A stretch of DNA of 64,000 nt from Stegostoma tigrinum. Its lineage: Eukaryota. The stretch is from positions 2,532,689-2,596,688 of the forward strand of contig NC_081369.1 of assembly GCF_030684315.1 (NCBI RefSeq). Direction: 5' to 3'. The first letter of the stretch is position 1; the number at the start of each line of letters is the position of its first letter. Under the pieces are notes generated by a model, which made no database searches, was not told the DNA's origin, and worked only from the letters and a program-made list of their open reading frames with translations. Positions 1-64,000 of the stretch are shown here, piece by piece. A program made the position numbers and the translations under genes.

Positions 1-1208
1 GTGATGGCCCAGGTGAACTGAAGGTTGGGGTGGAGGGAGTTGGTGAAGTGAATGAACTGTTCGAGCTCCTCTGGGGAGCAAGAGGCGGCGCCGATACAGT
101 CATCAATGTAACGGAGGAAAAGGTGGGGTTTGGGGCCTATGTGGGTGTGGAAGAGGGACTGTTCCATGCAACCTACAAAGAGGCAGGCATAGCTGGGGCC
201 CATGCGGGTGCCCATGGCCACCCCCTTAGTCTGTAGGAAGTGGGAGGAATCGAAAGAGAATTTGTTGAGGGTGAGGATGAGTTCGGCTAGGCGGATGAGG
301 GTGTCGGTGGAGGCGGACTGGTCGGGCCTGAGGAACAGGAAGAAGCGGAGGGCCTTGAGGCCATCTGCATGCGGAATGCAGGTGTATAGGGACTGGACGT
401 CCATGGTGAAAATGAGGTGTTGGGGGCCAGGGAATTGGAAGTCCTGGAGGGGGTGGAGGGCATTGGTGGTGTCACGGACGTAGGTGGGGAGTTCCTGGAC
501 CAAAGGGGAGAAAATGGCTTGGTTTGCAATAAACAACTGCACCTCCCAGTCGTAAACCATTTCCACTCCCCCTCCCATTCTTTAGATGACATGTCCATCG
601 TGGGCCTCCTGCAGTGCCACAATGATGCCACCTGAAGGTTGCAGGAACAGCAACTCATATTCCGCTTGGGAACCCCGCAGCCCAATGGTATCAATGTGGA
701 CTTCACCAGCTTCAAAATCTCCCCTTCCCCCACCGCATCCCTAAACCAGCCCAGTTCGTCCCCTCCCCCCACTGCACCACACAAGCAGCCCAGCTCTTCC
801 CCTCCACCCACTGCATCCCAAAACCAGTCCAAACTGTCTCTGCCTCCCTAACCTGTTCTTCCTCTCACCCATCCCTTCGTCCCACCCCAAGCCGCACCTC
901 CATCTCCTACCTACTAACCTCATCCCACCTCCTTGACCTGTCCATCTTCCCTGGACTGACCTATCCCCTCCCTACCTCCCCACCTATACTCTCCTCCCCA
1001 CCTATCTTCTTTTCTCTCCATCTTCGGTCCGCCTCCCCCTCTCTCCCTATTTATTCCAGAACCCTCACCCCATCCCCCTCTCTGATGAAGGGTCTAGGCC
1101 CGAAACGTCAGTGTTTGTGCTCCTGAGATGCTGCTGGGCCTGCTGTGTTCATCCAGCCTCACATTTTATTACCTTGGATTGTCCAGCATCTGCAGTTCCC
1201 ATTATCAC
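1..1208. mobile_element. Penelope-like retroelement (family A), head-to-head inverted pair: minus-strand RT fragment 1-~517 joined to plus-strand 3' part ~518-1208
   Basis: Minus strand encodes PLE RT motifs (FSPWTSSPYTP frame-shifted MDVQSLYT, KGVAMGTRMGPSYA). Plus strand encodes the GIY-YIG C-terminal part (HLPVVNHF...LIFRLGTPQPNGINVDF) and the conserved 3' end (cagcatctgcagttcccattatc). The element runs off the window start. Confidence 0.9.
1082..1111 (+). ncRNA. Minimal hammerhead-ribozyme-like motif in Penelope 3' repeat
   Basis: CTGATGA-A-GGGTCTAGGCCC-GAAACGTC-AG: CUGANGA and GAAA core boxes, a 4-bp stem II and a palindromic ACGU stem III. Confidence 0.7.
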
Positions 1209-1639
1209 TTACACAGAGCGGCGGTTGGGCGTTGTTTTGGTTTATTCATATCTTTTCAGATATGCATTGCTAAATGAGTGACTGTTCTGAAAGTTATCTG
1301 AGCTACAATTTGGCCTAACTGGGCACAAGTGCTTCCCTTTTCAGCCAGTATCCAAACATGTGCCATTCTATTCTGTCACGCTTTTTTACAGACGGCTGCA
1401 ATTTCAGCATTTATTTTGATCCAAGGCCCCTGCAGTATCATTGGGCACCTGTTCTAGGTTATCTATCATGTTGATAGATTGCCTCGTCAGTTTTACAGTT
1501 CTGTCTGAGCGTATCGAAATGCCAATGAATTTCTCTGTCTCTCTAATGGCTGTTGTAAATATTAGCCAATGGTGTATCACAGGGAGGGAGAACAAATAAT
1601 GGGCAAATAGGTGGCAAAAAACTCAAGTAACACAATCCT

Positions 1640-1982
1640 GTCCATGATGAATTTTACACTTGCTGTATCCCATTTCCAGCCCTCTCGTCCGGGTCTTACG
1701 TAAACATAACTCTCCTGTTTGACCTCCCCATTCCAGAGGGTAAGGATCAAGAAAGGAGGTTATTGTGAGGTGCTATAATGAGGCTGATCCCAGCTTTAAA
1801 AGGCTGCCAGGGGCATTCTGGCAAATTAGCCCAACAAGTTGTCCATCTGTTTTGGCTCACTCCTGCACGTAGATTACAACACTCAGTGTTCCTCATCCTT
1901 CCCTTGGGCATGATTTAGAGTTTCTCCCAATAAACTTTCACTGTGGAAGAGGCGCCTTGTGTTTCAATGAAGGCTTGCTTCA
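1640..1982 (+). mobile_element. Possible solo LTR
   Basis: TATA-like ctttaaaagg (~1795), AATAAA (~1929) and an end at ...ttca. No partner LTR in the window and boundaries are uncertain. Confidence 0.3.
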
Positions 1983-2789
1983 AGGTGGCCTGGGACTGTG
2001 TCCCATGGACACAACACCTGGGATTTTACCACCCTTTGATACCAAGAGGACCCTTGTCAAGTTCAGGTACAGGACCATAAGGGGACAACAAATGAGTCAG
2101 GGTTACAGGTTGCTGTGAATCCTAGGTACTCGTGCTGCCCAGTCCCTTTGCCTGTGCATGCTTCTTGTATCCCGCTGACTGCAGTGAACTGATGGATGGA
2201 ATGATTAAATTAATCACTTGACAACCACTTGAAGCACCAATGAGTATATTGTTTTATGCACGTGGGGAACGAGCCTCTGGGCAGTTCAAGGACTTCTTCA
2301 CTGAATAAAGGAAAACATGCAGTTTAGATATAGTCAGTCAGATTATTTCAGCTTTCATCTAACTCCTCATCCAATTACCTGGGTGTAATAACATCAAGTG
2401 AACGAGCGATCAATGCATGGTTAGGGTCTTGTGTACTGGGTGACAAAAAGACCTGGAGCATGGGGCTGAAGTACAGCCAGAAACACAAAAGGAGGTCTTT
2501 AAGATTACAGAAAAGGAAGTGCAAATATCCACACCCAATATCCACATGGTCCATGGACACCACAGTGCCACAAAACAGGCAGTTGGGCTGGGAGTCTGTG
2601 AACGACCGCAATCAGCAGTTATATAGTACTGCTGTGTGCAACATCCTTCCCCCGCAGTTTCCGGAGGGAAAGGGGGAAGAACTCCCATGTAGAGAGCCTT
2701 CCACTGGGGATCCTCGCTGTCTGGTGGTAAATGGGCACGGCAAGGTGTGTTCGGGCGCTGGGTGAAGGATAAGAGATGGATGGTGTACA

Positions 2790-2914
2790 GCAGCAGTCTG
2801 TTCAGGCCACGCCCTGTTTATGTTGGTCAGCCAGGGCTCGCTGATTGGCCCAAGTTAACAACCTCAGTCAAGGATCTCATAGTCAATAAGATTCGCATGT
2901 TTCCAATCACTACA
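2790..2914 (-). mobile_element. LTR fragment
   Basis: Reverse complement begins TGTAGTGATTGG and contains CCAAT followed by a cataaa TATA-like box, as in an LTR U3 region. Confidence 0.35.
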
Positions 2915-3409
2915 AAAACAATTGATGAATTCTCCAGGCCACCTCAACTCTAGCTTTCCTCCCAATAGACATGGACCATGTTCCCACCTGAATATAGCCC
3001 CTGCTTTCTTCCTGATGCATTTCCAGTTTTTTTTTAGAGAAATTGCAACAGAACAAAACTTCAGATATTCGATCCCTGGGAATTTATTGATTCTTGCTTT
3101 GCTTTTGTTTCTTATATTTCCACCTCATTATGTTTGGAACCATCAAGGGATCTTTCCTCCTTCTGCTACTTCTCATTATTATGTTGCTTGCAAGGGTCAA
3201 TATTTTGAAGAATGGCATCTGTTCCCATGTGTACATTTTAGGATATTTAGCGTTAGGCCATAATCACATCTTTCAACCACTACACTACCCCTACAATCTC
3301 AGATGGCGATCCATTATTGGATGAGCTGACATGATGTTTCTTCTGTCAAAAGTTTTAGACTCTATCACAGATACTTTTTCATCACCGTGGAATTTGTTTA
3401 TTTGCTGAG

Positions 3410-3810
3410 ATCATGTTGCTGGGGTTGGAGGGTTTGGTCTACAGGGACAGGGTGAATAAACTGTGGCTATTTTCCCTGCAGTGTCAGAGGCTGAGTGGTG
3501 ACAGGGTAGGGGAGTCCAAAACTGGATGGAATAAGTTTAAGAGAGAGGGGAAACATTTAATATTGATGTAAGGAGCAATGTTTTCATACAGACTGTGGTG
3601 CATCAATGGACTGAGGTGCCAGAGAAAGTGTGGAAGCTGGTGCAATTACAACATTTAAAAGGCATTTGGATGGGCACATGAATAGGAAGGGTTCGGAAGA
3701 TAATGGGTCAAATACTGACAAATGGGACTGGATTAATCTTGGATGTCCGGTCAGCAGGAATGATTTGGACCAAATGGTCTGTTTCGGTGGTGTATAACTG
3801 TATGACTATA
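3410..3810 (+). mobile_element. CR1 LINE 3' fragment
   Basis: Degenerate CR1 ORF2 C-terminus and 3' UTR ending in (tatgac)n-like repeats. Confidence 0.8.
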
Positions 3811-4099
3811 TAACAGGTTCACTACAATCTACTTGAATAATCTAGCTCAGGATGAACTTCAAAGGAAAGAAAATATTCTAAACAATGTCATACGTCTCAT
3901 GATATTCCATGTTCAAACATAACAATGTGGATGTATATCATGCCTTTAATATCTCAAGGATGGAATCAATGTAAATATTGACTCAAACTTTCAAACAGCC
4001 CCATTCTTCAGTTGCAGTTGAAAATCTAATTAATTACAAATATCCAGTGCCTTACCATTTACAAAAGTTGTTAATTTATTTGAAACCTCATCATATTTA

Positions 4100-4420
4100 A
4101 CGTGTGTGCACCTATAAGGAGTGTAGATACGGCAGTTTGGGATAAACATTTCCCAGCATTAGAGGCACCATTAACAAGGGGCACACGTTTAAGATGGGGA
4201 ACAGATGATTTAGAGGGATTTGAGGAATTCTATTTCACCGAGAGGGTTGTAGGTGGCTTGAGCTAATTGGCTAAAAAGCAATGGAGATGGGAAACCTCAA
4301 GAGATTTCAGAAAAAATTGGGTGAGTACTTGAAACAATGTAGGAGACAAGCTGCAGGCCAAGAGTTGGGAAATGGAATTCCAATAAAGTGTTGCTTGATG
4401 ACCACCACAATGGCCAAAAG
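4100..4420 (+). mobile_element. Old CR1 LINE 3' fragment
   Basis: acaagggggcacacgtttaag and ttcaccgagagggttgt match the CR1 TRGH and FFTQRVV region. Confidence 0.6.
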
Positions 4421-5427
4421 ACAGAATTTCCTTGCAGTTAAAAAAAACTGTGACTCTGACTCTCACATCAGCATGTTTATTGTATATTATTTGGGATTTT
4501 TATATCCACATCCACTGGGAGATCATCACATCACGGTTTATGTTACCATTCATAGGCAGTTTCAAAAAACATCACACACAAATAAACGCTCCAAACTCCG
4601 CCAGTTGTGGGCCAACGATGACAATACCAGATTTTTGATGCGATTTGTAATTTATTTCAGAATGTGATCAAAAATGTAATGATGAGAAATGAAATTGAGC
4701 GGGATGTATATTAGCAAAAATGTTAACTTGTGACTTTGTCAATTTTGATTTCATTTTTGTAAACTAGTAATTTAATCTTAAGAATGCTGAACCATAACGG
4801 GAAAAATATTCATCAGTCTCATGGATTTAAACCTTGGCAGTCTGTGGTGGTGTGTATCACACTTTTAGTAAAAGTGTAGTGCATTTGCAGTGTAAAATAA
4901 GGAAATCATTTCACAATATCTTGGCGTATTTCTTGAAAGTTCCAAAATTCACTTGTTACGAAGCAAAGCAAGAAATAAATTGTAGATCGGTTAAATGGTG
5001 AAGCTGATTTTTTTTTGTTAAGGGTGCAAATGTAAAATTATTGTGAGGTCATTCAGATCAAAATCGGTAACGGACAGTTCACAAATGTCTACAGTGCATC
5101 CAATTCTCTGCTCAAAGGCATAGAGATATGCACACATAGTACAAGAGAGAAAGTAAAACAGGAATATGTGGGACAGGAGAAAGCTTTTATTTTGGAGGCC
5201 GTCCACTGAAATGAGATAAATGCACATAGTTTTAAGGGGAAACAACATGCAAGGCAAGGTGTTGTTTGCAGCTTGGAGAAAGTACAAGTGAACTGAACTG
5301 ATGCATATGAAACAATGTTACGTTTTGGAGACATTGGGTCCGCACAATCTGGCACCATTTCTTCTGGGATCAGGACAGCTCAGCGCAATAAGAACCCTCT
5401 GATTGACCTGGCTACGGTTTCACAAAG

Positions 5428-5612
5428 GAAAAAAACAGAAGTTGCTGGAAACGCTCAGCAGGTCTGAAAGCATCTGCAAAGAGAAATCTGAGATAACGTT
5501 TTGTTTCCCGTGATCCTTCCCCAGGACAGTTACTGGGCCTGAAACGTTATCTCTGATTTCTCTGCACAGATGCTGCCAGACCTGCTGACCTTTTCCAGCA
5601 ATTTCACTTTTT
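5428..5612. mobile_element. Palindromic Penelope-derived mini-element (family B)
   Basis: Inverted arms gttgctggaaacgctcagcaggtctg / cagacctgctgaccttttccagcaat; homologous to 39355-39587. Confidence 0.75.
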
Positions 5613-6059
5613 ATTTCTAAATTATAAGTTGAAAGCTCTTTCAGTTTTTATGCAGTTTGACACAGATGCTGTGGAGATAGGAAACAAAATGAGCAGACCT
5701 CCTCAAGCTGTTTGCATCAGTCTCTCTCTCACGGGTTTTTTGGGTCAGGAAAGTGGAATGTCTGTGGTGATTTGGGGTATTCAATTGCTTGACCAGAATT
5801 ATAACAAATATTGGTTTCTCCAAATGTTCCTGGTTGAACAAAGAAATAAGTAGTTGGTGATTCTTTTCACCAAGAAGACAGACAGACTGATGCAACATTG
5901 ACATCCACCACAAAGGAGGTAAATTGGGAATTAGCATTTGGATAAATAAACTGGCTCCTACAGTTGTGCGAATTAAATGCTTCTGACACAGACCACAGAC
6001 TTGAATACAGGTATGGCTTAGATTTCCAGTGTAATTGAGAGTAAAAGTTTTGAGCAAAC

Positions 6060-6833
6060 TGATTGGAGTTTAATGCGGAAAAGTGTGAGGTGATGCACTT
6101 TGGTAGGAGTAACTGGAATGCAAAGTACAGGGCTAATGGTAAGCTTCTTGGTCGTGTAGATGAGTAGAGAGATCTTGGTGTCCGTGTACACGGATCCTTG
6201 AAAGTTGCCACCCAGGTTGACAGGGTTGTTAAGAAGGCATACAGTGTTTTAGCTTTTATTAATAGAGGGATCGAGTTCCGGAACCATGAGGTTATGCTGC
6301 AGCTGTACAAAACTCTGGTGCGGCCGCACTTGGAGTATTGTGTACAGTTCTGGTCACCGCATTATAAGAAGGATGTGGAAGCTTTGGAAAGGGTGCAGAG
6401 GAGATTTACTAGGATGTTGCCTGGTATGGAGGGAAGGTCTGAGGGACTTGAGGCTGTTTTCGTTAGAGAGAAGAAGGTTGAGATGTGACTTAATTGAAAC
6501 ATATAAAATAATCAGAGGGTTAGATAGGGTGGATAGGGAGAGCCTTTTTCCTAGGATGGTGACAGCGAGCACGAGGGGGCATAGCTTTAAATTGAGGGGT
6601 GAAAGATATAGGACAGATGTCAGAGGTAGTTTCTTTACTCAGAGAGTATTAACACTTTGCCTGCAACGGTAGTAGATTCACCAACTTTAAGTACATTTAA
6701 GTCGTCATTGGACAAGTATATGGATGTACATGGAATAGTGTAGGTTAGATGGGCTTCAGATTGGTATGACAGGTCGGCACAACATCGAAGGCCGAAGGGC
6801 CTGTATTGTGCTGTAATGTTCTATGTTCTATGT
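6060..6833 (+). mobile_element. CR1 LINE, 5'-truncated
   Basis: ORFs 6198-6488 and 6286-6672 contain LYKTLVRPHLEYCVQFWSP, LERVQRRFTRM and TRGHSFKL; tail is (ttctatg)n. Confidence 0.95.
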
Positions 6834-6834
6834 T

Positions 6835-7805
6835 GGTAGCTCAGATTATGGATTAGGTTGTTGATTTGGTCGCCAAGCAAGAAGGTTGTTTTGCAGATAT
6901 TTCGTCACTGTACTAAGTAACATCAGTGTGCTTCTGATGAAGCATTGATATGATAGTACTGTTTATTTCCATAGACATCCCCTTACCTAACGAAACACTG
7001 CACATTACAAGATGACCCAATAATGCCGACTGCCTACAACACCAACACCATCAGCAAGGACAGCACCTTAAAACTATTAGATTTATGCCTCACGACCCAC
7101 TTTGCCATCAATGGCCAGGTATACAAACAAATCAATGGAACACCCAGGGGATCACCCATAACAGGACTTATAGCTGAAGCAGTAATGCAAAGACTAGAAC
7201 CGACAGCCCTTCCCACTGTCCAGCCAAAACTGTGGATCTGCTGTGTGGATGACACATTTCTCTTTATCAAACACCCAAAACTGGAAGAAACCTGTCAACT
7301 CATTAACAACGTCCTCACAGGCATAAAATTCAGTGGGGAAGAGGAGAACAACAACTGAGTCCCATTCCTGGACTTAATGGTTGAGGTGAGTTCCAGACCA
7401 GCAAACACAGAAAGGCTACCCATATGGACCAAATACTAAGCTACAACAGCAACCACCCCAGCACTCACAAACAAAGCTGCATCAAGACCTTGTTGAAAAC
7501 AGCCATAACACACTGCAACACCTGGAACTGTGCATAGTCGAAGAAGAACACCTGCACAGCGTCCGTAAGAACAACAGCGACCCAAAAACACACATTCAGC
7601 CAGTACTTACACAACAGACAACAACAGGAAGACACAGCACACCCGGATACAATAATCACCCCGCCACACGTAAGAACGTATCAGAGATGACCACCAGATT
7701 ACTCCAACCACCAGGAATCGCAGTAACACGCAAACCCACAGCTACACTACAACAACTACTGGCAAGAACAAAGGATCCCATACAGACAGCTAACAGGACC
7801 AACGT
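6835..7805. mobile_element. Penelope-like element, second lineage (Poseidon-like): minus-strand 3' repeat 6835-~6960 plus plus-strand RT fragment ~6965-7805
   Basis: ORF 7023-7358 reads TTHFAINGQVYKQINGTPRGSPITGLIAEAVMQRLE...PKLWICCVDDTF (PLE RT motifs). The minus strand near 6893-6927 carries a degenerate CTGATG...GACGAAA hammerhead-like motif. Confidence 0.85.
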
Positions 7806-7860
7806 TCGATCTGAACATCTCTGTGAGAAAAGGATCACAACAGATTGAAACAATTGTTAC

Positions 7861-7988
7861 AGAGATATTGGAACTGCCGATTCTGGAGACCCTGAGATAA
7901 CATGGTGTGAAGCTGGATGAACACAGCAGGCCAAGCAGCATCTTAAGAGCACAAAAGCTGACGTTTCGGGTCAGGACCCTCCTTCAGA
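7861..7988 (-). mobile_element. Penelope family A 3'-end fragment
   Basis: Matches the reverse complement of 1085-1208; flanked by gaaacaat repeats and absent from the paralogous site at ~60308. Confidence 0.85.
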
Positions 7989-9504
7989 AACAATCACTGA
8001 TTTACAGCCATATACATATCCCAAGACCCTTGTAATCCTGTAGAATCAATGGATTCCCGAGACAGAAAATTCTCGATGCAGTTCCCTCATGAGAAGAGCA
8101 TGCCACGACAGAACTACAGTGGAACATTGGAAAAAAAGGTTGCTGAAGCATCAGAATAATGAGATAAACAAATTATTCAATAACCAATTTGTAGGTCATG
8201 CCAATTAAAGAAACAATGTCACCAATTACCAGAATTAAAAATATACTTGAACACAACAAAATAATTAACCCAACATGAGGATCAATTACTCTCAATTTTA
8301 AAATTGTTTTTAATATCAGTTATTTGATAAGGCCTATAATGTTCCTTGCACCAATCTTGTGTCTTCCTAGCTCTCAATAAACTGTGAATGACTTCATTGC
8401 ACTCACTGGTGAAAAGGGGTTACACAGTCAAGAGTCAATGAGAACAATTTGTAGAAATTATCTGAATGAAGTGTTGTCAAATACCTGATGCTGCTGTGTA
8501 GAAGCTTTTAAAAGTAATAAGGAAAGGGATTTTGGCAGGTTAATCTGACATTGCTGCTCAATTCTTTAAGTATAGGAGTAAGAGGTTTATAACTGTGCCC
8601 CACTTTCCTGCATGTATTCAAGGATGTAGCAGTAGTTCATCTCCATGCTCTTCAAATTACAGTGTTACCACACCCTGGGATAAACTGTTTCATCATCTCC
8701 CAGTTAGCTTTTCTGTCAATGTTTTTAAATCCATAACACCCACATCACTGACCTCAATATGAGAGTCACTGACCTTTTTCCCATCTACTATGTCTCGGCC
8801 CATCTCAGTTTTGTGCATCCCAACTAAATGCTCCCTCCGACTCGTCTTGTTTCAATGGCAAAATTGTCCCCCCATTCAATCAAGTCGCAAAACTAGCCCC
8901 CAAAATACCTTGTGTACCTTCTTTAAAGTCATCTTATTTGTGGCAGTTTCCAGTTACAAAACCAGCAGTCCTCATTTGAAAAGGAATGCATTTTTTTTTG
9001 ACTCAGAAGTTAATCATGCACTCATTGACATGCACGTACGTTATGTGATTAAGTTGGAGAAGAGACAAGCATTGAAGAAACATTTGTCTGTCCTGTTCTC
9101 AGACACAACTGATGATCTCAGATTTTACCTGCTGAAATGTCTGTGCATCATTCACTTTGGGCTGTCTGTCTGCTATGCATCTTGTGTGCATGCACACATT
9201 TTTTTCACTCTGCATTCATTATTCATAGGCAAGACACAATGTGAACTTAAAGCTAGATTTGATAAATTAATGGTTACTTTTTATTATTGTCTTTTTTTCT
9301 AAAGTCAGTTATTCCAAGAACTCAGTCACCACTGGATCTGTCTGAAAAAAATATAACATTCAATTAGTACAATAGTTTAAATTTGGAGAATTAGTTGAAG
9401 AGTAAAATGTGGTAAATTGCTTCAATAGCCTGGAATAATTATGTAATTTGGGTGGTGCAGACCGTCCTTCTTGTTTAATCTCAGTGTGTTTCCTTGGTGG
9501 ACAG

Positions 9505-9813
9505 TTGCTGTGGGTAATTCAGCCAAAGTGAATCTGGATCTGACATGAAAAACGGTGTAGAGAGGTTAATCAGTTCTCACACAATGTCCTTTTTCTTCGG
9601 AATTCAACTATTCAAATGTTGTCGCTTCGTGGTGGAGAGAAGGTAATAAAACCTTTCTGTAGGAGGACAGCAAAAAGCTCTTCCGTGTAGTTAGAGGAGA
9701 AGCCAACCTTAAAATTCTGAATGTGACAGTACGGGACGCTGGAACATATCACTGTGCAGTCACATATCAGGATCGAACAATTGGGAAAACTGCTGTGGAA
9801 CTTACTGCATATG
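9505..9813 (+). pseudogene. V-set Ig exon, copy 1 (4 in-frame stops)
   Basis: Bounded by acag| and |gtaagt. Encodes ...QCPFS...SWWRE...ANLKILNVTVRDAGTYHCAVTYQDRTIGKTAVELTAY. Stops at 9546 (TGA), 9558 (TAG), 9567 (TAA) and 9660 (TAG), where copy 2 has CGA, CAG, TCA and CAG. Confidence 0.93.
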
Positions 9814-10017
9814 GTAAGTGTCACCGCAGATAAATACAGAGTCTTAGCTGCTTGAAAACAACTAAGAACAGTGAACAAATCAATTTGTTAGATATAGGCA
9901 TATCATGTAAAATATTTGCAGCTGTTTAACATGAAACGTGTTCAAGAATATGAAGACCTTGATGAATCAGTAACACCTCAAAGTTTGAGATCTACACTGT
10001 ATTAAAAATGAATCAGT

Positions 10018-10985
10018 TGTGGGATTTGGGCATCACTGGCTGGCCAGCATTTATTGCCTGCCCCTAGAGACCCTTGCCCAGATGGCGGTGAGCTGCCTTC
10101 TTGAACCTCTGCAGCCCATGTGCTGTAAATAGATGCACAATGTCATTAGGGGTAAATGGCAGGATTTGACACAGTAACAGTGAAGGAAAAGTGATGTATT
10201 TCCAAGTCAAGATGGTGAGTGGCATTGGAGAAACTTGCGCTGACTGGTGTTCCCATAAGCTTTCTGCCCTTTTACTTTTAGATGTTTGTGATTGTAGGTG
10301 TGAATGGTGTTGTCTCAGGGTTTTTGGTGAACTCCTGCAGTGCATCTTAAAGTTACACAATACCGCTGCTGAGTGCCTGTGATGGAGTGACTGAATGCAT
10401 TGCCTGTCAATGGGCAGCTTTTTACTGGATGGTGTCAAACTTCTTGAGTGTGTTTGGACCTGCTGGCGTGCAGGCAAATGGGGAGCATTCCAACACACTC
10501 CTGACTTGTACCTTGTAGAAGGTGGACAGGCTTTAGGGAGGCAGCGGTTGAGTTACTCACTGCAGTATTCCCAGCCTCTGACCTATGGTTCTATTTATAT
10601 GGCTCCCCCAGTCCTGTTTCTGCTCAATGGTAACCCCCAAGTTGTAGATGGTGGGGAATTCACTGATGAAGGGTCTTCATTTCTGATGAAGGGTCGAGCC
10701 CCGAAACGTCAGCTTTCCTGCTCCTAGGATGCTGCTTGGCATGCTGCATTCATCCAGCTCCATACCTTGTTATCTCGGATTGTCCAGCATTTCTAGTTCC
10801 TATTATCTCTAATTCACTGACGGTGATGCCACTGAATATTAAGGGGTGGATAGTTAGATTGTTTCTTATTGGAGATGGTGTTTGCCTGTGAGCATTTGTG
10901 TGGCCTGCATGCTCATGTCAACTTTTCAGCCCAAACCCAGATGTTGTCCAGTTCTTGCTGCACTTGGTCATGGGTTGCTTCAGTT
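10018..10985 (-). mobile_element. Old CR1-group (L2/Crack-like) LINE 3' part, in V-C1 intron
   Basis: Same family as 28500-29680, 45380-45610 and 62603-63405; diagnostic 3' end ggtgagctgccttcttgaa and cagcatttattgcc. Shared with copy 2, so it predates the duplication. Confidence 0.8.
10667..10810 (+). mobile_element. Penelope family A 3' fragment with 10-bp TSD
   Basis: aattcactga at 10657-10666 and 10811-10820; empty site in the paralog at ~63233; hammerhead-like motif at 10683-10712. Confidence 0.9.
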
Positions 10986-11472
10986 TTATGCATTTGGCTT
11001 TCGGAGGGAAATTGACTGCAATACATTGAAGTTTTTTGTCATTGAATATTGAGTTAGAGAATATCCTCAAAATTACATGTAATGTTCTGCATTTTGAAGT
11101 GATTCATACATCACGAGAAAAGCCAAAGTCTCAGTCCCATCATTTGGATAGATTTTGTTAAATTCCTAGGATCAAGGACCAATTCTTCTCCCTGTTGGCA
11201 AAAGAAAGGTGCAGTATGAAGATTCAATCATGTTTCTATTATTAAGTAGAAACAAATTCTGGAAACCCTTTTTTTCGAAAATGTAGGTGGCATATTGAAA
11301 GGATTTGAGGGGCTTTTTTAAACGTGGTAACGTTGTATAAGTTTCATGTACTGTTCATAGCAACAATGAATGTGACTGTCATGCTGAAATGAATTGATTT
11401 GTTCACTTAAAAGACACTTCTTTGCAGTAGATGCAAAGTTGATTTATCTCTTCTCTGTTATTTACCATTCAG

Positions 11473-11784
11473 CTCCACCAGCTCCTCTGAAAATTGTCTC
11501 TGTGCCATCTGAAGGACTCTTATTCTGCTTCTCTCCAACTCCACTGCAGGACGTCTGAATATTACCCTAAAGCCTTTAACCTTACTTGGCACAAAAATGG
11601 TGCAAACATAATGACAAGATTTGGGAATGAACAGCAAGCAAAACCTGAGGAGCTTTAAAAGTCATCAGCACCATGGAGTTGTGAGAGGCAGTTGGGAGAG
11701 GGACAGTTTGCACATGTCAGGTATATCACTTTTCAAACTCATTTCCAGCAAATGCCTGTTATACTGTTACTGTTGTGAATAAAG
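11473..11784 (+). pseudogene. C1-set Ig exon, copy 1 (frameshifted)
   Basis: ttcag| acceptor. Reconstructed APPAPLKIVS...LQLHCRTSEYYPKAFNLTWHKNG...VISTMEL*...GTVCTCQVYH, showing C1 hallmarks C-x4-F/Y-Y-P, W-x-K-N-G and C-x-V-x-H. Has a +1 frameshift (~11522), a -1 frameshift (~11658), a stop, and a donor apparently mutated to ataaca. Confidence 0.9.
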
Positions 11785-12099
11785 ATAACATTTCATATCA
11801 TTTGGTACATTGAATACACGAGTCAACAGGTTATGTTGAATATGCAGAAAGTGGTGATGACAGTTTGCAAGTGATTACATGAAAAGACAATTATTTGCAT
11901 GTGATTGTGTCAAAGTTGAAATTAGGCCCCATTGTCTGGATTAAAGTTTTCTTTCTTCCTGCTGTTTGGAGCTGATATGCAGTTGTCAATGCACTTTAGC
12001 ACAACGGGAATACAGTCTTCAACATAGGTCATACAATTATTTTGTTCATACACTGACAACTCGCAAAGGGCTGCATGGTCAATGTTCATTCCTGAGAAA

Positions 12100-12665
12100 G
12101 GTCAGGCCACATTTGGAGTATTGCATGCAGTTCTGGTCATTCTACTAGAGGAAAGATATCATTAATTAGAAAGAGTGCAAAAAAGATTTCCCGCAATCCT
12201 ACATGGACTGCAATATTCGAGTTGTAAGGAGAGGCTGGATAGGCTGGGACATTTTTTTACTGGACACATGGGCTCAGGGTGACCTTAGAGAGGTCTATAA
12301 ATTGATGAGAAGCAGCGAAAAGTAGACAGCCAACAGCTTTCCCCCATGGTAGGGGAGTCTAAAACTGGAGAGCATAGGATTAAGGTGAGAGGGAAGGCAT
12401 GCAAAAGAGTCCAGAGGAGCAATTGATTTAAACACAGCAATGAGGATGGTGAATGTTTTGAATGAACTGTCAGAGTTAATGATGGAGGTGATTACAGTTT
12501 TGTCATTTAAGAAACGTTAGGACAGGCACATGGATGGAATTGGTTTGGAGGGATATGGACTAAATACAGGCATGTGGGACTAGTTTAATTGTGAAAACTG
12601 GGCAGCATGGACAAGTTGGGCTGAAGGGCCTGTTTTCATGTTGAAATCTCTATGACTGTATGAAA
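12100..12665 (+). mobile_element. CR1 LINE 3' fragment
   Basis: VRPHLEYCMQFWS motif, CR1 3' UTR and tatgac tail. Confidence 0.88.
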
Positions 12666-13218
12666 TAGCTCCACTCCTCCAGACGCTCCAGCTGATTTTC
12701 CCCATTCATCAGAATAACACATCCTCGATTAGATGCTAAACATTGATTCACAGCTAAAATGTCTGTAGTTGCAGAGAGATTAAAATTATTTAAACTGAAG
12801 TTTACCTCCACAAGTAACACAAGCAAATCTGAAAACAGGTTCCATTATGCATTTTTTTCTGACTTTGATCAGTATGCAATCGAAGTAAACTCCCACCAAA
12901 TAATTTTATATTTTGTGTCACAGCTTATCAAACTGAACACTGATTGCAATTAGCTCTATTTTCACTAATTTTAAATTTATCATTAATTGAGTTACTTTTA
13001 TTGTTTAGTTATTTCTCTGAATTCCAGAAATTTTGTTTCTGACTGGGTACAGATCAGTTGAACAAAGATACAGCAAAATTGAAGTGCTGAGACTTCATGT
13101 ACTATGTTTATCACATGTGTAAGGCAGTACAATTGAGAATGGTGCACCTGACATTTTAACTTGTGCATCTTCAGTTTATATTGTGACTCCTAAATTTGAA
13201 TGTACATTAACATTACAG

Positions 13219-13332
13219 ATTTTGCTTCTAAAATCAGTGTTATATTGGCTGCTGTTTGTGCTGCTGGAGTATTTGCAATTCTATTATTGGCCTCAATGAT
13301 CACAGCAGGTTTTCTGTTCTTTATCACCAAAG
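13219..13332 (+). pseudogene. Transmembrane exon, copy 1
   Basis: ttacag|...|gtatga, 114 nt, phase 1/1. Encodes DFASKISVILAAVCAAGVFAILLLASMITAGFLFFITK, open and with no charged residue in the hydrophobic stretch. Confidence 0.85.
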
Positions 13333-13636
13333 GTATGAGCAGGAATGAAATCTCTCACTGAAATTAACTTAATTGGGAACTGAACTCTGAACTGTGTAAA
13401 TGAAGATACTATTTTATTTGAAAACTCTTTCAAATAGATGCCTTGCTTCACATTAAATTATCAAATAAGATGATTAGCATTTTTCAGTTTGCTAAGTTGT
13501 ATTGGTGTCGATCAAAACTGTGATGGTGAAATTCATTGCTGATAGAAGTTTCCATTGCTTCAACCCTGAAAATATAAATTCAAAGTAAGTGTGTGTAACG
13601 TTTGCAGCTACATGGCAAATCTATTGGTCCCATTGT

Positions 13637-13925
13637 AGACAACAAAATGTGAGGCTGGATGAACACAGCAGGCCAAGCAGCATCTCAGGAGCACAAAAGC
13701 TGACTTACTCTCTCCACCTATCTTCTTTTCTCTCCATCTTCGGTCCGCCTCCCCCTCTCTCCCTATTTATTCCAGAACCCTCACCCCATCCCCATCTCTG
13801 ATGAAGGGTCTAGGCCCGAAATGTCAGCTTTTGTGCTCCTGAGATGCTGCTTGGCCTGCTGTGTTCATCCAGCCTCACATTTTGTTGTCTTGGATTCTCC
13901 AGCATCTGCAGTTCCCATTATCTCT
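13637..13925. mobile_element. Palindromic Penelope family A mini-insertion with TSD
   Basis: Arm 13637-13704 is the reverse complement of 13823-13890; tggtcccattgta direct repeat at 13625-13637 and 13925-13937. Confidence 0.92.
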
Positions 13926-14654
13926 GGTCCCATTGTACCCTGTTTAGAATTGCCAAATACTAGTTGGCTTGCTTTTGGTTTCTTTGGTTTGCTGAAGAAT
14001 ACAAGTGTCAACCATTTTTTTATTTGACTGTCATTTTTATCTCTCTGAATGGGGAAAGAAAAAAATAAATCCAACTCAATGTGAAGATGTGGTGAGGCAA
14101 AGTTCCAATATTCTTTCTTGGTTGATTTTGAAATCTTGTTGAACAATTCAAACTGGGAACCAAAATACTTGTTCCCAATATGTCAAGACAAGCCTTGAAG
14201 ATTTCACCAGCTCTCAGAAACACAATTTCAGTTGAATAAGACCAAAATAAAGGAAAAAGGAAATTGTAGGAAGTTTCACAAGCAGTTGCAACTTTTTTAA
14301 AACAGCCAAAGATGTGTTCAAATATGTAAGCTACGTCAGTTCACTTGCGCTGCTACTTTCAAATATCAATCATGGGTTTGAAGCTGACAAAAAGTTTCAA
14401 TTTTTCTTTTCTTTGGTTTTTAACAAGTGACAGTGTGCTAAATAATTTTTCCACATTGATTACAGACATTATAATCAATGTTGATTAAGTTGGGCTGATG
14501 ACAATTTTGAACGGCAGGTTTCAGGTTATAAGGAGAGATTTGTGTTTTCTTCTTCATTTTTATGCTGTTCCAACTTAACTCATCCATTAGCCAGAGTTCA
14601 GTGATTATGAGTGACTTCTACTGAGCACTTGTACTAAAGAACAGAATATATTGT

Positions 14655-14830
14655 GCAGACAGCTTGCACATGTTGGAGGAGAACAGCAGGCTGGCAGCAT
14701 GAGAGGAGCTGGAAAGTTGATGTTTCAGGCCAACCTTCCTGCTCCTCTGATGCTGCCGAGCCTGCTGTGTTCTTCTCGCTCTGCACCGTGTTGTCTCTGA
14801 CTCCAGCATCTGCACTTCTTGCTTTCTCTG
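14655..14830. mobile_element. Older palindromic Penelope family A mini-element
   Basis: Inverted arms cagcaggctggcagcatgagaggagc / gctcctctgatgctgccgagcctgctg followed by the ccagcatctgca tail. Confidence 0.75.
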
Positions 14831-15517
14831 AGCTTGCACAAGTTGGCTTCCTTCAACAGCTTTTACTGTAGGATGCCTCTCTGCTAGTGCAACGTGCTAC
14901 AGTGCCAAGCTACCTTGAAACGGAAATAGATGAGCTCTTGTGAGGAAAATTTCTCTCGTTTTTAACTTTTAAAAAGTGGATATCAGCTATATGTGAGAGG
15001 AAGCTCCCTATCTGTGCCACCTGAACAGGAGCAGGTGGGACTCATTCATGAATGACAGAACAGTTTGTTAAAACCTGTAAAAAAGAAAATCTTTGTTGCT
15101 GCCTTCAGAGTGTGCAATTGAATTGCACATGCGGGTATTGACTGCGATTGAATACAATGCAGATTCATCCCTTTAAATGCAATTTTAAAACAGTTCAAGT
15201 CTTTATATCAATTCAACAGCATTCTTGTCTCAGTTTCAGTCATGGATCTGAATTTGCTTGTGAAAAAGAATTTTCTCCAAACTCCCTCTCTGACAACAAT
15301 GTAACTAAATTATCTGGACTGCTTAAGTCAAGAAAGCTGGTTCACTACTGGGGCCTTAATAGTAAGCAGTTGTTGGCACCAAATTCTGGCCCTGTCACCA
15401 AGGCTCTCATGCCATTTAAAATAGGTTGTGGTGCAAAAAAGGCTCACTTCTGTACTGGAGGTGCAAAAAAAGTTACATTTTTTTCTTGGGTGTCTTTTGA
15501 AAATCAGGACAAAAACT

Positions 15518-15643
15518 TTCTGAAGAAGGGTCCTGACAAGAAGCTTCAGCTTTCCTGCTCCTCTAATGCAGCCTGGCCTGCTCTGTTCCTGCAGTCCCAC
15601 ACTGTGTTATCTCAAGCTCCAGCATCAGCAGTTCCTACCATCT
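15518..15643 (+). mobile_element. Penelope family A 3' fragment
   Basis: tctgaagaagggtc...ctccagcatcagcagttcctaccatctc. Confidence 0.75.
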
Positions 15644-17003
15644 CAAAGTCTTTAGTCCAGGCCTGCATGTCTTTCTGCAAAGTTTTGCAGCTGCACTGTT
15701 GCATGTAACAGGATTATGTCCTCTGATGACCAGATGCAACACCTAGCCTGTGTTTTATCTTTCATGAATAGTGATCACATCAAAAGAGAAGGCAAAATTA
15801 TGTATGACTGAGAAATACCTCACAGAAGACCAAAGAGTAGACTTTATACCAATGAAATATTGTGGGTAACTTTTCAGACAAAAGTACACTGTATTTGTCA
15901 CATTTTTTCACTGTTACTAACCTGAACTTGTTCCACCCTAAATAGTTGACATGTTTTCTAACTTTAAACATCAATAATTTTGCTTTAAAATTTCTGTCAG
16001 GCATCAAGTATACCCTGCAAATTATTTGAAAATGCACCTCACCTTGGTCTTCATTTCAGACTTCAATGGCATTATTTAGATGGCCGAGTGAAATAATTAC
16101 CTTCCTTTGTTCATAAGGGAACAGGGTGATTCTAAAAGTAATTTTCCAAGAGCAGTGATACTTCCAGGTGTTCCTTATCTCTAAATGACTTATAAATGCA
16201 CCTAATTTAACGTGAGGGAACATTAAGTCAAAACCAGCATCAAACAGGTTTGTATGAATGAAAGGTGTTACTAATTTATTTCAAGTAATTGCCACCTATA
16301 ATATTACTTTGAAACAGTGTGACCTGTGACTTTTTATCATTATTAAACATACACAAACATACTTGTTTTTGCTTCATTTCATAAACTGTATTCTCAATTT
16401 TTAGCAGAACGTAATAAAACAGAATGTCACCTATTAGAATTTGAACACCTAATTAAGTTGAACTCATGCGTACAACCTTTTCTTCTGCATAATTGCAGTG
16501 TTTGCCTGGTGACTTTAAATTAAAATTACAATAATATCAATAACATTGAAATAATGTTTGCTTGTTTGGATTAAGTGTGATTGTTCCTGGCAAGAATCAG
16601 TTCAAAGTGAGAAACTGTAAAGTGTTATGATTGTAGTGAAGTGCTGGTACAGTCAGGACAAGAAACTAATTGTCCATGTTAAGAACATACGTTTGTCACT
16701 TGACTCTAAAACAAAATAACCTAATAAATGCTAAATCTTGACTTCCTAGAGAAAACAAGAAATGCTTGAGGATAAGCTGACATACGCTGTTCTTAATCTT
16801 GTTGGTTCTGAGGATGGCATAATGCCTAAAAAACAGAAAGAAATCACAGGATATGCAGAGATACATTGCAGATCATATGTACAAAGTATCAGTGCATTCA
16901 TCATAAAGAGTTGATTTGGAAATGATGTTGACAATTGCTTTGTGTAATTTTCATCTAGAATAGTTTAAATGAATGCTAATTCAGTCTCAATGTTATTTTT
17001 CAG

Positions 17004-17123
17004 AGTATGGCAGATAGCAGGCTGGCTTACCTTGCTCTGAAATTCAATGATTCCTGTACATCATCAAAACCCAAGCACCAAGAAAATAGTCCAGTGAATG
17101 CAGCAGTGAAAAGCAGCTGCTAA
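17004..17123 (+). pseudogene. Terminal cytoplasmic exon with ITIM, copy 1
   Basis: tttttcag| acceptor. Encodes SMADSRLAYLALKFNDSCTSSKPKHQENSPVNAAVKSSC*. LAYLAL (17022-17039) fits the ITIM consensus; PVNAAV (17091-17108) looks like a second motif that has lost its Tyr. Confidence 0.75.
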
Positions 17124-17952
17124 ATGGGGCAAATGAAAATATGCTTAAAATATAGAAGCAGAGATTGCACTACAGAGATATTTATGTTTCTTATCAATTT
17201 TAAGATGTAGTTTTCCTCATGTAAGCCTGTTGTAATTTTACAAAACTGTAGATAACTTTCCTCGCTTCATGTAATGTCACCTGGATTCACTTCATTTCAG
17301 CTTGAAAATTTATGCAACCGTTACAACTAAAAATCTCAATTCAGCTATTTCCAAATGGTATGGTTTTCCATACTCGCTTTAAATCTGCACGAATTTCGAC
17401 ATATACATTATTAAAATTATTATTGAGCATTTTTCTGTTGTGGTTGCGTATCGTTAGATATTGTTACGTCCACTTGTATTGGTAACACAATATTTCATTC
17501 CCTTTCTCTAATCACTGCATTTTGACCTCGAAATGATAGGCTTTACTGTGACAAATGTTCACAGGGTTTCTGTTGGTTGATTGTCTTTAACTTGTTTATA
17601 TTTCACTGCCTTTTCTGGCATGAATCGATAGTTCAATCTGCTTCCATTGTGGCAGTAGTTTTAATGCCGTTTGTCCTCTTGTTGTTATGATGACAATGGT
17701 CGTGTCGATTTTTGAATATCCAAAAAGCTGAAGAGGCCCAATTGCTAATCTGCACCATAGTTTGATAGTTCATTTTGCTCAGTTAATTTGCTTAAGTTAA
17801 TAATTGGCAGTATCGTCTTCAAATTTTAATTCAATGTAGAGCAGCACTGTGCACAGACAGTGCAGATTGATGCTCCATCCTTAATCCCCCATTGTTTAGC
17901 ATTGTACTCTCATTGTAATAGGACAAGATGGAATGACTCATGAATGGAATCT

Positions 17953-18260
17953 TAGAATCCTTACAGTGTGGAAACAGGCCCTGCGGTCCAACAAGACCAC
18001 GCTGACCCTCAGAACTGCGTACCCAGGCCCATCTCCCTAATCCAAAAACCCCTGAACCCTAAGGGCAATGTAGCATGGCCAATCCACCTAGCATGCACAT
18101 CTTTAGACTGTGGGAGGAAACTGGAGCACTCGGAGGAAGCCCACACAGACACAGGGAGAACATGCAAACGCCACGCAGACAGTTGCCCGAGAATGGAATT
18201 GAATCTGGGCCCCTAGTGCTGTTCGTCAGTAGTGCTCACCCACCAAGCCACTGTGCCACC
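17953..18260 (-). mobile_element. HE1-like (V-domain) tRNA-derived SINE
   Basis: Diagnostic core ggactgtgggaggaaactggagcac...acatgcaaac; tRNA-like head ggtggcacagtggc on the minus strand. Confidence 0.9.
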
Positions 18261-18799
18261 ACAAGCTGAGACAGGCCACCATCTCAGGGCAGTTTCTAAA
18301 CTCCAACCTTCTGGTTAACAAACAAACACTGTAATCTATTCTGCCACAGAGACAGGCAAATGGTTCCGAACAATGAAAATGTAAAGTTATTCTTTATTGA
18401 AGTGGCAATGAAATTCGAGAAAAAAATCAATTAACATGTGAACTAATTTTGTTGATACATGCCTAAGCAGTTCTTTAATTGTTTTTGTTTATTGTTTTCT
18501 CAAAAGTGGAATGTAACTAATATAGCTTCCAAATAAATACAATGTTTCACTGATTATATTTTAAAAACTTATCCAGACTCAATTGATTCAAAAAATATCG
18601 CAAACAAATCTCACAAAATATTTTCATTGTGAATTTGCTTTTGACACGAATGCATTCTGTGACCTGCAAGTAAACAACCATTAAAATGAATAATTAAATT
18701 GAAGAGTTTTGAAAGACTGCTTGGAAAGTTGTGAATTGGCTCGGGACAGGCAACACCGACGGTGACAAATTCTGTTTATCTTGTGGGAAAAAATTGGAC

Positions 18800-19290
18800 A
18801 GCTGCAAAGAGGAACAGATTGATTGATTGTAACATGTAAAATCTTGAGGGGTCTTGACAAGGTAGATGTGGTGATGTTTCCTCACAAGGGAATATCTAGA
18901 ATGAGGGACATAGTATAAAACAATTCAGATGTTGACCATTTAAAACAGAAATAGACTTTTATTTTCTCTCAGTCTCAGAGATCAAGGAGATTTTGGAACA
19001 GTCTTCCTCAAAAGATCACGGAAGAAATATTCTTAAATATTTTATTATATCAGATTAATAGATTCTGGTGGAGCAAAGAGGTGAAAGGTTATCAGGGTAC
19101 TGTTTGAATGTGGATTGAAGCTACAGCGGAATCACTGTGACCTTGTGTGTGCAGTTTTTTTGATTTGGTCTCCTAAATGGCCTGGCTTCTCATACCAGTC
19201 ACACTGTTGAATCTTCGGAATAACAGAGCAGGCTAGAGAAACTGACTGACCTACCCTTGCTTCTAATTCCATTGTTCATCTGAACTTGTG
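18800..19290 (+). mobile_element. Old CR1 LINE 3' fragment
   Basis: Degenerate YKILRGLDKVD / RMRGHS region and 3' UTR. Confidence 0.65.
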
Positions 19291-19922
19291 TAGTTTTCTT
19301 CATGTGTAAATAAAAACACAGATGAGGGAGAACTGGGGGTATCATGCAAAGATTTGGATTTTAAATGACTAAAACATAAGCTCCACAAAGGAGTTTATGA
19401 TGAAATAATTGTCCACAAGGAGGTGTAGGAAAAGTTTTTTGCCATATTACAAGCATACTTTTAATGTTTTTGAACAGTTTTGTTTGCAATTTTTCAATTG
19501 CAGATACCTTATTATTTCATGTTCCATAATGTTAACAGTGTTTCTTCCTGTGTCATAAGTAAGATTGATGAGCACTAGTGGAACACAAATTCAGCCTCTG
19601 AGGGTATAATGTTAGCTGATGGACAACAAACAGAAAGCAGACTTTTTTTAAAGAAGGGTCATATTCAGCATTCATAGAGACTAAGTGGAGGGGAAAACCA
19701 AGTTACTGAGTCTGGACGTCAGCTATTTCAATTTGATGTCAGCGAGAAATGAAGTGGCCATTGTGAACGTATCAACATTTGCTCACAATGAAATTTTCGG
19801 AAGCGAAGTGAGTGAATCTGCAATTACAGCTGTGAATGGGATACCAAGCAATACAAACCATTTGTGTTGGCAAGCCGTATATTGTGACAAGTGTGAGATT
19901 ATGAATTATTTTGACATAATTA

Positions 19923-20272
19923 GGGCAGCACAGTGGCTCAGTGGTTAGCACTACTGCCTCACAGCTCCAGGGACACAGATTTCATTCCATCCTGCGTGGT
20001 GTTTGCACATTCTCCCGAGTCTGCATGAGTTTCCTCCTGGTGCTCCGGTTTCCTCCCACAGTCCAAAGAGGCATAGCTTAGGTGATTTCTCCATAGTGAA
20101 TTGCCCGCAGTGTCCAGGGATATACAGGCTGGGCTGGTTAGTCATGGAAAATGCAGGATTACATGGATAGAGTACGGGGTTGGTTCTGGGTGAGATGCCC
20201 TTCGGAGGGCTGGTATAGAATCAATGGACCAAATTGCCTGCTTGCAGACTGCAGGAAATCTTTGATTCTATA
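19923..20272 (+). mobile_element. HE1-like SINE
   Basis: gggcagcacagtggctcagtggttagcact head and ctccggtttcctcccacagtccaaag core. Confidence 0.9.
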
Positions 20273-21561
20273 GTACAACAAGTAGAGTATTGCTTGGTGG
20301 TGATTATCTGCTAAATATTTGTATGCAGTAGAATTTTTGGACTTTGTACAAGAATGAATGAAAGCAACTGTGCAAGTAACAGCAAGATGCATATGAAAGG
20401 TACATAAACATTTATTAAAAGGGATTTAGTGGCATGAAACTAACAAATTATTTATGCAAAGTGTTTGATTTCTATTAGATCTCAGTTATAATAATGTGAA
20501 AGCTTTCAATCTCCTTTCCTGCCGCCGGATATACTTGCACTTGAGCAGATTCAGGTATGAGAAAACTGTCTAGTTGGGAAACCAAAGCAAGAAATGTTTT
20601 AGAAAGTTCCCTTGTTGCTTAAAAAGATAAAGAACAAGAGTTTGAAGAAGAAAGGGGCACCAAATTAATAATGCATTTCTGATGCCGATTTATTGCAGAA
20701 AGTTCAGAGCATTTGACAGAACAGAAAGAATGCACAAATATATCAACTCAGTGGATAGAATCACAGTTAACTAAAAAATCGCAAGTCTTCTGTCAGTATA
20801 TAAGCTTAAGTAAAATGTAAAAGTTTAGGTGAGGCAGATTAGAGATTCAAACCAGTTTTCTGCATTGAGGAAGAGAAAATAGATAATTTTGCAAATTATA
20901 ATGACACTTAAACGTTTAAGAAGGAATAAGATGCTTTCAAAATGATATTGGAGTCAACTGAGACACTGGGAAAATTAAGTAAGTCCATTGCATTCATCAT
21001 GGCAATAGTGCTGTGCAACATAATGGAGGGTATTCTTGATGTGAAGGGAAGACTATGTCTCCACAAGAACTGTGGTTAGTCAGTATTACTGGCACTGTTG
21101 TGGATTGATAAATATGCAGCTGGCAGGTTGGAAGGATGAGATCAAATGTGGTTTCACCTCTTCTGGGTTCTGTCAAGGATTCCTTGTGAAGAACTTCACC
21201 AAACAGCTGCGCCTCAATAAGAATTGACAGAAAAAGTGTGAGCGAATGGTGTATCAGTCATAGTGCATTTGGCATTAAATATTCAGTCAACAATAACAAG
21301 AACGAATACATGCATCAGAAATTATGGGAAGGTGACAAATTCTGAAGGGAATATGTTATTATGAATTTGCATTTTCTTGAGAAGTGAAATGGCTAAAGAA
21401 ATTTAGTAAGTTACTTTTATACCTTTGGAAGCCTGAGATAACGAATTCTAAAACAACTTGTTAACAAGAACCATTCATGTTTGGGATCAAACAGAATGTT
21501 TAATTTCTGTTTTAAGAATATTCTGTTTGAATCATGAGGGAAAACTAAACATTGAATTTGA

Positions 21562-23945
21562 ATAGAGATAGTGGCTGCAGATGCTGGGGTCAAGGGATAA
21601 GGCAGAATGGAGCTGGAGGAACACAACAGGGAGCAATCAGAGGGGCAGGAAAGTTGACATTTTTGAAGTTGGGAAATCCTCCCTTCATTTCTGAAGAAGG
21701 GAAACCCTCCCATTTCTGAAGAAGGGAAAACCTGCAAACTGGAGGAGCAGCACCTCGTATTCCACCCCAACAGCCTACAGCCCAATGGCCTAAATGTGGA
21801 TTTTACCAATTTCAAATTCTCTCCACCCCGGCCTCATCCCATGACCAAATCTCTATCCTATCCCCACCTCCTTGATCTGTCACAGCACGTCCATCTTCTC
21901 TCCCACCTCTCTGCCTCTCCCATCGCACTGACCAATCCCCACCATTCCCTACATGCACTCGCTTGTTACCAACCCACCTATCTTCATAGACCCACCCCTC
22001 CTGTCTCCATTTATTTCTGAGCTCCCTTCTCCCCTCCCACCCCCGTTCCTGAAGAACAAAACTTCTTCCTCTCCGGCTGGCCCAACCAGTCCCCTCCACA
22101 AACACCCTCATCTGCTGAACCAAATTCGTCCTTACCCTGAGATAACAAGGTGTAGAGCTGGATGAACACAGCAGACCAAGCAGCATCAGAGGAGCTGGAA
22201 GGCTGACGTTTTGGGCCTAGAACCTTCTTCGTTTTTCTGAAGAAGGGTCTAGGTCCAAAACATCAGCCATGCTGCTCCTCTGATGCTGCTTGGCCTGCCG
22301 TGTTCTTTCAGCACTATACCTTGTTATCTCAGATTCTCCAGCATCTGTAATGCCTACCAACTCGTCCTTCCCCTTAACAATTTCTCCTTTAACTCTTCCC
22401 ACTTCCAACAGATGAAAGGTTTGACCATGAACATCCACATGGGCCCAAACTATGCCTGCCCCTTCATAGGATATGTGGAAGAGACCCTCTTCAGCTGTAA
22501 CATTGGTACTATCCCGCACCTCTTCCTCTGCCAAATTGATGACTGAATCCGGGCTGCCTCATGTTCCCACGAGGAGCTTGAACAGTTCAACAACTCTACT
22601 AACACTTTTCACCCCAACCTTAAATTCACCTGGACCATTTCTTATATCTTCCTCTCTTACCTGGACCTCTCTGTCTCCATCTCTGATGGCCCGCCTCGAA
22701 ACCATTGTCTATCTAGGCCCACTAATTCCCACAGCTACCTAGACTACACCTCCTCTCACCCAACTTCTTGCAAGAATACAATCCCCTTCTACCAAATTCT
22801 CTGCCTCCACTGAGTCTGCTCCTAAGATGGAGCATTCCACTCCCAAACATCCCAGATGTCCTCGTATTTCGAGGACCGCAACATCCCCCGCATTGGTGGT
22901 CAAAAATGCTATCGATCGCATCTCTTGCGTTTCCCACACCTCTGTCCTCGCATTCCCTCCCTGCAACAAAAACAGAGACAGAATCCCTGTTGTCCACACG
23001 AACTTCTGGATTCAATGTATCATCCTCCGCCACTTCTGCCACCTGCAATCTGAACCCACAACCAAGGATAGATGTCCCTCCCCATCTCAATCTGCCTTCT
23101 GTAGGCACCACTCACTCCACGTCTCCCTCGTCTGCTCCACACGCCCTACGAGTCCCAACACCCCCGGCAGCTTTCCTCGCAACTGCAGGAAATGTTACAT
23201 CTGCTCCTACACCGCCTCCCTCACTTCCATCCAGGCACCCAAAAATATATTTCACATCAGACAGATGTTCACCTGCACATCTGCTGATGTAAACTACTGT
23301 ATCGTGACAAGCACCATTTAATATTGGTCTGTTCGTGATAAATGACAACACCCTTGTGCTCCTGAGATGCTGCTTGGCCTGCTGTGTTCAGCCAGCTTCA
23401 CACTTTGTTATCTTGGATTCTCCAGCATCTGCAGTTCCCATTATCGCTGATACACCCTTCAGTCGTAAACCATTTCAACTCCCCCTCCCACTCCCTGGGC
23501 AACATGCTCATCCTCAGCCTCCTCCAGTGTCACAACACTGCCTGGAACCAGGAGGAGTAGTACCGCATATTCCACCTTAGGAGCCTATAACCCAATGGTC
23601 TCAATGTGGACTTTACCAGTTTCAAAATTTCCCCACCCTCGGCCTTATCCCTTGGCCAACCCTCCCCCTCATTCCTGCCACCTTGACCTGACACAACCTA
23701 TCCATCTTCTCTCCTACCTATCTGCTCCTCCCACCTCACTGACCACACCCACCATACCTGTACTCACCCATCACCATTCCATCTACGTTTCCCAGCCTCA
23801 CCCCTCCTCTCTCTATTTATTTCAGAGCTCGCTTCCCCCTCCCCTACTTCAAAAGAACAGCCCCGACCCAAAACGTCAACTTTCCTGCTCATCTGATGCT
23901 GCCTGGCCTGCTGTGTTCCTACAGTTCCACATTGTGTTATCTCTA
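21562..23945 (+). mobile_element. Nested, degraded Penelope family A cluster (RT/GIY-YIG fragments plus palindromic 3' pieces)
   Basis: LVLPLNNFSFNSSHFQQMKGLTMNIHMGPNYAC (22283-22546) and RNCRKCYIC...FTCTSADVNYC (22827-23321); internal palindrome 22137-22347; second tail inserted at 23352-23447. Confidence 0.85.
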
Positions 23946-23959
23946 AATTCAAACCATTC

Positions 23960-26900
23960 CTGAAACTGGAGCTCCACGGAATGAAAACACAAATATTGCA
24001 TGTGACAACATTTAACCACCAACAAACAATTGTACATTGAAGCCAGGCCACAAAGTGTTAACTCAAGATGAAAAACTGAAGCAATTATCTCGAAAAGCAT
24101 ACACAGAAGAAGAATTTGGGTGTATTCCTGAATGTTACTGTCTTAAAAATGATGTCTTGCTGAACAAATGCAGACCATCACATATTCAGGCAGATGAGAA
24201 ATGGACAAAAGTTCATCAAGTTCTATTATCACTGGGTTTTCTAAAGGAGGTGTTGCAGGGACCACATGAATTACCAATCTGAGGTCATTTAAAGATTAGA
24301 AAAAATAAAGCCAAGATTCAAAAACACTTTTACTGGCCTGAATTGCAAAAGGATGTTGTTGACTTTTACCTTACATGTCATACATGTCAGGCAATTGGAG
24401 AACCTTAAGCAATAACAAAGCCATCACCTTTAATACCCAGCCCTGCATCTGAGGAACCTTTTACAAGGGTCTTAATTGATTGAGTAGGATCCCTACCTAA
24501 AACAAAAAGGAGGAATGAGAATTTGTTGACGATAATGGATTAGTGCACAGATTTCCACAGGCCATACCATTACACAATATCACAACTAAAAGGATTACAG
24601 AAGTGTTACCCACAGAGATACAATCAGATCAAGGCTCAAATTTTACATCTAAGTTATTCAGGGAAGTTATGGATAGCTTAGGAATAAAACATTTTAAATC
24701 CACTGCGTACCATTCTGAATCACAGAGGGTGTTAGAAAGCTGGGCATCAAACTTTACAAACCATGTTAAGGGCTTATAGTCAAGAATATCCAGACAATAG
24801 GGATAAAGAATTCTGTTTGGACTTTTTTGCAATTAGGGATGTACCAAATGAATCGACCAAATTCAGTCCATTGGAATTAGTTTTTGTGAATAAGGTGAGA
24901 GAACCACGGAAATTTATTCAGGAGAAGTTGGTGAGTCAGAATGCAGAGATCACATATTTAACCTACGTGTCAAAATTAGGGAATGATTAAATAGAGCAGG
25001 GGCATTGGCTGGACATTATTTAAAAATAGCATAGCATATGATGAAACAGAAGGTAGACAAAAAAAATCAAAATGTTGTAATTTTGCGAACAGAGATAAAG
25101 TGTCAGTGTTACTTCCAGTTATAGGTGAACCTTTAAACACAAGGTTTAGTGGACCTTATCAAATCGAAGGGAGATTATGTGAAGTGAATTATTTGATAAG
25201 TACTCCAGATAGAAAGAGATCTCACGCTGTATGTCATGTGAATATACTAAAATGGCATTTTGGTAGGCAAGGTAAGCAACACAAAGTGAAGAACCAGGTC
25301 CAGAGGATTCTGAATTGGACACTTCCCTAATTTAGTTGGACAATGAGGAAGTTCTTAAAAATTGGGAAAAAGTACTGTGGTACTTTCCAAAGGGAAATCA
25401 AAATGACGTGAAAGAGTTAGTACTATTGCCAAAGGAGATATGTGGGAATAAGCTGAGAAGTTCATATTTCGTTATGCATGATGTAGATATAAGAAATGCT
25501 GTTCCAATTCAGCAACATCCTTATAGACTTATCACTCTAAAGTTGTCACAGGCTTAAAAAGAAATTGAACACATTGACCAAGACCACATAATCAAAGTGA
25601 GTTGTAGTGACTGGAGCTCACCCATAGTAATGGTGCCAAAACCAGATAGTACCCATTGACTCAGTATAGGCTATTGCAAAGCCAATGCAGTAACAAAGTC
25701 TGATTCATAACCGATTCCAAGTTTGGAAGACTGTAATGAGAAGATGGGACAAGCAACTTATATTTCCAAGTTGGACTTACTCAGAGGATTCTAGCAGCGA
25801 CCTTTATCCGAAAGAATGAAGACAATTTCAGCTTTCATCACACCAAATGGGAGATACCAATTTAATGTCATGACATTTGGTATTAAAAATGTGCCAGCTA
25901 TAATATCAAAGACTAGCCTGTAAAGTCATTTCTGGATTATCCAATTGTATTGTATAAATCAACGACCTGGTGATATTTAGTCACATGTGGAAGGAATATT
26001 TGCAGCATTTATCAGAATTATTCAATCAACTTTGGGAGGCTGGCTTGCTGATAAATCTGGCTAAGAGTGAATTTGCCAAAGCCAAGCTCACATTTCTGGG
26101 ACATGATATCGGACATGGACTGATGGCCCCACAGAATGTGAAAACACAGGTTATTGAGGAGATTTCCACAACATCAATGAAGAAAGCAGCACTACAATTC
26201 CTGGGATTGAATGGATTTTTTTGGAAATTTGGAATTTTAGCAGTCTGGCTGCTCCACTGACTGAGTTATTGAGGACGTGCAGAAAATTTCAGGGATGGCA
26301 GACTGTCAGAAGGCGTTGATAGCCTGAAAACTGTGTAAACCACTGCCCCAGTGTTAGCCACCATTCAAGGTGTTTACCGATGTGAGTGATGTGGGTGTCA
26401 GTGCTGTACTCCTAAAAGAAGATAATATTAAGAAAGAAGGACCTGTCAGGTATTTTGTCCAGGAAACTGAATATTCATCAATAGGAACATTCCGTGACCG
26501 AGAAGGAGACCTTGAGTTTGGTGTTTGAGTTGCGGTATTTCAACATTCATATTGTCAGTAATGTGTCTGAAGCAATTGTATACACTGATCACAACCTGTT
26601 AAAGCTTTTGTAGAAATTTAAGTACAAGAATTCAAGACTGTTTAGATGGAGCTTATTGTTGCATTCAGTCAATTTGAAATGTATGCATGTGACTTGACAG
26701 GAAAACATAATTGCTGACACGTTGTTATGCCTTGGATGAAGAAGCATTTGATGACAGGAATAAACAGACTGAAATAAAATGTGGCAGTGAATGTTTCCAT
26801 GCTTAGGGTCAACATAGTATATATGTAGTGTCATGTACAAATAGAATAAGACTGAGGAGTTTCAACTGAAGCCATCTTTACATATTGATTGTTCATTCTT

Positions 26901-27482
26901 TCAAAGGTGAAGGTGTGACAATGCTGTCACTTTAAGAAGGTTATTCTGTTCTTGGTTTTTTGGAAGAGAGTTCGTAAAGGCAGAGGTGAAAAAGAGTCTA
27001 GGGAGTACCAGTTTAACAATGGGAGGAGAAGGGCCAGTTCTCCCAGTTCAGGTATTTTTGAGATTGTTTTTCAGCTGTAGCTGTCACAAGATGTTCTGAG
27101 TACCGGAACTGTAGCAGGCTTCAGTGAAGTATCCCCTTGACTTTCTCTGAAACCACTCTCTGGATGTTGTTCCGTCCTGTCTGTAAGCATTTGTATTTGA
27201 ATTTTTTGCCAAGGGGTGTGTTTATGGGATGTTACTCAGTTCGAACAGTTAATTAGTTAAGTTGTTATTACAGGTTGGCCAGGTTTTACCAATAATTAAG
27301 TTACTCCAAATTCAACTTTCTTTTGTTTGTGTTTCAACCGTAGGATTTAAATGAATTTAGTTTTGCTTAAGGCTGATTGACCTGTTGCATCACACCTGGA
27401 ACGCCCTGTTCACATTCGAAAAGGTTAGGGTCTCGACTACCTGCTGAAAATATTTTGAGGGGATTTGGCCTGGTCCATAACA
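23960..27482 (+). mobile_element. Gypsy LTR retrotransposon, Gmr1-type (IN-RT-RNaseH order), degraded, with 3' LTR
   Basis: Integrase zinc finger (HFYWP...TCHTCQ, ~24325-24390) and core (IQSDQGSNFTS...STAYHSESQ) precede RT (PIQQHPYR, SKLDLLRG, INDLVIFS, INLAKSEF...TFLGH) and RNase H (~26350-26730). Confidence 0.92.
26914..27482 (+). repeat. 3' LTR of the Gmr1-type element
   Basis: Purine-rich aaaggtgaagg precedes TGTGA...TAACA termini, immediately after RNase H. Confidence 0.7.
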
Positions 27483-27526
27483 ATACCAATGAATGGCAGG
27501 CAGATTTGTTGGGCCAAAGGCATAAG

Positions 27527-27871
27527 AATCGTACAATTCCTATAGTGCAGAAAGAGGCTATTAGCCCAATTAAGTCTGCACCGACTCTCCAAAGAGAATC
27601 CCCACACATGTTCCTGCCTTATCCCCGTACCCCTTCATTTAACCATGGTTCATCCATCCAGCCTACACAACCCTGAATTCTACAGACAATTTGGTACAGC
27701 TGATCCACATACATATCTTTGGAATGTGGGAGGAAACTGGAGCACCCAACAGAAATCAACACAGACAGAGGGAGAATGTGCAAACTCCACACTGACAGTC
27801 ACCTGAGGCTGGAATCACTCCTCAGTCTCCGGCGCTATGAGAAGCAGTGCTAACCAATGAGCCACCGTGCC
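27527..27871 (-). mobile_element. HE1-like SINE
   Basis: ggaatgtgggaggaaactggagcacc core; ggcacggtggctc head on the minus strand. Confidence 0.88.
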
Positions 27872-28499
27872 CTCTTCTCCTGTATCTTATGGTCTCTATT
27901 CTTATGGAGTTTAAGTTTTTATTTAATAATTCATCTTCATCTGCTTTTTAGACATTTTTTCAAGCTTTGTTCATTGATGTCTATTTGTATTACTCCCATT
28001 GTTCTTTTGCTCACTTCTCATTATCCAATTTATCTTTCTCCTCAATTTCCCTGCTTTTTCTTCAAACACTTGCCTTTTCATATTGCTTTGTCTTTCTCTG
28101 TTAAATCTTTTTTCACTTGTAGTTGTAGCTTAGTTAGCTCCAGTTGTGATGCCACAATTTCTAGTTTCTCTTTATCAGTTGGAAATTTTGGATTTCAATT
28201 TGAAATTCTGCATCATTCCATAATAGTCCTTGGACTTCCATCTGCAATTTTTTGATGATCTTTCTTAGTTTAGCATTAGCCAAGTTTTAAGTGATCTACT
28301 GTTATATATTCCATTTCCACAAAACTCTCAGCAGCATACAAAATCATCTTCAAAATTCACAAAATTACTTTCCTGTGGTGAGATTTACTGATCCGATCAG
28401 CCACATATCAGTTATTTTAAAAAGGCACTGTTGTCTTTAAAATCCAATGAATTGAATCCCATGATTGCCATCACTTAAGATTCCAGTGATGATATTCGT

Positions 28500-29680
28500 G
28501 AACATATCTGGTCACAGAGTGAAACTGGCTTAATTGCTGTTCTGTAGTTGTTCTTCAGCAGGTGTCGGTGAGCTGCCTTCTTGAAACACTGCAGCCCCTG
28601 TGCAGTAGGCTGACCCAACAATGCCTTCAGTGACAGAAATCCAAGATTTTCATCCAATGGTAGTGAAGGAATGGTAATACATTTCCCAGTCAGGATGGTG
28701 ATTGGCTTGGAGGGGAACGTGCACGTTCCTATTTGCCTGCTGCCCTACTCCTTCAAGATTGATATGGTCATGGGTTCGGAAGGTGCTGTCTGAGGGTCTT
28801 TTTGCAAATTTCTGCACTATATCTTGTCATAAGTACATGCTGCTGGTAATGAGTGCTGGTTCTGTAGAGAATGGATGCTTGTGGATGTGTTGCCAATCAA
28901 GTGTGCTGCTTTGCCTTGGATAGTGTAAGGTTTCTTGAATGTTTCTGGAGCTACACCTTTCCAGGCAACTGGGGATATTTCCATCAAACTCCTGACTTGT
29001 GACTTGTACATGGTGGACAGGCTGTGGGGAGTCAAGAGGTGAATCACTCAATGCAGTATTGCAAATGTTTTAACTGCTTTTGTAGCAATTTTGTTTATGT
29101 GGCAAGTCCAGCTGAATTTCTAGTCAACGGTATCCCCAGTGATGTTAATTCAAGGGTCCTGGGGAGAGATCAGTAATGATAATGCCATTGAATGCGAAGG
29201 GACTATGGTTAGATTTTCTCTTATTGAGATAATCAAAGCTTGGCATTTACATGGCACAAGCACTACTTCCCTCTTGTCTGCACTAGCCTAGATATTGTCC
29301 AGAGCTTGTTGCGTTTAAATATGGACTGCATCCATTTGTAAGAAGTTGTGAATGGTGCTGAACATTTTGCAATCAGTGGTAAATGTCGCCACTTCCGACT
29401 GTATGATGAAGGAAACGTCATTAATGATCATCTGAAATGGTTGGGCCCAGAATACTGTCCCTGAGAAACTCCTGCAGTGAAGTCCTGGAGCTGAGATGAT
29501 TGAGCTCCAGCAATCACAACCATCCCTCTATGTGCTGTGTATGACTCTAACCGCCAAAGAGTTGATCCTTGCAACTCCAATGTTGCTCGGGCTCCTTGAT
29601 GCCATCCGCAGTGGAATATGGCCTTGGTGTCAAGCACTGTCACTCTCATCTCACCTCTGGAATGCAGCTGTCTTGTACAT
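28500..29680 (-). mobile_element. CR1-group (L2/Crack-like) LINE fragment
   Basis: Minus ORFs give VTVLDTKAIFHCGWHQG (RT LDIxxAFDxVWH), AGVSQGQYSGP and MYKSQVRSLME. Confidence 0.85.
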
Positions 29681-29984
29681 GTTTGAACCAGGGCTATAAT
29701 CATTTTCCAGCAAGTGGTCCATTTTTGATTGGTTATACCATTAAATGTTCCACTCATCACGGACATCACATAATTGCATCTTCGAAAACAAACATATATC
29801 CTCCATTAGACAGTGAAATCAAAACAATGTGCAGTATTGCAACTGAAATCTCATCAAAATCCTTTGTCTTTGCAGAAGCTATTCCTTTCATTCACACATT
29901 TAACCTTGTTCAATAAAAAGAAAATCCTGCCTTTCTATTTACACATTCACTTCCAGAAACTGACTAATTGTGTCAAAAATATGA

Positions 29985-30245
29985 TTTTTCAAATGTTACG
30001 CATTCCTGCAAAAAGGATAAATTTCTTCACACTGTAAGTTGTGAGTTTGTGGAATTCTCTGTCACAGAAAATGGTTGGGGCTACAAAATTCAATGATTCC
30101 AGGAAGGAGTTACATACAGTTCTTTGTGTTAAAGGAGCCAAAGGTACCAGGAGAAAGTGGGAACAGGGCACCACCTGGTCATACTTACTGATGGAGCAGC
30201 CTCGGAAGGTTCACATGGCTGTCTAATGCTCCTACATTCTATACT
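29985..30245 (+). mobile_element. CR1 LINE 3' fragment
   Basis: ttcttcacactgtaagttgtgagtttgtggaattctct (FFTxRVVSLWNSL) and 3' UTR. Confidence 0.65.
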
Positions 30246-31867
30246 TACTTAAATATCAGTATTACAGTTAATTGTCTGTTTGCATTTGAACATACCTGTT
30301 CTGAGATCATAACATGAATTTAAAGATAAGTGAAATGCCTCATAAGAAAACAATGAGAGATTAGATTGGTGCAATATGCTTTGTAATATAGTCCAGAAAA
30401 AAAAGTTTCACTAATTTCTGGCTGAGATGTTACCCTTTAAGTTGCAATTCATGGGAAAACTACATTAATCATACTATTACTTTTGAAAAGAATTAATTTG
30501 TATGTTTAATCCTTCATGGTTGCTTCAAAAGTCAATCCACTCAGTTCTCTTATATCATTTCAATCAATACGGCATTATATTTTTTCTTGTACAGAGACAT
30601 CAGTTGTCATTTTCTTTAAGAAAAAGCAAAACTTCCTTGGACATGTACATCTTAGCACAGGGCACAGGTGAAATAATACTAATGTTTTAAAACTTGAACA
30701 ATGGGTTATCAGAAACTGAATTGGTGAAATTATATCAGCAAACATAAATAACTGAATAGTTGGGATATTTCTTTGAGCAAGTTCAGAGTACAATGTCCAG
30801 AATCCTGAATACTTGATATTATTGAGATCGGAAGCAAATATAACAATGGACACCCTCATCAATACCAGACTGTGAGATGTGACAACTGGTGTAGATTAAG
30901 GGTGCATGATGTGTACACTGAGATTGGCAAATTGCTATGGTAGTTGTGATGATCCCAGCTGATATCTTATTTTAACCAGATAAATCAGAAACCAGTTAGG
31001 AGTCTGGTTGATAGATCATAGATTTATTTGGTTGGTTTAATTAGTGTCAATCCATGAAAACAAAAGCACACTGTCCTTTAGATTTTGCTTTATCAACAAA
31101 GCAAATGCATTACAAAAAAGCAAAGATAAAATAATATGAACAAAACTATAAACTTCCATAAAAATTCAAAGACTATAAGCACACAGTAAAATGTACAATT
31201 CCATTAAACACAAAACACTTTTGTGTAAATTGATAAGAAAGAAATGAGCTTTTAAGTCGTATCCAAAACATAATGCCAGTGCAGTTCCCAATACAGCTTC
31301 CATAAATTATTTTACAAAAGCAATTGCACAACGTACTTCCAAGTTAACTATTAACATCAGATACAGTGGTGGTGAGGTGGCGGGGTGGTGAAGCTCGTCA
31401 GTAACACAAAACTAGTAACTCAAGCACACACTAAACATTATACATGTAAATCCAATCGGAATGGGTAGCAATGAAGGAAAAATAACTTGAATGGAAACAA
31501 ATACCTGGTTAATTTATCTGAATAATATAAAGCTTGACATGAGCTCTGTTTACAGGAAACAATCAACAGATCATCCCTCAAATTAGAACTCATGTCAGTA
31601 TGAAACTGGAGCAACTGCTGGACCCCAGAAATGCAAAAAGAAAATGAACATTATAAACATTAAATGTTCTTGACTTGTTAAGGTACATATTTCTGAGATG
31701 CTGCAAACTGTTTTGCAGGAATACTTTGTTGAAAAGGTGGGTTCTCGAGGTTCAAACATTGGGCGGAACATTGGATGAAAAAAAGCACTTCTATTTGCTC
31801 CCTGCACTTTAAGAGTCATGTTTAAACTGCAAATATTGCCAATTGATGAAAATCAACAATGCATGAG

Positions 31868-32240
31868 CAATGTCAATGGTCTGGTAATTCAGTCGCCCAG
31901 ACCAATTTTCGGAGAAGATGTGTTAAATTTCCTCCATGGTAGAAGTGAAAACCTGAATGTAATTTGAGAATTTGGAATTGAAAGTTACTCTAATTCTGAC
32001 CGTATAACACTCATGACTTTAGTGGAAGAAAAAGTATTGGGATCATTAATGCCTTTTACAGAAGGAAACGTCCTGTCCTGAGTAGGTCCGACATGAATGT
32101 GATTCAAGACCCAGAGTCATGTGATTGACTCTTAATGGCTCTCTGAACTGTCCTTGGAACCCACTCAGTTAAAGTGCAATTAGGTTCGGACAATTAATGC
32201 TGGCCCAGCCAATGACGCCCGCATCCAATGAACAAATTAA
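31868..32240 (+). mobile_element. Deu-domain SINE (SacSINE/AmnSINE-related)
   Basis: Degenerate Deu core (cattaatgccttttacagaaggaaacgtcctgtcctg...atgtgattcaagaccc) and a tail shared with the L2/Crack-like LINE. Confidence 0.7.
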
Positions 32241-33247
32241 AACACTGTATTGTAGCCAATTATCACTTGGGCCTATTGAGATTCACAAAAGGAAAAAAAA
32301 AGGCGTAACTACTTTTACACAACATGGTTAAAGTGGAATGACACAGGACTGTTAAACTCAGAACTATTGCTTGAGTTATAGTGGGTCAAACAGCCAATTA
32401 AAACCAAAAAAATGTCATACAACATGAACAAATTAAAAAGAATAAGTAATGAAAAAGCTGATATATATTTGGCACAGCTAGAACTGTCCTACACTGAAAC
32501 AAAAGGCAAAAGGAAATCAAAATATCAATATTTTCAGAAAGTAACTAACAGTGAACTGGTGAGGAAAATCTGATGGTATAGGAGTTTTCAGAAAGCTATA
32601 GTGGAGAGTTCACGAGAATTATGAGTTTAAACGAAAACAGTTGCTACCTCAAATGGTGCAGCAAGTTTGAAGGCAAAATAGAGTTGGTTCATGAGCCATT
32701 AAAAGAAGAAAAAACACCAATGATATCAATATCACTTGATTTTTGTCCGAGTCCCATTAAATTTAGCTGCTGGCTTTCTCCACTACATTTGATGGATTTT
32801 TGTGTTCTGGCTTCAATGTTAATTTGGGACCATTCAAATTCAGAGCAGCAGAAGTCAGCTGGCATTTGTCCACACTATGTTCCATCTGTAAAACAACATT
32901 GAAAGTAATTCATTCTTGTTTCAAATTTCACTAAAAGTTAAGAATTCTTCAACGTTATCTCAAAACCAAATGATTGCAATTAAGGAATACATATGAACAG
33001 AAAGGTACCTCTGCATGCATTGTTCTTTCATCCTGTGGCTTAGGAATTTGAACATCCTTTGAATGGACCCAATTCAAGATCAGCATACATTAATCTGCCT
33101 TTAATAAAATTGCGTAGTGTAAACTAACAGTTGTAATTCAGATATGCAAAGTATATTAACCAAAGAAGTTAAATATATTGAAGTACCCGAGTCATTATTT
33201 TGGCCAGAATTTAAAGAGCCAGTTGGGTCTCACCCGAACAATACATT

Positions 33248-33265
33248 TGGTGCTGTGTGCAGGGT
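33248..33265 (+). promoter_or_regulatory. Retroviral primer-binding site, tRNA-Ser-like
   Basis: tggtgctgtgtgcagggt matches TGGCGCAGCGAGCAGGGT (complement of the vertebrate tRNA-Ser(UGA) 3' end, recalled) at 14/18, with two mismatches being CpG transitions; it lies 2 nt after a CA. Confidence 0.6.
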
Positions 33266-33408
33266 CTGAGTAAAATGTGAAAGAAACTGAAGGATACTTT
33301 GGCTCTGGAAGCATTCGGTGTCCCGGGATGGTCCTGTAACCATTGGTTCCGTGTGTCAGTGATCGGTTGGCTGCGGCAGGACCACTTGGTTTTGGGAAAG
33401 GCATTATA

Positions 33409-33717
33409 TTAGATTCCCTACAGTGTGGAAACAGGCCCTTTGACCCAACGAGTCTACACCGCCTCTTGGAGCATCCCAGCCAGACCCATCCCCCTATAAG
33501 CATACACCCCTGACCACTATGGACAATTTAGCATGGCCGATCCACCTAGCCTGTACATCTTTGGACTGCGGGAGGAAACCGGAGCACCTGGAGGAAACCC
33601 ACTCAGACACGGGGAGAACGTGCAAACTCCGCACAGACAGTTACCCGAGGCTGGGATCGAAACTGGTTCCCTGGTGCTGTGAGGCTGCAGTGCTAGACAC
33701 TGAGCCACCATGCCGCC
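33409..33717 (-). mobile_element. HE1-like SINE inserted in ERV gag
   Basis: Well-preserved head ggcggcatggtggctcagtg and V-domain core. Confidence 0.92.
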
Positions 33718-34067
33718 TGAAATTTCGGTACAGAATCCCAAGAGATGACTCTGTGCCATGAAGGGCTGACTCGGGGAAATAGGTTTCCCAAAGCAAACCA
33801 AGGGCGTCACCCACTTGGGGTGGATCCTGCTGAGCGGCCTCCCTTATGCTGCGCCGGGAGGTGCGAGATTGAAAGGAGGCGAACAGTTCATTTACCGCTG
33901 CGCTGGTGAGGGCGGCACAGACTGATCAGGAAAGAACGGATAAAGCCGAGTAGAAGCAGACGAGTATCAGAGATAATGGGAACTGCAGATGCTGGAGAAT
34001 TCCAAGATAATAAAATGTGAGGCTGGATGAACACAGCAGGCCAAGCAGCATCTCAGGAGCACAAAAG

Positions 34068-34097
34068 CTGACGTTTCGGGCCTAGACCCTTCATCAG
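34068..34097 (-). ncRNA. Minimal hammerhead-like motif
   Basis: Exact reverse complement of CTGATGAAGGGTCTAGGCCCGAAACGTCAG. Confidence 0.7.
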
Positions 34098-36902
34098 AGA
34101 GGGGGATGGGGAGAGGGAACTGGAATAAATAGGGAGAGAGTGGGAGGCGGACCGAAGATGGAGAGTAAAGAAGATAGGTGGAGAGAGTGTAGGTGGGGAG
34201 GTAGGGAGGGGATAGGTCAGTCCAGGGAAGACGGACAGCTCAAGGAGGTGGGATGAGGTTAGTAGGTAGATGGGGGTGCGGCTTGGGGTGGGAGGGAGGG
34301 ATGGGTGAGAGGAAGAACCGGTTAGGGAGGCAGAGACAGGTTGGACTGGTTTTGGGATGCAGTGGGTGGGGGGGAAGAGCTGGGCTGGTTGTGTGGTGCA
34401 GTGGGGGGAGGGGACGAACTGGGCTGGTTTAGGGATGCAGTAGGAGAAGGGGAGATTTTGAAACTGGTGAAGTCCACATTGATACCATATGGCTGCAGGG
34501 TTCCCAGGCGGAATATGAGTTGCTGTTCCTGCAACCTTCGGGTGGCATCATTGTGGCACTGCAGGAGGCCCATGATGGACATGTCATCTAGAGAATGGGA
34601 GGGGGAGTGGAAATGGTTTGCGACTGGGAGGTGCAGTTGTTTGTTGCGGACTGAGCGGAGGTGTTCCGCAAAGCGGTCCCCAAGCCTCCGCTTGGTTTCC
34701 CCAATGTAGAGGAAGCCGCACCGGGTACAGTGAATGCAGTATACCACATTGGCAGATATGCAGGTGAACCTCTGCTTAATGTGGAATGTCATCTTGGGGC
34801 CTGGGATGGGGGTGAGGGAGGAGGTGTGGGGACAAGTGTAGCATTTCCTGCGGTTGCAGGGGAAGGTGCCGGGTGTGGTGGGGTTGGAGGGCAGTGTGGA
34901 GCGAACAAGGGAGTCACGGAGAGAGTGGTCTCTCCGGAAAGCTGACAGGGGAGGGGATGGAAAAATGTCTTGGGTGGTGGGGTCGGATTGTAAATGGCGG
35001 AAGTGTCAGAGGATAATGCATTGTATCCGGAGGTTGGTAGGGTGGTGTGTGAGAACGAGGGGGATCCTCTTGGGGCGGTTGTGGCGGGGGCGGGGTGTGA
35101 GGGATGTGTTGCGGGAAATACGGGAGACGCGGTCAAGGGCGTTCTCGATCACTGTGGGGGGAAAGTTGCGGTCCTTGAAGAACTTGGACATCTGGGATGT
35201 GTGGGAGTGGAATGTCTTATCGTGGGAGCAGATGCGGCAGAGGCGGAGGAATTGGGAATAGGGGATGGAATTTTTGCAGGAGGGTGGGTGGGAGGAGGTG
35301 TATTCCAGGTAGCTGTGGTAGTCGGTGGGCTTGAAATGGACATCAGTTACAAGCTGGTTGCCTGAGATGGAGACTGAGAGGTCCAGGAAGGTGAGGGATG
35401 TGCTGGAGATGGCCCAGGTGAACTGAAGGTTGGGGTGGAAGGTGTTGGTGAAGTGGATGAACTGTTCGAGCTCCTCTGGGGAGCAAGAGGCGGCGCCGAT
35501 ACAGTCATCAATGTACCGGAGGAAGAGGTGGGGTTTGGGGCCTGTGTAGGTGCGGAAGAGGGACTGTTCCACGTAACCTACAAAGAGGCAGGCATAGTTG
35601 GGGCCCATGCAGGTGCCCATGGCCACCCCCTTAGTCTGTAGAAAGTGGGAGGAGTCAAAAGAGAAGTTGTTGAGTGTGAGGACGAGTTCGGCTAGGCGGA
35701 TGAGAGTGTCGGTGGAGGGGGACTGGTCGGGCCTGCGGGACAGGAAGAAGCGGAGGCGGCCGCCGCATCTGCTCCCACGATAAGACATTCCACTCCTGCA
35801 CATCCCAGATGTCCAAGTTCTTCAAGGACCGCAACGTTCCCCCCACAGTGATCGAGAACGCCCTTGACGGCGTCTCCCGTATTTCCCGCAACACATCCCT
35901 CACACCCCGCCCCCGCCACAACCGCCCCAAGAGGATCCCCCTCGTTCTCACACACCACCCTACCAACCTCCGGATACAACGCATTATCCTCCGACACTTC
36001 CGCCATTTACAATCCGACCCCACCACCCAAGACATTTTTCCATCCCCTCCCCTGTCAGCTTTCCGGAGAGACCACTCTCTCCGTGACTCCCTTGTTCGCT
36101 CCACACTGCCCTCCAACCCCACCACACCTGGCACCTTCCCCTGCAACCGCAGGAAATGCTACACTTGTCCCCACACCTCCTCCCTCACCCCCATCCCAGG
36201 CCCCAAGATGACATTCCACATTAAGCAGAGGTTCACCTGCACATCTGCCAATGTGGTATACTGCATCCACTGTACCCGGTGCGGCTTCCTCTACATTGGG
36301 GAAACCAAGCGGAGGCTTGGGGACCGCTTTGCAGAACACCTCCGCTCAGTCCGCAACAAACAACTGCACCTCCCAGTCGCAAACCATTTCCACTCCCCCT
36401 CCCATTCTCTAGATGACATGTCCATCATGGGCCTCCTGCAGTGCCACAATGATGCCACCCGAAAGTTGCAGGAAAAGCAACTCATATTCCGCCTGGGAAC
36501 CCTGCAGCCATATGGTATCAATGTGGACTTCACCAGTTTCAAAATCTCCCCTTCTCCTACTGCATCCCTAAACCAGCCCAGTTCGTCCCCTCCCCCCACT
36601 GCACCACACAACCAGCCCAGCTCTTCCCCCCCACCCACTGCATCCCAAAACCAGTCCAACCTGTCTCTGCCTCCCTGACCGGTTCTTCCTCTCACCCATC
36701 CCTCCCTCCCACCCCAAGCCGCACCCCCAGCTACCTACTAACCTCATCCCACCTCCTTGACCTGTCCGTCTTCCCTGGACTGACCTATCCCCTCCCTACC
36801 TCCCCACCTACACTCTCTCCACCTATCTTCTTTACTCTCCATCTTCGGTCCGCCTCCCCCTCTCTCCCTATTTATTCCAGTTCCCTCTCCCCATCCCCCT
36901 CT

Positions 36903-36932
36903 CTGATGAAGGGTCTAGGCCCGAAACGTCAG
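36903..36932 (+). ncRNA. Minimal hammerhead-like motif
   Basis: CTGATGAAGGGTCTAGGCCCGAAACGTCAG, intact. Confidence 0.7.
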
Positions 36933-37029
36933 CTTTTGTGCTCCTGAGATGCTGCTTGGCCTGCTGTGTTCATCCAGCCTCACATTTTATTATCTTCGAA
37001 GCAGACTAGTACCACCTGCAACGAAAGCT

Positions 37030-37290
37030 AAAAAAAAATACTGGGAATCACAGCGGGTCAGGCAGCATCCATGGAGAGAGAGCAAGTTAACGTTTCGGGT
37101 CTAGATGACCCTTCACCAGAGCTGGTGAAGTCCTGGAGGAGGCAGCATTTATACAATGGGGTGTGGGGAGGCAGGAGTGCTGGGGGAGAAACAATGTTGA
37201 TAGTGCAGATTAAGTGATCGGAATGTGAGAAGGGCAGAACAATGGTCTGTGTAACTGCCGGGCTGGTAAGAACAGACAGTCAAACTGTAT
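37030..37290 (-). mobile_element. Penelope 3' fragment (family B-related)
   Basis: Reverse complement contains CTGGTGAAGGGTCATCTAGACCCGAAACGTTAAC and the gatgctgcctgacc tail motif. Confidence 0.7.
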
Positions 37291-38200
37291 AACCTGCAAA
37301 TTGGCCACATTGCAGCACAAAAAGCGGGTGAGTACGAAAAATCAAACAAACTAGAAAGTGAATCCAGCTGAAGTTCCCTTTTTATTAACTTCACCTGGTC
37401 TCCAATTACTGGGACTCATATTCATTCGATTTGGAGTACGAGGGGACTGATGGGGAAGGAGACTCTAATGTTGATAATGTGCCCTTTAGCTCGTTAGTAA
37501 CTAATACAGCTAAGGGGGCACGGCCAGCAGACGCCCCACAGTATGCTCGCTTTGTTCGGGATTACTCACTGACAGAATTACAGGATTTGGGAAAAAAATA
37601 TTCCGGCAGAAAGCAGGGCAAGGGGAGATTGGATTAACCGGCTGTGGGACTCGGTAGCGTCAAATGTTTCTCTCAATAATGAGGAGCCTTGTCTAAATAC
37701 ACAGCCACACAGAATGCTCAACATGGAGCACAGGGAACAGGAGCATTAGCTGCTTGGACACGCATAGCAGTGAGAACTAAGTATCCGGATCACTCATGGA
37801 TTGGGAGCAGGAAGCTGTTCCGTAGCGTAAAACATCATAGCGAAGTGCCCGATTCCAGAGTTAGCTGCACAAACGGGATTGTGCACGATCAATTTCCAGG
37901 GATGGGCCTAGAAGCTTTCACAACCCGAATGAGAATCCAGCTCATGCACATTGGATCAAGTCATCTCAGAGGGACGCTGCTGGCAATGTAGGGGCGAGCT
38001 CAGGGCAGACCAGTTGGTGAAGTTGTAATGTTGTTTGGACAGTTAGTGGATGCGGAAGTGCGCCAAGCTCATGCAGGAGAGCGGTAACAAGGGAAACCCA
38101 GGAAAGGACGGGTTTGCTGTGTTGTGGAAAACTGGCACGGGCAGGCCCGTAATAGACAGAAAATGCATGGTATCACCACCAGTGTTCCCTCTGAAAGAAG
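37290..38200 (+). pseudogene. gag: ERV gag remnant (ERV-L Gag/Fv1-like); N-terminal pieces at 33275-33400 and 33720-33968
   Basis: VRDYSLTELQDLGKK/FRQKAG...GDWINRLWDSVASNVSLNNEE (37554-37686) fits the ERV-L Gag pattern Y-x3-EL...RQ..GE...W..R.WD.G....L...E. Upstream pieces read VPGWSCNHW and LGWILLSGL. Confidence 0.8.
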
Positions 38201-38429
38201 AATTGTAAATCCGGTAAGGGACCAAAGGGGGGATCAACCCCGTCCATGGTGTGAGGCACCAATTCTGATTCAGATGCTCCTTTGCAGAGAAAGGAAAAAA
38301 AGGGATACATCAGAGTTGCTTCTGTGGCCTCCATGAGGGGAACTGGAGCAGATGTGGAGAGTGAGTAATCCCCTAGACGGGGAAGGCGGTCGGGACAGTG
38401 AGATGTGACCAAAAGGGGAATCGACTCAG

Positions 38430-39010
38430 GAATCGAGACGCCATACATCTGCATAACAATTCATTGGAGAAATGGAAATAAACAGCACATTGTGGCATTG
38501 GATCTCCCAGATATTGTAACATTCCCGGAGCAACTGTCATTGGGAACCAATGAATGGTTTGCCGGAATCTACCTACCGAATACTTTCATTTCCTTGATGA
38601 GAACTCACAGAATCAGTTTGCTTTCACATGGGAGGGCAGAGAGCACACAGTTTGTAGGTTACACGGGGCTACTTGCACAGTCCAACTCTTTGCCACGGTT
38701 TAATGGACAGGATCTGGAGATGCTCCCTCTCTCCAGCGATACATGGCTCTCAGGAAGTAAAAGCCGAAGACACGGCTACTTTGACTCAGCACTTACGGAA
38801 TAAAGGCTGGGAAATTAATCCTAAGAAAATCCAGAGATCAAGCCGGTGTCTTATTTTGTTGAGAATACAATGGGCCGGGGAGACGGTGTGATTCCTGACA
38901 ATGTCAGATATAAAATCAGTGAGATGCAAGCCTGGACTGCTAAAGAAATGGCCCAAAGCTTTGTGGCGATGTGGGGTTGTTGAAGAAGGCAAGTCCCTCA
39001 CTTAACCTAA
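38430..39010 (+). pseudogene. pol: ERV protease N-terminus fused by deletion to RT
   Basis: PYICITIHWRNGNKQHIVALD | LPDIVTFPEQL...WFAGIYLPNTFIS / QNQFAFTWEG / GYLHSPTLCHGLM / HLRNKGWEINPKKIQ...IQWAG, characteristic of ERV-L-type Pol. Confidence 0.9.
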
Positions 39011-39149
39011 TGACACCTCACCACAGAACTGGTTTCTTACTTGGACTTTGGGACACAGAGCCTAAGGGAGATATTGCCTGGCAGTGGCTCAATGCATGGT
39101 GATTAGCTCGTATGTCAAAATACCACAGAGACAAAGGAGCGTAAACCGT

Positions 39150-40169
39150 CTTGGGGATTATAGTGGTGAGCCATGAAATCGGCTTCATTAAATTCCATAC
39201 AATTCCCCCATCTTCAGCAGTAGTATGACACCTGCACCGCAAAACAAATATCGCTTGAACTGGGACAGTGGAGTTACCTAATGGCCTTCCCATTGCCGCT
39301 CGGTATACACATGATCAATATCACAGAGGCGAGACGGGAGAAATGTACTCGTCAAATAAAAACCAAAAGAACTGCGGATGCTGTAAATCAGGAACAAAAA
39401 CAACGTTGCTGGAAAAGCTCAGCAGGTCTGGCTGAATCTGTAAAGGAGAAAAACAGAGTTAACATTTCGGGCCCCGTGACCCGGTTCTGCGGAAGAGTCA
39501 CCAGACCCCGAAACGTTCGATCTGTTTTCTCCTTCACAGGTGCTGCCAGACCTGCAGAGCTTTTCCAGCAACTTTGTTTTTGTTCGTGAAATGTACTCGT
39601 CACTATTCTCGGTTGAGCAGAGGCGAGAATAGGTGTATTAACTTCCATGGATATTGAGACTATGGAAGTAGAATTGCGAAAGCTGGGCAAATAACTGACG
39701 ATGGTATTAAATTAGTCGCTGTGTGGACCAAATCATTAGTCCGTAGAGATTTCGCAAATTGATTTTTGAGCGACAAGGTTTGGAAGTTTGCTAATAGCAC
39801 CCCCACGTGTGACATTTAAGAAATCGCAGGCTTTCCTTGTCAAGCATCATCAGATTAGTTGTCATTTGGCAACAGTACACCAGCGCTTCTTACAGCAAGA
39901 AACTGCCATGACTTGCAATCACCATCAATTGATTCCCAAAGCAAATAAAGTAGGAGCCTTTACTATGTATCATTAAGTGGGTCATATTTAATAGGTGGTC
40001 AGCAAAAGTTTCAGCAGTATGCTCACTGTTATGGTATCCAATTGTTTATATTATTGTTCATTGTTTGTTGACCATTTTATGTGCCCGTGTAATGGCCTGT
40101 AAACGATACCGCAAGTATAAAGAACTTGTAGCTGTTGAGCAGCATGTCCGTGCTTATACAAGGTTTTGA
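39150..40169 (+). pseudogene. env: ERV env remnant
   Basis: With the 39355-39602 insertion and TSD removed: RRDGR/NVLVTILG*AEARIGVLTSMDIETMEVELRKLG (cleavage site, fusion peptide, heptad). At 39975-40169: KWVIFNRWSAKVSAVCSLLWYPIVYIIVHCLLTILCARVMACKRYRK (membrane-proximal Trp motif, TM, basic tail). Confidence 0.65.
39355..39587. mobile_element. Palindromic Penelope family B mini-element with 15-bp TSD
   Basis: gaaatgtactcgtca at 39340-39354 and 39588-39602; inverted arms; ~36-nt unpaired tail on the left only. Confidence 0.92.
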
Positions 40170-40859
40170 CGATCTGTTTTGAAGATGTCAATGGGTGTTG
40201 TGCAGTGTGGGCTTAAAAATGACATCTCCAATAAGGGTTTACAAATAAGGGTTAATTGGGCATGAAAATCAGCAATTGAAGACAAGAGGAAAATGACAGG
40301 TTTAGTGTAACAACGGCCTTCTTTGGCTGGGAGGTAACTGCATGACCTTGGCTGGGTGGGAAACAGAATAATGTGCAGATAAAAAGGAGCCATCCGGCAG
40401 ATTTTTTTTCAACTTGTTTTCAACTGCAGGAAACACGCGATAAGTTCTGTGAAATGGTGCTACAGCATGTAACAGTAGATTCAGAACAGCATTAAAATCG
40501 GGAACTATGCCCCAGTCATTGGACTTTCACCGTTGGGTTGGAGTTCTGGAGACGGGCATCATGGAATCTGAGACAGAGTTCCAAGTGCCGTCATCGCCGA
40601 AGTCCCCGCCGAGTCCGAAAGGCAGTATGTGAATCACTTTTTAAACGTATATCTGCGATGTTTAACCAAACCATTTAACTTGAATATGTGTCCATAATTT
40701 AAAATTTCAACGATTAATTCAGAAACGAATGAAATATTCACCAAATAAATTAGCTATATAATGAGTTCGCTCGTCTCCTTGTAATCATTTCAATCACACT
40801 TTAAAATGGCCCCGTTAGATAGAGTTGGCCTAACAACACAGAAGGACTTGATTGCGCTG

Positions 40860-41320
40860 GGTAGGGTGCAAAGGAGATTCACCAGGATGCTGTCTGGTTG
40901 GGAACATTTTAGCTGTGATGTTTCTGGAGAAGCATGGATTGTTTTCTTTCGAGCAGAGAAGGTTGGGGGGAGCCCTGATTGAGGTGTCTATGATTATGAA
41001 GGCAGGAACAGGGTGGTTTTTCTTTAAAAAGAAACAGCTGTTCCCTTTAGTTGAAGGGTGAATAACGTGAGGTCACAATGTGCAGAGGGAAATGCAAGAG
41101 GTTTAGAACAAAATGGAGGATTTTTTTTCACCCGCGAGGGTGTTGGGTATCAGGAATTCACTGCCTGGGAGGCTAGTGCAGGTGGGAAACCTTTTAAGAA
41201 ATGTACGTAAACGAGGAAGTAAAATAGCACAACATTCAGGGCTCCGGACAAAGGGCTAGAAAGCGTGATTAGTGTAAATATGTGGGCTGCACATATGGGT
41301 TTTTCTGCGCAGTATGACCT
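40860..41320 (+). mobile_element. CR1 LINE 3' fragment
   Basis: agggtgcaaaggagattcaccaggatg and LFSFEQRRLGGALIEV. Confidence 0.8.
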
Positions 41321-41384
41321 GCTGATATTCCTTTCGCAGTCAGCAAGGACTGTAGTTGCTAGTAGCTAGAATCAATAAATGTGG

Positions 41385-41512
41385 AAGTGGAAAAGCACAG
41401 CGGCTCAAACAGCATTGCAGGAGCAGGAAGGTCAACATTTCGGGCCGAAACATTGACTTTCCTGCTCCTCGGATGTTCCCTGACATGCCGTGCTTTTCCA
41501 GCTCCACACTTA
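41385..41512. mobile_element. Palindromic Penelope mini-element
   Basis: Centre caggaaggtcaacatttcgggccgaaacattgactttcctg; arms ggaaaagcac / gtgcttttcc. Confidence 0.75.
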
Positions 41513-42061
41513 ATGATTGATTTTCCTCTCTATCTCGTTGTCCTTCCTTGACGTATCCGGTTAATGAATTTATCACTGAATGTATCTTCAGAAATGAATT
41601 GCAACATTGTGAATTTATACAAATGATGGGGCCTCTCAATAACGAATATTCACGTTTGGCTGTACCCCACCTGACACTATACGCCACACGTTAGGAAGAA
41701 GCTGAAGAAAGGAAACCTTTAACCATACAATAGTGACAAATTTCGGGATTGACATAATCAGACAAGATGCATGTATTTTCATAAGAGATCTTGCAGTGGT
41801 AGCGGTGAGCGGAAAATTATAACACGGACAGACAACTGCAGTTATAGCAAAATGTAGGCCTAGATACTGTTGGAGTCCGTATCCAGTCACATGACTCACC
41901 AGGCTCGGGTGCAATATCGGCTGGACCAATACAAAACTCCATCCTTTAATTTTTTACCCCTGTTCACAAAGCGAAACTTTCTTTCTTCGAGCACATTTTT
42001 CTCAGAATTTCAATTCAGCCACAGGGTACAACTCAGGCCCTTTCCAAGAAAACACATGTTT

Positions 42062-42365
42062 CGGTGGCACGGTGGCTCAGTGGTTGACACTGCTACCTTC
42101 CAGGTCCAGGGATCCGTGTTCGAGATGGTGACTGTCTGTGTGGTGTTTGCACATTCTTCCCGGGCCCGAGTGGGTTTTTACCGTTTCCTCCCGCAGTCCA
42201 AAGATGTGCAGGTTCGGTGGATTGGTCATTGTCCACAGTGTCCAGGGATCTGCAGGTAAAGGTGGGTTGGCCCGGGAATGCGGGGTGGCGGTATGGTGGG
42301 ATAACAAGGATAGGGTAGGAGACTCCTCGGAGGGTCGATACACGACACCGGTGGGATTCCATAGT
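42062..42365 (+). mobile_element. HE1-like SINE
   Basis: cggtggcacggtggctcagtggttgacact head and V-domain core. Confidence 0.88.
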
Positions 42366-42511
42366 TCGAAGGCATTTGCAATTTAATTAAGGTTTGAAAA
42401 ATACTAGGACTTATTAAAGTACTAATGCCAATCGTGCATAAACTTAAATGAGTATTTTCCTTGTTCATTGGATCGATGACTATATTATGTAAAAAGTCAA
42501 AGTTTTTATTT

Positions 42512-42690
42512 CCAGTGTTGGACTGGGGTGGACAAAGTCAGAAGTCACACGCCACTAAGTTATAGTCCAACAGGTTTATTCGAAATCACAAGTTTTGGAG
42601 TGTTATTCCTTCGTTAGGTGAAGTGCAGCGCTCCGCAAGTTTGTCATTTCAAATAAACCTGTTGGAATGTAACACGTGGCTTCTGACTTA
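42512..42690. mobile_element. Palindromic Penelope family C mini-element
   Basis: Arms aagtcagaagtcacac...tccaacaggtttattcgaaatcaca / tgtcatttcaaataaacctgttgga...gtggcttctgactt; related to 51278-51620. Confidence 0.7.
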
Positions 42691-42751
42691 ATTCTTGAAT
42701 GTAGCAGTTTGTCTGATTAAATGAAATTGTTGGCCCGCCGGCTAACGAATG

Positions 42752-42892
42752 AGAGAAAGTGGGAACTGCAGATGCTGGACAATCTAAGATCTGCTTTCTG
42801 AAGCAGGGTCTAGGCCCAAAACGTCAGCCTTCCTGCTCCCCTGATCCTGCTTGGCCTGCTATGTCATTCCAGCTCGACACCTTGTTATCTCA
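42752..42892. mobile_element. Penelope family A rearranged 3' fragment
   Basis: Tail gggaactgcagatgctgga followed by plus-strand ctgaagcagggtctaggcccaaaacgtcag. Confidence 0.75.
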
Positions 42893-44079
42893 GCTAATGA
42901 ATGATGTGGATATGCTTAAATTTGCTGATGTTTCGGGCAGCCGTGGTACAAGGTTTCCACTTTCCCTGACGGAGACACCCATTGACATTCATGAAGACGC
43001 TGTACTGAATATTTCGCTCAGAAATCCAGCAAATCCAAGACGGCACCATGGGCATGGAACGCATGTGAAGCTGTAGATCAGTGATTGCCTCAGTCTGCTC
43101 CTGTTCTTTAGTTCCGAAGTGCATTTAGACGTAAATTGAGATGTGTTTGTTTAAGATGTCCAGTGCAAATAAATAATAGTCCAGAACATTTTGTTTATTC
43201 TCTGTTTGGGGGAATTCCTGACAATTAATCTCAAGAGGCAGTGTTTCTTTCTTGAAGCTTTAATACAATGAATGTCTTGTCTTCAGTTTCACTGCATTAT
43301 CCTGATGCCGTCCTTCCCACTTCCGTGGGAACTGTAGCCATTCAGGCAAGTAAAGAGATTTCAGCAAAGTCCTGAATTCTGCAGTTTAGAGAGAAGTAAT
43401 GCACTTCCAAGCAATGATATGGATCGACAAACAGCGATCCCCTGCCCTGCTTCTGAAAATCTCCTGTATTCCCTCTGAAACTGCTCACTCGGTTTATCCG
43501 CGCCTCGTTGACCACAGCGGATTAAGAAGGCAGCCGAGGCGGTTTTCTCAGGAGTACTTAGGGGTTTCCAAGAAACACTGGCCCAGCCAACAACGTCCAC
43601 ATTCCGTAAAACCAACACAATAAAGTTGTGTTTTCAGTTTCATTTCAAGAGCCAATCCGTTAATGATGTCTGGAAAGAACATAAAGGCCCTGGCAGAGAA
43701 AAAAATTGTCACGGGCTATAAATGCATTAGGTTGCTCCTAACATTGTTAAATAAAACACGGACAAAAACTGACGTTGCTGTAAAAGCTCATCAGGTGTAG
43801 CAGCATCTGTGATGGAAAGATCAGAATTAACTTTTCGAGTCCGGTGACCCTTTTTCCAGTAACTGACACTTATCTAAAGTGTCAGACAGATGTTTGTCTG
43901 CAACTGTCCAGAAAGGCCATGGTAAAGCATTTGTGTAGTCCTGAAGCTGAGATCTTCAACAATTGACCTGATTTTATCAGTTCTCAAATTCGAGAAATGC
44001 GGCATTTTGAGCTGATCATCTGGTGGTCGTATTAAACACCTTTTTGTGTGTAGAGCAAACAGCTGCAGCTATTGTGCTG

Positions 44080-44700
44080 TTTATCATTACAAAATATAAA
44101 TAACTGAAAGCTAAAACTGATCAAAACCGAGCGAGTGAAATAAAAGTGCTTGCAACTTTTTAATAGAAGTGTGAAACCTGCAGTAGAGCAAAGTTGTCTT
44201 TCGTCACCTGAGGTGAACTCTAGAATGTTTCCACTTGCTTGTCGGCTCGGCTGATTGGGACGCATTGCACAATAAACCGACATGTCGCTGGCTCATCGCC
44301 TGCTCTCTGAGTCAGGAGGACCAACATGTCCGTTCAGTGCTTTTGCTAATACGCTGTGCATAAAAAAAAACAAAACGCATTTCTGTTTTGAAGTGACTTC
44401 ATGTCAGACTATGAGGTGTGTGTATATTTTCAGTGAATTAACTGAAATACGTTCAACAGCCATTTCAATGTAGCATCTACCTTCGAAGCATCATCGTGTG
44501 TTTCTCACCTCAGACTCTAACGTTGGAAACGCAGGGCAGTATCCAGTGCAAGGCTGACCGAATAAATTGACATCAAAGTTTCCAGGAAAATAGCATCTTA
44601 TGAAGAGGTGTGAACTTTGTTTATTCTTTTACGGATAAACTAAAGTTAATTGTCATTTCAGACGAGGCATCAACTTTGAACCCCTGCAGTTTGGAAAGAG
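44080..44700 (-). pseudogene. Inverted paralog of the receptor 5' region (candidate decayed leader exon 44633-44670 and intron 1)
   Basis: Reverse complement aligns with 58300-59260 (e.g. acatgtcggtttattgtg, gcaagtggaaa.att.taga, gatgct.ttttcctg, tatattttg). Confidence 0.55.
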
Positions 44701-44839
44701 CCCATTCAGTCCGTCGAGTACGTACTGATCGTCTGAACAACTTCTCACCCAATGGCCCAGCTGAAAATTCACCAAATTACATCAAATCTTGAATAAGGTC
44801 TGGTACAGTCCAAACCGTATTTACATTGCGCCTGCCTTT

Positions 44840-45153
44840 GAATCATATCCTTATAGTGCGGTGAGAGGCCTTTTACCTATCGAGTCCGCACCGACCATTC
44901 AACAGGCATCCCACCCAATCCCCGGAACCTTACATTTATCATGACTCACCCACCTATCTTGTAGACAACAGACAATTTGCATCACCAATCCACCGAACCT
45001 GCGCAGCTTTGGCTTGTGGGAGGAAACCGGAGCATCCGGAGGAAACCCAGGCAGACACGGGAGAATGTGCAAACTGCACACAGACAGTCGCCCGAGGGTA
45101 GAATCTATCCTGGGTCCCTGGTGCTCTGAGTCAACAGTTTGCCACATGCCGCC
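44840..45153 (-). mobile_element. HE1-like SINE
   Basis: gtgggaggaaaccggagcatccggaggaaaccc core. Confidence 0.88.
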
Positions 45154-45612
45154 CAATCAGTAACTTGCGATGGGATCAGGAAATAAATTAGTAGAATTAT
45201 TCAATGGGATTAGGAGAGAAGTAATCCAAAATGCAACTGAGATCGTAAATATAAACAAAGAGAGCAAAACAAAATTCCGGTGTTTAGTCGACGGTCTTCA
45301 CTGGGATTACTTTGTGCACAAGCACATTCTGTTGTTTACACATCAGTATTTCTATGATGGGAGGCTCGAGTGAAGTTTTGACTCAGCAAGTTGTCAATTT
45401 CTGCCAGATGCACTGCCGAAATTCACCAAAGATCCTCAGATATTACGGTCCAAATCCAGGACCACGTCTGTCTGGAAGGAAAAGGGCAGCAGGTACATGG
45501 GAACACATTCACATCCAAGTTCCCCTACAAATCACTCACCATCCTGACCTGGAAATATATTGTGTTCCTTCACTGCTGTTGGGTCAAAATCCTGGAATTC
45601 CCTTGCTAACCT

Positions 45613-47235
45613 TTGAAGAGCAGGTGTGCATGCTGGAATGGATAGAGATAGAGGAAGCTGATGTGCTGAAAATTTTGTCAAACATTAAGATTGACAAGTC
45701 GCCAGGTCCGGACCAGATTTGTCCTCGGCTGCTTTGGGAAGCGAGAAATGAAATTGCTTCACCACTTGCGAAGATCTTTGCATCCTCGCTCTCCACTGGA
45801 GTCGTACCTGAGGACTGGAGAGAGGCAAATGTAATTCCTCTCTTCAAGAAAGGAAATAGGGAAATCCCCGACAATTACAGACCAGTAAGTCTCACGTCTG
45901 TCGTCTGCAAGGTGTGAGAAAGGATTCTGAGGGATAGGATTTATGGCCATATGGAAGAGCATGGCTTGATCGAATACAGTCAACACGGCTTTGTGAGGGG
46001 TAGGTCATGCCTCACAAACCTTATCGAGTTTTTTGAGGATGTGACTAGAAAAGTTGATGAGGGTCGAGCTGTGGATGTGGTGTATATGGACTTTAGTAAG
46101 GCATTTGATAAGGTTCCCCATGGTAGGCTCATTCAGAAGGTCAGGTAGAATGGGATACAGGGGAACTTAGCTGCTTGGATACAGAATTGGCTGGCCAACA
46201 GAAGACAGTGAGTGGTAGTAGAAGGAAAATATTCTGCCTGGAAGTCAGTGGTGAGTAGGGTTCCACAGGGCTCTATCCTTGGGCCTCTACTGCTTGTAAT
46301 TTTTATTAATGACTTGGATGAGAGGATTGAAGGATGGGTCAGCAAGTTTGCAGACGACACAAAGGTCGGAGGTGTTGTTGACAGTATAGAGGGCTGTTGT
46401 AGGCTGCAGTGGGACATTGACAGGATGCAGAGATGGGCTGAGAGGTGGCAGATGGAGTTCAACCTGGATAAATGCGAGGTGATGCATTTGGGAAAGTCGA
46501 ATTTGAAAGCTGAGTACAGGATTAAGGATAGGATTCTTGGCAGTGTGGAGGAACAGAGGGATCTTGGTGTGCAATACATAGATCCCTCAAAATGGCCACC
46601 CAAGTGGACAGGGTTATGAAAGCATATGGTGTTTTGGCTTTCATTAACAGGGGGATTGAGTTTAAGAGTCATGAGATCTTGTTGCAGCTCTATAAAACTT
46701 TGGTTAGACCGCACTTGGAATACTGCGTCCAGTTCTGGTTGCCATATTATAGGAAAGATGTGGATGCTTTGGAGAGGGTTCAGAGAAGGTTTACCAGGAT
46801 GCTGCCTGGACTGGAGGGCTTATCTTATGAAGAGAGGTTGACTGAGCTCAGTCTCTTTTCATTGGAGAAAAGGAGGAGGAGAGGGGACCTAATTGAGGTA
46901 TACAAGATAATGAGAGGCATAGATAGAGTTGATAGCCAGAGACTATTTCCCAGGGCATAAATGGCTAGCACGAGGGGTCATAGTTTTAAGCTGGTTGGTG
47001 GAAAATATAGAGGGGATGTCAGAGGCTGGTTCTTTACACAGAGAGTTGTGAGAGCATGGAATGCGTTGCCAGCAGCAGTTGTGGAAGCAAGGTCATTGGG
47101 GTCATTTAAGAGACTGCTGAACATGCATATGGTCACAGAAATGTGAGGGTGCATACATGAGGATCAATGGTCGGCACAACATTGTGGGCTGAAGGGCCTG
47201 TTTTGTGCTGTACTGTTCTATGTTCTATGTTCTAA
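45613..47235 (+). mobile_element. CR1 LINE (1.6 kb of ORF2 RT) inserted into an older L2/Crack-like LINE (45380-45610 and 47236-47350)
   Basis: KSPGPDQI, NYRPVSLTS, QHGFVRGRSCLTNL, YMDFSKAFDKVPH, VPQGSILGP, KFADDTK; (ttctatg)n tail. Confidence 0.96.
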
Positions 47236-47354
47236 TGACATTGTGGGTCAACCCACAGCAGGTGGACCACATCTGGTCGAGAAGACAAATCACTGCATCC
47301 TTCTCAAGGGCAAGGAATGCTGGTCAGTCAGCTGAACTCAGCCAATTGTGGCCT

Positions 47355-48516
47355 CACGGGAGGCTGATGAGCAAGGTGAGGGCCCATGGTGTTCGAGGTG
47401 AGCTACTGGCTTGGATGGAGGATTGGCTGTCTGACAGAAGGCAGAGAGTTGGGATAAAAAGCTCTTTTTCAGAATGGGAACCAGTGACGAGCGGTGTCCC
47501 GCAGTGTTCAGTGTTGGGGCCGCAGCTGTTCACTTTATATATTAATGATCTGGATGAAAGGACTGAAGGCATTCTGGAGAATTTTGCCAATGATACGAAG
47601 AAGTTGGACAGGCAGGTGTCCTGAGGAGGTGGGGAAGCTGCAGAAAGATTTAGACAGTTTAGGAGAGTGGTCCAGGAAATGGCTGATGAAATTCAGCATG
47701 GGCAAATGTGAGGTTTTGCACTTTGGAAAAATGAATACAGGCCTGGACTATTTTCTAAAGGGTGAGAAAATTCGTAAAACAGAAGTACAAAGGGATCTGG
47801 GAGTGTTGGTCCAGGATTCTCTAAGGGTTAACTTGCAGATAGAGTCTGTGAGTAAGAAAGTGAATGTAACATTGTCATTTATCTCAAGAGGGTTGGAATA
47901 TAAAAGCAGTGATGCGCTGCTGAGAATTTATAATGCTCTAGTTGGGCCCCATTTAGAATACTGTGTCCAATTTTGGGCCCCACACCTCAGGAAGGACACA
48001 CTAGCCCTGGAGCGTGTCCAGCGGAGATTCATGCGGATGATCCCTGGAATGGTAGGTTTAATGTTTGATGAACGGCTAAGGATCCTGGGGTTATATTCAT
48101 TAGAGTTTAGAAGGTTGAGGGGAGATCTAATAGAAACTTACAAGATAATGTATGGCTTAGAAGGGGTGGATGCTGGGAAGTTGTTTCCATTGGGCGGGGA
48201 GGCTAGGACCCGTGGGCACAGCCTTAAAATTAGAGGGGGTAAATTTAAAATGGAAATGAGATGACATTTCTTCAGCCAGAGAGTGGTGGGCTTGTGGAAT
48301 TCATTGCCATGGAGTGCAGTGGAGGCCGGGACAATGGATGCCTTCAAGGCAGAGATTGACAAATTCTTGATCTCAGAAGGAATCTAGGGCTCTGGGGAGA
48401 GTGCAGGGAAGTGGAGTTGAAATGCCCATCAGCCACGATTTAAATAGCGGAGTGGACTTGATGGGACGAATGGCCTTACTTCCACGCCTATATCTTATGG
48501 TCTTATGGTCTTATGA
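47355..48516 (+). mobile_element. CR1 LINE, 5'-truncated
   Basis: [16 protein letters not shown] and PHLEYCVQFWAP; (cttatggt)n tail. Confidence 0.95.
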
Positions 48517-48601
48517 CCTTGTTGTCAAGAGAAGTCACCTCTCCCTCATGCTTGGTTATTTTCTTTTTCCCAGAGAGTCAAGGAGCATGGAAATAAATCC
48601 T

Positions 48602-50108
48602 AGATAACAAAGTGTGGAGCTGGATAAACACAGCAGGCCAACCAGCATCTCAGGAGCACAAAAGCTGATGTTTTAGGCCTAGACCTTCATCAGAGAGGGG
48701 GATGGAGAGAGGGAACTGGAATAAATAGGGAGAGAGGGGGAGGCGGACCGAAGATGGAGAGAAAACAAGATAGGTAGAGAGGAGAGTATAGGTGGGGAGG
48801 TAGGGAGGGGATAGGTCAGTCCAGGGAAGATGGACAGGTCAAGGAGGCGGGATGAGGTAGTAGGTAGAAAATGGAGGTGCGGCTTGAGGTGGGAGGAAAG
48901 TATGGGTGAGAGGAAGAATAGGTTAGGGAAGCAGAGACAGGCTGGGCTGGTTTTGGGATGCACTGGGGAAGGGGAGATTTTGAAGCTTGTGAAGTCCACA
49001 TTGATACCATTGGGCTGTAGGGTTCCTAAGCGGAATATGAGTTGTTTTTCCTGCAACCTTCAGGTGGCATCATTGTGGCACTGCAGGAGGCCCATGATGG
49101 ACACGTCGTCTGAGGAATGGGAGGGGGAGTTGAAATGGTTTGCGACTGGGAGGTGCAGTTGTTTGTTGCAAACTGAGCGGAGGTGTTCTGCAAAGCGGTC
49201 CCCAAGCCTCCGCTTGGTTTCCCCAATGTAGAGGAAGCCACACCGGGTGCAATGGATACAATATACCACATTGGCAGATGTGCAGGTGAACATCTGTTTG
49301 ATATGGAAGGTCATCGTGGGGCCAGGGATGGGGGTGATGGAGGAGGTGTGGGGGCAAGTGTAGCACTTCCTGCGGTTGAAGAGGAAGGTGCCAGGTGTGG
49401 TGGGGTTGGAGGGGAGTGTAGAGTGGACAAGGGAGTCACGGAGAGAGTGGTCTCTCCGGAAGGCAGACAAGGGTGGGGGTGGAAAAATGCCTTGGGTGGT
49501 GTGGTCGGATTGTAGATGGCAGAAGTGTCGGAGAATGATATATTGTACCCGGAGCTTGGTGGGGTGGTATGTGAGGATGACTGGATCCTCTGGAGGCGGT
49601 TGTGGCTGGGGCGGGGTGTGAGGGATGTGTTGCGGGAAATATGGGAGACCTGGGCAAGGGCGTTCTCGACCACTGCGGAGGGGAGAGTTGCGGTCCTGGA
49701 AGAACGTGGACATCTGAGATGAGAGTCGAGTGGAATGCCTCATCCTGGGAGCTGATGCGGAGGAATTGGGCATCGGGGATGGAATTTTTGCAGGAGGGTG
49801 GGTGGGAGGAGGTGTATTCTAGGTAGCTGTGGGAGTCAGTGGGCTTGAAATGGACATCAGTTTCTAGCTGGTTACCTGTGATGGAGGCTGATAGGTCCAG
49901 GAAGGTGAGGGATGTGTTGGAGATGGCCCAGGTGAACTTGAGGTTGGTGTGGAAGGTGTTGGTGAAGTGTTGAACTGTTTGAGCTCCTCTGGGGAGCAAG
50001 AGGCGGCGCCGATACAGTCATCAATGTAATGGAGGAAGATGTGGGGTTTGGGGCCTGTGTAGGTGCGGAAGAGAGACTGTTCCACATAACCTACAAAGAG
50101 GCAGGCAT
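48602..50108 (-). mobile_element. Penelope family A, 5'-truncated
   Basis: RT (FLHYIDDCIG) and GIY-YIG (VYCIHCTRCGFLYIGET) with frameshifts; the 3' end lacks the ~35-nt tail. Confidence 0.94.
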
Positions 50109-50159
50109 ATCCTTCAGTCCAAAATGTCCACTCTGACCATTTTTCCAAAAAACTTCCAC

Positions 50160-50530
50160 TCTGAACAATTTTCCCAAACTAATCCAATTTGCTTGCATTG
50201 TACATGCAATCATCACTTCCTGTGGCAGTTCATTCCAGACATGACCCAGACTCTGTGTGAAAACATATCCTCATATCCCTGTTAAATCTTTCTCCTCTCA
50301 CCTTAAAACTGGGACCCCAAGTTTTGAACTCCTTGGCCTTAGGGAAAAGACCTTTGCTATTTGCCTTATTTATGCCCCTCATGATTTTATAAACATCTCT
50401 CATGTCCACCCCTCAGACTCCTACGCTCCAGTGAAGAAAGTTCCAGCCAATCCAGCCTCTCTTCATAACTCCAACACTCCAGTCCCAGTAACATGTTTTT
50501 AATTCTTTTCTACACCCCGTCTAATTTAAT
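50160..50530 (-). mobile_element. CR1 LINE 3' fragment
   Basis: Reverse complement of the CR1 ORF2 C-terminus (ttctcctctcaccttaaa, cctcatgattttataaac). Confidence 0.7.
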
Positions 50531-50537
50531 AACATAA

Positions 50538-50848
50538 TAGATCATAGAATCCCAACAGTGAGGAAACAGGCCCTTCAGCCCTACAAGTCCACACCAACAC
50601 TCAGTGCACTCACCCAAAACCATCTCCCTATAACCCAACAAATCTACACATCCCTGAACACTATGGGAAATTTAGCATGGCTAATCCACCTCCCCTGCAC
50701 ATCTATGGACTGTGGGAGGAAACCAGAGCACCCAGAGAAAATCCACGCAGACACAGGAAGAATGCACAATCTCCACACAGTCGCCCAAAGGTTGAATTGA
50801 ACCCAGGTCCCTGGTGCTGTGAGGCAACAGCGCTAACCACTGAGTCAC
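50538..50848 (-). mobile_element. HE1-like SINE
   Basis: ggactgtgggaggaaaccagagcacc core. Confidence 0.88.
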
Positions 50849-51277
50849 ATCCTTCTAGAACTGTCACCAGTAATCAAAAAGTGGTCTCACCAAAGTCCTG
50901 TATAACCTGATCCCAGTCTTTAATGAATCAAGAGCTGAGTAGAAATTGAATTAAGCATCATTGAGCTGGCTATTGATGGACCAGTGCGAGCACTATGGGT
51001 TTCAGCCATCTTTTTAGAGATGAATGAGATGATCCTGATAGGACTGCAATTGGGTGAGTTCATTCTGAGGGCCTTCCTCAGAGAAAAATATAATCCTCCT
51101 CCCTGTCCAAAATGGCCACAACAAATTTATAAACAGTATCCCCTAGATCAGGACTCACCCTCACTCATTGAGGCACAAAGCACAGACAATGCTGGAGAGA
51201 GAATCAGAATGAACACTTTGAATGTGGTTTGGTAACTTCAGTCATATCAGATTTGAAATGGTAACTGTTTTTGTGGA

Positions 51278-51620
51278 GGTGTTGGTGTTGAACTGAGGAG
51301 AACAAAGTCAAAAACCACCTGACACCAAGATATAGTCTAACAGGTTGATTTGAATCATGCGATTTCGGAGCAACGCTCCTTTGTCAGGTGCAGTGAGAGA
51401 CCACACATAGGCAAAGTTTATAGGCAGAGAAATCAAAGGATCATACAGCTGGAGTGAGTGGAATGAACAAACTTAAAGTGGATGATGGGAGCTCCGTTAG
51501 AAGGGTGAAGCGAGTGTTGATTAATTAAGACACACATTACAGAATCTGTTTGAAGTTGTTGCCCCAAGATAATTAAAGGTTTTATCGGTGTCTGTCTCAC
51601 TACACTCAGGTAGAGATACA
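51278..51620 (-). mobile_element. Penelope family C 3' fragment
   Basis: Reverse complement CTGACAAAGGAGCGTTGCTCCGAAA (51363-51387); same terminus as 42512-42690. Confidence 0.65.
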
Positions 51621-51889
51621 AAAGGTGGTGTCTTGCAAGTTGCTGTTCGAACATTCAACAATTTGAGAACTGGATAGAAAATGAGAGACAGAGCAGCCAG
51701 TCCAGAAGCTTCCAAAATCACTCTGCACCTCTTTGACCTTCTTGAACTGCTGCAGACCCTATGGTGACGTTTTTCCCAGATTGCTATTTGGTAAGGAGTT
51801 ACAGGGTTTTCATCCAGTGGTGATAAGGCAATGCTCATATCTGTCAGTTACAATCATTTTGCCTTTATATCTCACTTCTAAAAGTGTAG

Positions 51890-54560
51890 AAACATAGAAA
51901 ATAGGAACAGTTGTAGGCCATTGTAGCTTTTGATCCTGCTCTGCTAGTCATGGCTGAGCATCCTACTCAGTGGCTTGTTCCCACTTTAACCCTCAGAACT
52001 ATATTTATTTTCTTCTTGGAAACATTCAGTGTTTTGGCCTGAATTGCTTTCCGAGACAGCAAATTCCACAAGCTCACCAGTCTGTGAGTAAAAAATGTTT
52101 TCCTCATCTCAGTCCTAAATGGCCTAGCCCTTGTCCTTAAACTGTTACCCCTGGTTCTGGATTGCCCAGCCATTGAGAACACTCTTCCTGCATTTACGTT
52201 GGTCATCCTGTTAGAGTTTTATTGGTTTCTGTGAGATCTTCTCTCATTCTTCAAAACACCAGTGAATTTCATTTTAACCTATCCGTTCTGTTCATATATG
52301 TCAGCCCTGCCATCCCAGGAAGCAACCTGGTAAATCTTTGTTGTACTCCCTCCATAACCAGAACATCTGTTGTCAGATAAGGATTCCGAAACTACCCACA
52401 ATAATCCAGTTGTGATCTCAGCAAGACCCAGTGCAATTTCAGCAAGGCATCCCTGCTCCTGTACTCAAATCCTATTGCTATGAAGGCCAGCATCCCATGT
52501 GCCTCTTCACTTCCGGCTGCACCTGCATGCTTACTTTCAAAACCGGTTTCATTGCTTCGTCCACCTTTCCCAACATACTCCCATTCAGATAATTATCGGT
52601 TGTTCTGTTTTTGCATTCAAACTGGATAGCCTCCTATTTATCAACATTATCCTTCATCTACTTTGCATTTTTGCCCACTCACTCAACTCCAAATCACATT
52701 GAAATGCATTCGCTTCTGCCTCACAGCTCACTGTCCCACCCAGCTTCATACCATAAGATCATAAGACCATAAGACAAAGGAGTGGAAGTAAGGCCACTTG
52801 GCCCATCGAGCCCACTACACCATTTAAATCATGGCTGATGGACATTTCAACTCCACTTCCCTGCGCTCTCCCCGTAGCCCTTAATTTCTTGTGAGATCAA
52901 GAATTTATCAATCTCTGCCTTGATGACATTTAATGTCTTGGCCTCCACTGCGGTCTGTGGCAATGAATTCCACAGGCCCACCACTCTCTGGCTGAAGAAA
53001 AGTCTCCTCATTTCCATTTTAAATTTACCCGCTCTAATTCTAAGGCTGTGCCCACGGGTCCTAGTCTCCCCGCCTAGCGGAAACAACTTCCCAGCATCCA
53101 CCATTTCTAAGCCATACATTATCTTGTAAGTTTCTATCAGATCTCGCCTCAACCTTCTAAACTCTAATGAGTACAATCCCAGGATCCTCAGCCATTCATT
53201 GTATGTTAAACCTACCAGTGTGGAGATATGGCATTTAAGTTTCCTCATCTAAATCCTTAATAGATATTATGAATAAATGGGGTCCAAGCACTGATCCCTG
53301 CAGTACCATTCTGGTCACTGGCTGCCAATCAAAAATGACCTGTTTGTTTTTGCCGTTGTTTCCTGTCTGCAAGCCCGTTCTGAAACTGGGACAATACATA
53401 GCGCCAATCCCATGTGCTTTAATTCTACACACTAATTCTTCTGCAGGGTATTTTGAATGCTTTGTCAAAACCCAAGTAAACTATATCTATTGCATCCTTA
53501 CCAACTCTAAATGTTGCATTCTTGAAACATTCCAGCCAATTTGACCAGCATGATTTCCCTTTCATAAATCCATGCTAACTGATTCTGTCCAATCCTGTCA
53601 ATATTTTCTGGTTTAAGCTAACTAGTGTAAAATTCAATGTTTTCTCTCTACCTCCTTTTCTCAAAAGGTAGGGTTACCTTAGTAACCTTCAAACATAGGA
53701 ATTGTTCCAGAATCTCTCGAATCTATAAAAATGACGATCAATTTTCTCTATTTAGATTCAAGCCCAGAGTTTCAGAATACATCCATTATCTCATGGGCTG
53801 CTTTGTTAAGTATGCTGAGGTGCAGATTAACTGGTGCTGGGATTTGTTGGCCTTTAATCCCATCAATTTTCCCAACATCCCCCTGTTAAAACGGATTTCC
53901 TTCAGATGCTCCCTTTTATGTCTTACCCAGCATTTTACGCATATTATTTGTGTCATCTGTTATGATGACAGTACCAAAATGTAGTTAATTGGTCAGCCAC
54001 CTCTTTATTTCACATTATAACTTCTTCTGTTTCTCATTGTAGGTGATTTGTTTTCCTTACTCCTTTTTTACCCCATTCCTTATACATTTCAGGAGCTTTT
54101 GCAATTAGTTTATATGTTCCCTGCAAGCTTACCCTGATACCCTGTTTTCCCTTCAACCAGTTGTTTGGTCCTCTTTTGCTGAAATGCTCCCATTTTTCAG
54201 GTCTGCTACTCATTTTTGCCAATTTGTTCGTCCCTTCAATGGAAACAGCATATCCCTAATATCCCTTGTGAGCCATGGCAGGGCCAGCTTTCTCATTTTA
54301 TTTTGTGCAAGACAAGAATGAACAACAGTTGCAGTTCTTTCAGGTGCTCTCTAAATGTTTGTCTTCCCTTTAAGTCAATGTTTCCCAAGTTATTGTAACC
54401 TGCCTGCACCTCATACCATCATAATTTCCTCTATATAGGTTTGGCCCCCAGACTCAGTATCGACTCTGTCACTCTCCATCTTAATAAAGATTTCTATCAC
54501 TGAGTTCTTCATTCTTCCACAAGAGGCCTCTTACAGTTAGGTTGCCAATTACCCCCATCT
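51890..54560 (-). mobile_element. Old CR1 LINE with a younger CR1 (52750-53222) nested in it
   Basis: Minus ORFs TRGNSLR...FFTHRLVSLWN, LRILGLYSLEFRRLRRDLIETYKI and VLQGSVLGPHLF; (ccataaga)n and (catagaaa)n tails. Confidence 0.88.
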
Positions 54561-54574
54561 CATTTCACAATTAA

Positions 54575-54632
54575 AATGTTAAAGTTAAATTTTCCACAGT
54601 CCCAGAAGACCATAGGACTGCTGTCTCACTTC

Positions 54633-54679
<47 letters not shown>

Positions 54680-54863
54680 GAGAGAGAGAGAGAGAGAGAG
54701 AGAGGACTAATGGTGCTTTAACCTGTGGGCCACCATGCAGCAGACAGTGGCCAAGGCTAAGAATGTGGGACCTTCACAGTGACTTCAGATGGTACAGGAA
54801 TTGAGCATGTGCTGTTCGTGTCACTGCATCACAAACCAGTCATCCTGCCAACTGAACTAACCC
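54575..54863 (-). mobile_element. tRNA-derived SINE with internal (AG)n expansion
   Basis: Minus-strand head gggttagttcagttggcagg...gctcaattcc (A/B-box-like). Confidence 0.55.
54633..54703. repeat. (AG)n microsatellite, interrupted
   Basis: Direct reading. Confidence 0.97.
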
Positions 54864-55034
54864 ATTCTCAGCCATTACAGAACATGCAGTCAAGTTTGGC
54901 CTGTCCTCCATTTGGTTCCCCAATGTTTCAATCCAGAAAATGCCCCATATACACTCCAGGAATTTCTTCTTTACGATCTTTTTACTGATTTGATTTTCTC
55001 AATCTATGTTCAGATGGAACTCATCCAGAATAAT

Positions 55035-55700
55035 CATCAGACCACAGGATAAAGGAGCAGAATTAGGCTGTTCACCCCATTGAGTCTGCTTCACTATTTG
55101 ATCATGACGGATATATTTCTCAACTCCATTCGACTACCTTCTCCTGTAACTGTTGATCCCCTCACCATTCAAGAAACTATCTACCTCTGTCATAAATGAC
55201 TTGGCCTCCACAACACTCGATAACAATGAATTCCACAGAATCAACAACCTCTGGCTGAATAAATTCCTCCTCATCGCAGTTCCAAAGGGTCATCCCTTCA
55301 TTCTGAGGCTGTGCACTCAGTTTCTAGTCTCTCTTACTGGGTGAAACATCTTTTCAATGTCACATTGAGACAGATAGCACAGAAACAGACCCTTCGGCCC
55401 AACCAGTCCATGCCGAACACTTTACAAAATTAAAGTAGCTCCACCTGCCTGCACGTAGCTCAGATCTGTCCAAATATTTCTTATGCATCTATTATCCAAA
55501 TGTCTTTTGAATATTGTAACTGTACACACAATCACCATTTCCTCTGCAAATTCATTTGACACACAAACCATTCTCTGTGGCTTAGGAAAAAAGGGTCCCT
55601 CAGGTCGTTCTGAAATCTTTCTACTCTCTCCATTAAAGATATGCCCCCTAGTCTTGAAATCCCCAAACTATTGAAAAATCCTGCTGTCCACCTTATCTGT
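55035..55700 (-). mobile_element. Two CR1 3' fragments
   Basis: CR1 3' UTR reverse complements starting at ~55035 and ~55368. Confidence 0.7.
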
Positions 55701-55824
55701 ACCTCGCAAGGGCAGGACTTACATAATTAATGTTAAGGCCTGGGTAGTATTGTCCCTGGGTACCTTTGTATCTAAGATGGTGCTATGATTGCTGACTTGT
55801 AAACATTTCCTGTACTCACGCATT

Positions 55825-56955
55825 TCATAAGGTTCCACATGATAGGCTCATTCAGAAAGTAAAGAGGCATGGGATTCAGGGAAATTTGGCTATCTGGATA
55901 CAAAACTGGCTCTCCAATAGAAACAGAGGATGGTAGTAGATGGAAGGTGTTCCGCCTGGAACCCTGTGACCAGTGCTGTTCCGGAGGATCTGTTGTGACC
56001 TCTGCTCTTTGTTATCTTTATAAATGACTTGGATGTGGAAGTGGAAGGGTGGGTTAGTAAGTTTGCTGATGACACAGAAGTTGGTGGAGTTGTGGACAGC
56101 GTAGAAGGCTGTTGTAGGTTGCAACAGGATGCAGAGCTGGGCAAAGAAGTGGCAGATAGAATTCAATCCAGAAAAGTGTGAAGTGGTTCATTTTGGAGGG
56201 TTGAATTTGAATGCAGAATACAGGGATAATGGCAGGATTCTTGGCAGTGTGGAGAAACAGAGGGATATTGGGGTCTACATCCATAGATCCCTCAACGTTG
56301 CTATCCAGATTGATAGTTTGTAAAGAAGGCATATGGTATGTTGGCTTTCATCAGCAGGGCAATTGAGTTTAAGAGCCGTGAGGTTATGTTGCAGTTCTCT
56401 AAAACCCTGGTTCGATCACACTAGGAATATTGAGCTCAGTTTTGCTCAACTTATTGTAGGAAAGATGTGGAAGCTTTAGAGAGGGTGCAGAGGAGATTTA
56501 CTATGATGCTGCCTGGACTGGAGGGCAGGTCGTATGAGGGAATGTTGAGGGAGCTCGGGATTTTTTTCATTGGAGCGAAGAAGGATGAATGGTGACTTGA
56601 TAGAGGTGTATGAGAATATGAGAAGCATCGACAGAGTGGATAGTTAGAAACTTTTTCCCTGGGGCGAAATGACTGTTACGAGGGGACATAATTTTAATAT
56701 GATTGGAGGAAGGTATAGGGGAGATGTCAGAGGTAAGATCTTGACACAGAGATTGGTGGGTAGGATGCGCTGCCAGCAGTGGTAGTGGAGTCAGGTACTT
56801 TAGAGACTTTTAAGCAACTCTTGGATAGGCACATGGAGGATAGTAAAATGTAGGGTATGCAGGGTAGGTTGATCTCGGTAGGAGAATGGATTGGCAGACC
56901 ATTGTGGGCCAAAGGGCCTGTACTGTGCTGTACTGTTCTATGTTGTATGTTCTGT
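55825..56955 (+). mobile_element. CR1 LINE, 5'-truncated
   Basis: Homologous to 46108-47235 (KVPHDRLIQKV...KFADDTE); ttctatg tail. Confidence 0.92.
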
Positions 56956-57178
56956 GATCCATGTTCAAGTCAGGCACTGAATTGTAGGTGTGAGGCCTTG
57001 TTCAGAATCTGTTTTCAACTTCTAACCTGAAATCAGGCTGATTTCATTCGGAAAGCAGGAATTTCTAAAATGACAGCCTGACTGACTGTAACTACAAATT
57101 GTATGTTTTTGTATGAAACAGAATGGACAGCAAATAGCCAAACATTTTGGATGAAATGATTCACCACATGGGTTTAAA

Positions 57179-57222
57179 TGTGTGTGTGTGTGTGTGAGTT
57201 AGAGAGAGAGTGAGCGAGACAG
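57179..57222. repeat. (TG)n/(AG)n compound microsatellite
   Basis: Direct reading. Confidence 0.9.
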
Positions 57223-58336
57223 ACAATGATAATGATGGCAAGATATGACAGAGTAAAGAAGATATTAAAGATATAGAACAGTGGGGTGGGGTAACCTGGA
57301 GCGCAATATGATCACTGTTGAGGGTGTCTTTATCGCGACAGAACTTGGCTATCAATCGCTGCTTGGTGATTCTGCGTCATTGTGCATCCTGAAGTCTGCC
57401 TAGGGCAATACTTCAAACAACAGACAGCTATGTGGAGATAACAAATTGGCTCCATTTTTTGGGGGTGGTTGAGAGTAACAAATACGTCAGAGCTAAGCAT
57501 AGCAGGTGGGTGAGGAGTTATGGAGAAATGTCGATGAGGAGCAGTGACAGGAGGTAGATAGATGAAGGGGGAAGATGGTTTAGATGGTGTCAGGTGTCTA
57601 CGTCTGTGGTTGGAGTGTTAGATTTCTATATGTAGTGTTTAGTTCCTTTGAGTGAGGTTCAGTTTCCTACAGCGGTCAAAGTTAAACAAATCTGATAAAA
57701 TAGTGCTGTCCTTTAGAGTGGGATTGGGAATGCATCTGTTAAACAAGAGTCAAACTTTTCATTAGACAGCAGATACTGTAAATTTTATTCTGATAGTTTG
57801 GTTTCCCTCATGACACACAGAAACATATAATGTAGGAGCAGGAGTAGGCCATTCGGCTGTTTGAACCCAGTCGATTCTATACAATTCTGGCTGATCATCT
57901 CATTCAGTCTCCAGTTCCTGCTTACTCCTCATATCCAATGATCCATCAAGAATGATATTTGCAGGTTTCTTGAAGGTCTTCAATGTTTTAGTTTCAACAG
58001 TTTACATGTAAATAGCAAGTAACAAGTAAATAACACACAGACATAATGCTCAAGAGCCTCAGCACGTTTGGCAGCACCTATACAAACACAAAAAAAAAAT
58101 AGAATCAACATTTCCCAACCAGTATGACCCTTCTTCAGAGCTGCTAAGTTAGCCGGAACCCTCTGAAGGTGCCGACTGTAATTCAGAGTGTGATCTGTTT
58201 TAGTGAGCTCCAGGCACCAGGTGACTTCCCACCAGAAAAGAAAACTTCCTAGACACTTAACACAATGTTAGCAGGTCACGACTTCCAGACATCCCAGTTG
58301 CACTCAGTCTCCAAGTACCGAGAGACGGGAAAAACT

Positions 58337-58374
58337 CAGCTTCATGCAAATTCCCAATGATTGTCCCTCTACTG
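58337..58374 (+). other. Candidate decayed leader exon of receptor copy 2
   Basis: Ends at ctg|gtgaat and aligns codon-wise with 44670-44633 (-). The implied ancestral peptide resembles MLHLKFxxIVxL, but here the ATG position reads CAG and the frame is broken. Confidence 0.3.
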
Positions 58375-58814
58375 GTGAATGAATACACGGAACTTGTGCT
58401 TGTTTGCATGATGCTTTTTTCCTGTTTCTTTTTTCATTACAATATATTTCATTGAGTCTCAAACTGGACAATGAACAAGGGTGAATCTGGTGTGAGAAAT
58501 ATTTCTTTGATACCAGAGCAAATTGTTTCTTCGAATATTTTCCACAAAATGAAAATTTCTTCTTTACTGAAAGCTACTTTACGCAATTCTAAATAGTTAA
58601 CAAATACACCACATGTTGACATGCACACCTCAGTTAAAATCAGTCCATCTAGGCAAGCTGCTCTCTGTGGTAACTGACAGCAGGTTTTTGCTGACAAAAT
58701 GTGCAACATGGAGCCACCTACATGTCGGTTTATTGTGTAAAATATGCCATTTAACTGAGATTACAGGCAAGTGGAAATATTGTAGAACTGTGCTTGATAC
58801 ATGAAATGCAAGGT

Positions 58815-59160
58815 GGAGTTGATATTTTCACTGAACTGTTAATCCAGGTGCCCAGGTAATTTTCTGCGGACCTGGGTTCGAATCCCATGATGGTATTTGA
58901 TGGAATTTGAATTCATTGAAAATCTGGAATTAAGAGTCTAAAGATGTTCATGAAACTATTGTAGAATTGTTAGGAAAACTCCATCTGCATCACTATTGCC
59001 CTACAGTGAATGAAATGGCTATCTTTATCTAGTCTGGCCTACATGTGACTCCAGACCCACAGAAATGAGGTCAATTCTTACCTACCCTTTGGGCAGCTAG
59101 GGATAGGCAATAAATGTTGGCTCAGCCTGTGATGTCTTTGTCCGATGAATGAACAAAAAC
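58815..59160 (+). mobile_element. Deu-domain SINE (SacSINE/AmnSINE-related)
   Basis: B-box gggttcgaatccc; Deu core agtctggcctacatgtgactccagacccacag; LINE-derived tail ggcaataaatgttggc. Confidence 0.8.
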
Positions 59161-62021
59161 AAAGTTCCTTCACAAACATAATTGTTTAGCTTACTGATAC
59201 TGTTATTGAGCATCTCCCCTCGGAAATGTTTTAGATTTCAATCACATATATTTTGCCTTTGAGCTGAAGAGTTTTTGGCTCTCTTTCCACTCCAGGATTC
59301 ATGTTAAATAATCTGAACACCATTGCAGCAGATCACATTTCTGCAGTCAGTCCTTTCACATTTATTGATCAGTTGAAATCAAGAAAGCACATGCATGACT
59401 GGACGAGGAGACACCATCTGTTTAAAAGTGGGGTCACGTTCTCATTCAAATTTGATGGCTTAACAGTTCGACTCAAATTTCAACAGTTTCTAGAAAAGCC
59501 AAGCATTGCTACAACTCAGCGACATCTGGAAGGCCACACATCACAAACATAATGCTGATGACAGATCCACGTGTTCTCCAGTAATACGGGATTCCTTAAA
59601 TGATAAAATACAGCTTACATATTCTTGGCTGGAGAACTTAAATTTGAATTCCGCCCAAGAATACCTTGATTCTGACTTAATTGCACTATTAGCACTTGGT
59701 CTCTTGAACATAGTTATATGACAGTCATGATGTGTTTTTTTTTACCTGATGTGTACATCGCTGATCAGATAATTTATTGCCCACAGTTAGCTGTCTGTAA
59801 GAAACTGGTGGTGAGCCATTTTGAGGAACTGGTAAAGTCAATGTGGTTCAGGCCCATCCAATGTGCTGCTTAGAAGGGGATAGGTAATTTGGATCCAGGA
59901 GCAACTCAGATGATTACAATTCCAAGGTGGGTGATCCATATCATGACTGAGGACTGCCTATCTTCTATCCAAGGAGTATGATTTCATATCATGATAGAAC
60001 ATTTCCACTGCTCATTACCTTGACAAATGCAGCTGTAACAGAACCCTGGAGAATGGCATTGTCCACGTCAAAGCTGCACATTTGATCTGAAAACACATTC
60101 TTTTAAATTATCATTTTACCTCATGGATAAAAATAGCACTTCAGAAGGAAACAAACTGATAGTCATAAACAGGGATTTGCAAAGACAGTGAGTGAATATG
60201 ATGAACACAAATAAATGGAAAACCCGTTACATATTTAAGCTGAAAACCTCTATTTCATACTAATCTTACTTCTGAACAGCTCTGTGAGAAAAGGACTTCA
60301 ACAAATTGAAACAGTCACTCATTTACAGCCTTATACATGTTCCAAGGCCCGTGTAATGCCATGGAGTTGATGGATGCCTGAGACTGAAAATACTCAAAGC
60401 GGTTTCCTCACGTTGAGATCATGTCTCAACACAATGAAGGTAGGACATTGGAAAGAAGGTTCTGAAACACCAGCATAATGAGGTAAACAATTAATTCCAC
60501 AACCAGTTTGTATGTCACCTCGACTAAAGAAAAAAATGTAACTGTTTACAATAATTAGAAAAATACTTAAACACAGCAAAATAACTAACCCAACATACAT
60601 ATTAAGTATGTCTTGATTTTAAATGTGTGATTCATGTTAATAATTTGAGAAGTCCTAGAATGATCTTTGCAGTAAACTGGTGTCTTCCTAGCTCTCATTA
60701 AATTGCAAATATTTTCACTGCACTTCTTGGTGAAAAGATGTTATATAGCCAAGAATCATTGAGAACAACTTGCAGAGAGATTGCATGAATGAAATGCTGT
60801 CAAAGATGCGATGCTATTATGTAGAGGCTAGAAAAAATAATAAGAAAGGGGATTTCAGCAGGTAAATCTAACATTGCTGCTCAGTTCTTTCAGATATTGG
60901 AGTGAGAGGTTTATAATTGTGCCCCACTTTCCTGCTCGCATTCCAGGATGTAGCAGTAGCTTTGCCTCCATGTCCTCCAAATTGCAACAGTTACAGTGGG
61001 CTGTTTCTTCACAATAGTTTGTTGTAAAAATTAACAATGCTGAAAGAAACCAAAAGCACTTGGCTGTGCCAGCCTAGCAAGGAGCCAACAAATCAAATCG
61101 ACCAATCGAGGATTTAGTGCAAAGCTTTGCAGATTCAATGCACATCCAGAAAGAAACTTGTGAAAGGGTCAAAGGTGTCTCTGATATCTGCTCAGGCAAT
61201 GGGTTCCAGATAGCGACCACGCTCTGGGATAATCTGTTTCATCATCTTCCTGTTCAGCTTTTCCATTAACCTCTTTAAATCTATAAACTCCGAATCACCG
61301 ATCTCACCATGAAGGCCCGTGAACACCTCCTCATTTACTATGTCTCGGCCCATCTCAATTTTGTGCATCCCAACTAAATTCCCTCTCAGACCCATCCTGT
61401 TTCAATGGCAGAAACATCATCCCATCTGATCAAGTCTCAACAACAACCATCGAAATACCATCCAAACTTTCTCGAGTGTCGTCATTTTTGTGGTGGTTTC
61501 CGGTTACAAAAACAGATTGTATTTGAGAAGGCAGGCTTTTTTCTTCACTCAACAAATGCTCATGTGCTCATTGACCCACACATACGCATATGATGAAATT
61601 GGAGATCGAGACGAACATTTAACAAGCCTTTGTCTCTCCTGTTCTTGGTCACAACTGATGGTCTCAGATTTTCCCTGCCAATATGTCTGCGTGTCATTCG
61701 CGATGGGATGTCTATCTGCTGTGCATCTTGTGTGCAGGTACACATTTCTTTTGCTGAGTATTAACTGTTCGCGATAATAAATGGATATTTTTCATTAATT
61801 TTGTCTTTGTTTCAAGTCAAGTGTTCCCAGAACTCATTTGTCACTTGGGCCACGTGAGGAAAGTATGATATTCAATTCGCACAATAGTTTAAAAATGGGA
61901 GAATTAGTCGAAGAGAAAAATGTGGTCAATTGCTGTTGCATCAATGCCCTGGAAGAATGATGTTATTTGGGTGGTGCAGACTGTCCTTCTTGTTTAACCT
62001 GTGTGTTTCCTTGGTTGACAG

Positions 62022-62333
62022 CTGCTGCTGTGGGCAATTCAGCCAAAGTGAATCGGCACCTCACACGAAAAACGGTGCAGAGAGGTTCATCAGCTCGTCT
62101 ACACTGCCCTTTCTCCGCCAAATTTGATTGTTCAAATGTTACCGCTTACTGGTGGAAAGAAGATAATCAAACCTTTCTGCAGGAGGACAGCAAAAAGTTC
62201 TTCCGTGTAATTAGAGGAGAAGCCTCCCTTAAACTCCTGAATGTGACAGTCCGGGATGCAGGAACGCATCACTGTGCAGTCACACATCAGAATATAAATG
62301 TTGGGAAAGCTGCTGCGCAACTTATTGTGTATG
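62022..62333 (+). CDS. V(J)-type Ig exon, receptor copy 2 (open)
   Basis: gacag|...|gtaagc, 312 nt, phase 1/1. Encodes AAVGNSAKVNRHLTRKTVQRGSSARLHCPFSAKFDCSNVTAYWWKEDNQTFLQEDSKKFFRVIRGEASLKLLNVTVRDAGTHHCAVTHQNINVGKAAAQLIVY, with B-strand Cys, C-strand Trp and D-x-G-x-x-x-C. Confidence 0.88.
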
Positions 62334-62602
62334 GTAAGCGTCACCACGGATAAACATGGAGTCCTACCTGCTAAAAAAAACAACAGCAAACAAAGATATT
62401 TATTAGATATAGATAAATACTTGAAAATATTTGCACTAATTTAAAATTTCTAAACAACAACCACCTAAATACCTTCGGAACTTTCTCTAGTGTTGTCATT
62501 TTTGTGGTGGTTTCTGATTACCAAAGTATTCAAAAATATGGAGACCTTGATCACTTAGTATCACCTCAAGGTTTGAGATCTTCACTGCATTAAAAATAAA
62601 TC

Positions 62603-63405
62603 TCTTGTGGGATGTGGGCATCAGTGGCTGGCCAGCATTTATTGCCTGTCCCTAGTGACCCTTGACAAGGTGGTGGTGAGCTGCCTTCTTGAACCGCTGC
62701 AGTCTATGTGCTGGAAGTAGACTCATAATGTGATTAGAGGGAAATTACACAACTTAGACCCAGTGTCAGTGAAGGAGCAGTGATATATTACCAAGTCAGA
62801 ATTGTCAGTAGCTTGGGATGGTTGTGTTCCCACATCCTTGCTACCCTTTCCTTTCAAGATAACAGCGAAAGTGAGTGTGAAAGGTGCTGTCTCAGGATCT
62901 TTGGTGAATTTCTGCAGTGCATCTTCATGTTACACACTGCTGCTACTGAGTGTCTGTGGTGGAGTGACTGAAAGTGGTGCCAGTCAAGTGGGCAGCTATT
63001 TACTGGATGGTATCAAACTTCTTGAATACTTTCGGACTTGCAGGCGTGCAGGCAAATGGGGACCATTCCAATGCACTGTTGACTTGTGCCTTGTAGATGG
63101 TGGGCAGGCTTTGGGGAGTCAGCAGTTGCTTACATGCTGCAGCATTCCCAGCGTCTGACCTACAGTTCTTTTATATGGCTCGCCCAGTTCTGTTTCTACT
63201 CAATGGTAACCCCCAAAATGTAGATAGTGGGGAATTCACTGATGGTGATGCCACTGAATATTAAGAGGTGGATGGTTAGGTTGCTTCATAGCAGCGATGG
63301 TGTTTGCCTGGCATTTGTATGGCCTGCATATTCCTGGCAACTTTTCAGCTCAAACCCGGATGCTGTCCAGTTCTTATTGCACTTGGACATGGGTTGCTTC
63401 AGTTT
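62603..63405 (-). mobile_element. L2/Crack-like LINE fragment, paralogous to 10018-10985
   Basis: Same position and boundaries in the V-C1 intron. Confidence 0.8.
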
Positions 63406-63899
63406 AATGCATTTAAGTTTTGGAGGGAAAGTGATTGTAATACTTTAATTTTTTTTCTTTGTATTTGAATATGGAGTGACAGAATAAATATCCTTGAAAT
63501 TTTGAGTAGTATTCTGCATTTTGAAATGTTCCTTGCCTCATGAGAGAATCCAAAGTCTTAGCCCTATCACTTGGATGGATTTTGTAAAATTCTTTGGATC
63601 CAGGTCAAATTCCTCATCCCATTTGCAAAGGAAAGATGCAGTGTGACAATTCAATCATGTTTCTATAATGAAGTAGAAACAAATTTTGGAAACTCCTCTC
63701 TCCAAAAAGTAGATGGTATATTGAAAGGATTTGAGGGGTTTTTTGAATGTGGTAAACATAATATTGGTTTCATACACTGTTCATTGCAACAATTAATACA
63801 ACTGTCATGCTGAAATAAGTTGTTTTGTTCACTTAAAAAGTACTTTTTTTGCAGAAGATACAAAATTGATTTATGTAATTTGTGTTATGTACTATTCAG

Positions 63900-64000
63900 C
63901 CCCACCAGCTCCTCTGAAAATCGTCTCTAAGCCATCCAAAGACCTTTTATCTCCTTCTCTCCGGCTTCAGTGCAGGACATCAGACTTTTACCCAAAAGAC
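63900..64000 (+). CDS. C1-set Ig exon, receptor copy 2 (5' part, open)
   Basis: attcag| acceptor, phase 1; APPAPLKIVSKPSKDLLSPSLRLQCRTSDFYPKD, truncated by the window end. Confidence 0.88.

Follow-up and report, generated by a model that had tools for sequence, protein, structure and literature searches.

A pseudogene and an open gene fragment in the zebra shark, from a chondrichthyan family of V-C1 membrane receptors that are likely paired inhibitory and activating immune receptors

Several described systems come close to the receptors considered here. LILR/PIR, NKp46, GPVI, FcalphaR and Xenopus XFL have ectodomains of C2/I-type, and B7-H6 is a ligand that, to our knowledge, is not known as a paired-receptor cluster. 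The ectodomain of SIRP alpha, beta and gamma is V-C1-C1, with SIRP-beta signalling through DAP12 (PMC12975943), and an NxxR motif in the transmembrane (TM) segment has been tied to FcR-gamma (PMC2413239). Non-rearranging VJ-C1 genes, PRARP or VJC1, have been described in tetrapods (PMC10751288), and UrIg and UrIg2 have three C1 domains, or nine and more, a location in the MHC or the antigen-receptor complex and expression in liver and gill, an ITIM tail not being described in the sections consulted (PMC12227049). Here we find, in a 64 kb stretch of the zebra shark (Stegostoma tigrinum) genome, hereafter the window, one pseudogene and a second gene that is open over the 5' part lying within it, both from a large chondrichthyan receptor family. 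We consider it probable that the members of this family are non-rearranging two-domain membrane receptors, with a short V/I-like domain followed by a C1 domain, and likely paired inhibitory and activating immune receptors.

The initial annotation of the window placed two paralogues about 52.5 kb apart, and indeed the V exons start at 9505 and 62022, 52,517 bases apart on the + strand, as do all exons given below. Both lie within a duplicated block, in which positions 7987-11572 (+ strand), from the region upstream of copy 1 to the start of its C1 exon, match 60308-63998 in four pieces at 75-81% identity (blastn). Family V and C1 profiles find no third copy of either domain in the window, and neither an activating TM exon nor any other host gene was found within its 64 kb.

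Copy 1 is a pseudogene with seven recognisable exons, because its V exon has stops, its C1 exon has frameshifts and a stop, and splice sites are damaged. The leader exon (9137-9191) has a T/GC donor where copy 2 has G/GT, the short V/I-like distal Ig exon (9505-9813) has in-frame stops at 9546, 9558, 9567 and 9660, and the C1-set exon (11473-11784) changes frame twice, meets a stop at 11682 and reads AT where the GT donor should be. The TM exon (13219-13332), placed by its splice sites and by tblastn with the family proteins P0001, P0002 and P0004, is uncharged and of inhibitory type, and is followed by a short juxtamembrane cytoplasmic exon (about 14048-14091) recognised from a weak tblastn match, its translation and its donor, the start being approximate and the expected acceptor without AG. 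A second cytoplasmic exon (16750 to about 16869), 78% identical to residues 367-403 of P0002, encodes the ITIM LTYAVL and another tyrosine 23 residues after it, the end again being approximate and the expected donor without GT, and the last exon (17004-17123), 78% identical to P0002 residues 407-443, encodes the ITIM LAYLAL and the stop codon and has the fourth tail tyrosine changed to Asn. The V, single C1, uncharged TM and ITIM tail from which copy 1 had been reconstructed are hence all present, but in a pseudogene that yields no reconstructable receptor; likewise LAYLAL and a decayed motif without its tyrosine do lie in the tail, but the cytoplasmic exons near 14048 and at 16750 had been missed, and the tail has four tyrosine positions instead of the two motifs described. 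An assembly error behind these lesions was rejected, since DNA contigs covering 9100-10046 and 10966-11900 show no differing letters or gaps over V and C1 in 4 of 4 runs from 2 samples, all of one study that possibly includes the source sample.

The reading frame of copy 2 is open up to the end of the window, its TM segment and tail falling past 64000. Its leader exon (61683-61737) runs from the ATG to a GT donor in phase 1, its distal Ig exon (62022-62333) is open with canonical AG/GT and scores 38.6 bits against Pfam V-set and 30.9 bits against I-set, and the first 33 codons of its C1 exon (63900-64000) are likewise open. The best database relatives of its V domain, at 79-80% identity, are the zebra shark models XP_048402851 and XP_059507783, both intact V-C1-TM-tail predicted gene models that bear out the non-rearranging V-C1-TM-tyrosine-motif architecture first proposed, and judged by sequence these nearest zebra shark genes and copy 1 are of inhibitory type. 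Between the two window copies the V exons differ by 18 synonymous and 34 non-synonymous changes, and the resulting dN/dS of 0.58 is uninformative, because one of the two lineages is dead. A search for RNA data that contain the copy 2 leader and V listed none, which speaks neither for nor against expression. The window's own contribution is only one dead copy and one gene fragment.

In the protein set searched, the family profile accepted 85 V-C1 units, counting isoforms. The 53 named family proteins are all chondrichthyan and come from 17 species of sharks, rays and chimaera (including Callorhinchus); of 99 family proteins roughly half are without a name, and bony-fish members may be among these. 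The family is hence not narrowly lineage-specific, as had been suggested, whereas the notion of a multigene family with gene death stands, copy 1 being dead. All relatives are predicted gene models and some are faulty, such as P0002 at its N-terminus and P0003, which is a chimera; Pfam finds V-set and a single C1-set in P0001 and P0002. In every assembly with more than one member these sit on contigs of equal length (10 proteins in Heterodontus, 7 in Heptranchias and 7 in Mobula hypostoma), which points to a single chromosome in each. The C1 tree, one of a set of quick searches with SH-aLRT support only (a 77-row set among them), places the family C1 domains in one clade with support 98, which does not group with Ig C domains and forms a polytomy with SIRP, the latter sampled by a single SIRP-alpha (turtle) and a single SIRP-like protein (lungfish). 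NCBI auto-names of family members scatter over at least eight unrelated names, many of them SHPS-1-like and several NCR3LG1-like or CD276-like, and the family is thereby hidden.

The G strand is encoded inside the V exon itself in both window copies, unlike the V split from J of Ig and TCR, and a relaxed RSS scan gave three matches in the 64 kb, none of them near either V exon, in agreement with the first reading of the locus; the split V and flanking RSS of rearranging genes are thus both missing. A J-like G-strand motif, GxG[TSN]x[LVI]x[VI], is found in 61 of the 85 family units, but it is missing from P0001 and P0002 and lost in both window copies: the peptides IGKTAVELTAY and VGKAAAQLIVY, which had been taken as J-like, do lie on the + strand where described, but both GxG glycines are gone in the family register. 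The distal domain is furthermore short, with 54-60 residues between the cysteines in 75 family units, and its predicted model has eight strands and no C'' strand (pLDDT 90), where a canonical V-set domain has C' and C''. In the fold searches titin I-set domains share first place among the matches listed, and the distal domain is predicted to fit an I-set fold no less well than a V fold. V-only sequence and fold searches show no NKp30, SIRP or antibody V domain among the best 50-60 matches listed, a capped list from which absence excludes nothing. Weak matches to VNAR domains occur among the best 50-60 listed in these searches. Given the cysteine spacing, the model and the I-set tie, the label of an antigen-receptor-like VJ holds only weakly, as does the proposed pre-RAG relevance, the C1 tree resolving no link to Ig or SIRP, and the link to antigen receptors is weaker than first claimed.

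It may nonetheless be asked whether the family represents close surviving relics of that VJ-C1 gene into which the RAG transposon moved. The single-exon V with its J-like motif (in those 61 of 85 units) and a C1-set exon directly after it, the appearance of Ig chains and UrIg2 near the head of the sequence matches listed from solved structures, and the two-domain VJ-C1 precursor proposed in PMC12227049 would agree with such an origin. We regard it as highly improbable, however, since the fold is I-set-like with no predicted C'' strand, no Phe/Trp precedes GxG in the family G strand, the family C1 is not grouped with Ig C domains, and the sawfish member lies off the MHC chromosome, while the already published UrIg2 is a better candidate. 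UrIg and UrIg2 resemble the family in being elasmobranch genes with a single-exon VJ followed by C1, but here a single C1 takes the place of three or more.

The J-like motif class is common to the family and to NKp30, SIRP and PRARP, as joined-VJ genes (PMC11599192), and the family might accordingly be nothing new but shark NCR3/NKp30 genes or the published VJ-C1/PRARP genes. NCR3/NKp30 indeed shares with it a non-rearranging V with J-like motif and, in the activating type, a charged TM segment with, presumably so in the family, an ITAM adaptor; eight nurse-shark NCR3 accessions exist (MT914154-61), and Kinlein 2021, Ohta 2019, Fu 2019 and Dornburg and Yoder 2022 are possible prior descriptions. 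This identity is nevertheless unlikely, since NKp30 is a single V domain (PMC12272517) whereas the family has V plus C1 and includes inhibitory members, and none of the 53 named family proteins is called NCR3-like. Furthermore NKp30 is MHC-linked, and in sawfish, the one species compared and on the assumption of a single assembly, the NCR3-like genes are on the MHC chromosome 34, the listed genes ending at 19.83 Mb, whereas a family member lies off that chromosome on a 53.95 Mb contig. PRARP and VJC1 are alike in their non-rearranging VJ-C1 architecture, but the VJ-C1 genes cited in PMC10751288 are placed in tetrapods. No published account of the V-C1 family was found in the literature searched, Kinlein 2021 and the other possible descriptions being outside its reach; the elephant-shark genome supplement text, other files of which may exist, contains no SIRP, ITIM or NKp30, and the main text of the bamboo-shark single-cell paper has none of the six terms looked for. 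A large inhibitory/activating Ig-receptor cluster of V-C1 build is not described for sharks in the literature searched.

The intact relatives, from zebra shark to Callorhinchus, have four tail tyrosine motifs spaced 23/14/23, but not all members are of this kind. Among 37 classifiable units 26 are tyrosine-tailed (counting P0067 as inhibitory, though it is without a predicted TM) and 11 have an arginine in the TM segment and a short tail, 36 of 73 V-C1 units being unclassifiable by TM and tail and omitted from this test. The two types change nine times on the ectodomain tree, compared with a mean of 9.6 for shuffled labels, and two opposite-type pairs, each within one species, are nearly alike: P0169 and P0177 share 171 of 191 residues and P0182 and P0179 share 120 of 125 across leader and V. 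Judged by sequence, similar ectodomains with opposite TM/tail types are thus found in one cluster, and because both types are mixed across the ectodomain tree the family is likely paired, not solely inhibitory, so that the inhibitory family first described accounts for the 26 units but not for the 11. A single clade of arginine-TM units was rejected (p-AU 6e-14). The opposition of an uncharged TM segment with ITIM tail to one with an N-terminal arginine is shared with LILR/PIR, NKp46, GPVI, FcalphaR and Xenopus XFL, and 3 of the 11 arginine TM segments have the NxxR of FcR-gamma-coupled paired receptors, the other 8 being without the Asn; the V plus C1 ectodomain, however, is unlike theirs.

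A V plus C1-type two-domain ectodomain is also that of B7-H6, which ranks first in the fold search with both domains (Z 16.6, rmsd 3.5, 183 aligned), level with ICOS-L and PD-L2. Among solved structures the best sequence match is CD276, and the NCR3LG1-like and CD276-like auto-names point the same way, namely to ligands of B7-H6-like (NCR3LG1) or another B7 type that have expanded, and not to receptors. But the fold ties reflect the rod-shaped V-C tandem, the V domains of B7-H6 and other B7 proteins are longer than the family distal domain, and four-tyrosine tails with arginine-TM partners fit paired receptors rather than B7 ligands, which makes this alternative quite improbable.

The nearest working analogue of the family is SIRP-alpha/beta. 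Both have a joined V with J-like G strand, a C1-set domain, a four-tyrosine tail in the same order (spaced 25/17/26 in turtle SIRP-alpha) and inhibitory/activating pairs in a cluster; in the family the charged TM residue of the activating type is an outer-TM arginine. Aligned by profile, the family matches turtle SIRP-alpha over its full length once one C1 is skipped, with the four tyrosines in register (E 1.2e-23), the tail profile scores 34 bits against turtle SIRP-alpha and 51 bits against the lungfish SIRP-like protein, above all 200 motif-preserving shuffles of each, the top two ESM Atlas clusters for P0169 are SIRP-alpha-named (0.96), and the many SHPS-1-like auto-names agree. The members could thus be true chondrichthyan SIRPs by descent, with one C1 and likely binding CD47 or a relative, and we hold this to be possible, if somewhat short of an even chance. 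However, the family has far more members and a shorter distal domain, in the window one C1 exon and not two lies between V and TM, SIRP-alpha V reaches 13 bits only on the family V profile, and the SIRP-alpha C1 domains, at 32 and 52 bits, do not stand out from other C1 domains outside the family, which reach 57. Moreover the outer-TM arginine differs from the DAP12 use of SIRP-beta, the tail controls were shuffles and not unrelated four-tyrosine receptors (Siglec, LILR, CD300), and the ESM Atlas also returned CD33-like clusters at 0.94. The family thus resembles SIRP, the C1 tree giving a polytomy on the matter of common descent. SIRP descent is compatible with the paired-receptor explanation, to which it adds descent and ligand.

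If the family indeed consists of paired receptors, known ITIM biology suggests that in the inhibitory form a bound ligand would cause two tyrosine pairs, each 23 residues apart, to be phosphorylated, and that the phosphorylated tail would recruit SHP-1/SHP-2 and damp leukocyte activation, whereas the short-tail siblings with outer-TM arginine may signal via an ITAM adaptor such as FcR-gamma (PMC2413239). The ligand would most likely be a self cell-surface protein, and its mimicry by pathogens may drive the duplication and death of genes and the swapping of signalling exons between them. Only tentatively, and with more doubt than confidence, do we propose that cartilaginous fish have in this family their main paired-receptor complex, which is the sister of tetrapod SIRPs and predates the chimaera-shark split; if so, the origin of the SIRP checkpoint would move to the jawed-vertebrate ancestor, and sharks would own dozens of germline self-recognition receptors from antigen-receptor-type domains. 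The combination of a SIRP-like four-tyrosine tail, a C1 domain and arginine-TM partners provides concrete genes by which the checkpoint design may be dated, and the family offers an entry to what restrains the NK-like and myeloid cells of sharks.

A single duplicated block (7987-11572 against 60308-63998, 75-81% identity on window self-comparison) bears out the two paralogues of the initial annotation, whose peptides were also recovered on the + strand (9780-9812, 62300-62332 and 17022-17039), and at the DNA level their V exons share 82% identity. With intact relatives as tblastn guides, copy 1 resolves into seven + strand exons: a leader (9137-9191) with a non-canonical donor, a V exon (9505-9813) with four stops, a C1 exon (11473-11784) with two frame changes, one stop and a non-canonical donor, a TM exon (13219-13332) and three cytoplasmic exons (about 14048-14091, 16750 to about 16869, and 17004-17123), the first two of which had been overlooked. 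Because of the stops in V, the C1 lesions and the non-canonical leader and C1 donors, copy 1 is a pseudogene and not the working receptor that had been reconstructed. Its V and C1 sequences are found without differing letters in contigs of all four DNA runs, which represent two samples of one study; the window may derive from one of these samples. In copy 2, also on the + strand, the leader (61683-61737), the V exon (62022-62333) and the initial 33 codons of the C1 exon (63900-64000) are open, with canonical splice sites.

Neither a long-ORF listing nor tblastn with collected proteins no longer than 620 residues revealed further host genes in the window, and the remainder consists of repeat fragments. 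An inverted pair (34000-35238 and 35762-37000, 98.6% identical over 1239 bases) lies inside a retroelement with ORFs resembling reverse transcriptase and GIY-YIG endonuclease, which we take to be Penelope-like, and related copies occur at 3-1209, 22359-23303 and 48595-50109. Decayed LINE-like fragments, presumably of CR1/L2 type, are found at 6064-6834, 46101-47233, 47488-48515, 52752-53248 and 55820-56953, and LINE-like sequence is likewise fused onto the ends of several NCBI models of the V-C1 family (P0066, P0077 and P0127). Furthermore, 2731-2849 and 4491-4696 match the mis-predicted N-terminus of the zebra-shark model P0002 at 56-85%, so copy 1 may lie in a position orthologous to that of a zebra-shark gene which has remained open.

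The object of interest is not copy 1 but the large and apparently unnamed V-C1 family. The V of copy 2 shares 79-80% identity with the zebra-shark models XP_048402851 and XP_059507783, automatically named SIRP-beta-1-like and SHPS-1-like; in both of them Pfam recognises a single V-set and a single C1-set domain. By this match the window is probably of carpet-shark origin. Wider searches returned a large family of relatives. On profiles built from 32 members, and hence circular for these, most family domains reach 75-138 bits and non-members stay at 57 bits or below; 85 V-C1 units pass, isoforms included, and a looser rule gives 99 proteins. All 53 proteins with names (48 of the 99 plus five cluster members) come from cartilaginous fishes, namely 17 shark and ray species with Callorhinchus milii included in that count, and two ectodomains may be no more than about 39% identical (P0002 and chimaera P0024, 76/192). 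Ten Heterodontus proteins share one longest-contig value (99,651,266), as do seven from Heptranchias (66,547,297), and since this holds in each assembly with several members and some accessions are near-consecutive, it points to one cluster per genome. The Hemiscyllium ocellatum model P0003 (XP_060693506) fuses two members of different subfamilies, suggesting that distant subfamilies adjoin on the chromosome. Among the papers that the literature searches listed, none describes the family, although Kinlein 2021, Ohta 2019, Fu 2019, Flajnik 2012, Dornburg and Yoder 2022 or their supplements may already cover it; the terms looked for are absent from the main text of PMC11372145.

The distal domain scores above the Pfam thresholds for V-set and for I-set alike, with 54-60 residues between the cysteines in 75 units. 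In the structure predicted for the copy-2 domain, at a mean pLDDT of 90, there are eight strands and C'' is absent; titin I-set domains top a broad tie in fold searches (Z 12.9, rmsd 2.2, 88 aligned), and the two-domain model gives B7-H6, ICOS-L and PD-L2 tied at Z 16.0-16.6. The J consensus is FGxGTx(L/V)xV (PMC11599192). A G strand of the form GxG[TSN]x[LVI]x[VI] occurs in 61 of the 85 units, but the window copies, like their two closest zebra-shark genes, lack both glycines in the family register and are one residue short there; the family therefore appears to be of joined-VJ type, and the J-like strand noted earlier is not displayed by the window copies themselves. The reported absence of RSS holds, a relaxed scan giving three matches in the whole window and none near either V exon. 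A tie to a pre-RAG antigen-receptor precursor, as had been proposed, is only weakly indicated.

Two signalling types are found. The first, to which copy 1 belongs, has an uncharged TM and tail tyrosines spaced 23/14/23 (models P0002, P0168, P0032, P0028 and P0024). In the second, the TM carries an arginine towards its outer side and, on the inner side, an acidic or amide residue together with His/Tyr, and the tail is short. A type could be assigned to 37 of 73 non-redundant units (11 arginine-type, 26 tyrosine-tailed), the other 36 being truncated or unclear. The label changes nine times on the ectodomain tree against a mean of 9.6 in 500 shuffles, a single clade of the 11 arginine-type units is rejected (p-AU 6e-14), and near twins of opposite type occur in Heptranchias (171/191 identical) and Mobula hypostoma (120/125). 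As judged from sequence, the family likely has both inhibitory and activating members, so the initial reading of an inhibitory family would hold for the tyrosine-tailed members and not for the whole. In receptors of Xenopus and mammals, an N-terminal NxxR TM is linked to association with FcR-gamma (PMC2413239); this motif is present in three of the 11 arginine TMs, the other eight having the arginine only. Annotated horn-shark-like and Mobula models (P0022, P0181, P0182) include V-only forms that skip C1 and keep TM and tyrosine tail, and P0132, P0168 and P0024 carry extra copies of the tyrosine module.

SIRP is the best working analogue. Profiles align end to end with four tyrosines in register if one C1 is skipped, the top ESM Atlas clusters for P0169 bear SIRP-alpha names, and both SIRP-type proteins (turtle SIRP-alpha and a lungfish protein) outscore 200 of 200 motif-preserving shuffles on the tail profile, shuffled tails being the controls used. 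Membership in SIRP is opposed by the single C1, on which the family falls outside SIRP, by the low score of the SIRP V on the family V profile (13 bits), by a C1 tree that leaves the family and SIRP in a polytomy, and by the different activating TM. Membership in NCR3 fails on domain number and, for sawfish only, on location (PMC10751288), and UrIg and UrIg2 have another number of domains (PMC12227049). The lungfish protein P0147 (XP_043913177) and P0144 are C1-repeat proteins forming their own clade, and the four-tyrosine tail of P0147 scores 51 bits on the shark tail profile, above turtle SIRP-alpha (34 bits). On reedfish chromosome 12 (NC_041405.2, about 7.3-12.5 Mb), genes with the family's mix of automatic names (SHPS-1-like, tapasin-related, CD276-like and NCR3LG1-like) are interleaved with killer-cell lectin-like genes (PMC10751288), and going by these names the cluster is a candidate bony-fish counterpart.

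Anatomy, lesions, family membership and the two TM/tail types are direct observations; what the receptors do would be as follows. In keeping with established ITIM biology, ligand binding to a tyrosine-tailed form would lead Src-family kinases to phosphorylate the tyrosine pairs, and SHP-1/2 would be recruited to inhibit the cell. SIRP-alpha signalling (PMC12975943) is the other basis for this route. The arginine-TM siblings would activate through an ITAM adaptor, and by analogy the family probably works like SIRP or LILR pairs. Pathogens mimicking the self ligand would drive turnover and exchange of signalling exons.

Follow-up and report, generated by a model that had tools for sequence, protein, structure and literature searches.

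An inactive class III (ERV-L/ERV-S-like) provirus with a likely envelope remnant in Stegostoma tigrinum

The window analysed here, a 64,000 nt stretch of Stegostoma tigrinum contig NC_081369.1 (positions 2,532,689–2,596,688), raises the question of whether an envelope-carrying relative of the ERV-L and ERV-S retroviruses entered the germ line of a cartilaginous fish. A sequence-only reading had placed such an element at 33100–40838. One provirus is present, on the + strand with an LTR-to-LTR span of 33099–40840, which confirms the element. It consists of ~3.9 kb of viral DNA and 3.9 kb from four later insertions. The nested insertions that the reading wanted removed make up half of the span; it stated neither this share nor the large gene deletions. 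The interpretation we favor, with a probability of about 0.78, is that one class III (ERV-L/ERV-S-like) provirus, now inactive, retains a likely env remnant and was likely copied later together with its flank.

All six amino acid motifs quoted for the element are present on the + strand, though in different frames: YSLTELQDL (37563), NRLWDS (37636, in a different frame), FAFTWEG (38617), GYLHSPTLCH (38667), GWEINPKKIQ (38805) and GVLTSMDIETM (39632). Three frames hold these motifs, with stops and frameshifts between them, and the longest viral stretch without a stop is 133 codons. No protease site, YxDD or RNase H is left, and integrase and env have both lost the greater part of their length. 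Judged by its sequence, this copy is dead and encodes no working protein, the protease and RT catalytic motifs having been lost. Rfam and ARAGORN searches over the window gave no match, and Pfam found no retroviral family in nine frames of the viral parts (X at stops).

The 3' end of the 5' LTR (33099–33246, +) has 66% identity over 146 columns to positions 40679–40840, with a K2P of 0.45. The alignment score is 49.5, compared with 28.9 ± 3.6 (maximum 44.5) for 200 shuffles, and this pairing is the best placement among 1248 window tiles. Both LTR parts end in CA, and the 5' one stops 2 bases ahead of the primer binding site. The remainder of the 5' LTR is undetectable, i.e., the upstream part scores 28 vs. 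27 for shuffles. The 3' LTR (40199–40840, +) ends with the CA at 40840. Its start is uncertain (~40199 or 40294) and is based on the sequence and on contig depth, which rises 2.7- to 6.7-fold in bin 40152–40275 in all four runs. The candidate primer binding site (33248–33265, +) is tRNA-Ser(CGA)-like: 15 of 18 bases fit tRNA-Ser-CGA-1-1 as printed in PMC10359600, and hand counts of complementarity to other tRNA 3' ends are 12 (Ser-AGA), 12 (His), 10 (Leu-CAG) and 9 (Leu-CAA). The Ser-like site reported earlier stands as a candidate. Dating by the LTRs was rejected. With the rate that Han 2015 (PMC4422223) took for sharks, the K2P of 0.45 over 146 columns translates into ~1000 My, which is impossible; the mammalian rate cited in the same paper gives ~100 My. 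Dating of this copy is too poor to shift the age of ERV3, and the suggested bearing on the age of the group is not upheld.

The four insertions interrupt gag and the probable env. A SINE (33405–33720) has copies at 27686, 42063–42229 and 44976; a target duplication was looked for and none was found. A Penelope-type retroelement with an inverted duplication (33967–37011) matches RVT_1 (E 0.0073) and GIY-YIG (E 0.0005). Its arms (34000–35238 and 35762–37000) are 99% complementary, and there is a 14-base target duplication with one mismatch. It is followed by a short repeat related to the Penelope ends (37022–37299), which has matches elsewhere in the window and an 8-base target duplication. The fourth is a short element of very high copy with inverted ends (39355–39602) and an exact 15-base target duplication (39340–39354 and 39588–39602); its summed contig depth is >600,000 in run X1, a value that is not a copy number.

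The Gag remnants keep their order along a stingray protein, Hemitrygon akajei XP_072898008.1 (P0151), on either side of the insertions. Gag begins after a very short leader (33276–33404, +), with an ATG at 33276 as read from the sequence. Positions 33308–33358 align weakly to the N-termini of a white shark protein, P0075 (z 3.5), and of P0151 (z 2.9). The next N-terminal piece is at 33721–33966 (+), where 33770–33955 align to residues 62–131 of P0014 and P0151 (z 5.3 and 4.7). The remaining gag, of Fv1/ERV-L capsid type, is at 37300–38400 (+) with many stops and frameshifts. Pieces collinear with P0151 are 37521–37601 (z 3.5), 37630–37686 (z 5.0) and 37911–38027 (z 7.6); 37300–37480 and 38060–38260 have no match to it, and 37700–37900 matches out of order. 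The stingray cluster matched is named 'Friend virus susceptibility protein 1-like' in RefSeq. A motif scan of the window and its relatives found no CX2CX4HX4C zinc knuckle, a negative that is weakened by the decay.

The Pol remnants begin with an N-terminal piece of protease (38429–38500, +), which aligns to P0151 residues 547–570 (z 8.7) and P0002 residues 7–30. No D[TS]G active site is found by motif scan, and ~175 residues after this piece are gone. The reverse transcriptase remnant (38504–39007, +) consists of four frame pieces, identified by tblastn matches and by the tree below; its YxDD segment is missing, and a motif scan found no YxDD. Class III Pol proteins match 38429–39007 by tblastn with E values as low as 8e-19, beyond chance, and 118 of 121 fetched proteins match the element at E ≤ 1. 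A PDB search with a 77-residue RT frame gave one match, ascribed to chance. A probable N-terminal integrase remnant (39101–39298, +) aligns weakly to avian P0052 residues 952–1017 (score 52, z 4.4–4.5) and was not reached with four other Pol proteins tried. The connection, RNase H and dUTPase regions were not found in this copy, and the integrase C-terminus, the seat of any GPY/F motif, is missing.

Phylogenetic analysis places the element within class III. In an IQ-TREE analysis of 28 rows, in which 165 window residues were placed on a long branch (0.94), the window RT is inside the ERV-L/ERV-S-like clade with support of 100/100. Its nearest neighbors are three ray (batoid) ERVs in RefSeq (96.6/94). 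FastTree with 57 rows gives 1.0 and 0.958 for the same two groupings. Mammalian ERV-L is represented in the 100/100 clade by P0011 (MuERV-L by cluster names and a DYRKLN motif); HERV-S, HERV-L and lokiretroviruses are not among the rows. The outgroup is a Gypsy remnant at 25588–26221 of the window, with 18% RT identity to the element. Of the 39 class III rows, 38 have RT identities of 30–48% with the element and one, the partial gene model P0075, has 24%; values for the gamma, epsilon-like, SnRV, foamy, beta, delta, lenti and Gypsy rows range from 13 to 24%. Epsilon is represented by a single locus (L036) because the His-PBS scan yielded no walleye epsilonretrovirus. The possibility that the element is a Gypsy retrotransposon or an epsilon-type, SnRV-like or foamy-like ERV has nothing in its favor except general RT similarity and is of negligible probability: the 100/100 split and identities of 18–24% exclude it for the rows tested. 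SnRV-like features (RT grouping, Arg PBS, zinc knuckle) and foamy-like features (RT grouping, Lys PBS) are both absent. The tree and the Gag matches to stingray proteins thus support the proposed ERV-L-like identity, with the element outside Gypsy, gamma/epsilon, SnRV and foamy viruses. A cartilaginous-fish host agrees with the tree and with the presence of repeats of shark type. The Fv1/ERV-L-type Gag without a zinc knuckle is that of ERV3. The element departs from ERV-L in the strict sense in that Ser-CGA fits the PBS better than tRNA-Leu and in its probable env remnant, for which the evidence is thin. A dUTPase after integrase was not found, that region being deleted; the nearest relative, P0151, likewise has no such motif.

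The nearest neighbors, P0151, P0084 (also H. akajei) and Narcine bancroftii XP_069782200.1 (P0033), have RT identities of 39–48%. P0151 is collinear with the window copy in Gag and the protease start but is a near-complete Gag-Pol gene model, whereas the window copy has suffered deletions and frameshifts. All three ray elements are database gene models and not families described in the literature found. XtERV-S, a Ser-primed, env-bearing class III ERV of frogs (Yedavalli 2021, PMC8278194), resembles the element in its class III gag-pol, its Ser PBS, a short leader, an anamniote host and an env, which is probable in the element; its X. tropicalis representative P0012, with a DYRGLN motif, is in the same RT clade. 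It differs in being intact, in its Ser(AGA/TGA) PBS and dUTPase, and in an env of gamma type that has CWIC, ISD and CX6CC motifs; the window copy fits Ser(CGA) better and shows none of those env motifs, though deletions could hide them. MuERV-L and mammalian ERV-L share the RT clade (P0011, 39% identity) and the Fv1-type Gag without zinc knuckle, but are Leu-primed and env-less with a dUTPase after integrase, as opposed to the Ser-type PBS, probable env and deleted dUTPase region of the window. Lungfish XP_043935349.1 (P0018) has a class III RT in a neighboring subclade and gives the only env match, with a longer env piece kept. CmiERV lineage I of the elephant shark (Han 2015, PMC4422223) is likewise from a cartilaginous fish and has an env without belonging to class I; it is SnRV-like, whereas the window RT shares 22% identity with the SnRV row and the window env has no SnRV match.

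The likely env remnant is represented by three pieces. An R-x-x-R basic site (39330–39341, +), found by motif scan, is a candidate cleavage site; nearly all of SU is missing, and we infer the position of the site relative to the lungfish env. The fusion peptide and heptad start (39590–39703, +) match P0018 residues 817–853 over 37 residues with 38% identity (score 64, z 7.0). The match starts right behind the RNKR site of P0018, and the window R-x-x-R is just upstream. A 71-codon open frame (39954–40169, +) has a probable membrane anchor and a basic cytoplasmic tail. The anchor call rests on position and not on score, because the 19-mer hydropathy of 2.25 (40041–40097) is equaled at 18 window places. 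Searches beyond these were blank: a phmmer search of 1.84 billion proteins with the fusion-peptide frame gave no match at E ≤ 0.001, the ESM atlas gave no usable match for the anchor frame, and Pfam gave none for the env pieces, including TLV_coat. In 270 other fetched proteins the only env motif is a gamma-type TM in P0088. Searches of viral and metagenome contigs for class III loci with env gave 0, 0 and 1 locus (pol only), and none of the loci from a Ser(AGA) scan contained an RT.

These blank searches, the 18 equal hydropathy values and the absence of env-like motifs from the fetched ray proteins would agree with an env-less ERV-L-type retrotransposon, in which a non-coding segment precedes the 3' LTR and the fusion-peptide match arose by chance. 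This is improbable in that P0018, which ranks top of 271 proteins × 3 frames (runner-up score 50), is also the only class III gene model with an env among the proteins compared, and is matched at the residues directly behind its cleavage site. The basic site, fusion-peptide match and hydrophobic-plus-basic stretch also occur in the expected order from integrase to LTR. An env of gamma type on a class III gag-pol is less probable still, although XtERV-S shows that such a combination exists and has a Ser PBS in common. The distance from fusion peptide to anchor is ~135 codons, which is close to that of gamma-type TM proteins. Against a gamma-type env, motif scans of the window env found no CX6CC, ISD-like or CWxC sequence, alignments to the TLV_coat part of P0088 give z ≤ 2.2, and the sole match is to the non-gamma env of P0018. 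The absence of gamma motifs carries little weight because the env gene is so heavily deleted. Alignments to SnRV env give z ≤ 0. The env remnant with fusion peptide and anchor is considered likely, as read from the 37-residue match and the hydrophobic stretch, and suggests an infectious progenitor.

Related copies are found in the source species and in a second species. Two other contigs (X1 and X2, with 83 and 101 differences over ~480 bases) and one X8 contig cross the LTR end into the same flank, and contigs of X5 and X8 span the RT-to-integrase deletion. The 3' flank is common to copies in both species, and multiplication by duplication of the locus after decay is therefore likely, as read from short contigs. 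Spread of the deleted form as a non-autonomous LTR family mobilized in trans, with copies as separate insertions, would account for the large pol deletion common to copies in two species and for LTR bins that are deeper than internal bins, a pattern expected of solo LTRs or separate insertions. It is unlikely: at least three contigs share sequence past the LTR end, unlike separate integrations, and the copies are 12–21% apart with no young ones among those listed. Both processes may be at work.

A possible F-type env is the only fresh angle of the locus. The env of lokiretroviruses combines an RxKR site with a fusion peptide and is similar to F proteins (PF00523), and Wang and Han (PMC7947760) left unsettled whether an F-like env is the ancestral retroviral state or a peculiarity of the lokiretroviruses. 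Compared by description, lokiretrovirus RT is sister to all other retroviruses, whereas the window RT is nested in ERV3. Similar env properties are suggested for P0018, as its env has an embedding score of 0.94 (uncalibrated for protein parts) to a cluster with 47% Fusion_gly; by this embedding the lungfish env may resemble paramyxovirus-F-type fusogens. A word search with the P0018 env found itself alone, Pfam gave no match, and the best PDB match (E 1.3, to a spike protein) was not counted. An AlphaFold model from the one sequence has a pLDDT of 35 and is unusable. Pfam, phmmer and the ESM atlas gave no F-type (PF00523-like) match for the window env pieces. It is a tentative idea, somewhat less probable than its converse, that an elasmobranch ERV-L-type branch bore an F-like env shared with the lungfish ERV, which was later swapped (XtERV-S) or lost (ERV-L), and that the insertion predates the split of the two sharks.

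The proposed history begins with an enveloped class III retrovirus that likely entered the elasmobranch germ line long ago. Its reverse transcription would have been primed by tRNA-Ser(CGA), its capsid would have been of Fv1 type and free of zinc knuckles, and cell entry would have used a furin-cleaved class I fusogen of the lungfish class III ERV kind, not the gamma type of XtERV-S. Decay after insertion was likely followed by copying along with flanking DNA.

Env-bearing class III ERVs and a wide host range, presented as surprising, are each already documented. In Chong 2014 (PMC4299795), crocodilian and other ERV3 groups have a recognizable env, and env loss is treated as a derived mammalian trait; these groups have amniote hosts and, compared by description, share with the window element its ERV3 placement and its probable env. 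XtERV-S is a further case, class III ERVs belong to clade Huo, whose hosts come from every major vertebrate lineage (Xu 2018), and related Pol proteins are annotated in RefSeq in two rays, white shark, bichir, lungfish, killifish, seahorse and amphibians. In the literature found, no shark or ray ERV-L-type element is described with an env and no ERV3 with an F-like env; a description may exist in subscription journals, in Dfam or Repbase, or in the supplements to Xu 2018 or Chen 2021. The locus is mostly an ordinary old viral fossil that adds a member to a known group, and the single dead copy is one further host record for a group known from all major vertebrate lineages. If the F-type proposal is true, such an env is not confined to lokiretroviruses but carried within ERV3, and its association with ERV-L-type elements of both sharks and lungfish would speak for an older and more widespread occurrence. 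An insertion common to two shark species would give a very old minimum age for the virus and a calibration point for ERV3. The questions of env type and age are better addressed in the less decayed ray elements of the P0151 cluster.

The provirus occupies positions 33099–40840 of the window on the + strand, a span of 7742 bases that consists of 3855 viral bases and 3887 bases in four later insertions. It is a new member of ERV3, the class III non-foamy group. The sequence-only reading had correctly spotted and bounded a class III element here, and a sequence scan of the window places all six of its motifs on the + strand at positions 37563–39664, but split over three different frames. Pfam detects no retroviral family in nine frames of the viral parts (X at stops), which is attributed to decay rather than absence. 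A 77-residue RT frame used as query returned two proteins, both retroviral Pol, and these match positions 38429–39007 with tblastn E values of 1e-16 and 8e-19. The element is matched at E ≤ 1 by 118 of the 121 proteins collected by then. The longest viral stretch without a stop is 133 codons. Nothing suggests co-option, as no gene stays open, and the provirus is dead.

Only the 3' end of the 5' LTR is present (about 147 bases from position 33099, + strand), with 66% identity to the end of the 3' LTR. The match between the pair exceeds all 200 shuffles and every other place among 1248 window tiles, and it stops 2 bases ahead of the primer binding site (33248–33265, + strand). This site fits tRNA-Ser(CGA) at 15 of 18 bases, and two of the three differing bases are G-U-compatible; the fit was counted by hand against five of the mammalian tRNAs printed in PMC10359600, which may differ from the host tRNAs. 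The 3' LTR (+ strand) ends at 40840 and starts near 40199, where contig depth rises in four of four DNA runs, or at 40294 as judged by a purine tract. LTR dating over 146 columns gives about 100 to 1000 My by the rate chosen. The divergence was rejected as a date, and is usable only to call the element old.

The gag gene starts directly behind the primer binding site and is interrupted by a SINE, a Penelope-type element and a 278-base repeat. Five Gag pieces are collinear with the stingray Gag-Pol model P0151 (Hemitrygon akajei XP_072898008.1), with z values of 2.9 to 7.6; two gag stretches have no match to P0151 and one more matched out of order. The Penelope-type element (33967–37011) has RVT_1 and GIY-YIG domains, a target duplication of 14 bases, and 1239-base arms that flank a core of 523 bases and are 99% complementary to each other. 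It is young, and further copies are present at window positions of about 1–1100 and 48595–50000.

Of pol, the provirus retains the beginning of protease, RT in four pieces and, probably, the N-terminus of integrase, whose match is weak (z 4.4) and was reached by one protein out of the five tried. Missing from the provirus are the active site of protease with about 175 residues behind it, the YxDD segment, the connection region, RNase H and the remainder of integrase. RT trees were built on 165 window residues from 39 class III proteins (selected by host spread from 121) and 15 reference retroviruses, with the Gypsy remnant of the window as outgroup; the references are IMG/VR loci labelled by length, primer binding site and RT motif. 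P0011 was taken as MuERV-L (cluster names from Mus musculus; DYRKLN motif as in PMC8278194, Table 2), and the X. tropicalis protein P0012, with a DYRGLN motif, as XtERV-S or close kin. In these trees, which leave out HERV-S, HERV-L, walleye viruses and lokiretroviruses, the window RT lies inside the ERV-L/S-like clade (FastTree 1.0; IQ-TREE with 28 rows, 100/100), apart from the Gypsy outgroup and the other reference retroviruses, and the proposed ERV-L-like placement is thereby upheld. It groups with two Hemitrygon elements and one Narcine element (FastTree 0.958; IQ-TREE 96.6/94). The window branch is long, and support for the exact sister is accordingly low (55.6/60). RT identity is 30–48% to 38 of the 39 class III rows and 13–24% to all other rows. 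The white shark protein P0075 is in a different ERV3 subclade, and therefore elasmobranchs have at least two ERV3 lineages. From the tree and from repeats of shark type in the window, the host is probably a shark.

Downstream of the integrase remnant and ahead of the 3' LTR, four features follow one another: a candidate R-x-x-R site (39330, + strand), a high-copy insertion (39355–39602) flanked by an exact target duplication of 15 bases, a 37-residue match, and a hydrophobic segment (40041–40097, + strand, by hydropathy) with basic residues behind it. The hydropathy of this last segment is equalled at 18 window places. The 37-residue stretch matches the env of the lungfish class III gene model P0018 (Protopterus annectens XP_043935349.1) immediately after RNKR (score 64, z 7.0), which is the top match among 271 proteins in three frames (runner-up score 50). 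The env pieces gave nothing by phmmer against 1.84 billion proteins, Pfam or the ESM atlas, and the region matches neither a TLV_coat TM nor SnRV env. Thus the env remnant of the sequence-only reading is likely (probability about 0.85) from the P0018 match and the ordered pieces, while database and profile searches gave no retroviral TM similarity. The insertion at 39355–39602 is a short element of very high copy number whose 65-base inverted ends consist of Penelope-like terminal sequence; it also occurs at 5426–5604 and 43752–43852 and, by contig data, is common to both species sampled. In the SnRV-like reference locus L061 (6131–9532), a 1134-codon env frame has no retroviral env Pfam match and about 340 residues from the last basic site to the membrane anchor.

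For the provirus, a reading as ERV-L in the strict sense was rejected on primer binding site and likely env, and an XtERV-S type was rejected as gamma-type env motifs were not found in the env region. An F-type env is a lead, with odds slightly against it. For the P0018 env, searches of Pfam and PDB and a word search give no relative, and its structure prediction (pLDDT 35) has no usable fold. In the ESM atlas, residues 780–1046 are nearest to a fusion glycoprotein F0 cluster (0.94, 198 shared features; PF00523 in 47% of members), by a score that is uncalibrated for protein parts; further matches are baculovirus F and Gypsy env. Similar envs probably occur in bird ERV3 elements.

Contigs of four DNA runs were aligned to 37300–41000 at 80% likeness, and counts of individual contigs are among the longest matches listed. 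The internal region is covered in 30 of 30 bins in both runs of organism A (X1 and X2) and in 29 and 30 of 30 in those of organism B, a second species. Up to 8 contigs with differing letters at one place are found in X1. In X1 and X2 at least two contigs, 17–21% different from the window, run from the LTR past 40840 into the same flank, and at least one contig of X8 (organism B) also crosses 40840 into this flank. At least four contigs of X5 and X8 (organism B), among the matches listed, read through the RT-to-integrase junction. Duplication of one old locus would be the simplest reading of the shared flanks, because separate integrations would not have a common flank; a deleted family spread in trans may have added copies alongside this duplication. 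A broken Ig-superfamily receptor gene lies 20 kb upstream (+ strand), with a V-set exon containing stops (9540–9815, Pfam E 2.5e-8), a frameshifted C1-set exon (11490–11700, E 0.0017) and a hydrophobic exon (13228–13332); its PDB matches are generic Ig domains. This V-C1-TM gene suggests that the provirus may be in a duplicating immune-gene region. From retroviral biology, an enveloped progenitor with reverse transcription primed by tRNA-Ser(CGA) would have integrated into the germ line and later lost most coding capacity through deletions and point changes. Four insertions would have entered at different times, since the Penelope arms are 99% alike and the LTRs 66%, and the provirus would then have been duplicated together with its neighbourhood.

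Two other features lie upstream. Positions 24500–26600 (+ strand) hold a decayed LTR-retrotransposon remnant whose integrase (rve, p58 C-terminus) precedes RT and RNase H. This arrangement is unusual for ordinary Gypsy and is known from Gmr1-like elements. Directly upstream of the provirus (31500–32950, + strand), several stop-poor frames of 60–106 codons look like decayed coding sequence; Pfam gives nothing credible for them.

Most of the surprise first expressed at the host range and env is anticipated by published work and by ray RefSeq gene models. As far as the accessible text of these reports goes, crocodilians and further species have ERV3 groups that encode env, with loss of env as the derived state (Chong 2014, PMC4299795); frogs have a class III ERV that is intact, is Ser-primed and carries a gamma-type env, and fish, amphibian and bird ERVs are counted in class III (Yedavalli 2021, PMC8278194). 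Likewise, six cartilaginous fishes have gamma-type env, with class III Pol joined to gamma env (Chen 2021, bioRxiv 2021.11.23.469661), the ERVs of elephant shark fall into SnRV-like and epsilon-like types with zero ERV-L-like (Han 2015, PMC4422223), and lokiretroviruses have an F-like env whose origin is left open there (Wang and Han, PMC7947760). The accessible parts of PMC10536682, PMC13524379, PMC12583693, PMC4977317, PMC10435555, PMC5381603 and PMC2717909 have little bearing on the provirus. In the literature searched, which covers few subscription papers and neither Dfam nor Repbase, no report of F-like env in ERV3 or of an env-bearing ERV-L-type shark or ray element was found. P0151, P0152 and P0153 from Hemitrygon akajei and P0171 from Narcine bancroftii are long class III Gag-Pol gene models whose clusters have 13 and 14 members; some carry the name Fv1-like. 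These ray models suggest that batoids have younger ERV3 families. The question of an F-type env is worth following in the ray elements, which are better preserved than the provirus.
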